A stretch of DNA of 51,930 nucleotides from an uncultured Rhizobium sp. (GTDB taxonomy: Bacteria > Bacteroidota > Bacteroidia > NS11-12g > UBA955), in the NCBI GenBank assembly GCA_964592635.1, contig CAZQFZ010000002.1:4956-56885 (forward strand). Direction: 5' to 3'. A model generated the notes under the pieces. That model searched no databases, had not been told where the DNA came from, and saw nothing but the letters and a program-made list of their open reading frames with translations. Below are positions 1-51,930 of the stretch, piece after piece; positions within the stretch are counted from its first letter, which is position 1, and each line of letters starts with the position of its first letter. Made by a program: the position numbers and the translations under genes.

Positions 1-1032
1 GTGGTGCAGTGTTTGAAGCTGATTTCTCGTCCCGGTTCGGAGAAAATCATACGTTATGCTTTTGAATATGCGCGAGTTTACGGCCGTAAAAAGGTAACGT
101 GTTTCACGAAAGACAATATTATGAAGCAATCGGATGGATTGTTTCATCAGGTATTTGACGAAATCGCTGCGGAGTATCCGGACATTGAAAAAGAGCATTG
201 GATCATCGATATAGGTGCTGCTAAAGTGGCCGATACCCCCGAGGTATTTGATGTAATTGTAATGCCGAATTTGTATGGGGATGTGGTTTCAGATATTGCT
301 GCACAAATTACGGGTTCTGTAGGTTTGGGCGGATCGGCCAATATTGGTGAAACTTGTGCTATGTTTGAAGCTATTCATGGATCGGCGCCTATGATTGCGG
401 GACAAGGTATTGCCAATCCATCAGGATTGTTGCAAGGGGCTGTAATGATGTTGAATCATATTGGTCAAACCGAAACTGCGGAAAAAATTCAAAATGCTTG
501 GTTGAAAACCATCGAAGATGGTATTCATACTGTAGATATTTATAAAGAGGGAACCAGCAAGAAAAAGGTAAATACCATCGAATTTACGGATGCCGTAATT
601 GCGAATTTGGGACAAAAACCGGTACAATTAATAGGTGTCGAGTTCAGAAAGGATGCGAAGTTCAATTTACCACCCTATCAACGCAAGGCCCAAAAGGCAA
701 AAGCACTAAAAGGAGTGGATTTATTTATTCATTGGCATGGCACCGATGCCAATATCTTAGCGGATATGTTGAAGCCTTTGAATAATGGGAAAATGAATTT
801 ATCGATGATTACCAATCGCGGTATTAAAGTGTGGCCGGAAGGATTCGAAGAAACCTTTTGCACCGATCATTGGCGCTGCAGATATAAAGCAGTTGCAGGT
901 CATGTTCCAACCAAGGCAGATATTATTGAATTGTTACAATTAGCAGATCAGCATGGTTTGGATTCGATTAAGACGGAAAATCTGTATTCATTTGATGGGG
1001 TAGATGCGTACTCACTGGGTCAAGGACAGTAA
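1..1032 (+). CDS. icd: Isocitrate dehydrogenase (IDH/IPMDH family, type with C-terminal extension), 5'-truncated by window edge
   Basis: Motifs TKDNIMK, MPNLYGDVVSD, FEAIHGSAP, ANPSG; C-terminal ITNRG..FCTDHWRCR domain typical of this IDH subtype. Confidence 0.93.
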   Translation: MVQCLKLISRPGSEKIIRYAFEYARVYGRKKVTCFTKDNIMKQSDGLFHQVFDEIAAEYPDIEKEHWIIDIGAAKVADTPEVFDVIVMPNLYGDVVSDIAAQITGSVGLGGSANIGETCAMFEAIHGSAPMIAGQGIANPSGLLQGAVMMLNHIGQTETAEKIQNAWLKTIEDGIHTVDIYKEGTSKKKVNTIEFTDAVIANLGQKPVQLIGVEFRKDAKFNLPPYQRKAQKAKALKGVDLFIHWHGTDANILADMLKPLNNGKMNLSMITNRGIKVWPEGFEETFCTDHWRCRYKAVAGHVPTKADIIELLQLADQHGLDSIKTENLYSFDGVDAYSLGQGQ

Positions 1033-1158
1033 CGTTACATCAAAATACGTTTTTTGAAATTGTTGAAAAAGGGTTAGGTGCAAAAGTGAAACTTTCCATT
1101 GAACTTTTATAAGCACATTTATTGAAAAGCCCTTTAAAACAGAAAATCGTACAAAAAG

Positions 1159-1184
1159 AAAATGCCCCAGAAATGGGGCATTTT
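1159..1184. terminator. Bidirectional intrinsic terminator between convergent icd and csp
   Basis: AAAATGCCCCA-GAAA-TGGGGCATTTT perfect inverted repeat with A/T tracts on both sides. Confidence 0.85.
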
Positions 1185-1232
1185 AAATTAGAAATTTTTA
1201 AGGTAAACAGAAATAAAATTATATATACTTTA

Positions 1233-1427
1233 TTAACCTATTACTCTTACTTTAACGGCGTTTAAGCCTTTTTTACCTTCTTCTAACTCAAATTCAACTG
1301 CGTCGTTTTCACGAACTTTGTCGATTAAGCCAGTTACGTGAGAAAAATACTCTTCTCCATTTTGGTCGTCAACAATAAAACCATAACCTTTGGTCTCATT
1401 GAAAAATTTAACTTTACCTGTGTGCAT
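1233..1427 (-). CDS. Cold-shock protein (CSD)
   Basis: 64 aa; GKVKFFNETKGYGFI (RNP1), YFSH (RNP2-like), EGKKGLNAVKV. Confidence 0.95.
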   Translation of the reverse strand: MHTGKVKFFNETKGYGFIVDDQNGEEYFSHVTGLIDKVRENDAVEFELEEGKKGLNAVKVRVIG

Positions 1428-1446
1428 TCAATTAACTTTAAGTATT

Positions 1447-1454
1447 CAAAGGTA
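1447..1454 (-). promoter_or_regulatory. Bacteroidota -7 promoter box upstream of csp
   Basis: TACCTTTG on minus strand matches TAnnTTTG, about 20 nt before ATG. Confidence 0.6.
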
Positions 1455-1491
1455 ACTGAATCCATGAACTTTCCTAACGTTTCGCACAATT

Positions 1492-4092
1492 TTATTTTCT
1501 TTTTAATAAATTCTTGGTACTTAGTTTTGAACCTTTGGATTTTTCTTGTGGATTTTCAAAAGCTTCCCAACGCTGATTACTTTCATCGATATCGGCAGTT
1601 TCGCGGAAAGGATCAATCACAATGCTTTGAACTTCTTTGTATTTCACAAATACTTTGCTGAATTTATCTTCATTTTTTCTCCAAATGTAAGCACTGATGT
1701 AATCTACTTCTGAAGTTCCATCCACATAGTTCCATTGAATGATGACGGGCATTACAGTTCCACCTACATTGCTAAAATTCAACTGATAGTAATAATTGTT
1801 TTTCAATGCAGTAAATTCCGCATCGGTAACTACATCGAAACCGCTCATTCGATTTACAGTTTGAATTTTTTGAGCGGTATCACGTTGTTGAATACGCTCT
1901 TCAGCCACTTCACCTTTGGTGTTCAAAGCACGGTAATAATATGTATCACGCAATGATGTATCCGTATCTACTGCGAAAATCATTCCTGCTGCCTTATTGC
2001 GCAAGCGAGAAACATGCAAGAAACGATCGTCTGCCATGGCTTGAGCTCTTCGAGGATTTCTGTTTCGGGGGATGTTTAACTGCTCATTCGTATTTAGTGT
2101 ATCTATTTTTACGGGTACACTGCTCGGATTGTTGAGCTTAAATGCCACCACTGAATCCAAACGAATATCTACTGGTTGAATGTCAAAAAACCATGCTCTC
2201 CAGAACCAATCTAAATCAACACCCGATGCGTCTTCCATCGAACGGAAAAAATCCGAAGGTCGAGGATGTTTGTAAGCCCATCTGCGACAATATTCTTTAA
2301 ACGCGTAATCAAATAATTCTCTACCCATCACCGTTTCGCGCAAAATATTCAAAGCTGTGGCCGGTTTTGCATAGGCATTCGGACCAAATTCGATGATATT
2401 TTCAGAATTGGTCATGATGGGTTCCAATCGCTCAACTGGAAGTTTCATGTAATCCACAATTTTGTGAGCCGGACCTCTTCTGGATGGGTAATTATTGTCG
2501 AATTCTTGTTCGGTCAAAAATTGTACAAACGTATTTAATCCTTCATCCATCCAACTCCAATGACGTTCATCTGAATTAATAATCATCGGGAAGAAATTAT
2601 GCCCTACTTCATGAATAATTACCCCAATCATTCCATATTTCGTAGCTTCTGTATAATTGCCAGCCGAATCAGTTCTTCCGTAGTTGAAACAAATCATTGG
2701 ATATTCCATACCACTGCTTGCTTCTACTGAAATGGCCACAGGGTATTGATAGGGGATAGTGTATTTGGAGTAGGTTTTGATAGTATGCGCAACTACCTTG
2801 GTAGAATATTTGTTGTATAATTTGTACGATTCTTTGGGGTAATAACTCATACACATTACTTTTTTACCCTCAACGTATTCAGGCATTGCGTCCCAAGTAA
2901 ATTTGCGCGAAGATCCCCAAGCAAAATCACGAACGTTTTTCGCTGAGTACTTCCACGTTTTGTATCCCAAACCATATACATCTAAAGCGTTCACTTGGTC
3001 TTTATTGTTGGGATCTACTGCACATGCCACATCAAGTTTAGAACTTGCGGCAGAGCAAGCTTTGTCATCCCCAAAAACCACGGAAATATTGCTTGGGTTG
3101 ATACGAATTCCTTTGCTTGATAGGATGTTTAAATAACTATTGATGTTAGAATTTACATCATCCAACGTTACAATCTGATTGGGGGTATTGACCTTTTTAG
3201 TTTGAATGGCTCTTTCAGTTTGGTTGAAACAACTGTTCCAACGATTCCATTGTTGAGCGCTCAACACCTCTTTATAGTTGGAACATTCTCCGGTTGCTGC
3301 AACAATATGGTCGGATGGAACCATGATATTCACATCAAAATCACCAAAAACCAATGAAAACTCTCCTCTACCAGTAAATTGTTTGTGATTCCAACCTTGG
3401 TAATCGCTGTAAACGCACATTCTAGGGTACCATTGCGAAATGGTGAATAAATCCGATTGACCATCGGGCATGAATTCGTATCCGCCGCGACCGCCCATGC
3501 GCATTCTTTCAGCAATTTTATAGCTCCATTTAATATTGAAAACGAATTTTTCTTTTGATTTTAATCCTTTGGGTAAATCAACACGCATCATGGTGTGATT
3601 GATGGTAAAGGGCAGTTTTTGGCCCTTGGCATCGGTAACACTCCAAATATTGGTGCCATAACCGTTCAATCTTTTTTGAACATCTAAATCTGAAACTTGA
3701 TCTGGAGTGATGGGTTCACTCACCTTACTTTCATTGAAGTAATTGTTTTCACCGTTGGGATTGTGCTCGTTTTCATCGAGTTGCAACCACAAATAAGTGA
3801 GAACGTCGGGCGAATTATTGGTGTAGGTGATGGTTTCTGAACCGTGCAATACGCGTCGTTGCTCATCTAAAACAGCCGAGATTTTATAATCCGCTTTTTG
3901 TTGCCAGTAGGCATGTCCAGGAGCGCCAGAAGCTGCCCGGTATTCATTCACATCCTCCAAAAGAGGTCCAATTTGCTCAAATCGATTTCCGTGATTGGAA
4001 CGGGGATTGTTAAATACATTTTGTCCAGTTAACAAAGAACCATTGAACAATAGCGTGCACCACAAGATGCCTTGGTGTAAAACTCGTTTCAT
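1492..4092 (-). CDS. M1 family zinc metallopeptidase, secreted
   Basis: Signal-peptide-like N-terminus; SGMEYP (GXMEN-like), HEVGH...WMDEG zinc motif, AYAKPA catalytic Tyr region. Confidence 0.92.
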   Translation of the reverse strand: MKRVLHQGILWCTLLFNGSLLTGQNVFNNPRSNHGNRFEQIGPLLEDVNEYRAASGAPGHAYWQQKADYKISAVLDEQRRVLHGSETITYTNNSPDVLTYLWLQLDENEHNPNGENNYFNESKVSEPITPDQVSDLDVQKRLNGYGTNIWSVTDAKGQKLPFTINHTMMRVDLPKGLKSKEKFVFNIKWSYKIAERMRMGGRGGYEFMPDGQSDLFTISQWYPRMCVYSDYQGWNHKQFTGRGEFSLVFGDFDVNIMVPSDHIVAATGECSNYKEVLSAQQWNRWNSCFNQTERAIQTKKVNTPNQIVTLDDVNSNINSYLNILSSKGIRINPSNISVVFGDDKACSAASSKLDVACAVDPNNKDQVNALDVYGLGYKTWKYSAKNVRDFAWGSSRKFTWDAMPEYVEGKKVMCMSYYPKESYKLYNKYSTKVVAHTIKTYSKYTIPYQYPVAISVEASSGMEYPMICFNYGRTDSAGNYTEATKYGMIGVIIHEVGHNFFPMIINSDERHWSWMDEGLNTFVQFLTEQEFDNNYPSRRGPAHKIVDYMKLPVERLEPIMTNSENIIEFGPNAYAKPATALNILRETVMGRELFDYAFKEYCRRWAYKHPRPSDFFRSMEDASGVDLDWFWRAWFFDIQPVDIRLDSVVAFKLNNPSSVPVKIDTLNTNEQLNIPRNRNPRRAQAMADDRFLHVSRLRNKAAGMIFAVDTDTSLRDTYYYRALNTKGEVAEERIQQRDTAQKIQTVNRMSGFDVVTDAEFTALKNNYYYQLNFSNVGGTVMPVIIQWNYVDGTSEVDYISAYIWRKNEDKFSKVFVKYKEVQSIVIDPFRETADIDESNQRWEAFENPQEKSKGSKLSTKNLLKRK

Positions 4093-4155
4093 TTTAGCGT
4101 AAAAGGTTGGGTTTTGAGTAAATAAATACTCGGACTGCGAATATAAACAATTCGC

Positions 4156-4770
4156 TTATGAATTTACAATTCGGTCGATACTCATCCATAAACCACAAAT
4201 CCAAGACACAATGAGAATGCTCAGTTCAAATTGATATTTATATTTGTTCATTTGTTGCTGATTTTCCCAATAAACATGCGGTGTAGCAAATTTTAATCCA
4301 AATAATACAGCCAAAAACAGGAGTTGACCCAGCTCTAGACCGATATTGAATCCCAATAATTCGTAGAGTAAATTATTGGGACTTACACTAATTTGTTTGA
4401 GTTGATTGGAGAAGCCCATTCCGTGAATGAGTCCGAAAAACATGATAGTGCCAAAATTTTGTTTGGCATCGGCTAAGTCTTTTTTATAGAATACATAATA
4501 AATACTCCGGGAGGCTCCCCAAAAAATGGTGAGAGCTATGGCGATTTCAATCAGTGCTGGTGAAAAAAATACCACATTAAAGGCGCATAAAGCCAGTGTG
4601 AGCGAATGTCCTATGGTAAATGCTGTAACCCATGCAAGTATCGTTCTCCAGTGTTTGATGTTCAAAGGAGTAAACATGACCAACAAGAAAAGCATGTGAT
4701 CGTAACCATTGAAATCCAATATGTGTCGGAATCCAAATGTTAACCAAAAAAACCAATCAATTTGAAACAC
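4156..4770 (-). CDS. HupE/UreJ family membrane protein
   Basis: GFRHILD..GYDHMLF, TAFTIGHSLTL, FGLIHGMGF, FNIGLELGQ motifs. Confidence 0.9.
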   Translation of the reverse strand: MFQIDWFFWLTFGFRHILDFNGYDHMLFLLVMFTPLNIKHWRTILAWVTAFTIGHSLTLALCAFNVVFFSPALIEIAIALTIFWGASRSIYYVFYKKDLADAKQNFGTIMFFGLIHGMGFSNQLKQISVSPNNLLYELLGFNIGLELGQLLFLAVLFGLKFATPHVYWENQQQMNKYKYQFELSILIVSWICGLWMSIDRIVNS

Positions 4771-4881
4771 TATTATGGAATTGAGTAGTATAAATTTAAC
4801 TTTGGAGCAAATCTGCGTATATTTATCGATTATTCAAAAGTATTCAAATAAAAATACAGTCAATTAGAGCTACTTACATTT

Positions 4882-5508
4882 ATGAATCGTCTATTCTCCG
4901 GAATTCAATCTTACATTAAAAACAGATACATTAAATTTGGATTGTTGTGTGCCTTTACAGCACTCACTTTGGAAATAACATCGTCATTTATCAAACATCC
5001 CTTTTTTGTAGGTATCACCGATTTGAATGTAGATCTTCGCAATGCTAAGAGAGAAAGTTGGGAACTCAAAGTGAAATTATTTACCGATGATTTTGAGGCA
5101 GCTTTTCAAAAGGAAACCGGAGTTCGTTTGCCCAGCGATTTTCAAAACATCCCCCGAGAAAGCGAAGAAGGGAAAGTGCTTTATCCGTTGATGGAATCTT
5201 TTTTTAAAAAGAACTTAATCGTAACATGGTGGGTTTTGCAATTTTCACATAGCAAAAGAGAAGAATTGCCACTAGAATTGATTCATTTTCAACCCGCGGA
5301 GGAATCAACACAGTTTACGTTTACCATTAAATTGCCGCAGAAAAAATGGGTGGCCATGGCCAAAAGAACCGAAACTGTAAGAATTTATAATCGTTTGCTC
5401 ATGTCGTTCAAAAACGAACAAAAACACATTATTCACTGCACTTGGAATGGAAAACGAAAGAGTGATTATGTGGATTTGAATCGACCACAATTTGAGTGGG
5501 TTTTTTAA
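4882..5508 (+). CDS. DUF6702-like exported protein
   Basis: HPFFVGITD..., KLFTDDFE, IYNRLL...EQKHIIH pattern; TAACTTTG -7 box at 4797-4804. Confidence 0.7.
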   Translation: MNRLFSGIQSYIKNRYIKFGLLCAFTALTLEITSSFIKHPFFVGITDLNVDLRNAKRESWELKVKLFTDDFEAAFQKETGVRLPSDFQNIPRESEEGKVLYPLMESFFKKNLIVTWWVLQFSHSKREELPLELIHFQPAEESTQFTFTIKLPQKKWVAMAKRTETVRIYNRLLMSFKNEQKHIIHCTWNGKRKSDYVDLNRPQFEWVF

Positions 5509-5520
5509 TTATTAACAAAC

Positions 5521-6576
5521 ATGAAAATATCTCCAACCGAAACATATTCAACTCATTCTAATTGGTTCCAGTTAACTGCCCTTTGGGCGTTTGTGGAAGT
5601 TACTCTGGGCGGACTGCTACACGCGATCCGTCTTCCTTTAACCGGCCTAGTGGTTGGAGGATCGGCAGTTGCCATACTCTGTGCAATGGCCTATACTTCA
5701 AAAAATATTTGGAAAGACATTGTGCGGGCAACAGGAGTAGTTTTGGTTGTAAAAGCAGGCGCTAGTCCACATTCACCCATACCCGCTTATTTGGCAGTGA
5801 GCTTTCAAGGTTTTGCAGCGGCATTGCTGTTTTCAATCATTCGCAACTACAAATTGGCTACAGTTGTATTTGCCGTGTTGGCCATGTTGGAGTCCGCACT
5901 GCAAAAGTTACTGACCTTAGTCATCATGTACGGTAAGTCGCTTAAATATGCAATTGATGTGTTCAGCAATTCCTTGGTAAAAGAATTGCATTTGGACTTG
6001 TACTTTCACCATTCTTCCATTTCAGCTGCCGATGGTTTGGCCGTAATATATATATCGTTATATGTTCTTTGGGGATGTGTGCTCGGATTTCGAATGGCCG
6101 GTTTTCCCAATCGAATTGCATCACTCCAAGAAATTGTTAAAACCAAATCCAAGGAATACAAAGAAGTGAATACGATGTTTCAAAAACGCATTGGTAACGG
6201 GAAGTATGTTTTTTGGTTGGTTTACGCAGTGGTTTTAGTATCTATGATCCTGATTCTGAGTTTGGTGGAAGACTCTAAACACAATTTGTATTATGTGCTT
6301 CTAAGGAGTTTGTCGGCTACAATCCTATTGTTTATTGTTATAAACCCATTGTTCAATTTTTGGGTGAAACGAAAAGCCAAAAAAAATCATAACGCAATGT
6401 TAGTAAACGACATCACCCAGCATTTTATGCAATTTCGAATTGATTATAAATTTAGCTTATACTGCGTTGAAAAAAAACAATTTTTGCTCCTGCGCTATAT
6501 CCGCGCAATGGAATTCATGATTGCTATCCGCCTGAAATACCAAGAAATTCATTCTGAAAATTCCCCCAAACCGTGA
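5521..6576 (+). CDS. Multi-pass membrane protein of unknown function
   Basis: 351 aa, about 8 hydrophobic segments; ALWAFVEVTLGGLLHAIRLPLTG and SPHSPIPAYLAVSFQG motifs. Confidence 0.8.
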   Translation: MKISPTETYSTHSNWFQLTALWAFVEVTLGGLLHAIRLPLTGLVVGGSAVAILCAMAYTSKNIWKDIVRATGVVLVVKAGASPHSPIPAYLAVSFQGFAAALLFSIIRNYKLATVVFAVLAMLESALQKLLTLVIMYGKSLKYAIDVFSNSLVKELHLDLYFHHSSISAADGLAVIYISLYVLWGCVLGFRMAGFPNRIASLQEIVKTKSKEYKEVNTMFQKRIGNGKYVFWLVYAVVLVSMILILSLVEDSKHNLYYVLLRSLSATILLFIVINPLFNFWVKRKAKKNHNAMLVNDITQHFMQFRIDYKFSLYCVEKKQFLLLRYIRAMEFMIAIRLKYQEIHSENSPKP

Positions 6577-6688
6577 AGATGGAGGAGTAGAAATATGTTA
6601 GAAATAGTTACTTAGAAACCCAGAATATTGAATTCATTTTTGCCGTTAAATGTTCGTTTGTTCAAGTACAAACAGAAAATCCATCAAC

Positions 6689-7915
6689 ATGCTTAATCCA
6701 TCCATTTTTTTGTTTTCGGGGGAAGTTCGGTCAGGTAAAACTACTGTTTTGCGACATTGGATTCGATTGATGCAGGCGAATGGAAAGCGGTTTGCGGGTG
6801 CGGTTTCTTTAGACTCAAAACCCGCAGTTAATTCAACAGCGAGGCAATTGGATCAGTCAACCATTCAACATCCCCGCAAATCAATGAATTTGAGGAGGTT
6901 GATGAATGTTAGTACCCAGAAATGCGTGGAATTCGAATTGGAATCTGAAAACGTAGCGGATGAATTTTGTGTAAAAGTGGGTCGGTTTGTATTTAGCAAA
7001 AGTGCTTTTGCTCAAGGAATTCAATGGCTTCAAAACGGACTGCAAGATGAAAATACGGATTGGTTGGTTTTGGATGAAATTGGAATGCTCGAATTACATC
7101 GAAACGAGGGATTTGAACCTGAATTGACTCGTTTTTTTGAGGTGTATCATCATACAGTAGAACTCCGAAAAGCTCAGGGTAAGCCATTTCCTAAACTAAT
7201 TTTGGTGGTCCGAGAAGCATTAGTATCTGATTTTGAATTGCAACACGGCTCGCGATTCGAAATTTGCAAAGTGTTTAAACATACCATTTTTGAGTTGGAT
7301 TCATTTCCCTTTGGAAATGGGTCAAACATACCTGGCTTGTATGGTTTGGTGCTGGGCGGTGGACAAAGCAGTCGCATGGGATATCCCAAATACCGTATCA
7401 TTTATCAAAACCATCAACCACAATGGCAGCGACTTACATTAGCGATGCAGGAATGGGTAGTTCACTGCGGAATTAACATCCCCAAAGAAAATGAGAGCGA
7501 ACCATCATCGGGTAATGAAGAATTGCCTTCCAATTGCAGCTGGGAATTTGATCATGATACTTGGGGTAATTCGGGTCCTATCGGCGGTATATTGAGTTAT
7601 TTTGAATATTTAAATGATTCTGAAATACAGGCAATGCTGGTGGTTGCAGTAGATTATCCGTATTTGCGGGACGCTGCATTGAAGGAATTGATGCATGTAC
7701 ACCGCTTGACCAAGAAATCCGTTTTTTATTTAGATGATTCGACCCATATCATCAATGGGTTGATCGGAGTGTATTCCAAGCAACATTTACTTGAATTGCG
7801 GACTTGGTTTAAGAAAGGAAACCAGTCTCTCAGTCGATTTCTAAAAGAAAGATCCGCTGATATTTTTTTGCTCACGCCTCAGAATTGGATTGAATTGACG
7901 AGTGTTGATGAATGA
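6689..7915 (+). CDS. mobA: Fusion of P-loop NTPase (NTPase_1/THEP1-like) and MobA-like molybdenum cofactor guanylyltransferase
   Basis: N-half: GEVRSGKTT (Walker A), VGRFVF, LVLDEIGMLE (Walker B). C-half: LVLGGGQSSRMGYPK, GPIGGI, VVAVDYP. Start taken at MLNPS (alternative 6650). Confidence 0.8.
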   Translation: MLNPSIFLFSGEVRSGKTTVLRHWIRLMQANGKRFAGAVSLDSKPAVNSTARQLDQSTIQHPRKSMNLRRLMNVSTQKCVEFELESENVADEFCVKVGRFVFSKSAFAQGIQWLQNGLQDENTDWLVLDEIGMLELHRNEGFEPELTRFFEVYHHTVELRKAQGKPFPKLILVVREALVSDFELQHGSRFEICKVFKHTIFELDSFPFGNGSNIPGLYGLVLGGGQSSRMGYPKYRIIYQNHQPQWQRLTLAMQEWVVHCGINIPKENESEPSSGNEELPSNCSWEFDHDTWGNSGPIGGILSYFEYLNDSEIQAMLVVAVDYPYLRDAALKELMHVHRLTKKSVFYLDDSTHIINGLIGVYSKQHLLELRTWFKKGNQSLSRFLKERSADIFLLTPQNWIELTSVDE

Positions 7916-7953
7916 ATATTGCCGGAAAAGAACAGCTAAAGGAGTTTAAAATT

Positions 7954-8781
7954 ATGACAAAATACAGTTTGATGCCTTTTGAAATAGACCGTTTTGAAAA
8001 CGGGAAATGGAAAGCGGAAACCGATTTATTGTCGGTTGAAGAACCACTATTGATCCGTTTGATTTCTGGGGATGAGTATCATGAAAGCAATTTAACGTCG
8101 CTGGATTTGTCGGTTACCATGCGCACTCCCGGAAATGATCGGGAATTGGCTTTGGGTTTTTTGTTTACGGAGGGGATTATTCGTAGTGTGGAAGATGTTT
8201 CGGACGTTATTTTTGGGGATGGGGAGGTGGGCGTAGAGATACGCAACTTTGCTGGATTGGATTTGAAGAAATTGGAGCGACACTTTTACACTACTTCAAG
8301 TTGTGGAGTTTGCGGAAAGGCATCGATAGATGCGGTGAAATTAGCTTGTCCGATCATTGTGCCTGCCAAAACATGGAGTGTTTCATCGGAATTAATTTTG
8401 GGTTTGTCGGATTCGTTGCGAAAGGCACAAGATGGTTTTGAGCACAGTGGAGGCATACATGCTTCCGGGTTGTTTGATTTAGAAGGGAGATTGCTGGATA
8501 TTTCGGAGGATGTGGGTCGGCACAATGCATTAGATAAATTGATTGGTAGGGCATTGGAACGGGGAGAGGTTCCGATGTTTGAGCGGATTTTGTTATTAAG
8601 TGGTCGCGCCAGTTTTGAACTGGTTCAAAAAGCCAGCATGGCTGGCTTGCGCATGATATGCGCCATTGGCGCTCCTTCTAGTTTGGCAGTTGAATTAGCC
8701 GAAGAGTACCACATTACGTTGGTGGGCTTCCTGAAACCGAATCGTTTCAATGTGTACACCGCCCCAGAGAGGGTGGTGTGA
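7954..8781 (+). CDS. fdhD: Formate dehydrogenase accessory sulfurtransferase FdhD
   Basis: EEPL, TMRTPGND.ELALGFL, TSSCGVCGK, GGIHA, EDVGRHNALDKLIG, GAPSSLAV; alternative start 7912. Confidence 0.95.
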   Translation: MTKYSLMPFEIDRFENGKWKAETDLLSVEEPLLIRLISGDEYHESNLTSLDLSVTMRTPGNDRELALGFLFTEGIIRSVEDVSDVIFGDGEVGVEIRNFAGLDLKKLERHFYTTSSCGVCGKASIDAVKLACPIIVPAKTWSVSSELILGLSDSLRKAQDGFEHSGGIHASGLFDLEGRLLDISEDVGRHNALDKLIGRALERGEVPMFERILLLSGRASFELVQKASMAGLRMICAIGAPSSLAVELAEEYHITLVGFLKPNRFNVYTAPERVV

Positions 8782-8979
8782 TAAAATAACAGATAAGCAA
8801 ATTGATGATCTGTATGCACAATTTAGCAGTTGGGTTGTGTGTGATGCTGCTAATTTTTTACATCACTGCTCAAATAATTATTCATTACAGCAATGCAAAA
8901 TGGTAGGTGTTCGGTTGAATTGACAGAAAAAAGTACTTTGATTCTTGAAATTTGCGACGTGTTAAAAAGTGTAATGCAA

Positions 8980-9009
8980 AAAAAAGCGAGGCCTGGGCCT
9001 CGCTTTTTT
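8980..9009. terminator. Bidirectional intrinsic terminator
   Basis: AAAAAAGCGAGGCC-TG-GGCCTCGCTTTTTT inverted repeat between convergent genes. Confidence 0.88.
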
Positions 9010-9027
9010 AAAATTTAATAGATTGAA

Positions 9028-9486
9028 TTACTTCAATTTGTAAAGAGTGATGTTGTAACCAGCGCGGTTGTCACCTTTTAAAGTGATTTGAGCATCAACT
9101 GATCTTCCACCAGCAGCATTCTTCAAAGTGTTGTACTGAGCTTGTGACATAAAGAAGCAACCTTTGTAATCTTGAGCAGCAACAAAATCTACGTCAACTG
9201 CAACGAAACCTCTTGGAGGATTGCAAGTAGTAACTGCAGCACCTTGACCGTTAGGACCTGGAGCTGGAGCACCAGCTTGAGGAGCACCAGTTGGAGCTGG
9301 AGCAACTGCACCTGCAGGAGCGTTTTGGTTGTTAGAGAAATCCAATTTTACGTTAGTTAAAGTAACTACTTTACCGTTGTAGATTGCTGGATTTTGTGCG
9401 AATTGTTCACCTGCTACAGTCATTTGAGCTTTTGACATTCCGATTACCGCGAAAGCGATTGCGAAGAAAGTTGTGATTTTTTTCAT
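9028..9486 (-). CDS. Small secreted hypothetical protein with Pro/Ala/Gly-rich linker
   Basis: MKKITTFFAIAFAVIGMSKA signal peptide; own terminator and promoter motifs. Confidence 0.85.
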   Translation of the reverse strand: MKKITTFFAIAFAVIGMSKAQMTVAGEQFAQNPAIYNGKVVTLTNVKLDFSNNQNAPAGAVAPAPTGAPQAGAPAPGPNGQGAAVTTCNPPRGFVAVDVDFVAAQDYKGCFFMSQAQYNTLKNAAGGRSVDAQITLKGDNRAGYNITLYKLK

Positions 9487-9517
9487 ATTTTTTTTTATTT
9501 GGGTTTGTTGTTTCGTT

Positions 9518-9538
9518 ACTTTCAAAAACCGTGCCAAA
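9518..9538 (-). promoter_or_regulatory. Putative sigma-54 (-24/-12) promoter, proximal copy
   Basis: Minus strand TTTGGCACGGTTTTTGAAAGT = TGGCAC-N5-TTGA, about 32 nt upstream of ATG 9486. Confidence 0.7.
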
Positions 9539-9631
9539 AAATGTTGTTGTGAAATTTTTGTTCAGCGGTTGATGTTTATTTGCAATTTATACTTTTTTTT
9601 CTATTTACCGTTTTTTTTGGGTTGAAAAACA

Positions 9632-9652
9632 ACTTTCAAAAACCGTGCCAAA
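9632..9652 (-). promoter_or_regulatory. Putative sigma-54 (-24/-12) promoter, distal identical copy
   Basis: Identical 21-mer ACTTTCAAAAACCGTGCCAAA, 114 bp from the first. Confidence 0.6.
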
Positions 9653-9717
9653 CTTTAAATTTATTTTTAACTGGTTTCATTTTCGATTCATTCTTGGTTG
9701 TCCTATTTTTGTAATTG

Positions 9718-10089
9718 ATGAAGATTAGAATAAAAGGAAATTCGATTCGTTTGCGATTGACCAAAACCGAAGTATCCAATTTTGAGACAACGGGAGTATT
9801 GGCAGAAACAACTCAAATGATCGGAGGTGAGTTTGTGTACACGTTAAGGGCATCATCGGATGTAGCAACGCTTTCTGCAGAATGGAAATCTCCCAACCAG
9901 ATACAATTTCTTATGCCTGTGGATTTAGCTAGAGAATGGACAACTACTGACCATATAGGTTACCAACATGTGTTGCAGCTTCCCAATGGTGCAGAATTGT
10001 TTTTATTGATTGAGAAAGATTTTGTTTGCTTAGATAATACATTTGAAGATCAAAGCGATAATTATCCCAATCCCAACGCAGCTTGTTAA
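9718..10089 (+). CDS. DUF7009-like protein, associated with FdhF/YdeP clusters
   Basis: MKIRIKGNSIRLRL...LLIEKDFVCLD...DNYPNP; TATTTTTG -7 box at 9704-9711. Confidence 0.8.
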   Translation: MKIRIKGNSIRLRLTKTEVSNFETTGVLAETTQMIGGEFVYTLRASSDVATLSAEWKSPNQIQFLMPVDLAREWTTTDHIGYQHVLQLPNGAELFLLIEKDFVCLDNTFEDQSDNYPNPNAAC

Positions 10090-10162
10090 TCAAGCATAAC
10101 CGAAAATGGCATAGGTAAAAGTGAAGTTGATTTCCAATTGTTAAACCTTCCCCCGAAAAAAT

Positions 10163-12472
10163 ATGACTAAAAAACACCATCAACCCAATCCAGAGAATCC
10201 AGAAGGTTTACTGAATTTGAAATTGCGTGAAGTGTCTGACGCAGCTGCAGGACTAACTGGGGTTAAAGTGGCTGTTCAGCATGTATTCTCTGAAATGGGC
10301 CCGGCTCGTGGCTTAAAGGCCCTGTTTAATTTGAATCAAAAAGGAGGAGTGGATTGTCCATCATGTGCTTGGCCGGATCCCGACGATGATCGATCAATAA
10401 TAGGAGAGTATTGCGAGAATGGAGCAAAGGCCATTGCCGAGGAAGCAACGAGTAAAAAGTTAACGGCCGATTTTTTTGCCAAAAATTCTGTAGCGGAATT
10501 GAGTTTGCTGAACGATTACGAAATAGGTAAAAAAGGTCGGTTGGCAGAACCTATGTACCTGGCACCGAATGCCAGTCATTATGCTCCCATTTCTTGGGAA
10601 GATGCATTTGCAAAAATTGCCCACCACTTGAAATCGATGGATGATCCTAATGAAGCGGTTTTTTACACCAGCGGTAGAACATCCAACGAAGCGGCATTTT
10701 TATATCAATTGTTTGTTCGGGAATTGGGCACAAACAACTTACCAGATTGTTCAAACATGTGTCACGAATCGTCGGGAGTGGCCTTGTCGGAAAGCGTAGG
10801 AATTGGTAAGGGGAGTGTGAAATTGGAGGATTTTTACATTGCGGATGTTATTTTCATTATAGGACAGAACCCGGGCACTAATCATCCTCGGATGTTAAGT
10901 GCTTTGCAAAAAGCGAAGGAGAAAGGTGCCATCATTATTTCTATCAATCCGTTGCCTGAAACTGGATTAGTGGCATTTAAAGATCCTCAGTCCATTAAGG
11001 GAGCTTTGGGGATTAAGGCGCGACTCACGGATTTGTTTTTGCAGGTGAAAATCAACGGCGATTTGCCATTAATGCAGGCCATTTCTTATCGGTTGATTGA
11101 AGAGGAAAATCGTTGTCCAGGGGAGGTGTTGGATCCCAAATTCATATCTGAACACACCCATGGATTTGAGAGTTGGAAATCAAATATTTTAAGTCAGGAT
11201 TATGCTTGGTTGGTAGAGCAATCGGGCATCCCCCAAGAGCTCATCGAAAAAACGGTTGAGTTAATCGCAAATAAGAAGAAGATAATTGCATGTTGGGCCA
11301 TGGGGTTGACACAGCATAAAAATGCTGTAGATACCATTAAAGAGGTGGTGAATTTGTTGATAGCGAAAGGCAGCATTGGAAAGCCGGGTGCGGGAACTTG
11401 TCCAGTGAGAGGCCATTCCAACGTGCAGGGAGATCGCACCATGGGTATTTATGAGAAGCCAAGTCAGGCATTTTTAGACAATATCAAACGGGTGTATGGA
11501 TTTACGCCTCCTTCGGAACATGGACTGGATGTGGTAGATTGCATCAAGGCGATGCATGAGGGAAAGGTGAAGGTGTTTTTTGCTATGGGAGGGAACTTTT
11601 TGAGCGCTACTCCGGATACCTTATATACGGCAGATGCCTTAGAAAAGTGTGAATTAACGGTTCAAGTTTCAACAAAACTGAATCGTTCACATCTAATTAC
11701 TGGTAAGGAGGCCCTTATTTTGCCTACGTTAGGAAGAACCGATCACGATTATTTGAACGGTGAATTGCAGTTTGTAACCTGCGAAAATTCAATGGGCGTG
11801 ATTCAAATGTCGAAAGGCGTTTTGAAACCCGTTTCAGATAGATTGAAGAGTGAACCCATCATTGTTTGTGAGTTGGCAAAAGCAGTATTGGGAAAGAAAT
11901 CGGTTGTGAATTGGGATCGTTATATGGAACACTACGATTACATTCGTTGGGATATTGAACGAACCATACCCGGATTTGATTTATACAACGATAGAGCGCG
12001 ATTACCCGGTGGGTTTTATTTGCCCAATTCAGCCCGCGAAGGGAAATTTAACACGTTTACAGGAAAGGCCAATTTCAATGTGGCTCAGTTTGAACCACCT
12101 CAATTGCAGCCGGGCGAACTGATGATGATGACGGTGAGAAGTCACGATCAGTTCAATACCACCATATACGGTTTGGATGATCGTTATCGAGGGATTTCCA
12201 ATGAACGACGAGTGATATTTATGAATGAAAACGACATTTCTGCCTTGGGTTTTCAGGGGGGTGATCGTGTTGACTTGTTTAATTTTTTCGGGGGACGTGA
12301 GCGCGTGGCTCGAAATTTCATCATCATACCCTTCAGCATTCCGCAAGGATGTACTGCTACGTATTTCCCAGAAACCAATGTTTTGGTTCCCATTGATTCC
12401 GTTGCAGATAAAAGCAACACCCCCACATCTAAATTTATTGTATTGCAAATAAGACCACATGAAGGAAGTTGA
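10163..12472 (+). CDS. FdhF/YdeP family molybdopterin oxidoreductase
   Basis: DCPSCAWPD..YCENGAKA, YTSGRTSNEAA, DCSNMCHESSG, RGHSNVQGDRT, TVRSHDQFNTT, YFPETN. Confidence 0.95.
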   Translation: MTKKHHQPNPENPEGLLNLKLREVSDAAAGLTGVKVAVQHVFSEMGPARGLKALFNLNQKGGVDCPSCAWPDPDDDRSIIGEYCENGAKAIAEEATSKKLTADFFAKNSVAELSLLNDYEIGKKGRLAEPMYLAPNASHYAPISWEDAFAKIAHHLKSMDDPNEAVFYTSGRTSNEAAFLYQLFVRELGTNNLPDCSNMCHESSGVALSESVGIGKGSVKLEDFYIADVIFIIGQNPGTNHPRMLSALQKAKEKGAIIISINPLPETGLVAFKDPQSIKGALGIKARLTDLFLQVKINGDLPLMQAISYRLIEEENRCPGEVLDPKFISEHTHGFESWKSNILSQDYAWLVEQSGIPQELIEKTVELIANKKKIIACWAMGLTQHKNAVDTIKEVVNLLIAKGSIGKPGAGTCPVRGHSNVQGDRTMGIYEKPSQAFLDNIKRVYGFTPPSEHGLDVVDCIKAMHEGKVKVFFAMGGNFLSATPDTLYTADALEKCELTVQVSTKLNRSHLITGKEALILPTLGRTDHDYLNGELQFVTCENSMGVIQMSKGVLKPVSDRLKSEPIIVCELAKAVLGKKSVVNWDRYMEHYDYIRWDIERTIPGFDLYNDRARLPGGFYLPNSAREGKFNTFTGKANFNVAQFEPPQLQPGELMMMTVRSHDQFNTTIYGLDDRYRGISNERRVIFMNENDISALGFQGGDRVDLFNFFGGRERVARNFIIIPFSIPQGCTATYFPETNVLVPIDSVADKSNTPTSKFIVLQIRPHEGS

Positions 12473-13355
12473 ATTGATCCTGTCGCCGCCAGAACCCCAT
12501 TTCGTGGGTGATGGTTTTAGAGTACACAATTTTATACCGGGTGCATATCGTTTGGATATGTATAGAATGGATCCATTTATCATGTTGGATTACAATTCCA
12601 AACACGTATTTCCCCCTTCCGATACCCCCAAAGGGGTTGGTGTTCATCCACATCGAGGATTTGAAACAGTTACCATAGCTTATAAAGGGAAGGTGGCTCA
12701 TCACGACAGCGCGGGTGGAGGTGGAATTATCGGTGAAGGAGATGTGCAATGGATGACTGCCGCATCGGGTGTTTTACATAAAGAGTATCACGAAGCAGAA
12801 TTCAGTAAAACCGGTGGCGAATTTCAAATGGTTCAACTTTGGGTGAATTTACCCAGCAAGTTCAAAATGTCGCCGCCTCAATACCAAGCTATCGAAAATG
12901 CCAAGATGAAACGAATCGAATTGGATCACGGTGGGTATATTGAATTGATTGCCGGCCATTACACGGATTCAAAGGGTGCTGAATATCGTGGCCCAGCAAC
13001 CACGTTTAGTCCTGTACATTTATCGAATTGTATTTTAAATTCTGGCGACCAAGCTCGGTACACATTCCCGGCACATTACAATACCGCGTTGGTAATTATT
13101 GAGGGTGAAGTAATAGTAAATGATGAGTTTATTGCACCTACCGACAATTTTGTGTTATTCGGAAATTCAGGCGAAGATTTCACTATTCGAACTTCAGATA
13201 AGAGTAAAGAAAATGCTAAAGTTTTGGTGTTAAGCGGTGAGCCCTTGCTTGAACCTATTGCTGCACACGGGCCGTTTGTAATGAATACCCGACAGGAGTT
13301 GGTACAGGCGTTTCAAGACTTCAACGACGGTAAGTTCGGTTATTTGGCCGATTAG
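12459..13355 (+). CDS. Pirin family protein
   Basis: DPFIMLD, HPHRGFETVT, VQWMTAASGVLHKE, QLWVNLP, GPFVMNT; 14-bp overlap with upstream gene. Confidence 0.95.
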   Translation: MKEVELILSPPEPHFVGDGFRVHNFIPGAYRLDMYRMDPFIMLDYNSKHVFPPSDTPKGVGVHPHRGFETVTIAYKGKVAHHDSAGGGGIIGEGDVQWMTAASGVLHKEYHEAEFSKTGGEFQMVQLWVNLPSKFKMSPPQYQAIENAKMKRIELDHGGYIELIAGHYTDSKGAEYRGPATTFSPVHLSNCILNSGDQARYTFPAHYNTALVIIEGEVIVNDEFIAPTDNFVLFGNSGEDFTIRTSDKSKENAKVLVLSGEPLLEPIAAHGPFVMNTRQELVQAFQDFNDGKFGYLAD

Positions 13356-13435
13356 TGTCTATTGTTTTTCTGTTTTTTTGGACAATTGATTTACAAACTA
13401 ATAAAACACAACATTGTTTAGTACTTTGAATAATT

Positions 13436-14233
13436 ATGGACTTCATATCTCGTTTTGAAAAAATGAATTTGGCCTTGGCGCCTTACAGAGAGCAAATTGT
13501 AAATCATCCGGTGTACAAGAAAATCCAAACAGCCGACGATGTTCGGATTTTCATGAAATACCATGTTTACGCCGTTTGGGATTTTATGTCGCTGTTAAAA
13601 TCATTGCAGCGTAATTTAACTCGAGTGGAATTGCCTTGGTATCCTGTTGGTGATGCACAAACGAGATTTTTAATCAATGAAATTGTAGTGGGCGAAGAAT
13701 CGGATGTTGATCAATTCGGTGTGAGGATGTCGCACTACGAATTGTATTTAAAAGCAATGAAAGAAATGGGTGCCGATACGCAACCCATAGAAACGTTTTT
13801 GGATGCTTTGAAATCCAGCAAAATACAATCTGATTTGAACCAAGAAATATTGAATACATGTTTTGAATTGGCCCAAACTCCACCGGAGGCCCGCCAATTT
13901 GTTTCATTTACATTCGATACCATTCGCACAAATCAATCGTATTTATTGGCATCTACGTTTACATTTGGTCGTGAAGATTTGATTCCTAACATGTTCATGT
14001 CTATCATTAATGATTTGAGCAGCGAACTTCCCGAACAAGTGCAAACGTTTAAATACTATTTGGATCGACATATAGAAGTGGATGGAGATCATCATTCGCA
14101 TTTGGCCTTGGAAATGACTGCACAATTATGCGGAGATAACGAAGATTATTGGAGTAAAGCCGAGCAATGGGCAATAGCTAGTTTGAAAAGCAGAATTGAA
14201 CTTTGGAATGGCGTTTTACGGGAATTGAGTTAA
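13436..14233 (+). CDS. DUF3050 family protein (heme-oxygenase-like fold)
   Basis: HVYAVWDFMSLLK, INEIVVGEESD, SHYELY, FGREDLIP, YLDRHIEVDGDHH. Confidence 0.9.
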   Translation: MDFISRFEKMNLALAPYREQIVNHPVYKKIQTADDVRIFMKYHVYAVWDFMSLLKSLQRNLTRVELPWYPVGDAQTRFLINEIVVGEESDVDQFGVRMSHYELYLKAMKEMGADTQPIETFLDALKSSKIQSDLNQEILNTCFELAQTPPEARQFVSFTFDTIRTNQSYLLASTFTFGREDLIPNMFMSIINDLSSELPEQVQTFKYYLDRHIEVDGDHHSHLALEMTAQLCGDNEDYWSKAEQWAIASLKSRIELWNGVLRELS

Positions 14234-14273
14234 CGCTTAATAGTTGCCGTTTTTATTACGGCTATATTTTGAT

Positions 14274-15248
14274 TTAAAATAGACTCAAAATCAGCAGCAA
14301 TCCCAATTGCAAAGCAAAAATCATCAACCCGAATCCAATGCCGCGTTTGCCCGCGTGAAGGAGTTTTGAAAAACTCACCTTTAGTCCGATGGCTGTCATG
14401 GCGATGGTTAAAATTATTTTGCCCAAATATTCGATTTGTTTAATCACGTTTTTGGGGATATCAATGGAGGAAACAAAAATTGTAACCAAAATAAAACCAA
14501 TCAGATACCAGGGAAGTTTGAAATATTCTTTCCAGGAACCTACAGTTTTACGATTGATAAGATAGTTGATGAAAATGAGTCCGGGAGTGAGTAATGCTAC
14601 TCGAGCAAGCTTTATGGTTAAAGCAGCATCTCCGGCTTCTTTACCGATGGTAAATCCTGCACCGGCCACGTTCCCAACGGAATGTAAACTTCCCCCGATC
14701 AACAAACCAATTTTCGTTGCACTGAAATCGGATTTAATCAGAATAACAGGCAAAATCAGCATACCAAGAGTACCCAGCAGATTCACCACAGCCATGGAAA
14801 TAGCAACATCTTCTTTTTCTTTATTTTTGAGGGATGGTGATAATGCTGCAATTGCGCTTGATCCGCAAATGGCCGTTCCAAAACCCACTAAAATGCCTGT
14901 ATTTGTTGGACAGTTGAATTGATGCGAAAGGAAATATGTGGCAGTTAATACGATTAAAACAATGAGGGTTAGTCCAATAAAACTGCCTGCACCCATATTT
15001 GCAATTTCCGAATAATTAATTCCCACAGCCAAAAAGAGTATGGAAATCTCAAGCATTTTGGAGGATGTATAACCGATTCCAGCGTCTAAAATTGTGGGTA
15101 ATTTCCATGTGTTGCTCAAGAATATCCCAAGAATTAACCCCAAAATGATGCTATTGAGGTAATTGGGGGTAAAAGGTTCAATTAACAGAGCAAGTATCCC
15201 CAAGAAAATAGCGAAAACCACACCTTTCCAATTCGATTTCCAATCCAT
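14274..15248 (-). CDS. YeiH / putative sulfate exporter family transporter
   Basis: About 10 TM segments; GTAICGSSAIAA, GGSLHSVGNV, IKLARV, AMTAIGL; start taken at MDWKS. Confidence 0.9.
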   Translation of the reverse strand: MDWKSNWKGVVFAIFLGILALLIEPFTPNYLNSIILGLILGIFLSNTWKLPTILDAGIGYTSSKMLEISILFLAVGINYSEIANMGAGSFIGLTLIVLIVLTATYFLSHQFNCPTNTGILVGFGTAICGSSAIAALSPSLKNKEKEDVAISMAVVNLLGTLGMLILPVILIKSDFSATKIGLLIGGSLHSVGNVAGAGFTIGKEAGDAALTIKLARVALLTPGLIFINYLINRKTVGSWKEYFKLPWYLIGFILVTIFVSSIDIPKNVIKQIEYLGKIILTIAMTAIGLKVSFSKLLHAGKRGIGFGLMIFALQLGLLLILSLF

Positions 15249-15496
15249 GTTGCAAATATGAAGAAAATATCGGGGCATTTCAGTGATAGTAGTTACATTC
15301 CGCATCTAAGTACATGAAACACTTTCGAAATATCGGATTTGTGAATACAAAGAATGCTAAAAATGGCATTTTTGTTAAAGTAATTGGTTGAATTGAAGCA
15401 ATTAAATTAAACAAAACTCAATTCTGTCTAATTTGTGACAAACAATGTATAACTTCAGCGAGCGTTGAATGTTAACTTGCACTAAACTTGAATACC

Positions 15497-17062
15497 ATGA
15501 AATTAAAAACATTTATCATCTTATGGATTTTTGCGGGAAGCACTTCGTTGTTTTCGCAATTTGACAGCTCTTGGGTTACTTGTTACACCAAAGCGTTTAA
15601 ACCCAAATTTAACTTTTCAAGCAACACCGTCGATACTTGTGCCAAATCGGTCAATGTGAAAGTCACCTATTCTGGCAGACCTTCTTATGTTTATTGGAGT
15701 GATGGAACCGCTTCTGTTGATCGTACGATTTATTACAGCGGGCAATATCAAATTTATATGTTTGATTCTGCTGGTTGCATAGACACCAGTGCCACGCTTA
15801 ATGTAAAATTGGGTGATCAATACATTTCGGCATACGCACAAAACGGATTGACCACTATCGACATGTGTCCTGGAAGCCAAATTGTTTTGTATTCTTATGC
15901 GAATGTAGAAACTCAGTGGAACACGGGAGAAAAGGAAAGTAATATCCTTATCTCAAAACCCGGCAAATATTGGATTAAGTCATTATCGACATCCAAGTGT
16001 AAGGCGGTTTCAGATACCATTTATGTGAATTTGATTAAAACTCAAAGTATCACCATAAAAGCAGCTGGCGACACTAGTTTTTGTTATGGGGATTCAGTGT
16101 TATTGGAATCGAATCATACCGATACCAATTCGTTTTGGTATCCATATTATAAGACCGGCAAAAAGTTTTATGCAAAAGAACCGGGTGTGTACAGTGTATA
16201 TTCGAAAGATAATAAGGCAGGTTGTGATATTTTCTCAAATACCATTACCATTAAAGTTCAAATGCCAAGACAAATCAACTTGTGCATGGTAACTGTGGAT
16301 AGTGCAAGTGGGAAGAACCGTTTGGTTTGGCAGGCTGCAAGTTGGGCAACTGGCTACAAGATTTACAGAGAATCGAGTGTTTCTGGTGAATTTACGATGA
16401 TTGGTGAATTAAAGGGAGCAGGTAATGATTTCTTTTTAGACACTACATCTAAGCCAAGAACTCGTCCTTATACCTATTATTTAGACGCAACAGATTCATG
16501 TGGCAACGTAGCACAAGAGAATCGTTGGTTTCAGCACACTACCCTTCATTTAACCGCGAATTTGGGCGTAACGGGTGAAAATAACTTGAATTGGAGTGAT
16601 TATTTTGGAATCTATCCGATCAATACCTACAATATTTACAGAAGCAACAATGGCGGTGCGTTTACCAAAATTGCATCGGTTTCGGCATCTGTAAAATCGT
16701 TTTCTGATTTTGAGCCGCCCAAAGGTTCGAATCGTTACTATATTGGTATAGATGGTTTCAATTTATGCAATTCAAGCACCAATAATATTGTTAACTCTAA
16801 CATGGTTGCGTTTGGTATTCTTTCCAACAATAATGTTAAAATTCAGAACTTAAACTTACAACCCAATCCAACAACAGGAATATTTACATTGTCTGGTGAG
16901 TTCGGTTTAGGTGCTAAATTCCAAATATTAGATATACAAGGTAGAGTGGTTGCGAAATACACTTGCAACGAAAGTAATTCCTACGATGTCTCAAATTTAC
17001 CCAACGGCATGTACCATGTTCTATTTGAAAATGGTCAAACGTTGAAGTTGATGAAAAACTAA
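15497..17062 (+). CDS. T9SS type A sorting domain protein with Ig-like repeats
   Basis: Signal peptide; repeated C..G...W..G...GxY modules; C-terminal PNPTTG...DIQGR...VSNLPNGMY...KLMKN. Confidence 0.88.
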   Translation: MKLKTFIILWIFAGSTSLFSQFDSSWVTCYTKAFKPKFNFSSNTVDTCAKSVNVKVTYSGRPSYVYWSDGTASVDRTIYYSGQYQIYMFDSAGCIDTSATLNVKLGDQYISAYAQNGLTTIDMCPGSQIVLYSYANVETQWNTGEKESNILISKPGKYWIKSLSTSKCKAVSDTIYVNLIKTQSITIKAAGDTSFCYGDSVLLESNHTDTNSFWYPYYKTGKKFYAKEPGVYSVYSKDNKAGCDIFSNTITIKVQMPRQINLCMVTVDSASGKNRLVWQAASWATGYKIYRESSVSGEFTMIGELKGAGNDFFLDTTSKPRTRPYTYYLDATDSCGNVAQENRWFQHTTLHLTANLGVTGENNLNWSDYFGIYPINTYNIYRSNNGGAFTKIASVSASVKSFSDFEPPKGSNRYYIGIDGFNLCNSSTNNIVNSNMVAFGILSNNNVKIQNLNLQPNPTTGIFTLSGEFGLGAKFQILDIQGRVVAKYTCNESNSYDVSNLPNGMYHVLFENGQTLKLMKN

Positions 17063-17087
17063 TTGATGATTTCTCTGTTTCTGAATC

Positions 17088-17387
17088 ATGGGTAGTCGCA
17101 ATTTGAACATTGAACCACTTTCAGAACAAGAAATAGACAGAATAATAGAAATGGCCTGGGAGGATCGAACACCCTTCGAGGCCATTTTTGTTCAGTTCGG
17201 TTTGCGAGAAAGTGAAGTGATTTCACTGATGCGTAAAACGTTGAAACGATCCAGCTTTATTATTTGGCGGGATCGGGTAACCTCCGGTGTGAGCCAAAAG
17301 TATCTCAAATTAAGGAATCCAGAAATAAACCGATTTAAATGCAATCGCCAGCGAGCAATTAGCAACAACAAAATCTCAAAACGTTGA
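17088..17387 (+). CDS. TIGR03643 / DUF2805 family protein
   Basis: IDRIIEMAWEDRTPFEAI..QFGL.E.EVI.LMR..LK.SSF..WR.RV. Confidence 0.9.
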   Translation: MGSRNLNIEPLSEQEIDRIIEMAWEDRTPFEAIFVQFGLRESEVISLMRKTLKRSSFIIWRDRVTSGVSQKYLKLRNPEINRFKCNRQRAISNNKISKR

Positions 17388-18968
17388 TCTCAACATCGAG
17401 GTGATTTGGCTAATAACCGACTGTGATTCAGGGAGTTTAGTAAACAACATCCAAACATGAAACATCTGAGGATATTCGTAGAATTGAAATCCTGAAGATT
17501 TAGAATCTTTGCTCTTGGTGAAATCAGAATATTGATTTTTTAGTTTTTGGGAATCTGCAAAAAACAAATCGTGTGTACCAATAAAAATAGCAATCTCGGT
17601 ATTGTTCAACGTGGGCCCATAAATGGGACTTACCTGTGGCAATTTAAGTAAATCATCTGTAGGTTTTTTGTTTCCTAAATAGGCCTTTGCACATAGGTTA
17701 AGTACTTCAAATGAAAGTATTTTATCAAGTTTAGCAATGGGTTTGGCTTGAGGATTTTTCATGCCCAAATCCAACCACGGCGAAAGCAAAATGATTTTTT
17801 TGGGAGCTTTCCAATATTCAGTACTCTGATTGAAGTTCGTGTCTTGAGAAAAAGGATGATTTTCTGCGATTTTCAAATTTTCTGTCAGGTGGTTATGAGA
17901 ATTGACATTAGCAATGAGCGTGTCTAAATTTGATTGAATCGTACTGCTTGAATTTGCGGAAGGGTTTGAATTGTTAGAATTTGCAGGAGGGGTTGAATTG
18001 TTAGAATTTGGAGATGGAGTTGAATTGTTAGAATTTGCAGAAGGGGTTGAATTACTTGAATTGGTTCTGAATTCCAAAGGGTATTGGTTCTCGGAAATTT
18101 GATTCCTGGTTTGAATTAATTGAGCATAAGCCAGAGATAAACCACCGCCTGCGGAATCGCCCATAAATACGATTTCACAATCGGGAAAAGCACGGGTTAT
18201 CCAAGTATAGAGTTCGTCCATGAAGTTAAAGAGCTCTTTGTATGTAAATTCTGGGCTCAGTGGATAGTCTGGAACAATCATGATGCTGTTCGTATTTTGA
18301 ACAATTTCCTGAATAAAATCCCAATGTACTAAGCTCAAATTCGCCACATAGCCACCGCCGTGTAAATATAGAATAACTTGTTTATTTGCGGATTTCGGTT
18401 TGATGGTCCATACTTTTCTGTTTTGAAAAATTAACGTGTTCACCTCTTTTTTTGAATAGATGAACGGAGGAGGTAGGTAGGCAATTTTAGGATAAGCTCC
18501 TGATTCAACTAATTTTTCGATTCCGAATCGAAGTCCCACAAATTCCGATGAACCTTTCATGATTTTAGCCGCTGTACTAATGGCCGTGTCGTGGGTATAA
18601 TGTAAAACTTCTTTTTTAATCGAATCGGATTTCATAGGGCTGGAATTAAAAGAATTTGCTGTTGATTTTATATTTCGAACTGCTTTGGTTGATTGTGATT
18701 GTAAAGAGTGCATACCATTTGGAAATTTTGTTCCTTGAACTGCAATGGTTGATTGGAATTGTAAAGAGTGCATACCACTTGGAAATATTGTTCCTTGAAC
18801 TGCAATGGTTGATTGGAATTGTAAGGAGTGCATACCATTTGGAAATATTGTTCCTTGAACTGCAATGGTTGATTGTGATTCGACATGCGAAATTGCCGCC
18901 CAACCGAAGGTTTCAACAAATAAAAAGACGAATAAAAATACACCTATATTCAATTTTATTCTGTACAC
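17376..18968 (-). CDS. Alpha/beta hydrolase (HSL-like esterase) with signal-like N-terminus and repeat expansions
   Basis: YLHGGGY, PDYPLSPE, GDSAGG nucleophile, LLSPWLD, GTHD, MFHVW; GTG start uncertain. Confidence 0.88.
   Translation of the reverse strand: MYRIKLNIGVFLFVFLFVETFGWAAISHVESQSTIAVQGTIFPNGMHSLQFQSTIAVQGTIFPSGMHSLQFQSTIAVQGTKFPNGMHSLQSQSTKAVRNIKSTANSFNSSPMKSDSIKKEVLHYTHDTAISTAAKIMKGSSEFVGLRFGIEKLVESGAYPKIAYLPPPFIYSKKEVNTLIFQNRKVWTIKPKSANKQVILYLHGGGYVANLSLVHWDFIQEIVQNTNSIMIVPDYPLSPEFTYKELFNFMDELYTWITRAFPDCEIVFMGDSAGGGLSLAYAQLIQTRNQISENQYPLEFRTNSSNSTPSANSNNSTPSPNSNNSTPPANSNNSNPSANSSSTIQSNLDTLIANVNSHNHLTENLKIAENHPFSQDTNFNQSTEYWKAPKKIILLSPWLDLGMKNPQAKPIAKLDKILSFEVLNLCAKAYLGNKKPTDDLLKLPQVSPIYGPTLNNTEIAIFIGTHDLFFADSQKLKNQYSDFTKSKDSKSSGFQFYEYPQMFHVWMLFTKLPESQSVISQITSMLRSTF
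17950..18062. repeat. 27-bp tandem repeat, about 4 copies, in frame (NSNNSTPSA-like)
   Basis: GAATTTGCRGRAGGGGTTGAATTGTTA-like units back to back. Confidence 0.9.
18677..18880. repeat. 60-bp tandem repeat, about 3.4 copies, in frame (QFQSTIAVQGTIFPNGMHSL)
   Basis: Successive 60-nt lines are near-identical: GGAAATATTGTTCCTTGAACTGCAATGGTTGATTGGAATTGTAAAGAGTGCATACCATTT. Confidence 0.95.
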
Positions 18969-19210
18969 ACCGCGATATTACATGAATTAAAGCCCTTCCA
19001 CTGTTTTTTTCGATGATATATGACACAAACCCCATGAAGTTAGGTTAATTCACTTTGAATTTGTCAAATTGGGTGTTGTGGTAGTGGTTGAGAACCGGTA
19101 CAGATTTGGCAGTATTTAAGTCGGATTTTGACGAAATTATTGCCGGCTAACGATTAAATACTCCACTATAATTGATTATTTTCGGTGGAACAAAACCATT
19201 TCCACGTTGT

Positions 19211-21505
19211 ATGCACATTCCAGTTCTAATTACTGATTTAACTCTGATTCTGGGCATTGCCGGGGTCGTGACGTTGTTTTTTAAGAAAATAAAGCAACCG
19301 GTTGTTCTCGGTTATATTCTTTCTGGATTGCTCGTAGGTCCTAACTTGAATTTCTTTCCCAGTGTTGTAGATATCAGTAATATCAAAATTTGGGGAGAAC
19401 TGGGTGTGATTTTTTTGTTGTTTACTTTGGGATTAGAATTTAGTTTTAAAAAAGTACTATCGCTGGGGCCAGCTCCTGCCATTACGGGTATAATTGAATT
19501 GTTGGCCATGATGGGTTTGGGAATTGGTTTGGGTAATCTTCTGGGATGGTCGCAGATGGATGCCCTCTTTTTGGGCGGAATCATAGCTATTTCATCGACC
19601 ACTATCATATTTCGTGCATTCGACGAATTGGGTTTAAAGTCCAAAGCATTTACTAAATTGGTTTTAGGCGTTCTAATCATAGAGGATTTATTCGCTGTTT
19701 TACTCATGGTATTGCTTAGTACTATGGCCGTATCCAAACAAATAGAGGGATGGGCTCTGGTATTTTCGCTATCTAAACTGTTGTTCTTTTTATTGGCTTG
19801 GTTTTTAACGGGGATTTTTTTGCTGCCCACCATATTTAAAAGAAACAATCAACACATGAATTCTGAAACGTTGATGGTGGTTTCAATTGCATTGTGTTTT
19901 ACCATGGTGGTAGCTGCAGCTGCTCTGGGCTTTTCGCCCGCTTTAGGAGCTTTTGCTATGGGATCTCTGTTGGCAGAGACGGTTTTTGCTGAAAAAATTG
20001 AGCATACTCTAGAACCAGTAAAAAATTTATTCGGTGCGATATTTTTTGTTTCTGTGGGCATGTTGATCGAACCCACAGTGTTAGTTGAATATGGTTTTGA
20101 GGTGGTTATTCTTACATTGGCTGTAGTTGTAGGCAAAACCATTTTTATAACCTTAGGGGCATTGATTTCGGGAAAGTCTTTGCAACAATCTCTTGAAGCG
20201 GGAACTTCTATGGCACAAATTGGCGAGTTCTCATTTATCATAGCCACCTTGGGCTTGAGTTTGAATGTAATTAGCCCACAATTGTATCCTATAGCTGTGG
20301 GTGTTTCTGTAATTACAACATTCTTAACACCTTACATGATGAAAACTCCCGAAGCCATTTTTAAGAAATTGAATAAATGGTTGCCTGATTCATGGAAGAA
20401 TCGATTGAATAACTATTCATCTGGGTCGCAAAATATTCGAGCGGAGAACAAATGGAAAAAAGTAATTCGGTTTTACACTCAAGTGATATTTATAAATTCA
20501 TCGGTAATCATTGCCATTATACTTTTTGTTTATTTCGTATTAAAACCTCAAATTATCTATTTGTTATTTGGTTTCTTGGGTTTCGGGGGAAGGGATATCA
20601 ATCATTATCCGTGGTTAAACGTAGAAATTATGGGGCAAATTATCGCTTTTGTTGGGTTTCTATTGATGATGCCATTCTTATGGGCATTGGTTTCAAAAAG
20701 GATGAAGCATTTTTCTGGTGCAGCCTTGTGGATGAATGGAGATTATAGCCGCGGACCTTTGTTTATGCTTGAATTATTGAGAGTCTTTATAGGTTTGGTT
20801 TTATTGTTTACCTATCTGAGTTTTGTATATTATAACCTTTGGTCTTTATTAATTACCTTATTGATTGCTGTGATAATGGTCTTTGCTTTCAGAAATCGGT
20901 TGCAAGATTTTTATGGGAAATTAGAGGAGCATTTTTTACAAAACCTTCATGAGAAAGAAATGCAAGAACAACAGAAGAAGAGAACACATCTTTCACCGTG
21001 GGATGGACATTTGTCTACATATACGGTGCCTGCAAACGCTCCATGCCTTGGGAAATCTTTAGAAACATTGGCATGGCGAGAGTTGTTTGGGGTGAATGTT
21101 GCATATATTGAACGGGGAAATCGATTGATTTTTCCACCGCAAAAAGATGAAGTGATTTATCCTTACGATTTACTTGGGGTGATAGGTACCGATAATCAAT
21201 TAAAACAGTTTATCGAATATCTTCAAAATGCCTTAGATGCGTCTGAATTGAAAAATCAGCAAACAGAATCATCATCCCCCGAAAAAGAGGAAATAGATCT
21301 TCAGAAATTGATTGTAAATCCGAAAAATGAGCTTCGTGGACAAACCATTCGAAGTTCAAAAATTCGCGAAAAAACCGATGGTTTGGTAGTTGGAATAGAA
21401 CGCGGAAATCAGCGCATTTTAAATCCATCATCCGATATGGAATTTCAATGCGATGATGTGGTTTGGGTGGTTGGTAATAAGTTGAAAATTGCGATGTTGC
21501 AATAG
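19211..21505 (+). CDS. CPA2 cation:proton antiporter with two C-terminal TrkA-C (RCK_C) domains
   Basis: KQPVVLGYI.SG, ELGVIFLLFTLGLEFS, ISSTTII, LIIEDL, AQIGEFSFII; C-terminal VAYIERG and VVGIERG. Confidence 0.92.
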   Translation: MHIPVLITDLTLILGIAGVVTLFFKKIKQPVVLGYILSGLLVGPNLNFFPSVVDISNIKIWGELGVIFLLFTLGLEFSFKKVLSLGPAPAITGIIELLAMMGLGIGLGNLLGWSQMDALFLGGIIAISSTTIIFRAFDELGLKSKAFTKLVLGVLIIEDLFAVLLMVLLSTMAVSKQIEGWALVFSLSKLLFFLLAWFLTGIFLLPTIFKRNNQHMNSETLMVVSIALCFTMVVAAAALGFSPALGAFAMGSLLAETVFAEKIEHTLEPVKNLFGAIFFVSVGMLIEPTVLVEYGFEVVILTLAVVVGKTIFITLGALISGKSLQQSLEAGTSMAQIGEFSFIIATLGLSLNVISPQLYPIAVGVSVITTFLTPYMMKTPEAIFKKLNKWLPDSWKNRLNNYSSGSQNIRAENKWKKVIRFYTQVIFINSSVIIAIILFVYFVLKPQIIYLLFGFLGFGGRDINHYPWLNVEIMGQIIAFVGFLLMMPFLWALVSKRMKHFSGAALWMNGDYSRGPLFMLELLRVFIGLVLLFTYLSFVYYNLWSLLITLLIAVIMVFAFRNRLQDFYGKLEEHFLQNLHEKEMQEQQKKRTHLSPWDGHLSTYTVPANAPCLGKSLETLAWRELFGVNVAYIERGNRLIFPPQKDEVIYPYDLLGVIGTDNQLKQFIEYLQNALDASELKNQQTESSSPEKEEIDLQKLIVNPKNELRGQTIRSSKIREKTDGLVVGIERGNQRILNPSSDMEFQCDDVVWVVGNKLKIAMLQ

Positions 21506-21518
21506 TTAAGTTTAGTGT

Positions 21519-22433
21519 TCAAAACGAATGGATTTGGAGAACGTTAATTGGAGGAATTGATTTTGCAGCGTTCATGGTTTCAACTCCTTCCGAATTTAAA
21601 TGTTTCAACAATTGTTTGTAGGAAACGCTGATTTCTACATATCCCATTGCATATGGCCCAATTTCATAAGGTGAGTAATGAAATGTAACGCCTTTGGAAC
21701 CGAAAGAAAAGTTGTTGGTCAGTAAGTCGCTTTCCGAAACAGTCCACGGTGATTCTTTGTAGTATTTTTTGAAATTCTTGGAAAGCAGCTTTACCATAGC
21801 TTGATCGGAAGTGGATTTAAAAAAATGGTGGTAATTTACCGATTCACCAGTAGTATTATTCAATATAATTTGTGCAGCATAGGAATTGGGGTGAGCAGCA
21901 CCTCCCCAGTATTCACTGTAATTATAATTAAGCCAAATGTAATTTCCCAAAACAGCAGCAAGAGTTAAGTGACTTTCGATATTGACCATAGATTCTAAAG
22001 CGATGGTATCCATCCATTGGGTCAATCCCTCGAAATCTTGAGAAAAGCTGGTCTCGTATTGATTCAAATGAAAAGTGGGTGCCAAAAGTTCTTTGGTTTT
22101 ATTCACAACAAGGGTGTCGTTCGTGCCGTTATGGTCAAATCCGATACAATTCAAATGTTCGAAAATGAGAGAACAAGGCATGGTATCAAACATAGAAAAG
22201 TAATTGTCTGGATCTGCGAATTTTGCCGAATCATATAGATGTGTTCTCACAATATGATAACTTTTGTCCAACTGTTCAAAAGTAAAATTTCCTATTTTGA
22301 TTCGAGTTGGGTTTTCTGCTTCAATTAGTTTTTTACTTTCTGTCTGTGCTATGATATCATGAGTAAGAAAAAGAATTACTATGAAGATTGCTTTTTTGAT
22401 TATGTGTAGGGTTTGGAGATTTGGGGATTGCAT
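21519..22433 (-). CDS. RsiV/DUF3298 family exported protein
   Basis: YWGGAAHPN and NFSF...GVTFHYSPYEIGPYAMG motifs. Confidence 0.8.
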   Translation of the reverse strand: MQSPNLQTLHIIKKAIFIVILFLTHDIIAQTESKKLIEAENPTRIKIGNFTFEQLDKSYHIVRTHLYDSAKFADPDNYFSMFDTMPCSLIFEHLNCIGFDHNGTNDTLVVNKTKELLAPTFHLNQYETSFSQDFEGLTQWMDTIALESMVNIESHLTLAAVLGNYIWLNYNYSEYWGGAAHPNSYAAQIILNNTTGESVNYHHFFKSTSDQAMVKLLSKNFKKYYKESPWTVSESDLLTNNFSFGSKGVTFHYSPYEIGPYAMGYVEISVSYKQLLKHLNSEGVETMNAAKSIPPINVLQIHSF

Positions 22434-22533
22434 TTTTAGGCGAATTTTAGTGTTTAAGATGAGAATTTTCGAGGAGTAAATTTACCCTAATTTAAATACA
22501 TTTTTCGTAAAATCGGTGGAATTGCTTTTTTAA

Positions 22534-23433
22534 GTGATTAAATTCGTGTCAGCTGTGAAAACTGTACGAAAATTTGAGAACTTTACTTGGATTGATTATT
22601 CTAATCCCAACAACGAAGAAATTACGGATTTTACTCGCGATTATCCGCTAAACTCTTTTTTACTCGAGGATATAACGCAGCATGGTCACAATCCCAAGTT
22701 TGAAAAACATCCGGATTTTGATTTTTTAATTTTGAGAGCCTATTCAGGTGAAGCCCTTCAAAACACCAGTGATATCCCTTCTATAACAGGAAAAATCTCA
22801 TTGCTCATTTCTGAAAATCAATTGGTGAGTTTTCATCGAGTCGATTTCGAATTTTTACGATTAAAAGATTTCTCTCAATTTGAAACGGTTTACCACGCAG
22901 TTTGGTATATATTTTCTCATGCTGTTTCTACTTTTGAGCAACCCTTAGAACAACTTTCCAATAGAATTGATTCGTTGGAAGAAAATATTCTGCTTAGGAA
23001 TCAAGATCGTATTCCTCTTGAACGACTCTACTACGCTAAATTGCAATCGCGCAAAATCAAACGATTGTTGCAATTGAATAGTGAAGTTTTTGAAGAATTA
23101 GTGCGTGAACTTCCACCTATTTCGCAAGCGAATGATATCAAAGATCGACTATCAAGGATGATTCTTGACTTCGAAGACGTTCTAGAAAACACCATGAGTT
23201 TGATGAATACATTCATCAGCTTGAACGGAAAGAAGAACAACGATGTGATGCGTTTATTAACGGTAATATCCATGTTTTTTCTCCCACTTACTTTTGTAGT
23301 AGGTGTTTATGGTATGAATTTTAGAAACATGCCCGAATTGGATTGGAAGTACGGATATATTGGAGTTTGGCTACTCATGTTGGTAACCGTAGTTTGGATT
23401 TTTTGGTGGTTCAAAAGAAAGAAAATACTCTAG
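22534..23433 (+). CDS. corA: CorA family divalent cation transporter
   Basis: NDVMRLLTVIS.FFLPLTFVVGVYGMNF..MPELDW signature; exact start uncertain. Confidence 0.9.
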   Translation: MIKFVSAVKTVRKFENFTWIDYSNPNNEEITDFTRDYPLNSFLLEDITQHGHNPKFEKHPDFDFLILRAYSGEALQNTSDIPSITGKISLLISENQLVSFHRVDFEFLRLKDFSQFETVYHAVWYIFSHAVSTFEQPLEQLSNRIDSLEENILLRNQDRIPLERLYYAKLQSRKIKRLLQLNSEVFEELVRELPPISQANDIKDRLSRMILDFEDVLENTMSLMNTFISLNGKKNNDVMRLLTVISMFFLPLTFVVGVYGMNFRNMPELDWKYGYIGVWLLMLVTVVWIFWWFKRKKIL

Positions 23434-24585
23434 TTAAACCGGCATCAATGGACTATTGTGTGCAAAAAAAACCGGTAATTGATGATCGATGGCTGCATGA
23501 ATCTCTTGTTTGAGTTTTTCCAAAATGCCATGCTTAACGAAATATCGGTGAGTTAGTAATCCAACGGATCGATAAGGCACCGGATCTGTAAATCCCGATA
23601 ATTTGGCTTGGTCTTCCATGCCTAATCCAGCTGCAGCCATATAGGGCAGTAGAGTAGATGCTTGATTTTGTTTTACAAACCGAAATAAACTGTCGATCGA
23701 ACCTGCATTGTATTTGAAGTTGTAGTTTTTGTTCCACGATTTCTCATGAAAATCGCACAATTCCAATACTTGGGCACGCATGCAATGTCCCTCTTCCAAC
23801 AAACATAAACGCGACAAATCTACATCTTTGGTGCTGATTTTATGTATTAAGTGAAGCAGTTCTGAAGGTGCTAATTTATCCCGGATTTTTGAAATTGGGG
23901 CGATCATGCCATTTTCACTGGAGTCTGACTGTGGAGTTTCCAAATTGGGGGGAGCGCTTAATGGAACTTGGGTTGAGTCTGAATCATTGCTTACTTTGGG
24001 TTTCGGGGGAAGGTCGGACTGGCGATTGGAATTTGATTCTGCAGATCGATGGAATTCGGCATTTGGATTCAATAACGTATCGAAATAAACAAACGGTTCA
24101 TTGTACAAATGGTGTTCAATGAGTTCTTTATCGTTTATGGGAATGGAAACGATTCCGATATCTAAGGTTCGTTGTTTTAAATTTTTTATGATCTCGGCAG
24201 TTTGTTCCTCTTTTACATGTATTTTTAGCTGAGGAAATTTTTGAGCAAAATGGGTAATAAATTGCGGTATCAAATAGGGGGCGATGGTTGGAATAACGGC
24301 AAGGCTAATTTCTCCTTTGATTTCACCCTTGATTTCTTTAACGATTTCCGTTAAATTATGGATTTCTTTGGTTATAATTTGCAATTGGGCAATGAGTTGA
24401 CTGCCTTCTGGCGTGATTTCTAATGGTTTTTTCTTCCGGTCAAAAATTAAAATTCCCAACTCATCTTCCAATTTTAAAATCATAGTACTCAGAGTGGATT
24501 GTGTAATGTGGCAGCGATCCGCGGCGGTTTCAAAATGACGGCTTTCGGCCAAAGCCAAAACATATTCGAATTGTTGAATGTTCAT
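23434..24585 (-). CDS. oxyR: Hydrogen-peroxide-sensing LysR regulator OxyR with a large internal insertion
   Basis: HTH (AADRCHITQSTLS), IPTIAPYL, LEEGHCMRAQVLELC with both redox Cys at OxyR spacing; divergent from katG. Confidence 0.88.
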   Translation of the reverse strand: MNIQQFEYVLALAESRHFETAADRCHITQSTLSTMILKLEDELGILIFDRKKKPLEITPEGSQLIAQLQIITKEIHNLTEIVKEIKGEIKGEISLAVIPTIAPYLIPQFITHFAQKFPQLKIHVKEEQTAEIIKNLKQRTLDIGIVSIPINDKELIEHHLYNEPFVYFDTLLNPNAEFHRSAESNSNRQSDLPPKPKVSNDSDSTQVPLSAPPNLETPQSDSSENGMIAPISKIRDKLAPSELLHLIHKISTKDVDLSRLCLLEEGHCMRAQVLELCDFHEKSWNKNYNFKYNAGSIDSLFRFVKQNQASTLLPYMAAAGLGMEDQAKLSGFTDPVPYRSVGLLTHRYFVKHGILEKLKQEIHAAIDHQLPVFFAHNSPLMPV

Positions 24586-24689
24586 TAGATACGTTCTTTT
24601 GTTTTTATGTGTTGTTGGTTAATTGTTTTAACGATTCCAACGGCAACTGAATTTTCTGCAACTTGAATCCCTCTGTTGGTTTATTCGAA

Positions 24690-24803
24690 ATTGCAAAACA
24701 TTCGTGGTTGTACCATAACTGGAATAACAATGTTGGCGACATCCCCATTGCAAAACACTCGTGGTTGTGCCATAACTGGAATAACAATGTTGGCGTCATC
24801 CCA
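24690..24803. repeat. 57-bp tandem duplication, 2 copies, in the oxyR-katG intergenic region
   Basis: ATTGCAAAACAYTCGTGGTTGTRCCATAACTGGAATAACAATGTTGGCGWCATCCC at 24690 and 24747. Confidence 0.92.
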
Positions 24804-24839
24804 TCCCCCGAAAACAAAGATACGCCGTTAAAATTAAAT

Positions 24840-24905
24840 ATAGAAATTGTCGATATTGGTATTGAAAATATAGTTTCTGTAAATAAGAATTGGAAAATAA
24901 TTTTG
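24840..24905 (+). promoter_or_regulatory. Putative OxyR operator and katG -7 box
   Basis: ATAG-N7-CGAT (24840-54) and ATAG-N7-AAAT (24870-84) resemble OxyR ATAG-N7-CTAT half-sites; TAATTTTG at 24898-24905. Confidence 0.6.
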
Positions 24906-25035
24906 CGCAGAATAGAAACCAGCAGATGAAGATGATAAATACAACGAGCGGGTAATAAAAAGCTTGCTCAGATAGAAATCGAAAAAGCAATTTATTGAAT
25001 AAAAAGTAAAATAAAACAACCTAATAAATTTATAA

Positions 25036-27486
<2,451 letters not shown>

Positions 27487-27599
27487 TAGAAATGTATGCA
27501 CATATATAAATTGCATAGATGATTCCTGAACTGCAATGGATTCTGAAGTTGTTATGAATTCTTCAACTGCTATAGAATCCGCGCGCACAAGAAACCAAT

Positions 27600-28646
27600 C
27601 TATTTAAATTGTGCACACAGAATTAACTTGGGGTAGAATGGACTTCGATAGTCTGTTTCTACCCCATTTTTATTTTCGGTAATTACAAACCAACGATTCT
27701 CAAAACGAAGTAGAATTTGTTTGTTAATGGCAAAATCTGCGTTAATTGAATATCCGTGTACATTAAATAATTCGGCAATGTTAAAGATCAAATGCGGGTC
27801 GTTAAAATACTCGTATCTTCCGGTTAGGCTGAAATCCTTTGTCACGGAATATTTTAGAATTCCTACGGGTGCGTGGTATTGGTCGCGGTGACCATTTGGA
27901 TGAATTTCAATACCGTTATCGAATCCCAATATCCATGCAATGTGTTTACCGAAATAAAATTGAGCATAGAAATTGTGAAAGAAGCGTTGATTTTTGGGGT
28001 TTGATGGTGAAACGCCATAATACGAACTGCTATTGATGGTAAATTCGTCTTTCTCCGTAAGTGTGATTTGATGTCCAATGGCATATCTACCCGGAATCGG
28101 ATTACTTATATTTTGCCAACCTTTTATGGCATTTAAATTCGCTTTAAGTGCGCCTGATTTTGAAGTATAGCTCAAACGGTAGCCGTATTCATAATAGGGT
28201 GAATTATCTGCTAAAATGGATCGTGTAGCCGCCCAAGATTCTTTTCCAATGGCGCTTTCAAATCCAATATGACTCGGTAAAATTCCGTATTCAAATTTAT
28301 ATTGGTTATTCCATTTAACGTAGGCATTGAGCTCGTGAAAATTGCGAAAACGAGCATTTTCGGCTGCTAAATTTTGATCCGCATAGGTTCCTAACATCAA
28401 ACCCGTATTGAATCCCCAAGAAACAGGAAGTTCCTTGGATAGAGGTTGCTCATGATTGATTTTTAGAAGCATGAGGTTGAGATCGCTTACATTGTTGGTT
28501 TGATAGGAAGTCAAAAAAGACGGAAAAGGTTCGTAGTTGCTTTTGGATTTGAGGGATGTAAACGCTTCTGAATAAAACTCAAATTGAGTTTGTGCATGAG
28601 CAAGAGTACTCAAAAAGAGTGTGAGCACAGACAAAATAAATCGCAT
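27600..28646 (-). CDS. Putative outer-membrane beta-barrel porin (BBP2/DUF1597-like)
   Basis: Signal peptide; GTYADQNLA.E, G.LPSHIGFESAIG..W..TRSILADNSPYYE, RYEYFND; TACCTTTG -7 box at 28737-44 (minus); alternative start 28682. Confidence 0.8.
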   Translation of the reverse strand: MRFILSVLTLFLSTLAHAQTQFEFYSEAFTSLKSKSNYEPFPSFLTSYQTNNVSDLNLMLLKINHEQPLSKELPVSWGFNTGLMLGTYADQNLAAENARFRNFHELNAYVKWNNQYKFEYGILPSHIGFESAIGKESWAATRSILADNSPYYEYGYRLSYTSKSGALKANLNAIKGWQNISNPIPGRYAIGHQITLTEKDEFTINSSSYYGVSPSNPKNQRFFHNFYAQFYFGKHIAWILGFDNGIEIHPNGHRDQYHAPVGILKYSVTKDFSLTGRYEYFNDPHLIFNIAELFNVHGYSINADFAINKQILLRFENRWFVITENKNGVETDYRSPFYPKLILCAQFK

Positions 28647-28888
28647 TATTGCATTGTTGAATTCAATAGTTGGATAGATCATAAATGATGGAAATCAAAT
28701 TAAGTTTTGCTTGAATTTCTGCCTATAATAATAAATCAAAGGTACTTGAAAAAGGTATAAATCAGGGGAAATAGGTTGTTTTATATTTTAGCAGGCATTC
28801 GAATGATTGTATTTTATTACCATAAAATGTCTCAATTTTTCATCCGATTCAACAATTTCAGGTGTTGGGTTGTTAATTTTGAAACCGC

Positions 28889-29293
28889 ATGAAAATGGTG
28901 TCGATGATATTGTTAATGTGTTTGTATTTGCCTCAGTTTTGTGGTGCTACGGGCAATGTAATTAATGAGAATCATACGAATCATGCAGCAGTGCATTCAA
29001 ATGCACAGACCATGTATAACGCGAAGTTTCAGTTTTCATCCGAGTTGCCATCGGATTTTCCTGTTGAATTACCAGTTGGCATACCTGAACATGAAGATTT
29101 AGTTCCAATTGAGGAAATTTCCGAGGATGGTGATTCTGAAAGTGCTCATCTAAAATTAACTGAGAGTGTTATATGTTGGATTATGCAACCCACATCTGGG
29201 TTCACTGGTTTTTTGTTGGCTAATTTCACTAATTGGGTAAGTGATACTCATTCGCCACCGCCGGATTTAGTGGTATTGTTTGCCATACAATAG
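28889..29293 (+). CDS. Small hypothetical exported/leader protein upstream of the RND operon
   Basis: 134-aa ORF with hydrophobic N-terminus, His/acidic middle and HSPPP near the C-terminus; TAATTTTG -7 box at 28874-81. Confidence 0.6.
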   Translation: MKMVSMILLMCLYLPQFCGATGNVINENHTNHAAVHSNAQTMYNAKFQFSSELPSDFPVELPVGIPEHEDLVPIEEISEDGDSESAHLKLTESVICWIMQPTSGFTGFLLANFTNWVSDTHSPPPDLVVLFAIQ

Positions 29294-29545
29294 CCGAATT
29301 GTATTTTATTGGCTTTTGCCAATTTATTGCTTTTTCATTAGAAAGTTCTTGAAGTAGGTGAGTTTCTCAATTAGAAACGAGCAATCCGGCGTTTAATGTG
29401 CTACAAATCAAATGTTTATTCATAAAAGATGTGCTGTTGAATTTTGATCTCATCGAATGTAACAGTTAAAATATCTGATGCAACAGCTCCATTTTGAGCA
29501 GTTAAGAATTTTTTACTCATTAATAAAAAAATACAAATAGAATAC

Positions 29546-30748
29546 ATGACAACTTTTAAAAATTCCCTGTGGATTGGGATTTTGATTTTGGGATTTTCTG
29601 CATGTAAATCCTCAGAAAACAAGCAAGAAGCAGACGTAAATGTCTATCCGATAATTTATCCTAGAATAGTAGATACGGCCTATACAGAAGAGTATGTGGC
29701 TGAAATACATGCAGTTCAAAATGTTGAAATTAGAACTCGTGTAAAAGGATTTATCGAAAGAATTTTAATCGATGAGGGCGCATTGGTTCGTAAAGGACAG
29801 ATTTTATTTGTGCTTTCAAATAATCATTACCGAGAAGATTTACTTCGTGCCAAAGCTCAATTCAAGAGTACTACGGCGGAGCTTAAGGCAATGGATGTTG
29901 AGTTAAAAAATACTCAGATACTGGTTTTAAAAAATATAGTTTCAAATTCTGAATTAGAAATGGTAAAGGCTAAAAGAGAAGCTGTTTTAGCCAAGCAAGA
30001 AGAGGCTCAAGCAGCCATTGCCGTGGCTAAGCTCAATTTGGATTTTACTGAAATAAAAGCACCTTTTACGGGTGTAGTGAATCGAATTCCGTACAAGCAA
30101 GGTTCGTTGCTTGAAGAAGGGGCATTGTTGACCACATTATCTAATATAGATGAAGTTTTTGCTTATTTCCATCTTTCTGAATCTGAATATCTGAATTACA
30201 AATCATCGAAAGAGAATAGCAATTCTTCAATTGTAAAACTGAAGTTGGCAAACAATCAAGACTATTTGTGGGATGGTAAAATTGAAATTTCTGAAAGTGA
30301 ATTTGATCCAGAATCTGGAAATTTGGCCTTTCGGGCACGCTTTCCTAATCCAGATAAATTATTAAAGCATGGCGGTAAAGGGAAAGTTCTGGTGGAAAAG
30401 AAATTGAAAAATGCTATGATTATTCCTCAGCGTTCTACATTTGAAATTCAAGACAAATTATTTGTGTTTGTTGTAGGTAAGGATAATAAGGTGTACCAAA
30501 AACCGATTACATCTTTAAGACGGATTCCGAATTATTTTATCATTGAGCAGGACTTAAATGAAAGGACCGCTATTATATACGAAGGTGTTTCGAACTTGAA
30601 ACACGGTGATAAAGTGAAAACTCGTGTTGAAAATAGTGCCGATTACCCATCCCCCGAAAAAAACAAAACAGAAAAAAAATCGGCTGAAATGAAGCGAGAA
30701 AATGCAGGGGTTGGTTTGTTCCATTTAATATCAACATTTCTATCATAA
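29546..30748 (+). CDS. RND efflux periplasmic adaptor (MFP), lipoprotein
   Basis: Lipobox FSAC; VEIRTRVKGFI...DEG..V.KGQ.LF; IKAPFTG; FRARFPNP. Confidence 0.93.
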   Translation: MTTFKNSLWIGILILGFSACKSSENKQEADVNVYPIIYPRIVDTAYTEEYVAEIHAVQNVEIRTRVKGFIERILIDEGALVRKGQILFVLSNNHYREDLLRAKAQFKSTTAELKAMDVELKNTQILVLKNIVSNSELEMVKAKREAVLAKQEEAQAAIAVAKLNLDFTEIKAPFTGVVNRIPYKQGSLLEEGALLTTLSNIDEVFAYFHLSESEYLNYKSSKENSNSSIVKLKLANNQDYLWDGKIEISESEFDPESGNLAFRARFPNPDKLLKHGGKGKVLVEKKLKNAMIIPQRSTFEIQDKLFVFVVGKDNKVYQKPITSLRRIPNYFIIEQDLNERTAIIYEGVSNLKHGDKVKTRVENSADYPSPEKNKTEKKSAEMKRENAGVGLFHLISTFLS

Positions 30749-30749
30749 C

Positions 30750-33700
30750 ATGGTTAAATTGTTTATTGAAAGAAAGATATTATCGATCGTAATATCGATT
30801 TTAATATTGTTGTTGGGACTTATTTCGTTGGTGCAGTTACCAATTACACAATTCCCAGAAATTGCGCCGCCAGAAGTTACGGTAACCACAAAATATACTG
30901 GAGCGAATGCAGAGGCCTGTGTGAAGGCCGTGGTAACTCCACTCGAACGTGCAATAAATGGAGTGCCAGGAATGTTGTATATGACATCTGTTTCGGGAAA
31001 CGATGGTACCAGTGTGGTTCAAATTGTATTCAGATCGGGCACAGATCCTGATGTTGCGGCTGTAAATGTTCAAAATAGGGTGTCATCAACATTAGATGAG
31101 TTGCCAGAGGAAGTGATTAAAGCAGGGGTATTAGTAGAAAAAGTACAGAATAGTATGTTGATGTATCTCAATATATTAAGTACGGATTCATTATTGGATG
31201 AGGCATTTTTATATAATTTTACAGATATCAATATTTTACCTGAGTTAAAACGTATTGAAGGTGTGGGTTTTGCCGACATAATGGGAATGCGTGAATATGC
31301 CATGCGTGTTTGGTTAAAACCAGATAAACTTCGGATGTATAATTTATCTGCCTCAGAAATAATTCGAAAGTTAAAAGAGCAGAATGTAGAGGCAGCGCCC
31401 GGGAAAATAGGTGAGAGTTCGGGTAAATTGTCGCAATCCTTGCAATTTGTACTCAAATATACGGGTAAGTTGAATACTGTTGAAGCGTACGAAAATTTGG
31501 TTATGTCAACATCAGAAGGAGGGGAATTGGTTCGATTGAAAGATGTTGCCCATGTGGAATTTGGTTCTCAAGAATACGATGTAATTTCTAAGGAAAATGG
31601 CAAACCTTCTGCGGCCATCATGATTAAGCAACGTCCTGGAACGAATGCGCAAAATGTGATAGCCAAAATTAAAGAAAGGATGTCTGAGATCAAGGAGCGG
31701 TCGTTTGCACCGGGTATGGATTATACGGTCAGTTACGATGTATCTGTCTTTTTAAATGCATCGATTAAAGAGGTGATCAAAACGTTGATTGAAGCTTTTA
31801 TTCTTGTTGCATTAGTGGTGTTTATTTTTTTACAGGATGGAAGATCCACATTAATTCCCATTTTGGCGATACCGGTTTCATTAATCGGTACCTTCTTTTT
31901 TATGCAATTATTGGATTTTTCGCTGAATATGATTACACTGTTTGCGTTGGTTCTCGCCATTGGAATTGTGGTTGACAACGCAATTGTGGTTGTTGAAGCG
32001 GTTCATGCAAAATTGGAATCTTCAAATTTAACTGTAAAGAAAGCAACCGAAGAAGCTATGTCGGAAATTACACCCGCCATCATCGGAATCACTTTGGTGA
32101 TGTCGGCAGTATTTATACCCGTTTCGTTTTTGGAAGGACCAACGGGAATTTTTTATCGACAATTCTCTCTCACCATGGCCATCTCAATTCTCCTTTCGGG
32201 GATCACGGCATTAACACTGACCCCGGCATTGTGCGTGATGTTGTTGCGTAAATCGAATTTGCATCACAGTGACTCACTTGCTGAATTAAAATCCCCCCCG
32301 GCTTCTGTTCACGATAAATCCTTTCGTTTTTTAGGGAGATTTTTTCATTGGTTTAATGGTAATTACAACAAAATTGCGAACAAATACAGCAATTTGATTC
32401 GGATAATTGCCAATAGACGTGCGGTAACTTGGTTGACATTGTTGGCTTTTTGCATAGGCATAGGACTATTATCGGTGGTAGTTCCATCCGGTTTTATTCC
32501 CAATGAAGATCAAGGTGCGATATATGCAAATATTACGGCACCTACCGGAGCTACATTGGAGCGAACGGATAGGGTGGTGAATGAAATACAACAATTGGCT
32601 CAGCAGTTTCCAGAGATCGAATCAGTTTCGAGTTTATCGGGGTACAGTGTGATATCCGAGGGAGTAGGCTCTGTTTATGGTATGAATTTAATGAACTTGA
32701 AAAACTGGTCGGAAAGGGAATTGTCTGATCAGGAAATTATACGAATTCTTGAAAAAAAATCCAGTGGTATTAAAGATGCCAATATTGAATTTTTCACTCC
32801 ACCACCTGTGCCTGGTTATGGGAATTCAAGTGGGTTTGAACTGCGTTTGTTGGACAAATCGGGTAAGGGTAATGCCAGTGAATTTCAAAATATTACAGAT
32901 GATTTTGTGAAAAAACTCAATGATCGTCCAGAAATTGAAAATGCCTTTACCACGTATAATGCAAAATTTCCCCAATACTTACTGCATATCGATGGAGATA
33001 AAGCTGCTCAAAATGGAGTAACCGCAGAAAATGCCATGAGCACACTTCAAACATTGATAGGTAGTGAATATGCTACCAATTTTATCAAGTTTGGCCAGTT
33101 GTATCGTGTGATGGTTCAATCTTTACCAGAATACAGGTCTAAACCGGATGATATTCTTCAATTTACTATTAAAAATGAGTTCGGCACCTTGGTGCCGTAT
33201 TCTACTTTTCTGAAAATTGAAAAAGTGTATGGCCCCGAACAAATAACTCGTTATAATATGTTCCCTTCGTCGATGATAAATGGACAACCTGCTCGGGGTT
33301 ATAGTAGCGGTCAAGCTATCGAGGCGGTGAAGGAAGTGGCTAATCAATTTTTACCCAAGAATTATGGTTATGATTGGGCCGGTTCATCACGTGATCAAGC
33401 GAATTCTGGTGGACAGACTGTTGTTGTGTTTGCCATTAGTTTGATTTTCGTTTATTTATTGTTGTCGGCACAATATGAAAGTTTTGTGTTGCCATTTCCG
33501 GTACTGATTTCTCTGCCCGCAGGGATTTTTGGTGCATACTTTTTCTTGTGGTTGTTGGGCTTAGAAAGCAATATTTATGCACAGATTTCGTTAATAATGC
33601 TCATTGGTATTTTGGGTAAAAATGCGATTCTGATTATAGAATTTGCTGTATTAAAACAATCGCAAGGGATGCAACCAATGGCAGCTGTTGTGGAAGCTGC

Positions 33701-33899
33701 GACTGATCGACTACGCCCTATATTGATGACATCATTTGCATTTATTGCAGGATTATTTCCGTTATTATTGGCTTCGGGTGCGGGCAAAATTGGTAACAAT
33801 ACCATTGGTGCATCATCCGTGGGTGGTATGTTGTTGGGAACGGTATTCGGAGTTATTATTATTCCAGGTTTATTCATCATTTTTAGTAAAAAACGCTAA
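30750..33899 (+). CDS. RND efflux permease (HAE1/AcrB family)
   Basis: 1049 aa; LPITQFPEIAPP, AMRVWL.P, GIVVDNAIVVVE, KNAILIIEFA, RLRPILMTS. Confidence 0.95.
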   Translation: MVKLFIERKILSIVISILILLLGLISLVQLPITQFPEIAPPEVTVTTKYTGANAEACVKAVVTPLERAINGVPGMLYMTSVSGNDGTSVVQIVFRSGTDPDVAAVNVQNRVSSTLDELPEEVIKAGVLVEKVQNSMLMYLNILSTDSLLDEAFLYNFTDINILPELKRIEGVGFADIMGMREYAMRVWLKPDKLRMYNLSASEIIRKLKEQNVEAAPGKIGESSGKLSQSLQFVLKYTGKLNTVEAYENLVMSTSEGGELVRLKDVAHVEFGSQEYDVISKENGKPSAAIMIKQRPGTNAQNVIAKIKERMSEIKERSFAPGMDYTVSYDVSVFLNASIKEVIKTLIEAFILVALVVFIFLQDGRSTLIPILAIPVSLIGTFFFMQLLDFSLNMITLFALVLAIGIVVDNAIVVVEAVHAKLESSNLTVKKATEEAMSEITPAIIGITLVMSAVFIPVSFLEGPTGIFYRQFSLTMAISILLSGITALTLTPALCVMLLRKSNLHHSDSLAELKSPPASVHDKSFRFLGRFFHWFNGNYNKIANKYSNLIRIIANRRAVTWLTLLAFCIGIGLLSVVVPSGFIPNEDQGAIYANITAPTGATLERTDRVVNEIQQLAQQFPEIESVSSLSGYSVISEGVGSVYGMNLMNLKNWSERELSDQEIIRILEKKSSGIKDANIEFFTPPPVPGYGNSSGFELRLLDKSGKGNASEFQNITDDFVKKLNDRPEIENAFTTYNAKFPQYLLHIDGDKAAQNGVTAENAMSTLQTLIGSEYATNFIKFGQLYRVMVQSLPEYRSKPDDILQFTIKNEFGTLVPYSTFLKIEKVYGPEQITRYNMFPSSMINGQPARGYSSGQAIEAVKEVANQFLPKNYGYDWAGSSRDQANSGGQTVVVFAISLIFVYLLLSAQYESFVLPFPVLISLPAGIFGAYFFLWLLGLESNIYAQISLIMLIGILGKNAILIIEFAVLKQSQGMQPMAAVVEAATDRLRPILMTSFAFIAGLFPLLLASGAGKIGNNTIGASSVGGMLLGTVFGVIIIPGLFIIFSKKR

Positions 33900-33910
33900 A
33901 TATTTAAATT

Positions 33911-35368
33911 ATGTTATTTAAAAAAGTTCTCCAAAATATTTGGAAAAGTAGTTATATATGTTTGTTTCTCTGGGGATGTGCTCCGCAACTTCCCAAAACA
34001 TATTCAGGGAAATTGACCATGCCCGACTCGTTTGTTAATGCCAAACCAGCGTTTGGAAAAGTCTCGAAAAATGATTCATCAGGTTCAAATTGGGGTGTTT
34101 CTTTTTTTGAAGATACCTTGTTAATTCAGCTTGTTGATTCGGTGGTAAATAGAAACTTAGATATTGCAATTGCATCCCAAAAAATAAAAAGTAGTTCAAG
34201 TGATGTGGTTTTAACCAGAGGTTTACTTAGGCCGAGGGTGGATGTAACTTTGGGCAGTGCATTGAGGCGTTATGGCTTGTTTACGATGGATGGTGCGGGT
34301 AATAGCAGTACGTATATTTTACCTGGAAAAATTGTTCCCGAAAATTTACCTGATTATTTGGTAGGATTTCAATCGTCTTGGGAAGTGGATGTTTGGGGAA
34401 AGTTGAACGACCGAAAAAAATCGGCATTGCACAGATATATCTCCAGTGAGGAAGCCCGCAATTGGTTAATTACGCAATTGGTAAAAAAATCAACACATCA
34501 TTATTATGAATTGCAAGCCTGCGACCTAGAACTTAGATGCATTGAAGAGTCCATATTGTTACAAAACAGAGCTTTTGAAATTGTAAAAGCGAAAAAGGAA
34601 GCTGCAATATTGAATGAATTGGCTGTTAAGCAGTTTGAAGCACAATTGTTGGAGTTGACTTCCCTAAAAAAGGAAGTTGAGAATCGTATCATTGAAAATG
34701 AAAAAGAATTGAACGATTTGCTTGGACAGTTTTATAAGCCGATCAAGAGGGATTCGAATTTCTATAATCAGAACTTTGTTCCACAAACCCATTGGTTAGT
34801 GCCGGGGAATTTGTTAGCCAATCGTTCGGATATTCAACAGGCATACTGGAATTTAGAGTCGTCTATGAATGAATTATCGGCGAGCAGAAAGTCGTTTTAT
34901 CCTGGATTGCTCATCACATCTTCATTAGGATTTCAAGGGTTCCGTCCTGATTTGTTGTTTTTAACTCCTCAATCTTTGGCTTATACCCTTGTTGGTAACA
35001 TGTTCATGCCGTTAATTAATCGTTCGGCATTGAAGTCACAATTCATTTTTAATTCTGCTAATTATCATGAGGCATACTTTCAGTATTATAAAACGGTAAT
35101 TCAGGCATATAATGAAGTGGAATCGGAGTGGAAGAAATGGGAAAATTATTCTGAAATATTTTTAATGAAACAACAAGAAACAAATCGATTGTTGGAAGCG
35201 GTACAAATTGCAGAGGATTTATTTAGAAACGGACGTGCTACCTATTTAGAAGTTCTATTTGCGCAGCAGCAAGCTTTAAAATCCAAGGTAGAATTGGTAA
35301 AATGTCGACAAATGCAATTGTACACATTTACTAATTTGTATTCGGCATTTGGTGGAGGATGGCGTTGA
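33911..35368 (+). CDS. TolC/NodT family outer-membrane efflux lipoprotein
   Basis: Lipobox LWGC; SWEVDVWGKL, LLANRSDI, G.ATYLEVL.AQ, LYSAFGGGW. Confidence 0.92.
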   Translation: MLFKKVLQNIWKSSYICLFLWGCAPQLPKTYSGKLTMPDSFVNAKPAFGKVSKNDSSGSNWGVSFFEDTLLIQLVDSVVNRNLDIAIASQKIKSSSSDVVLTRGLLRPRVDVTLGSALRRYGLFTMDGAGNSSTYILPGKIVPENLPDYLVGFQSSWEVDVWGKLNDRKKSALHRYISSEEARNWLITQLVKKSTHHYYELQACDLELRCIEESILLQNRAFEIVKAKKEAAILNELAVKQFEAQLLELTSLKKEVENRIIENEKELNDLLGQFYKPIKRDSNFYNQNFVPQTHWLVPGNLLANRSDIQQAYWNLESSMNELSASRKSFYPGLLITSSLGFQGFRPDLLFLTPQSLAYTLVGNMFMPLINRSALKSQFIFNSANYHEAYFQYYKTVIQAYNEVESEWKKWENYSEIFLMKQQETNRLLEAVQIAEDLFRNGRATYLEVLFAQQQALKSKVELVKCRQMQLYTFTNLYSAFGGGWR

Positions 35369-35465
35369 TTTGAATTCAGAATGGAGTTGCGGGTTTCGTT
35401 GATTTGTATTCAGTTGTATGTTTCAGGAGAGTTCACGTTGAAACGGAACAGCACTCAATATTTAA

Positions 35466-35516
35466 ATATAAAAATAATTAATGAAAACAATGAATTAATT
35501 ATATAAAAATAAATGA
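35466..35516. promoter_or_regulatory. Candidate CbbR/CmpR-type LysR boxes upstream of sbtA
   Basis: ATATAAAAATAA repeated at 35466 and 35501; each forms TNA-N7-TNA (35469-81, 35504-16); AT-rich context weakens significance. Confidence 0.4.
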
Positions 35517-35544
35517 CATTTTCAGTGGATTTTTGCAATCCGAA

Positions 35545-36612
35545 ATGGATACGCAATTATTAATCGGAAATTTAACAAACCCAACATTACTTTTTTTTGT
35601 ATTGGGAATGGTTGCAGCAACGTTAAAAAGTGATTTGGAAATACCTCCGTCGAGCAGCAAATTTATATCGTTGTATTTGTTGTTTTCGATTGGATTCAAA
35701 GGCGGACAAGAACTGGCGCATAGTCATTGGGAGGCTGAAATAGGTTGGTCATTGGTATTTGCACTGCTTCTTGCCGCCATTATTCCAATATATAGTTTCT
35801 TTATACTCAAAACAAAATTGAGTATTTCGGATTCTGCCGCAATTGCTTCTTCATACGGTTCGGTGAGTGCAGTAACGTTCGTTGCAGCCATTGCTTTTTT
35901 GGAAATGCAACAACTCCATTACAGTGGACATATGGTTGCAGTTATGGCTCTGATGGAAGCGCCAGCCATCATTGTTGGAGTGATGTTACTAAAATTTTAT
36001 TCCCCCGAAAAAGGAAAAACTTTGGATGTTGCTTCTGCCCAAGAATCAATTCAAGACAATACGGCTGCGAATAGTTTAATTACCCAAGAATTAAACTCAA
36101 ATGATAGGGTTAACTCAAAAAATACCCCAAATGGAATGGGAGGCATCATTAAGCATTCACTAATTAATGGAAGTGTTTTATTGATTGTAGGAAGTTTAAT
36201 TATTGGATTAGTGGCAGATAGCAAGCAGGCCGAAGGAATCAAACCTTTTACGACCGATATTTTCAAAGGTTTCCTAGCCATATTTTTACTCGATATGGGT
36301 ATGGTTACTGCAAAGCGATTCAAGTCGTTCTTAAAGTACGGAGGATTTGTGACATTATTTGCCTTGCTTATTCCCGCGCTGAATGGCTGTATAACAGCGT
36401 ACCTTAGTCAGTGGATTACACTGGATATGGGCAACCGTTTTGTTTTTGCGGTGCTTGCCGCCAGCGCATCGTATATTGCGGTGCCAGCAGCAATGAAAAT
36501 AGCAGCACCTAAAGCAGATCCAGGGTTATATGTACCCATGGCTTTGGGAGTTACGTTTCCCTTCAATATTACTTTAGGAATGCCACTGTATTTTTGGTTG
36601 GTTCAAATGTGA
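35545..36612 (+). CDS. sbtA: Sodium-dependent bicarbonate transporter family permease (SbtA)
   Basis: KSDLEIP, SLYLLFSIGFKGG, YGSVSAVTF, MALMEAPAI, FLLDMG, ASASYIAVPAAM, LGVTFPFNI.LG.PLY. Confidence 0.92.
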   Translation: MDTQLLIGNLTNPTLLFFVLGMVAATLKSDLEIPPSSSKFISLYLLFSIGFKGGQELAHSHWEAEIGWSLVFALLLAAIIPIYSFFILKTKLSISDSAAIASSYGSVSAVTFVAAIAFLEMQQLHYSGHMVAVMALMEAPAIIVGVMLLKFYSPEKGKTLDVASAQESIQDNTAANSLITQELNSNDRVNSKNTPNGMGGIIKHSLINGSVLLIVGSLIIGLVADSKQAEGIKPFTTDIFKGFLAIFLLDMGMVTAKRFKSFLKYGGFVTLFALLIPALNGCITAYLSQWITLDMGNRFVFAVLAASASYIAVPAAMKIAAPKADPGLYVPMALGVTFPFNITLGMPLYFWLVQM

Positions 36613-36632
36613 AATCAAAACCAATAACCAGT

Positions 36633-37598
36633 TTACCTTGATTGATATTCATTAATCCAACCAAAATGTTGACGAATTAGAGCATTTTTGTTTTGATTGA
36701 CATATTCTAAAAATGCTTGAGCAACAGGAGATAGTCGTTTGTTTTTAAGCCAGATAAGTGTCCAACGTGAACTAATTGGAAAGCCTTCAGTTGGAATGAT
36801 TCGCAGCTGTTTGTTTTCCAATTCGTTTTTAATTCCGATAATTGGCATAATTGAATAACCCAATCCTGCTAAAACGGCTTGTTTTACTGCTTCATTACTC
36901 GTAAGTTCCATTTTTTTGATGGTTGTAATTCCGTGTGTTAGGAGGAATTTTTCCATAACATGCCTGGTGCCAGAACCATTTTCACGGTAAATCAGGGGCA
37001 AACTTTCGAATATATTCTTATTTTGTATGGTGGTTTCACCTACAGAACCCTGCTTTTGAATATCTTGCCAATGTTTCGTTTCGGCATTACCAACCAAATA
37101 CAATTGATTTTCCATTAATTCTACTCCCTCCACAACTGGAATCTCAGGCATCACGCTTACCAAGGCAAAATCGATTTCATTTCGCTCTAAACTTTGAATT
37201 ACTTGTGCCTTGTTTGTGACATCAAGCACCAATTCAACACCCATATTTTGATTGATGAATTCCGATAGTACGAAAGGGGCAATATATTTTCCGGTAGATA
37301 CAGAAGAAATCCTTAGTTTTCCGGTTAATTGACCCGCATGAGCATGCATTTTAAAGTTTATTGCATGCACCTCTTCTAAGATTTTTTGAGCGGCAGCAGC
37401 AATTTCATGGCCAAAATCGGTTACATACAATTTCTTATTGAAAACCTCAATTAGAGGCAAATCAAACTGGTCTTGAAAATTTTTAAGCTGTATAGAAACT
37501 GCTGGTTGTGTTAAATGCAATTCATCGGCCGCTTTGGTTATGCTTTTGGCTTCAACCACTTTGCAGAATATATTGAGTTGATTTAATGTGAAATTCAT
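36633..37598 (-). CDS. LysR regulator, CbbR/CmpR-like subfamily
   Basis: TLNQL..F, AADELHLTQPAVSIQLK, VSTGKY..P, RENGSGTR, SNEAVKQAVLAGLG, KRLSPVAQAF; TAA-N7-TTA dyad at 37607-19 upstream. Confidence 0.88.
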   Translation of the reverse strand: MNFTLNQLNIFCKVVEAKSITKAADELHLTQPAVSIQLKNFQDQFDLPLIEVFNKKLYVTDFGHEIAAAAQKILEEVHAINFKMHAHAGQLTGKLRISSVSTGKYIAPFVLSEFINQNMGVELVLDVTNKAQVIQSLERNEIDFALVSVMPEIPVVEGVELMENQLYLVGNAETKHWQDIQKQGSVGETTIQNKNIFESLPLIYRENGSGTRHVMEKFLLTHGITTIKKMELTSNEAVKQAVLAGLGYSIMPIIGIKNELENKQLRIIPTEGFPISSRWTLIWLKNKRLSPVAQAFLEYVNQNKNALIRQHFGWINEYQSR

Positions 37599-37761
37599 AC
37601 TTTAAATAAATAACAATTATAGAATTTATTAGTTTCAATTATGATTAAAAACTATAACTATAGTACAAATAACTGTAATTTTATTGAGAATGTTTGTTTA
37701 TATGGTTAAAATGTTTATCATATTTTCGTTTACCTTTGAGTAAGTTGTTGTATATAGCACT

Positions 37762-38673
37762 GTGAATAGATTTAATTTACCTGTTTTTATTTTCTTGATG
37801 GGTATCCTATCAGCAACAATTCCAGTAGTTAACGCTCAACATTGTCAATACGATTTTGTAAAGCTAATCGGCGTGGTTCCTTTTTCGGGGGATACCCAGA
37901 ATGTGGTGAAAGGCTTGGAAATTCAAGTTGTATTTCATACCACGGATCAGCCTTTGGAACCCCGTTTGATTTTTGATACAGAGTATAAATATCCCCCAAA
38001 AAATAAATACACCAACCAAGAAACGGGTGAATTCAAAAAACTGAAATTACAGCAATTCTCCTGTGATTTTGGATTTACGAAAGATCATTACACCGTGATG
38101 TACAACAGCGGACAAAAACATCCAGTCAAATTTTATGTATTGTTACGAGATATCGACGGCGAGAAAAATGGTGGATTTTTCGGAACTCGGATTATTGAAA
38201 TCGAATCAAAAAAGCACACAGCAGGACTAGATACTGTGTATTTAAAAAATCATATAGGGAAATACGATTCCTTGGATTTACGATTAGGTAAATATCCGTG
38301 TTTGTCTTTATGTGGCACCAAACCCAAAGCCGAAAAGCCCTTACAAAAATACGAACCACTTTACATTCAATTGAATGATCAATTGGAATCCTTCGACCCA
38401 AAGAAATTCGGTGCATTCGAGGATATTCAGTTTGAAAAATGGAAAGGAAACCATGGAATTTGGGAAGTGTTGAGTCGTCAGAATAGCATGCAAACTGAAA
38501 CCAATTACTATCAATGGTATTCAGATTCCCTAACATTCAAGCGCGAATGGAGATGTGTTAAGTCCACTCTATGTTGGCATGTTTTTCCACATTCAGAACG
38601 AGTGGATTGCGTAACTCAAGAACTTCGAAATGGTCAATGGATTGAAACCCAAATAATTCATGGATGCGAATAA
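37762..38673 (+). CDS. Secreted hypothetical protein
   Basis: 303-aa ORF, signal peptide ending VNA-Q; TACCTTTG -7 box at 37731-38. Confidence 0.75.
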   Translation: MNRFNLPVFIFLMGILSATIPVVNAQHCQYDFVKLIGVVPFSGDTQNVVKGLEIQVVFHTTDQPLEPRLIFDTEYKYPPKNKYTNQETGEFKKLKLQQFSCDFGFTKDHYTVMYNSGQKHPVKFYVLLRDIDGEKNGGFFGTRIIEIESKKHTAGLDTVYLKNHIGKYDSLDLRLGKYPCLSLCGTKPKAEKPLQKYEPLYIQLNDQLESFDPKKFGAFEDIQFEKWKGNHGIWEVLSRQNSMQTETNYYQWYSDSLTFKREWRCVKSTLCWHVFPHSERVDCVTQELRNGQWIETQIIHGCE

Positions 38674-38741
38674 TGTTAAAAGGATATTCCAGTTCTACAA
38701 ACCAATTCAATACTTTTGAATACTTTATTACAACAATTTTA

Positions 38742-39128
38742 ATGAAAAGCAAAGTAACCGGAATTGGCGGAGTATTCTTTAAATGTAAAGATCCTGAAGC
38801 AGTTAAAGAATGGTACAGCAAATATTTAGGATTAGCAACAGATGCTTATGGATCTACTTTTTCATGGCATCCCACAGAAACTCCGGAAAAAGTGGCCTAT
38901 ACCCAGTGGAGTCCTTTCAAAGAATCTACGAATTATTTTGAACCCTCTACCAAGGAGTTTATGATCAACTATCGAGTAGAGAACTTAATCGAATTGGTCG
39001 AACAATTGAAATCGGAAGGAATTACCATTCTCGATGAAATTGCTGAATACGAATACGGTAAATTTGTTCATATTTTGGATTTAGAAGGGAATAAAATTGA
39101 ACTTTGGGAACCAGTTGATGAAAAATAA
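38742..39128 (+). CDS. VOC (glyoxalase-like) family protein
   Basis: KVTGIGGVFFK..DP...EWY, FMINYRV.NL, YGKF..ILD.EGNKIELWEP. Confidence 0.92.
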   Translation: MKSKVTGIGGVFFKCKDPEAVKEWYSKYLGLATDAYGSTFSWHPTETPEKVAYTQWSPFKESTNYFEPSTKEFMINYRVENLIELVEQLKSEGITILDEIAEYEYGKFVHILDLEGNKIELWEPVDEK

Positions 39129-39175
39129 ATTTAATAGACAGAGAAATTGAACTATATTTCCTCTTTGTTATTGCT

Positions 39176-39586
39176 ATGAAAATTCAATCCCTTTTTGTAA
39201 ATCTACCCATTCATGATGTGAAGAAAACACGTGAATTTTGGACGAATCTTGGCGCAGAATTCAATGAACAATTTTGCGATGATAAAGCCCTATGTGTTGT
39301 TCTCAAGGAAGATGTAATTTACGCTATGCTTATTACCCATGAGTATTTTGGAACTTTTACCAATCGTCCCATTGCCAATGGTTCTACTACTCAGGTCTTG
39401 AATGCTATTCAAGTGGAAAGTCGCGAAAAAGTTGATGAAATTGTTACCAAAGCACTTCAAAATGGAGCTACACGTTATCAAGAACCTAAAGATCATGGTT
39501 GGATGTACTACGATAGTTTCGCGGATATTGACGGTCATCAATGGGAAATTGGATTTACAGATCTAAGTCAATTGCCACAGGAGTAA
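39176..39586 (+). CDS. VOC (glyoxalase/bleomycin-resistance) family protein
   Basis: FVNLPI.D, FNEQF.D, SREKVD, DHGWMY..SF.DIDGHQWE. Confidence 0.92.
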   Translation: MKIQSLFVNLPIHDVKKTREFWTNLGAEFNEQFCDDKALCVVLKEDVIYAMLITHEYFGTFTNRPIANGSTTQVLNAIQVESREKVDEIVTKALQNGATRYQEPKDHGWMYYDSFADIDGHQWEIGFTDLSQLPQE

Positions 39587-39661
39587 AATTGTAGATAACC
39601 AATTCTAATTACCAATTCCTAAAGAAAATAAATCGTTACCCTAGAATTTAATTATCAGCAT

Positions 39662-40483
39662 ATGAAAACAAATTACCCCAATTCTAATACTAATACAAAC
39701 CTAATGTTCTCAAAAGAACACAAAAGAGGCAAAATTGCATTCGGATTGCTTTTGATCTTAGTTGGATCCGTTTGGATGGCCAAAGAAATGGGAGTTGCAT
39801 TTCCTGACTTCCTCTTTCATTGGTCTGTAATATTGATTTTATTCGGTTTATATAATCTCATTAAACATGGATTTACTCATGCTTCAGGTTACATTCTATT
39901 GGTAGTCGGGAGTTTGTTTTTATTGCGACATGCGTATCCTGAATTTGAGTTTAGACAATATGTTTGGCCTGTAGCAATCATTTGCCTTGGATTGTTTACC
40001 ATGTTTCAACCTTGGACAAATAAGCGCAGATTTACTTTGAATAATCGTAAGTATAATCCATCGAATGACGATAACTCAAGTGAACATTCTTCGGAAAAGG
40101 TGTATGATCCACTTCAAGAAAACCACCAATCCTCTAGTTCAAATAATAGCTTAGATTTTATTCAGGTTGAAGCTATATTGAGCGGTTCGAAAAAATCAAT
40201 TCATACCCAAAATTTCCTTGGAGGCGATATTTCCGTAATTATGGGAGGTGCTGAAGTCAATTTAGCAAAGTGCCAAATTCAAGGAAAAGCAGTTCTTAAT
40301 CTTAATGCTATCATGGGTGGAATTGAAATAATTTGTCCTCCGGATTGGAAAATTGAAAATAACATATCTGCAGTTTTAGGGGGAGTTACCGATAAACGTT
40401 GGAATTTAAATACCAATGAAAATTCCGACAAGGTTCTCGTACTTTTGGGAAGTGCTATTATGGGCGGTATTGAAATTCGCTAG
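39662..40483 (+). CDS. LiaF-like membrane protein (4 TM plus DUF2154-like beta-helix)
   Basis: Four N-terminal TM segments with W.VILI / WPVAII; C-terminal FLGG.I..IMGG.E..L, AIMGGIEI repeats. Confidence 0.85.
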   Translation: MKTNYPNSNTNTNLMFSKEHKRGKIAFGLLLILVGSVWMAKEMGVAFPDFLFHWSVILILFGLYNLIKHGFTHASGYILLVVGSLFLLRHAYPEFEFRQYVWPVAIICLGLFTMFQPWTNKRRFTLNNRKYNPSNDDNSSEHSSEKVYDPLQENHQSSSSNNSLDFIQVEAILSGSKKSIHTQNFLGGDISVIMGGAEVNLAKCQIQGKAVLNLNAIMGGIEIICPPDWKIENNISAVLGGVTDKRWNLNTNENSDKVLVLLGSAIMGGIEIR

Positions 40484-40613
40484 TAGATAGAATTTAATGA
40501 CCAGAATTAATTAATTGACAACTCGTAAAAACAACGATTCAATCCATTATTCGTTGCTCGTAAATAATTGATTTTGATTTTTTGTATTAATTAAACTAAA
40601 AAATATAACCTTC

Positions 40614-41420
40614 ATGAATGTTAAGTTTGTACTTCTAAGTTTTGTTTTTTGGGGGACATCCTTCACCCTCTCAGCCCAAAACAAGACTTTAAAAACGCGA
40701 GATGGTATGCCTATCGGCACCAGGACTGAGTTTATTGACGCTTGTCGCAAAGGCGCTGGACAAGAATTAATTGAAATTGAAGGTGTTCAATTGGCTACGG
40801 TCGACTATTGTGCATGTGTTTGCGATAATTTGATTCCGAAAGTGGATAGTCGCGAGTTGATTACAGCCGTTCAAGAAGGGAATATGGTGGCTTATTTACT
40901 CAACGATAGCAATCGCGCAATTGTTATGGAATGTGTCTTGGCAAACATGAAAACCAATCCGAATTTTGCAAACATCCCCGAAAAAAAATATTCAACCAAT
41001 GAATACAAAAAAGAGGATATAGTTGGTAGCGACGAGTTTACGGAATTGAATTTAAAGGAATTGCCGAATTCCGTTTTTACAGTATCTATTACAGTTGATG
41101 GGGTGATTCGCAACTTTGTTTTCGATACCGGTGCCAGTGAAATGATTATCGACTCCGATCTCGAACGCGAATTATTGTTAAACGGTTCAATTGGTCGCGA
41201 AAATTACCTCGAAAAACGACCATTTACTTTGGCCAATGGCGATAAAGTTACAGCTCAAATGATTCGAGTAAATAACGTTAGAGTGGGAGATTACGTAGTG
41301 AACAATGCGGTGATTGCTGTAATTGATCGTGGTGATTTGCTTTTGGGGACTGGTTTTCTGAAGAAATTTAAGAACTGGAGTTTGGACAGTCAGAATAAGT
41401 TAATCAAAGTGTATAAATAA
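40614..41420 (+). CDS. Secreted retropepsin-like aspartic protease
   Basis: Signal peptide; FVFDTGAS, LANG, LLLGTGFLKKF; Cys-rich N-terminal domain (YCACVC). Confidence 0.88.
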   Translation: MNVKFVLLSFVFWGTSFTLSAQNKTLKTRDGMPIGTRTEFIDACRKGAGQELIEIEGVQLATVDYCACVCDNLIPKVDSRELITAVQEGNMVAYLLNDSNRAIVMECVLANMKTNPNFANIPEKKYSTNEYKKEDIVGSDEFTELNLKELPNSVFTVSITVDGVIRNFVFDTGASEMIIDSDLERELLLNGSIGRENYLEKRPFTLANGDKVTAQMIRVNNVRVGDYVVNNAVIAVIDRGDLLLGTGFLKKFKNWSLDSQNKLIKVYK

Positions 41421-41422
41421 CG

Positions 41423-41992
41423 TTAAGAGTAAATCTCGATACCGATGTGTTGAATTAATCCGCGAATTTCGGATTCGGAGAATTTTGCTTTCTTTAGATA
41501 ATTTTTTGCTGGATCGATGCTAAAATTTCGACTTCCCCGCAAATCAGCTTTTTCCAAATGGGTTTGGTCGAAGATAGCTCCCATTAAATTGCAATCTAAT
41601 AATTTAGCTTCAGTTAAATCGCATTCTGTAAAATCTACTTGTTTTAAATCGCACCCTGAAAAGTGAGTTTTTTTCAATTTCAATTTATAGAAATTGGATA
41701 GTTCCAAATTACATTCTTCGAATTTCATAGAGAGTAAAAGCGTTTCGCATTGAAAGAATGGAATCCCCAATAATTTACAGCGTTGAAACAATACATCTCT
41801 GAAGGAAGATTTGTAGGTTTTGCAATTGATAAATTCACAATTTTCAAAGATACATTCACTGAAAATGGCATTAGAAATATCGGTATCTACCCACTTGCAG
41901 TCAACAAATTTACATTCTGAATATTCGGTAATTTCAAAATGCATATTCATATTACGAAAATCAACGTGTTTAAATACTTCTAATTCAATCAT
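41423..41992 (-). CDS. Pentapeptide-repeat protein
   Basis: Regular F.xC.F / DF..CDL..A five-residue periodicity; ADLR...IDP..N..KKAKFS end. Confidence 0.92.
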   Translation of the reverse strand: MIELEVFKHVDFRNMNMHFEITEYSECKFVDCKWVDTDISNAIFSECIFENCEFINCKTYKSSFRDVLFQRCKLLGIPFFQCETLLLSMKFEECNLELSNFYKLKLKKTHFSGCDLKQVDFTECDLTEAKLLDCNLMGAIFDQTHLEKADLRGSRNFSIDPAKNYLKKAKFSESEIRGLIQHIGIEIYS

Positions 41993-42206
41993 GATGAAAA
42001 AAATAGCGGTTGCTGCTTATTTCCTCAAAATTAGAACTAATTCACTACTTTTTTCTACTTTAGTAATTTTAACCTTCTTGCATTTTGAGATAAACAGATT
42101 TTCATTGGTAGTTCGTGTTTTAAAAAGTTTTATCGGGGATTTGATTTTTTTCAGAACTTTCGTTGATTGGGTTTGTTTCAATTGTAATTAGATTTGTAAA
42201 TCCACC

Positions 42207-42599
42207 ATGAGCTCCATTCTCACATCCCCAGAAACTTTAGAACTTCCAGCGGAATTGTTAGAGTCGCTGGTTGAAATACAAGAACAACGACAAATTACGG
42301 TTATTGTTTCTGCTATAGTTCAACCATATAGTTCAGCACGACGAATTTGGCCCAATATTGAACTTCGATCGGAGGTGAATTCTGAGCGAGCAAAACTTGT
42401 ACAAGCGATAGGTCTGTTGCCTTTTCCTAATTGGACACCCATTCCTGCGCGCTCTCAGAAGGAATTTTGCCTTATTTTCGAACCATTAAGTTCTGAAGTT
42501 AGTGTTTTTTCCATTGTGGAAGAAATACCCGAAAGTGGTGGCTTCTTTCAAGCAGGAATTCTACGAAACAAAACGGATGTTTACCGGGTGCAACATTAG
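42207..42599 (+). CDS. Conserved hypothetical protein
   Basis: RIWP...LIFEPL...EEIPESGGF...I.RNKTDVY pattern; TAGATTTG -7 box at 42189-96. Confidence 0.75.
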   Translation: MSSILTSPETLELPAELLESLVEIQEQRQITVIVSAIVQPYSSARRIWPNIELRSEVNSERAKLVQAIGLLPFPNWTPIPARSQKEFCLIFEPLSSEVSVFSIVEEIPESGGFFQAGILRNKTDVYRVQH

Positions 42600-42661
42600 T
42601 TTTTGTTGATATTTCGTTTCAAAACACCTCAAAACACCCTTTAAATGTAGTATGCTGAAAA

Positions 42662-44872
42662 TTATATCTTGATGAATTTCAATACGCTGTAACCATGAGT
42701 ATGTTGAGCGTGAATTTCATAAATTCCGACTGACAAATTAGAAACATCCAATTCAGCTACCGAATCTACATTGGCGTAATGTTGTACAATTTCGCCAGTT
42801 GGCAATCTTAACCAAATTTCCAGTTTGAACCCCGAAGTGTTTTGCAAATACAAAATCGATTCTGTTGGATTGGGAAAAATACTTAATCCATGAATGGGAG
42901 AATGATTTTGAGATAAACGATTGATAGTAAAATTGTACCAATCCGATTCGCAAATGCATTTTGCACCTAAGCTGTTCTGGGCTTTCACTTTAATTTTATA
43001 GGTTCCATCACTGGGTAATTGAAATAATGCATTCGCATTGATTCCGCTTGATTTGATGGTACCAATTCCTTCCACAATAAAACTGTAATCCACGTTGTTC
43101 TGTCCACCGATATTTCCAATGGAGTCTTTGGGTTGAACATTAACTCCATAATAATATGTTTTGTAATCTGTTTTTGCCGAAACTAGGCAAGTTCTTGGCT
43201 TTTCCTCAATATCTACTGTTTTGATAATGCTGTCCTTGCAATTGGCTTCCCCCAAAATAAATAAGCGCACATTATATGTGGTAGTTTTTTTGACGGAATA
43301 CGATTTTTTAACGGTGCTATCGAATGTGTTGTTCTTATCGCCAAAATTCCAACTAAGCAGTTTGATTTTTCCATAATCATTTTTGGATGCGGAATTAAAC
43401 CGAATGGTATCACCGGAGCAGAAATTAGACGCAGGCACGGTGGTGAAATTTGCTTTTGGCTTTGAAAATACTGGGTGCAAAATGGTATCTGATTGCAGGC
43501 AATTGCGGTTGGTTCGAGCTGAAACAACAATTTGATTTATACCGCTACTGCTGAATTTATGCTTAAAAGAGGATTCATAAAAGAAATTGTCGTTGGGCAA
43601 TTGCCACTGTATTTCGTCTATACTGTCCTTCGATAGTCCTAAATTCATTGCCAATTTTACAGAATCATAGATGCAAGTGGAGTCTATTTTAACTGTAAAG
43701 TTTGGCATATCATACACGTAGATGTTTTTTGAAGTTGAATCATTGCAGTTTTTCTCGCTCGTACAAATGAGTTGAACACCATATTTTCCGGGTTTTGTAA
43801 GGGAATAATCGAAGTTGGTCAAGGTGTCTTTGTAGTTTGCGGGGGACGTTATTTTCCAATTAAATTTCAAATTTCCGTTGGCAATAAATGAATTGTTGGT
43901 AAAAAAGAACGCATTGTTTTTCAAACATTGAGTACTGTCGTTGATTGAAAATAGTGGATGTGGCTTGGGATATATTATAACAGTAGTAAAGGAAGTATCT
44001 TGACAACCGTATTTTCCCACTGCTGTAAATTTGAATTTCTCGGTATCCGAAATTCCATTTATAGTAACATCTTTGGTTTTACCTACTGTATCTGAATTGA
44101 GAGTCCAAAAACCAGTTGAAGTTGTTTTTGCTTGAAGTTTAATTTTTTCATTTTCGCAATAGGGACCTAAATTGCTGGTGGTAACAGATGTGCTATATTC
44201 CCAAAATGAACTGTAATTGAGTGAAGTGCAGATAGAAGTGTAGGGGTCTGTATGCAAATAGTCGAATAATAAAATGGCTGGAATCCATTTGTTGCAGCTG
44301 CCGTAAGAAGCGCAATTTAGAGCATCTGAAGGCCCGTATGCTTCCAATAATAACCGAACATTATAATCGCTGTTGGCACGAATAAAATATCCCGAATCGA
44401 ATCGAGTTAAACCAATGAAATTATTGGAATTGTCAAATAGATTGACCGTAAGTCGTACAGGAATACTCTTGGTAGTAAAACTATTTGTGTTGCTGCTAGT
44501 TAGGTATTTATAGTTGGTATTGCCTGTAAATACCAATCTACCTGAATCGGGTTTTGACAAACTGTTGCTGAGTACGAGTCTATTCATACCGCTACATGAC
44601 ATATTAGGTGGCTGATTATTAGCACCATTGATCACATTTTGAAGAGTGTCTTTGAGTCCCCAATACCAACAAGTACCAAAATTCGACCAGCTATCTGATT
44701 GAAATGAAAGTACTTGTCCATTAGTGGTGTTGGCCCAACTTCTAACGTCTGAAAACTGTGGGGTAACTTTAACTACTTTGGGAATATTGATTCTTTTTTG
44801 TGAAATACCCGAATTCCATCCCCCAAAAATAGAAAGAAACAGAAACAGGATTTTTAAACGGGTTGAGGTCAT
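42662..44872 (-). CDS. T9SS type A cargo protein with PKD domains
   Basis: Signal peptide; PKD-like P.ANF...C..F.S.S..WNFGD..Y.V.L; C-terminal IFPNPT...DVSNLSVGIY...LKFIKI. Confidence 0.88.
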   Translation of the reverse strand: MTSTRLKILFLFLSIFGGWNSGISQKRINIPKVVKVTPQFSDVRSWANTTNGQVLSFQSDSWSNFGTCWYWGLKDTLQNVINGANNQPPNMSCSGMNRLVLSNSLSKPDSGRLVFTGNTNYKYLTSSNTNSFTTKSIPVRLTVNLFDNSNNFIGLTRFDSGYFIRANSDYNVRLLLEAYGPSDALNCASYGSCNKWIPAILLFDYLHTDPYTSICTSLNYSSFWEYSTSVTTSNLGPYCENEKIKLQAKTTSTGFWTLNSDTVGKTKDVTINGISDTEKFKFTAVGKYGCQDTSFTTVIIYPKPHPLFSINDSTQCLKNNAFFFTNNSFIANGNLKFNWKITSPANYKDTLTNFDYSLTKPGKYGVQLICTSEKNCNDSTSKNIYVYDMPNFTVKIDSTCIYDSVKLAMNLGLSKDSIDEIQWQLPNDNFFYESSFKHKFSSSGINQIVVSARTNRNCLQSDTILHPVFSKPKANFTTVPASNFCSGDTIRFNSASKNDYGKIKLLSWNFGDKNNTFDSTVKKSYSVKKTTTYNVRLFILGEANCKDSIIKTVDIEEKPRTCLVSAKTDYKTYYYGVNVQPKDSIGNIGGQNNVDYSFIVEGIGTIKSSGINANALFQLPSDGTYKIKVKAQNSLGAKCICESDWYNFTINRLSQNHSPIHGLSIFPNPTESILYLQNTSGFKLEIWLRLPTGEIVQHYANVDSVAELDVSNLSVGIYEIHAQHTHGYSVLKFIKI

Positions 44873-44875
44873 GAT

Positions 44876-47569
44876 TTAGTTTTTAACTTGAAATTTTACA
44901 GTATTTCTGCCCTTGGAATGAATGATTTCTGCTATATAAATTCCTGATGTTAGGTTGGAACAATCTATTTGAAATTGGTCGATTGTATAGTTCATTTCAT
45001 TAACGGATTTGCTGTTATGCATTATGGGAGTAAAGGAGTTGTTTGCTTCTATTGAAAGTATATTGGCGGTTGAAATATCCAATAATTTTTTGCCCTGCAA
45101 GGAATAAATGCTGCACGACTTTAAATTGATGGGATGGTTGAAATGAATATTTAATAACCCATTGGTAGGATTGGGGTAGGCCAACAAACCTATAGAATTG
45201 TGCGATTTTAATAATTGATTTGAAGCAGAAAAATTGGAATCTAAAGCAAAGTCAAAACTAAAATCATCCAAAATTGCAAAAGCCCTTTTCCCCGAATTGG
45301 TGTTTATTTCAGACTTTAAGTAGATTGAAATACTTGCATCAGTAGCCAAATTTTGGGTGTTGTAGTATTCAATAGGGAAATTAAATGAGCTCCAACTATC
45401 TGAGGCATTTACGATGGTATTTCTTGAAAATCCAATGATTTGTGTATCCTTGAAAATGTAAGATTCTATAAACAAGGTATCGTAAATTGATTGTGGGAAA
45501 AACTGAAAATAACCATGCAAGCTTCGGTGGTTGGAGGTGATTTTTGTTTTTCGAGGGAAGTGGGTATTGCTATCATTTAGCAATTGTCCGTACATCAAAC
45601 TACCCATAGATCTGCTCGAATGAAGTTCGAATTTAACTCCGGTACTCTTTGAATGGTAACCCCTGGTAGGTTCCACGATGGTTTCGCTTAGATCTAAGTA
45701 ATTGCGACTGCCCCAATTCTTCAACTCAAAGGAATTTTGAATATTCCAATTGGAAAAACCTGGATTAGGCAAAGGATTGCTGGAATTGTTGGTCCATACC
45801 GAATCCAACCACAAAATACTCGATGTATCGGTTCGATTATTGAAGTAATCAGTAGAAAGTACAATTAATATTAATGAGTCGTAAGAACTTGAATTCAACC
45901 TGGTTGGAAATTTCAAAATAGTATCTTGATGTACCATACCAGACCAGCGGTAGTCGATTTGCTTAAATTCTTTTTGTGCCGTGTTTTTAAATCGCAAACT
46001 CAAGTATGCTGAATCGCTTTTGGCTATTTTATACCGACATTTTAAATAAACGGTATCGATTTTTTGTTGTAGGGGGATCCCTCCTCGAATGGAATCGTTT
46101 TGAACGTTTGCTAAAAACACACCACCGGGTTCGTTGAGGTGATTCGATTTTATTTCAATCCATTGGTTATTTAAAATGGATTTTACATTGCCAACAGTTC
46201 CCCAATTCTCCAGTGTTTTGGTTTCTGTGGTGTCCCAAAATTCAAAGTCAAAATTGGTGTAATTGTCGAAACGCAAATCCAATTGGATTTTTTCAGATCG
46301 AACAGAAACGTCTTTGTAATATGCGATTAATTGAAATTGATATACCCCCGAAACAAGATTTAAATATGAATTGATGAGCACAGGTTCGAATCCTGTCAAT
46401 TTACCCAAGAATATACTGTCTTTTTTGGAGTTCATACCTTCATAAATCAAATAGCAAGAGGGATTTAGACCCTTGGGTTGTATGTAATTGATGATTTTGA
46501 TTTCTCTTTTTTTTGTGACTTTAATTTCAGAAATCTGCACAGTAGGTATTTGATAACTGCTGTTGTAAAATGTTATAGTTCTACCCTGATTTCCACAAAT
46601 TATGCCACTTCCGGGATGGATTAAACTCAGGTTATTTAATGTTCTATTATCCGAATTTTGATTGGGTAATTGGATATTTAATAGCGTTTTACAAGTGTCT
46701 TTGGAGTAATAAAGATGGCTTTTTGAAAGAATATAAGCTTCACCACTTAGAAATCGTATTTGAGAGAAATAACTTCCTTTTTCGCTGTATCGTTTGGTAA
46801 AATTGTGGTTTGTATGATTGTAGATCCAAATAGTTTGTTGGGTATCGGAATTATTGATTTCTTGTCCCGAAATAAAGAACTGTTCTTTCGTAATCCAAGC
46901 CATAGAATAAAAGGAAAGTTTAGAAGACGAAGAAAGAGTTAAGGACTCCCAGTTGTTGCCTCCATTTTGAGAATGCAGTAAAATTCCAGTTTGCGTAATT
47001 ATCCAAAGTTTCAAGGAATCAGAGTGCAAAAGGTACATTGGTTTACCCCAGTTACTATCCACAACAGTTTGAAAACTCTCAGCTTCATTTTCTGTTTTGA
47101 GCACAATAGTTTTTTTATTGGTTTCATTCCACCCGATAACTATACCTTTTTTGCTATTGGGAAATGATGCTGCCGTAAATTCAGTATTGGAATGATTGTT
47201 TAGGCGTGATAGATTCCAGGTAGTTCCATTATCCGTGCTAAATCCAATGGTGCCAGACCTTCCAAGTGTCAACAACTTGTTTGCATGGATCTGAACAATG
47301 CAGCTTAGCATTCCCCCCAATTGGTCTTTGACGATGTTCCAAGTTTTACAGGTATCGGTACTTCTATAAATCCCACTAATGGAATCATTTCTTAGCCAAC
47401 CACCAACCATAATTACACTAGCATTGGGTGCAACTAGTATGTCTTTTCCGTTTCTGTATCTAGGTAATTCGGAAGTATTAAATTCAAATGTTTGGGATAA
47501 AACAGGCTTAACCCCAAAGATGAAAAATCCAATCAGCAGGGTAATTCTGATTCTTTTGAAAAAGGTCAT
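44876..47569 (-). CDS. T9SS type A cargo protein with N-terminal BNR/YCF48-like propeller
   Basis: Asp-box repeats STDTCKTW, STDNGTTW, SQNGGNNW; NFDFEFW and NPGFSNW domain starts; C-terminal YPNPTNG...SNLTSGIY...KFQVKN. Confidence 0.85.
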   Translation of the reverse strand: MTFFKRIRITLLIGFFIFGVKPVLSQTFEFNTSELPRYRNGKDILVAPNASVIMVGGWLRNDSISGIYRSTDTCKTWNIVKDQLGGMLSCIVQIHANKLLTLGRSGTIGFSTDNGTTWNLSRLNNHSNTEFTAASFPNSKKGIVIGWNETNKKTIVLKTENEAESFQTVVDSNWGKPMYLLHSDSLKLWIITQTGILLHSQNGGNNWESLTLSSSSKLSFYSMAWITKEQFFISGQEINNSDTQQTIWIYNHTNHNFTKRYSEKGSYFSQIRFLSGEAYILSKSHLYYSKDTCKTLLNIQLPNQNSDNRTLNNLSLIHPGSGIICGNQGRTITFYNSSYQIPTVQISEIKVTKKREIKIINYIQPKGLNPSCYLIYEGMNSKKDSIFLGKLTGFEPVLINSYLNLVSGVYQFQLIAYYKDVSVRSEKIQLDLRFDNYTNFDFEFWDTTETKTLENWGTVGNVKSILNNQWIEIKSNHLNEPGGVFLANVQNDSIRGGIPLQQKIDTVYLKCRYKIAKSDSAYLSLRFKNTAQKEFKQIDYRWSGMVHQDTILKFPTRLNSSSYDSLILIVLSTDYFNNRTDTSSILWLDSVWTNNSSNPLPNPGFSNWNIQNSFELKNWGSRNYLDLSETIVEPTRGYHSKSTGVKFELHSSRSMGSLMYGQLLNDSNTHFPRKTKITSNHRSLHGYFQFFPQSIYDTLFIESYIFKDTQIIGFSRNTIVNASDSWSSFNFPIEYYNTQNLATDASISIYLKSEINTNSGKRAFAILDDFSFDFALDSNFSASNQLLKSHNSIGLLAYPNPTNGLLNIHFNHPINLKSCSIYSLQGKKLLDISTANILSIEANNSFTPIMHNSKSVNEMNYTIDQFQIDCSNLTSGIYIAEIIHSKGRNTVKFQVKN

Positions 47570-47671
47570 GATATGACAAAATGATAAACGTACTCAAAAC
47601 TAAACTAAATCACAAACAAGTTTGTACCGAAAAATTGGTACATTTTGCGAATGAACATCCCCCGAAAAAAA

Positions 47672-47694
47672 AGGCCACCCCAAGGGATGGCCTA
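47672..47694 (-). terminator. Intrinsic terminator downstream of the T9SS gene remnant
   Basis: Minus strand AGGCCATCCC-TTG-GGGTGGCCT followed by a T run. Confidence 0.7.
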
Positions 47695-47716
47695 AAAATA
47701 AATTAGAATAAAAGGA

Positions 47717-47836
47717 TTATTGCTTTATGAATTTGACATGAGCGGTTTTTCCAAGTGAATGAATAGTCAAGAAGTAGATTCCGTTAGGAAGGGTTTCAAC
47801 ATTTAATTCTTGGTCATTCGTAAAATGTGTACAAAT
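47717..47836 (-). pseudogene. 3' remnant of a T9SS-secreted protein gene
   Basis: Hand translation ICTHFTNDQELNVETLPNGIYFLTIHSLGKTAHVKFIKQ*, the second half of a T9SS CTD; in-frame TAA immediately upstream and no ATG. Confidence 0.8.
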
Positions 47837-47972
47837 TTAGTCAATTTTAACACTTCGTTAATATATAACTATTTTTCACTCCTTGAAAATTGTAAATTCT
47901 GTATTGGATTCATTCGAACCAAATCATTTTTACTCGTATTTTTGTTTCTTTCTTATAACCCTATTTTTATTA

Positions 47973-49388
47973 ATGAAACCATACGGATTTGAGCTTCTCT
48001 GTCAAGGTGGAGATGAACGATTGGATATTTTGGAAAACGGCTTGAATAAGTATTACATTCACCCATCACAATTTGAAAAAACATTGTTTAGGGGTTCATG
48101 TACGTGCAATTCTTTGAATTCAATCTCAGCACATGAATACCATCAAATGTGTGATGAATTATCTAATAAACCACTTATAGATAGTCAGGTAGAAGAATTA
48201 AGGAATCAAATTCAAACTGCGTTCAAATCACCCAATAATCCTATCGATTTTGAGGTTTTTATTGCACCATCTGGCACCGATTTGGTGTATTTACCACTTT
48301 GGTTTAAGTCCATTCTACATCCCCAAAAACGAATTGTAAACGTATTGACTTGTCCGGAAGAATTGGGCTCTGGCACCGTTTTAGCTTCTGAAGGGAAATA
48401 CTATTTTGCCAAGAATCAGTTTGGTGATTCCGTAGATAAGAACGAATTCGTGGGAATTGAATCTGAAATTGAATTAATACAGCTTCCTGCTCGCGACGAA
48501 AATGGGAATATTTACAAACACGAACACGAAATTCAACGTATAATTCAACAAAAAAAAGAGGACCAAACGCTTTTGGTTAATTTTGTTTTGGGAAGTAAAT
48601 CCGGTATTGAAGATAATCTTTCATTGATTCCTAAATATCAAAAGGAGGCCATGTTTGTGGTGGATATGTGCCAACTGCGGGTGAATATTGAACTCATTAA
48701 TCAAACTCTATCCCATGGCGCTTGTGTGATGATTACGGGTTCTAAATTTTTTCAAGCACCCTTGTTTTGTGCAGCTTTGTTGGTTCCCCAAACCATTATT
48801 CAGCAACTTCAACAAAACGACTCGGTTACCAATTCTACTACCCAGGGGGTATCAGCCATCTTTTCTCAATCGGATATTCCTCCTGTTTTGAATTCTTTGA
48901 GGACGCAACTCAGAGAATTTTATAACCAAGGCCTGTATATGCGATGGAAAATCGCAATCAATGAAATTCAACGGTTTAACCAATTAGATCAGCATAAAGT
49001 TACCCAATTGATTTCGGTGTGGAATAGTTTTGTTTCCAGCGAAATTGCTCAAAAACCAGAATTTGAATTGATGAAAGATTTTGACCTCACCAACAAAACC
49101 ATCATTTCATTTCGTGTGAAATTTGATGATGGACGGTATTTAGGACATGAGGAATTGCAGTTGTTGTACCAAGAGCTGTTAACTTCGGAATCTGAAGAAT
49201 TGGGTGGTTTGAAGTTGCAAATGGGTCAACCAGTGCGCTATGGCAATAAGTCATTTATTCGTTTGGCCATTGGAGCTGTGAATATTCGTGAATTTATTGA
49301 AAAAGGCCTAGATCTAAATTTGGAGGGCCGGATTTTGGAAACCATTTCTTTGGCTCTAAAGCGTTTGCATCATGCACCCTGTAACTGA
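47973..49388 (+). CDS. Uncharacterised PLP-dependent transferase (fold type I-like)
   Basis: IAPSGTD, FVVDMCQ (Asp), MITGSKFFQAP (putative PLP lysine); start taken at MKPYG (alternative TTG 47883). Confidence 0.7.
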   Translation: MKPYGFELLCQGGDERLDILENGLNKYYIHPSQFEKTLFRGSCTCNSLNSISAHEYHQMCDELSNKPLIDSQVEELRNQIQTAFKSPNNPIDFEVFIAPSGTDLVYLPLWFKSILHPQKRIVNVLTCPEELGSGTVLASEGKYYFAKNQFGDSVDKNEFVGIESEIELIQLPARDENGNIYKHEHEIQRIIQQKKEDQTLLVNFVLGSKSGIEDNLSLIPKYQKEAMFVVDMCQLRVNIELINQTLSHGACVMITGSKFFQAPLFCAALLVPQTIIQQLQQNDSVTNSTTQGVSAIFSQSDIPPVLNSLRTQLREFYNQGLYMRWKIAINEIQRFNQLDQHKVTQLISVWNSFVSSEIAQKPEFELMKDFDLTNKTIISFRVKFDDGRYLGHEELQLLYQELLTSESEELGGLKLQMGQPVRYGNKSFIRLAIGAVNIREFIEKGLDLNLEGRILETISLALKRLHHAPCN

Positions 49389-50613
49389 TTTTTTTGGTTT
49401 TTTATCGGGTGACGATGATTCGGTAGTGGTTATAGATCTTCACTATTCCATCAATCGGATCAAATCCATGAATGAGCGTTTGAATCCTACTGGTTTGAAC
49501 GCCATTGCCATTAAAACCAATCCTTTGGTTGAAGTTCTTCGAAATTTATATCAACAAGGTGCCGCGTTTGAAGCTGCTTCCATGGGTGAAATTGCCATTG
49601 CCAAGGCAGCTGGAGTTCCCAATAATCGCATCGTATTTGATTCGCCGGTGAAAACTAAACAGGATTTATTATGGTTGAATTCTTACTTTCTCGGGGGATA
49701 TATTAACGCAGATTCATTCGAGGATTTGCAAAATATGCAACACTTTTCGGAAGAAATTCAAATCGGACTCCGATTGAATCCATCTATGAATATAAATTCT
49801 CCTAATTCGCTCAATGTCAGTGGGGCAAATTCAAAATTCGGTGAATTGTTTCAGGAGGTCACCCAAGATTGGATTGATCTGTTAACGAGAATTAGCCGTT
49901 TGGATGGTTTACATGTGCATCAGGCCTCTCAAAATAGTGATTTTTCCAATACCATTAAAGGAATTCGCAAAGTGGTGGACCTAGCGAACGCCCTTCCCCC
50001 GAAAAAAATAAAATTCATCAATATTGGCGGAGGATTGGCATTCGATTATTATCAATCCAAAGAAGCAGATATCGATTTGTATTTTTCTGAATTGAAAGCA
50101 ATTTGTCCGGAATTATTCGATGGAACCTACCAGTTGATAACCGAATTTGGACGGTACTATTATGCAGGTGGGACTGCCGTTTATTCGCGTGTTGAACACG
50201 TTAAAGAAATAGCGAATGGCCGAAAATTGGCCATCATACATGTAGGCGCGGATATGTTTTTGCGGGAATCGTACAACAATTCAGATTGGTATCATCGATT
50301 AAGTGTTTTAGATGCAAGCGGTCATGAAGTAAACACAAATCAAAGGAGTTTGACCTATAATTATGATATCGGTGGACCCTTGTGTTTTGCGGGCGATATT
50401 CCATTTAGAAATCATGATCTTCCTGAAATTCAAGTAGGTGATTGGTTGAAAATACACGATGCAGGAGCCAATACGTTTGCCTTGTGGTCTAGACACTGCA
50501 GCAGGCCTTTTCCTTTGGTTTTGGGATACTTGAATGGTGAATATTGTGTATTAAAACATCGTGAAACGCTACACGATATAGTGAATTTTTGGAGCGATGA
50601 AAGAAATTCATAA
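49372..50613 (+). CDS. Diaminopimelate/ornithine decarboxylase family enzyme (PLP fold type III)
   Basis: AIKTNP (PLP Lys), EAASMGE, SKFG, HVHQASQ, NIGGG, EFGRY, GPLCFAGD, DAGA. Confidence 0.88.
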   Translation: MHPVTDFFGFLSGDDDSVVVIDLHYSINRIKSMNERLNPTGLNAIAIKTNPLVEVLRNLYQQGAAFEAASMGEIAIAKAAGVPNNRIVFDSPVKTKQDLLWLNSYFLGGYINADSFEDLQNMQHFSEEIQIGLRLNPSMNINSPNSLNVSGANSKFGELFQEVTQDWIDLLTRISRLDGLHVHQASQNSDFSNTIKGIRKVVDLANALPPKKIKFINIGGGLAFDYYQSKEADIDLYFSELKAICPELFDGTYQLITEFGRYYYAGGTAVYSRVEHVKEIANGRKLAIIHVGADMFLRESYNNSDWYHRLSVLDASGHEVNTNQRSLTYNYDIGGPLCFAGDIPFRNHDLPEIQVGDWLKIHDAGANTFALWSRHCSRPFPLVLGYLNGEYCVLKHRETLHDIVNFWSDERNS

Positions 50614-50756
50614 TTTTGTAACAGTGAATCGAATAGACTCCATACTACAGTTCAAATTATTCCACTTTTTAACTTGCATGTATCATTTAAAACAAAACGC
50701 AATGCTGCGTGTTGCTTTTCGAAAACAATTAACAATACAAATTAGGGAGGTGCAAC

Positions 50757-51704
50757 ATGCTTAATGGTATTGCAATTGCGCTCGCTTGGCCGGATACCTA
50801 CTGCAAAAAAGCAGGAGCTTGGTACGATACACCTGCTGAATGGCTAAAAATCAGTAAAGGCAATTACTACAAGGTGGGACATGCCGCTCTGGTGTTAATT
50901 GAAAAGTCAACAGGGCAATGTCATTACTTCGATTTTGGACGTTATCATTCTCCTCATTTGCATGGAAGAGTGAGAAGCGCACATACCGATCACGACTTAG
51001 AGTTGAACATCAAAGCTCTTTTCGACGAAAAAGGAAAGTTATCCAACTACGAAGATATTTTATGGGAACTTTACAATAATGAAAGTTGTCATGGAACGGG
51101 TAAATTGCATGCTTCTTATATTGACATCAATTTTGAAAAAGCCTTTAATAAGGCACGTGAGATGCAATCTGTTTCACCTACGGTTTATGGTCCTTTTGTT
51201 CCCGGAGGAACCAATTGTTCTCGATTTGTTAACACGGTTATTGTTGCTGGTTCACCGCAATGGTATTACCGAATGCGATTGAAGTATCCTACCACCATCA
51301 GTCCCACGCCCAAAGGGAATGTGAAAACATTGAAGCATTATTCCATAGTGGGTGAAGATGGGGTATTGGTGGCGCATCACGGCACTCATAAAAAGGGAAG
51401 TTTGTTGCCTAAAGTGGTGCCAGCTCCACAGAAACCTCAAAATTTACCTGAAGATATACATTGGTTGAGTGGTGAAGGCTGTGGATCTTGGTTTTATGTA
51501 ACTCAGCAATTGGAAGGATTCGAAATTCAACGTTTCAGTCCAGACGGAAAATTAGAATGCCGGGGTTTATTCCATCAAGTGGCTGGTCCCCCGTTTATTA
51601 TGCGTGAAGCTTTTGAAGTAACGTATCCGAGTCATTGTGCCGAAGTTCATTTAATTCAAAACGACTTTAAGGTGGTGTTGAGGATTATGAGTAAGATGAG
51701 TTAA
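50757..51704 (+). CDS. DUF6695-like conserved hypothetical protein
   Basis: LAWPD, GHAALVLI, YFDFGRY, GRVRS..TD..L, TNCSRFV, WLSGEG.GSW, YPSHC. Confidence 0.75.
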   Translation: MLNGIAIALAWPDTYCKKAGAWYDTPAEWLKISKGNYYKVGHAALVLIEKSTGQCHYFDFGRYHSPHLHGRVRSAHTDHDLELNIKALFDEKGKLSNYEDILWELYNNESCHGTGKLHASYIDINFEKAFNKAREMQSVSPTVYGPFVPGGTNCSRFVNTVIVAGSPQWYYRMRLKYPTTISPTPKGNVKTLKHYSIVGEDGVLVAHHGTHKKGSLLPKVVPAPQKPQNLPEDIHWLSGEGCGSWFYVTQQLEGFEIQRFSPDGKLECRGLFHQVAGPPFIMREAFEVTYPSHCAEVHLIQNDFKVVLRIMSKMS

Positions 51705-51727
51705 TGAATTTTTCAATTGATAGGTAA

Positions 51728-51930
51728 TCAAAACCATTCTCTCGGATCTATTGTGATAAATTGTTGCCAAGATATTCCGGTGTTTGACAATTGAATCATT
51801 CTTTTGGGTTTGAATTGCGATTGAAATTTCGCAATTCCGGATATTTTGTCATGGGTTAATTTAACTTCAATACCAATGTATTCAGTTCCTTTTTGAAGAA
51901 TAAAATCTACTTCAGCATTGGATTCGTTCC
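51728..51930 (-). CDS. 3' end of an ATP-binding protein with a DUF4143 (PD-(D/E)XK-like) C-terminal domain, truncated by window edge
   Basis: Hand translation NESNAEVDFILQKGTEYIGIEVKLTHDK...GISWQQFITIDPREWF*; EVDF...IEVK motif. Confidence 0.8.
   Translation of the reverse strand, partial: NESNAEVDFILQKGTEYIGIEVKLTHDKISGIAKFQSQFKPKRMIQLSNTGISWQQFITIDPREWF

Follow-up and report, generated by a model that had tools for sequence, protein, structure and literature searches.

The Window and Its Genes

We analyzed a 51,930-nt stretch of contig CAZQFZ010000002.1 (the window, whose positions serve as motif coordinates throughout) from assembly GCA_964592635.1, an uncultured Rhizobium sp. placed by GTDB in Bacteroidota; Bacteroidia; NS11-12g; UBA955. 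The window carries genes for, among others, an M1 peptidase, a CPA2 antiporter, a LysR/OxyR-type protein, an HlyD-type membrane-fusion protein and an SbtA-type bicarbonate transporter. One of its proteins has a T9SS C-terminal domain, which fits the Bacteroidota assignment.

Scattered through these genes and the DNA between them is the 9-nt word CCCCCGAAA. A first-pass annotation had counted 14 exact cores, and all 14 are present, eight on the forward strand (10150, 21276, 24805, 30651, 36002, 46345, 47659, and 49996) and six on the reverse strand (2063, 6714, 12286, 20581, 24001, and 37883). Its estimate of well under one expected copy agrees with dinucleotide shuffling of the window, in which copies averaged 0.34 and never exceeded 2, with 14 reached in 0 of 100 shuffles. 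The T directly before the core in 13 of 14 copies (46345 has an A), the CAT or CTT prefix and the A-rich tail are likewise real, as are the gene contexts named for several copies (OxyR insert, SbtA loop, membrane-fusion protein tail, CPA2 linker, and M1 peptidase). The insert in the LysR/OxyR-type gene that holds the copy at 24001 occurs only in this genome (G000) and its sister species G002. Allowing at most one mismatch from the 10-mer TCCCCCGAAA, the window holds 28 matches against 3.47 expected (table 1). Six of eight near matches proposed earlier (5151, 37993, 40647, 43249, 44820, and 49689) are among these, and the other two (32194 and 40976) are more than one mismatch from the 10-mer.

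Table 1. Exact and one-mismatch copies of the motif in the window
Form	Position	Strand	Context
Exact TCCCCCGAAA	2063..2072	-	Sense, M1-peptidase gene, relative position 0.78
One mismatch, TCCCCCGAGA	5150..5159	+	
Exact TCCCCCGAAA	6714..6723	-	Antisense, near 5' end of gene 6650-7915
One mismatch, TCCCCAGAAA	8063..8072	-	
One mismatch, TCCTCCGAAA	8501..8510	-	
Exact TCCCCCGAAA	10149..10158	+	Intergenic, just upstream of called start codon 10163
Exact TCCCCCGAAA	12286..12295	-	Antisense, molybdopterin oxidoreductase gene, 0.92
One mismatch, TCCACCGAAA	19180..19189	-	
Exact TCCCCCGAAA	20581..20590	-	Antisense, CPA2 gene, 0.60; core kept in G002 (68%-identical alignment)
Exact TCCCCCGAAA	21275..21284	+	Sense, CPA2 gene, 0.90; kept in G002 and G004
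One mismatch, TCCCTCGAAA, hybrid of dialects A and B	22026..22035	+	
Exact TCCCCCGAAA	24001..24010	-	Sense, in ~75-aa lineage-specific insert of LysR-type gene; kept in G002
Exact TCCCCCGAAA	24804..24813	+	Short doubtful ORF or intergenic; kept in G002
Exact TCCCCCGAAA	30650..30659	+	Sense, tail of HlyD-type membrane-fusion gene, 0.92
Exact TCCCCCGAAA	36001..36010	+	Sense, Sbt_1 bicarbonate-transporter (SbtA-type) gene, 0.43
Exact TCCCCCGAAA	37883..37892	-	Antisense, near 5' end of gene 37798-38673
TCCCCCAAAA, identical to dialect C	37992..38001	+	
One mismatch, TCCCCCTAAA	40375..40384	-	
TCCCCCAAAA, dialect C form	40647..40656	-	
One mismatch, TCCCCAGAAA	42225..42234	+	
TCCCCCAAAA, dialect C form	43248..43257	+	
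One mismatch, TCCCCCGCAA	43837..43846	-	
TCCCCCAAAA, dialect C form	44819..44828	+	
One mismatch, TCCCTCGAAA, hybrid of dialects A and B	45549..45558	-	
Exact 9-mer core, A for T before (ACCCCCGAAA)	46344..46353	+	Antisense, T9SS-CTD protein gene
Exact TCCCCCGAAA	47658..47667	+	Intergenic
One mismatch, TCCCCCGAGA	49689..49698	-	
Exact TCCCCCGAAA	49995..50004	+	Sense, Orn/DAP/Arg decarboxylase gene, 0.50

Genome-Wide Enrichment and Anatomy of the Motif

The motif is not confined to the window. In the 2.57-Mb genome G000 (a metagenome-assembled genome, or MAG, 94% complete; GC content 37.7%), CCCCCGAAA is one of the seven commonest 9-mers, with 349 copies (177 on the forward and 172 on the reverse strand) against 15-21 expected under Markov models of orders 1-4. 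Under the same models TCCCCCGAAA occurs 342 times against 5-8 expected and CATCCCCCGAAA 155 times against ~0.4, and the second commonest form is TCCCCCAAAA (184 copies). Core density is about one per 7.4 kb, and that of TCCCYCRAAA about one per 4.4 kb. G000 thus contains what characterizes the DUS and USS of Neisseriaceae and Pasteurellaceae, a short (9-12 nt) nonpalindromic word in hundreds of copies far above expectation.

The whole motif is ~30 nt long, comprising a G at -10, CAT, the core and then an A-tract (consensus approximately G-AA-n3-A-CAT-CCCCC-GAAA followed by ~10 A-rich bases). Crude ORF calls place 135 core copies in sense, 154 in antisense and 60 in intergenic DNA, with all six frames occupied, and the G at -10, the CAT prefix and the A-rich tail are common to every frame class and to the intergenic copies. 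Within coding sequences, the 133 sense and 148 antisense copies compare with 15.3 and 10.7 after synonymous-codon shuffling and with 8.7 and 4.9 after codon-order shuffling (20 replicates each), an excess of ~10-fold over codon-preserving nulls. The signal is therefore in the DNA and not in the proteins, as the first-pass annotation had argued, and the genome-wide enrichment that it anticipated holds against Markov and codon-preserving nulls alike.

Distribution and Strand Preference

Core copies per 10-kb bin are Poisson-like (mean 1.37, variance 1.37), and of the 45 contigs measuring 20 kb or more, all but one hold a core. Near-equal orientations and a whole-chromosome spread are again as in DUS and USS, with the caveat that 63% of copies in G000 fall on the G-rich strand. 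The motif also accumulates at permissive sites, as those words do. Intergenic DNA holds 17% of copies and makes up 10.3% of the genome; the protein segments flanking copies in genes share 45.2% identity with distant orthologues versus 53.9% for random windows of the same alignments, with gaps near 32% of copies versus 20% of random windows (n = 91 for both comparisons), and at 30 of 125 sites the alignment with the orthologue does not reach the copy. Low-GC islands (35 kb in seven bins) hold no family motif where ~7.7 would be expected, in a small, post hoc sample of a MAG that includes no prophage or ICE. Two islands lack it, one for polysaccharide synthesis that encodes glycosyltransferases, a flippase and EpsG (C9:1-20000) and one with sulphate-activation-type genes (C43:1-10000); they may reflect the depletion in acquired DNA for which a test had been suggested. 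Inverted core pairs, which had been proposed for terminators, are absent within 100 bp in G000, so that there are no terminator hairpins; five direct pairs occur.

The suggested test of strand bias relative to the replichores has a mixed outcome, the even overall count standing beside the bias in G000. Here copies on the G-rich strand outnumber those on the other by 163:94 in one count and 158:93 in another (31:11 among intergenic copies), independently of gene orientation, and short C-rich control words lean the opposite way, which points to some replication-linked force. Elsewhere in the genus, where all compared genomes are multi-contig assemblies and GC skew on MAG contigs is a proxy only for replication direction, the ratio is 17:11 in G002, and there is no such lean in G018 (29:26, and 35:35 across a skew switch) or G139 (7:12). 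The strong co-orientation with replication of Chi/KOPS-type motifs (~75% or more) is not seen in G000, G018, or G139.

More generally, the motif could be a recombination signal with replication polarity, Chi-like or otherwise, which would be read on one strand by an AddAB-type helicase-nuclease and would protect and repair self DNA after breaks. The leans in G000 and G002 favor it, taxa differ in their Chi sequences, the density of E. coli Chi resembles the ~1 per 4-7 kb of the motif, and G000 encodes one AddAB-type PD-(D/E)XK nuclease-domain protein (a 1081-aa open frame). However, the polarity is weak and not general, RecC was not found, some congeners have no such motif, and known Chi sites, 5-8 nt long and few-fold enriched, fall far short of the motif in information (at least 12 nt plus flanks) and in excess (50-400-fold). 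We regard this explanation as very unlikely.

Conservation and Dialects

In a sampled 400 kb of G002, 43 G000 sites could be aligned, of which 28 have the exact core, 12 are one base off, 3 are at least two bases off and none has a gap. Core identity is 95% versus 82% in the flanks, and the exact core is kept at 65% of these orthologous sites versus 21% expected. Across the genus the motif occurs as three dialects, A (ATCCCCCGAAA), C (ATCCCCCAAAA), and B (GTCCCTCAAAA), related by single-base steps along the LigA tree. Thirteen genomes carry dialect A at 54-344 copies; seven genomes carry dialect B at 265-464 copies and A at just 3-20; and dialect C has 44 copies in 400 kb of G139 against 1.8 expected. 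The B clade is monophyletic (100/99) with G139 as its sister (93/93), and dialect A is found in both major clades. The family is limited to this one genus. In 98 genomes from 14 other genera of the family TCCCYCRAAA has at most 45 copies, about the background level of a reversed-pattern control, and five species of the same genus have no motif. The relatives thus have the dialects that had been sought, clade-specific, following the phylogeny and absent from neighboring taxa, as in DUS and USS.

These data also bear on the least probable of the explanations considered, that the motif is a functionless by-product, either the trace left by a very small element, mobile or inserted, or a context-specific bias of mutation or gene conversion. 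One copy does lie inside a lineage-specific insert, alignment gaps are more frequent near motif sites, and there are the close direct pairs. Against this, we found no similarity between copies beyond ~30 nt, and outside 14-20 nt at the motif the LysR-type insert does not match other copies. Where orthologous sites differ between G000 and G002, each of the 15 changes is a base substitution, and a mutation bias would neither hold the core so far above its flanks nor yield three discrete dialects. Longer conserved flanks had been named as what would point to a MITE or REP element; the flanks here are not of either type, and a repeat of this kind (a longer unit with inverted repeats, mainly intergenic and spread by insertion) was rejected on the end of conservation at ~30 nt, the 83% of copies in genes and turnover by substitution with no gaps in 43 sites.

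The conservation and the dialects could also be produced by some other genus-specific DNA protein inside the cell, co-evolving with the motif under weak per-site selection; candidates would be a nucleoid-organizing or segregation factor, a self-marker for a defense or repair system, or a DNA-modifying enzyme. Dialects, conserved orthologous sites and an asymmetric ~12-nt core that tolerates mismatches by degrees would follow from any co-evolving reader, an architectural protein could use the A-tract flank to bend the DNA, and the leading-strand lean in G000 suggests a link to replication. Cyanobacterial HIP1, a hyper-abundant short motif of unknown function, is a precedent. A HIP1-type palindrome, tied to a cognate methyltransferase or VSP-type repair, was itself rejected here, the motif being nonpalindromic. 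On the other side, 289 of 349 copies are in genes, in both orientations and preferentially in poorly conserved segments, which indicates a word tolerated where it is harmless rather than sites for regulation or architecture. Several hundred 12-nt sites would be hard to keep by per-site selection without drive (a population-genetic argument), and Vsr was not found in G000, which speaks against both HIP1 and a methylase or VSP-repair drive. The sites known to serve architecture or segregation are for the most part palindromic and occur in small numbers, and the motif is wholly absent from the five congeneric species. An intracellular reader seems to us a somewhat unlikely, tentative alternative.

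A Candidate Uptake Apparatus

Candidate genes for DNA uptake are widespread in the genus: among 27 genomes, ComEC is found in 24, DprA in 23, and a ComEA-like HhH protein in all. A comF-type gene lies directly upstream of a gene for a T9SS-CTD protein of ~1060-1095 aa in G000 and G018, and the protein itself occurs in 26 of 27 genomes. Over 291 residues it has a predicted fold weakly like OB-fold DNA binders (pLDDT 67.6, TM 0.2-0.3), and no residues of this region follow the dialects. The competence genes do not track the motif, since species without it also have ComEC, the ComEA-like protein and this surface protein intact. Pilins, which the first-pass annotation had named beside the com genes, and other type IV pilus or T2SS parts were not found: T2SSE exceeds its cut-off in 0 of 27 genomes, and secretin, T2SSF, and the N_methyl pilin are absent from the 94%-complete G000. 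A preprint gives the minor pilin ComP as the DUS receptor and ComN as the predicted USS receptor (bioRxiv 10.1101/2025.10.24.684340). Reading by a type IV pilus minor pilin is thus a DUS/USS property that G000 does not share, and the only receptor type known or predicted for such words is missing here.

Taking together the observed enrichment, DNA-level nature, anatomy, distribution, conservation, phylogenetically ordered dialects, and gene inventory, we give about even odds (probability roughly 0.5) that the motif is a signal for self-DNA uptake like DUS and USS, with an apparatus that has no pilus. Uptake as the selective agent, and the identity of the reading protein, are what we infer. The motif would be a species-group-specific self-DNA word, and the DNA receptor of these bacteria would favor DNA carrying it. 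Tagged fragments would then be taken up and recombined more often, and the bias would spread the word via ordinary point mutation and recombination, the word settling where harm is small, in intergenic DNA, linkers, tails, and poorly conserved protein segments. If the preference of the receptor shifted, the genome-wide word would shift too, in single-base steps such as those from A to C to B. The apparatus could not be the type IV pilus of Neisseriaceae and Pasteurellaceae and would need to resemble the pilus-independent Riemerella system, with ComEC, DprA, ComF, an HhH/ComEA-like protein, and Bacteroidota-specific surface proteins. Of the first-pass proposal, a DUS/USS-type signal or another binding site, enrichment, flanks, dialects, com genes, and tentatively the islands speak for the uptake reading; the lack of type IV pilus parts and inverted pairs and the mixed strand bias mean that it is supported in part. 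A density below that of classical DUS and USS and the competence genes of motif-less species also count against it.

Comparison with Known Systems

Chi and KOPS are likewise over-represented, taxon-specific and spaced at one per several kb, and their leading-strand lean has a counterpart in G000. The lean of the motif is weak and absent in other dialects, however, and the motif is much longer, far more enriched and missing from some congeners.

With the DUS of Neisseriaceae the motif shares a 10-12-nt nonpalindromic word, a possible depletion in likely acquired DNA and dialects one or two bases apart that follow the phylogeny (compare Frye et al. 2013, PMC3630211). It differs in that DUS are read by a pilin whereas no pilins were found here, in having no terminator pairs, and in having only three dialects found so far, all in one genus. 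DUS are also not known to have an A-tract flank, unlike the motif here.

The USS of Pasteurellaceae do have an A/T-rich flank, and classical DUS and USS alike occur at ~1 per kb. Further likenesses to USS are a short asymmetric core, hundreds of copies equally on both strands, random spacing, copies in genes in all frames and preferentially in poorly conserved segments, clade-specific types, and orthologous sites kept between species (general USS properties from bioRxiv 10.1101/2025.10.24.684340). The sequences are unrelated and belong to different phyla, the density of the motif is ~5-fold lower, it has no inverted terminator pairs, and its host has no type IV pilus and hence no ComN-kind pilin receptor.

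Transformation of the Riemerella type occurs in the same phylum. In R. anatipestifer it involves ComEC, DprA, ComF, RecA, an HhH protein, and a DUF5689 surface protein, a set in which reportedly none matches known transformation machinery proteins (PMC8459023). R. columbina prefers self DNA, favoring its own in competition, and its k-mer screen gave A-rich low-complexity words only (PMC7965970). Riemerella is not known to have a specific uptake sequence. In the genus studied here DUF5689 exceeds the Pfam cut-off in just 3 of 27 genomes, is sub-threshold or absent in most and has no match in G000. The likeness lies in ComEC, DprA, ComF, and the HhH (ComEA-like) protein, and in the large surface protein encoded beside comF, in which a DUF5689/OB-fold region is weakly indicated. 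A few bacteria use self-recognition DNA tags in DNA uptake, and the pattern of the motif resembles those words, now in a phylum in which, to our knowledge, no tag of the DUS/USS type has been known.

An abundant asymmetric word

The first-pass annotation had counted by eye 14 exact copies of a C-rich core, CCCCCGAAA, in the window, and all 14 are present where it placed them, eight on the forward and six on the reverse strand; the T that it noted before the core precedes 13 of them, giving the form TCCCCCGAAA. Its estimate of less than one expected copy agrees with dinucleotide shuffles of the window (mean 0.34, maximum 2 in 100 shuffles). Its eight near matches fared less evenly, six being among the 28 matches to TCCCCCGAAA found in the window with one mismatch allowed (3.47 expected) and the other two falling outside this set.

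The proposed genome-wide check confirmed the enrichment. The source genome G000 (2,569,438 bases in 197 contigs, 37.7% GC), in which the window occupies C2:4956-56885, contains 349 cores, 177 on the forward and 172 on the reverse strand, against 15-21 expected under Markov models of order 1-4. Under the same models TCCCCCGAAA is observed 342 times where 5-8 copies are expected, and CATCCCCCGAAA occurs 155 times against a Markov expectation of ~0.4; expectation rises at order 5 because a model of that order already holds the motif's own 6-mers. The core ranks among the seven commonest 9-mers of G000, the rest of the list comprising A/T-rich words. An artefact of the assembly or of the window is ruled out by the presence of the word or its dialects in 22 of the 27 genomes of the genus.

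Aligning 347 copies into a logo resolves a CAT prefix (T at -1 in 98%, A at -2 in 72%, C at -3 in 62%), a weaker element further upstream (C at -12 and -11, G at -10 in 60%, A at -9 and -8) and a strand-specific A-rich tail downstream (50-60% A from +9 to +17), and the word is non-palindromic. Single-base variants are enriched in a graded manner in G000: the 12-mer ATCCCCCGAAAA has 159 copies and its G-to-A variant 57, compared with 0-2 copies when the T or either of the first two C bases is changed. Longer conserved flanks, suggested earlier as the mark of a MITE or REP element, were not seen, the logo of 347 copies holding no information outside about -12 to +18. Such an element is further ruled out by an insert in a LysR-type gene of the window, which matches the rest of the genome over only 14-20 nt round the motif, and by the differences at orthologous sites, which are substitutions. 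Past the A-run of one intergenic copy lies a short GC-rich inverted repeat (GGCC...GGCC) with the potential to fold into a hairpin.

Placement in the genome

A crude ORF call gave 2098 ORFs covering 89.7% of G000, by which 60 copies are intergenic (17% of copies in 10.3% of the DNA), 135 lie in the sense orientation (27, 81 and 27 by frame) and 154 in antisense (10, 48 and 96). Each frame class, and the set of intergenic copies too, shows the same CAT prefix, A-rich tail and upstream G. When synonymous codons were shuffled within each gene (20 replicates), 15.3 sense and 10.7 antisense copies were expected in CDS, and 133 and 148 are observed; shuffling codon order (20 replicates) gave expectations of 8.7 and 4.9. 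With all six frames occupied and counts approximately 10-fold above nulls that keep the proteins, a peptide motif is ruled out and the first-pass view of a DNA-level signal stands.

Copies are scattered as if at random (mean 1.37, variance 1.37 in 164 ten-kb bins), and only one of the 45 contigs of at least 20 kb is without one. The search for inverted pairs in terminators, also proposed earlier, returned none within 100 bp in G000, which rules out a terminator role; there are five direct pairs.

Motif-bearing proteins were aligned to ~1.2 Mb sampled from three other species of the genus (G018, G003 and G139). In the nine-residue flanks on either side of the residues coded by the motif, identity is 45.2%, compared with 53.9% in random windows of the same alignments, and gaps occur near 32% of the motif sites and in 20% of the random windows (n = 91); 30 of 125 coding sites fall outside the aligned span. 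By position within ORFs, 58 copies fall in the first tenth and ~26 in each tenth elsewhere, a figure to be read knowing that ORF starts may be over-extended. In a post hoc test on two low-GC islands (see table), 35 kb contained no motif of the family where ~7.7 were expected.

Two genes of the window deserve mention in their own right. The LysR/OxyR-type regulator carries a low-complexity insert of ~75 aa (residues ~174-249) that splits the halves of its substrate-binding domain; it is present in G000 and its sister species G002 and missing from the syntenic gene of G004, G018 and G003, and its DNA has no second copy elsewhere in G000. The second gene encodes an 814-aa protein which, judging by conserved peptides, we take to be a catalase-peroxidase-like enzyme. 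It has relatives ~70% identical in many phyla, including Proteobacteria, Verrucomicrobia, Acidobacteria and methanogenic archaea, and this spread suggests wide horizontal transfer of the gene.

Conservation in a sister species

G002 shares ~81.6% DNA identity with G000 (over 315 kb). Among 43 motif sites of G000 alignable to 400 kb sampled from G002, the exact core is kept at 28, is one base off at 12 and is at least two bases off at 3, with gap differences at none of the 43. Cores are 95% identical and flanks 82%, and exact retention (65%) compares with 21% expected from mean identity. The window copies at 20581, 21276, 24001 and 24805 are all kept, in alignments only 68-81% identical overall. 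Differences by substitution alone, together with the excess identity of the core, indicate that point substitution both creates and erodes copies, and that existing ones are maintained in the face of drift. We consider it very improbable that words held in this way are a functionless by-product.

Some segments of 3-5.5 kb are 96-97.5% identical between the two genomes, against the mean of 81.6%; they include ruvB, dapA and ligA, and the LigA protein is 100% identical. They represent either recent exchange of core genes between two species with the same form of the motif or mis-binned contigs.

Three dialects within one genus

The main new result is that the motif exists in dialects. The comparison of relatives proposed in the first-pass annotation uncovered three words, A, B and C, related by single-base steps and each abundant in different species. 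For dialect A, TCCCCCGAAA, the counts are 342 in G000, 344 in G002, 317 in G004 and 54-177 in ten more genomes of the genus, compared with 1-20 in the remaining ones and 0-6 in 16 genomes of a sister family; a reversed-pattern control gave 0-5 per strand. De novo k-mer ranking of 400 kb of G018 recovered TCCCTCAAA (70 copies, 4.6 expected) and TTTTGAGGGA (57 copies, 1.7 expected), with a single copy of the CCCCCGAAA core. The corresponding dialect B, TCCCTCAAAA, reaches 265-464 copies in seven genomes, each of them poor in A, and 14-40 in the A genomes. Dialect C, TCCCCCAAAA, was found in G139 (44 copies in 400 kb, 1.8 expected) and shares the ACAT prefix; it is one base from A and one more from B, and its form is the second commonest variant in G000 (184 copies).

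The degenerate pattern TCCCYCRAAA occurs 27-53 times in five genomes of the genus (G003, G006, G008, G012 and G019), against 136-619 times in the other 22, and at most 45 times, like the control, in 98 genomes of the 14 other genera of the family. Ranking of k-mers in 400 kb of G003 gave no comparable word, and no dialect of its own was found there, the best word, TGGGATTTTGG, scoring z = 23 where dialects elsewhere score 30-60. It is the only notably over-represented word in that sample (16 copies, 0.46 expected). G018 also carries a separate, longer repeat containing GGTCCCCGTCCAGAAGGTGGCGGATTC (~13 occurrences in 400 kb), probably a REP/MITE-like element or a repeated piece of a gene.

A maximum-likelihood tree of one gene, LigA, was midpoint-rooted and covers 23 of the 27 genomes, leaving out G012 and G020 (no match) and G008 and G014 (split). 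The B clade is monophyletic (100/99) with G139 as its sister (93/93, on a long branch); next to these come a high-density A clade (G000, G002 and G004) and then a second A clade (G005, G013, G023 and G024). The other half of the tree joins low-density A species with the motif-less G003, G006 and G019. On the simplest reading A is ancestral and gave rise to C and then B by single-base steps, and the motif was lost in some lineages.

Competence genes and a candidate reader

Of the competence genes that the first-pass annotation had named, ComEC, DprA and a ComEA-like protein were found and pilins were not. ComEC (PF03772) was detected in 24 of the 27 genomes, DprA in 23 (the miss in G003 is at a contig end) and a membrane-anchored HhH protein, ComEA-like, in all 27. 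The search for parts of a type IV pilus or T2SS came back negative: no genome of the 27 has T2SSE over the cut-off, and G000, which is 94% complete, yielded no secretin, T2SSF or N_methyl pilin. DprA of the motif-less G019, a single MAG, is broken up over two frames, as ORFs of 105 and 255 aa, and may be a pseudogene or an assembly error.

Bacteroidota can evidently transform without pili, going by two Riemerella studies. In R. anatipestifer, a transposon screen reports ComEC, DprA, ComF and RecA to be essential for transformation. The same screen picked up four proteins not homologous to any established component of that machinery, namely a surface protein with DUF5689, an outer-membrane protein with CarboxypepD_reg, an HhH protein and a protein with DUF1343 (PMC8459023). 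R. columbina favours its own DNA in competition, and the k-mers described in the text of that study are only low-complexity and A-rich (PMC7965970).

In both G018 and G000 a gene for a 1060-1095-aa protein directly follows a comF-type gene (DZR_2 plus PRTase), the two ORFs overlapping in G000. This protein has three Calx-beta domains, a T9SS C-terminal domain and a region with weak matches to DUF5689 or OB-folds, and is present in 26 of the 27 genomes, which makes it a candidate for DNA binding at the cell surface in this genus. Residues 640-930 were modelled with AlphaFold from an alignment of 23 sequences (mean pLDDT 67.6), and the model retrieves the OB-fold DNA binders HIN200 with dsDNA, RPA70, Stn1 and POT1/TEBP in Foldseek (E 1e-5 to 1e-3); with TM-scores of only 0.2-0.3, the OB-fold assignment applies at fold level only. 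No residue of the OB region is consistently dialect-specific, the two B subclades differing from each other, and none of these genes follows the motif in presence or in dialect; ComEC, the ComEA-like protein, DprA and the comF-adjacent protein also occur in motif-less species.

A fast-evolving polytopic membrane protein without a Pfam family (25-28% identity between G018 and G000) is encoded between the ComEA-like gene and ComEC in 12 of the 27 genomes, exactly the clades densest in motif (A1, G139 and B). Its presence follows phylogeny and is therefore no evidence either way for a link to the motif.

Coordinates of features in the source genome (G000, including the window) and other genomes of the genus (C, contig; L, locus handle)
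Feature	Genome	Position	Locus
comF-type gene and T9SS-CTD protein	G000	C13:~9921-13951	L259:659-4689
comF-type gene and T9SS-CTD protein	G018	C7	L250:4669-8624
Polytopic membrane protein	G018	C4	L223:6738-7634
Polytopic membrane protein	G000	C52	L226:16597-17577
DprA in two ORFs	G019	C12	L239:370-1469
Low-GC island: glycosyltransferases, flippase, EpsG	G000	C9:1-20000	
Low-GC island: GTP_EFTU-type and PAPS_reduct-type genes, as in sulphate activation	G000	C43:1-10000	
Segment near-identical to G002	G000	C44:11389-16861	
Segment near-identical to G002	G000	C63:3198-6154	
Segment near-identical to G002	G000	C63:11312-15083	
LysR/OxyR-type regulator	G000	window 23434-24585 (-)	
814-aa protein	G000	window 25042-27486 (+)	
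Intergenic motif copy	G000	window 47658-47667	
GC-rich inverted repeat	G000	window 47668-47690	
Sample containing the GGTCCCCGTCCAGAAGGTGGCGGATTC repeat	G018	C1:1-400000	

Strand polarity and rival readings

Strand bias relative to the replichores, another of the proposed checks, is present in G000 and absent from G018 and G139. The direction of replication was judged by GC skew, no more than a proxy on MAG contigs. In G000, with counting confined to places where |skew| is at least 0.04, the motif strand coincides with the locally G-rich strand at 163:94 (63%). The lean is present in intergenic copies (31:11), in lagging-strand genes (65:31) and in leading-strand genes (67:52), so that gene orientation does not account for it; C-rich control words of short length show the opposite lean (CCCCC 616:839). 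G002 gives 17:11, dialect B in G018 29:26 (35:35 over a skew switch at ~110 kb) and dialect C in G139 7:12. With a leading-strand lean in one clade and balance in others, we regard a Chi-like signal as very improbable, Chi and KOPS being replication-polar motifs.

The lean of G000 does not fit neatly. As a feature of one clade it counts against uptake, as does the finding that no gene is distributed like the motif. According to the main rival to uptake, the motif is the site of a different protein, one that works within the cell and binds or processes DNA sequence-specifically. We rate this rival as unlikely overall.

Significance and comparison with known uptake sequences

Uptake sequences have been described for two proteobacterial families only, according to a 2025 preprint (10.1101/2025.10.24.684340), and the literature that we searched held no description of one in Bacteroidetes, Flavobacteria or Bacteroidota, or of this motif. 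We tentatively propose that the motif may represent a DNA-uptake-sequence system, the first one outside the Proteobacteria, in which self DNA of an uncultured Bacteroidota genus is tagged and the tag is read by a Riemerella-type pilus-independent apparatus and not by a type IV pilin, with the three dialects reflecting receptor-motif co-evolution in single-base steps from A to C to B, loss of the tag in some species and, as candidate reader, the comF-adjacent T9SS-CTD protein with its predicted OB-fold. Were this so, the phylum and the word would both be new to uptake sequences, and probably the receptor as well. A third independent case, in a phylum that transforms by an apparatus devoid of pili, would mean that tags for self DNA arose more than once, with unlike machinery behind them. 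The outer-membrane step of DNA uptake in Bacteroidota would become easier to approach, and the dialects would form a natural series in which to study a receptor and a genome-wide motif changing together. In practice, adding the motif to DNA could make these uncultured or hard-to-engineer freshwater bacteria transformable, and the motif also serves as a marker, of use both in binning and in recognising foreign DNA within these genomes. Even if its function is not uptake, a 12-nt word with several hundred copies and clade-specific variants demands a novel reader protein.

Biased DNA uptake via a pilus-independent apparatus would be the likeliest agent behind the motif, with a probability that we put at about one half, and it is taken as such on the strength of the match to the hallmarks of DUS and USS, the self-DNA uptake words of the Neisseriaceae and Pasteurellaceae. 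Unlike the classical DUS and USS, the motif has a lower density and no terminator pairs, and the known type of receptor is missing. Common to both, as the hallmarks are set out in the introduction to the 2025 preprint (10.1101/2025.10.24.684340), are the extreme excess of an asymmetric 12-nt word, its equal use of the strands and its random spacing, together with a possible absence from likely foreign islands (here by a post hoc test), placement driven by tolerance, maintenance at orthologous sites and clade-specific dialects that change in single steps.
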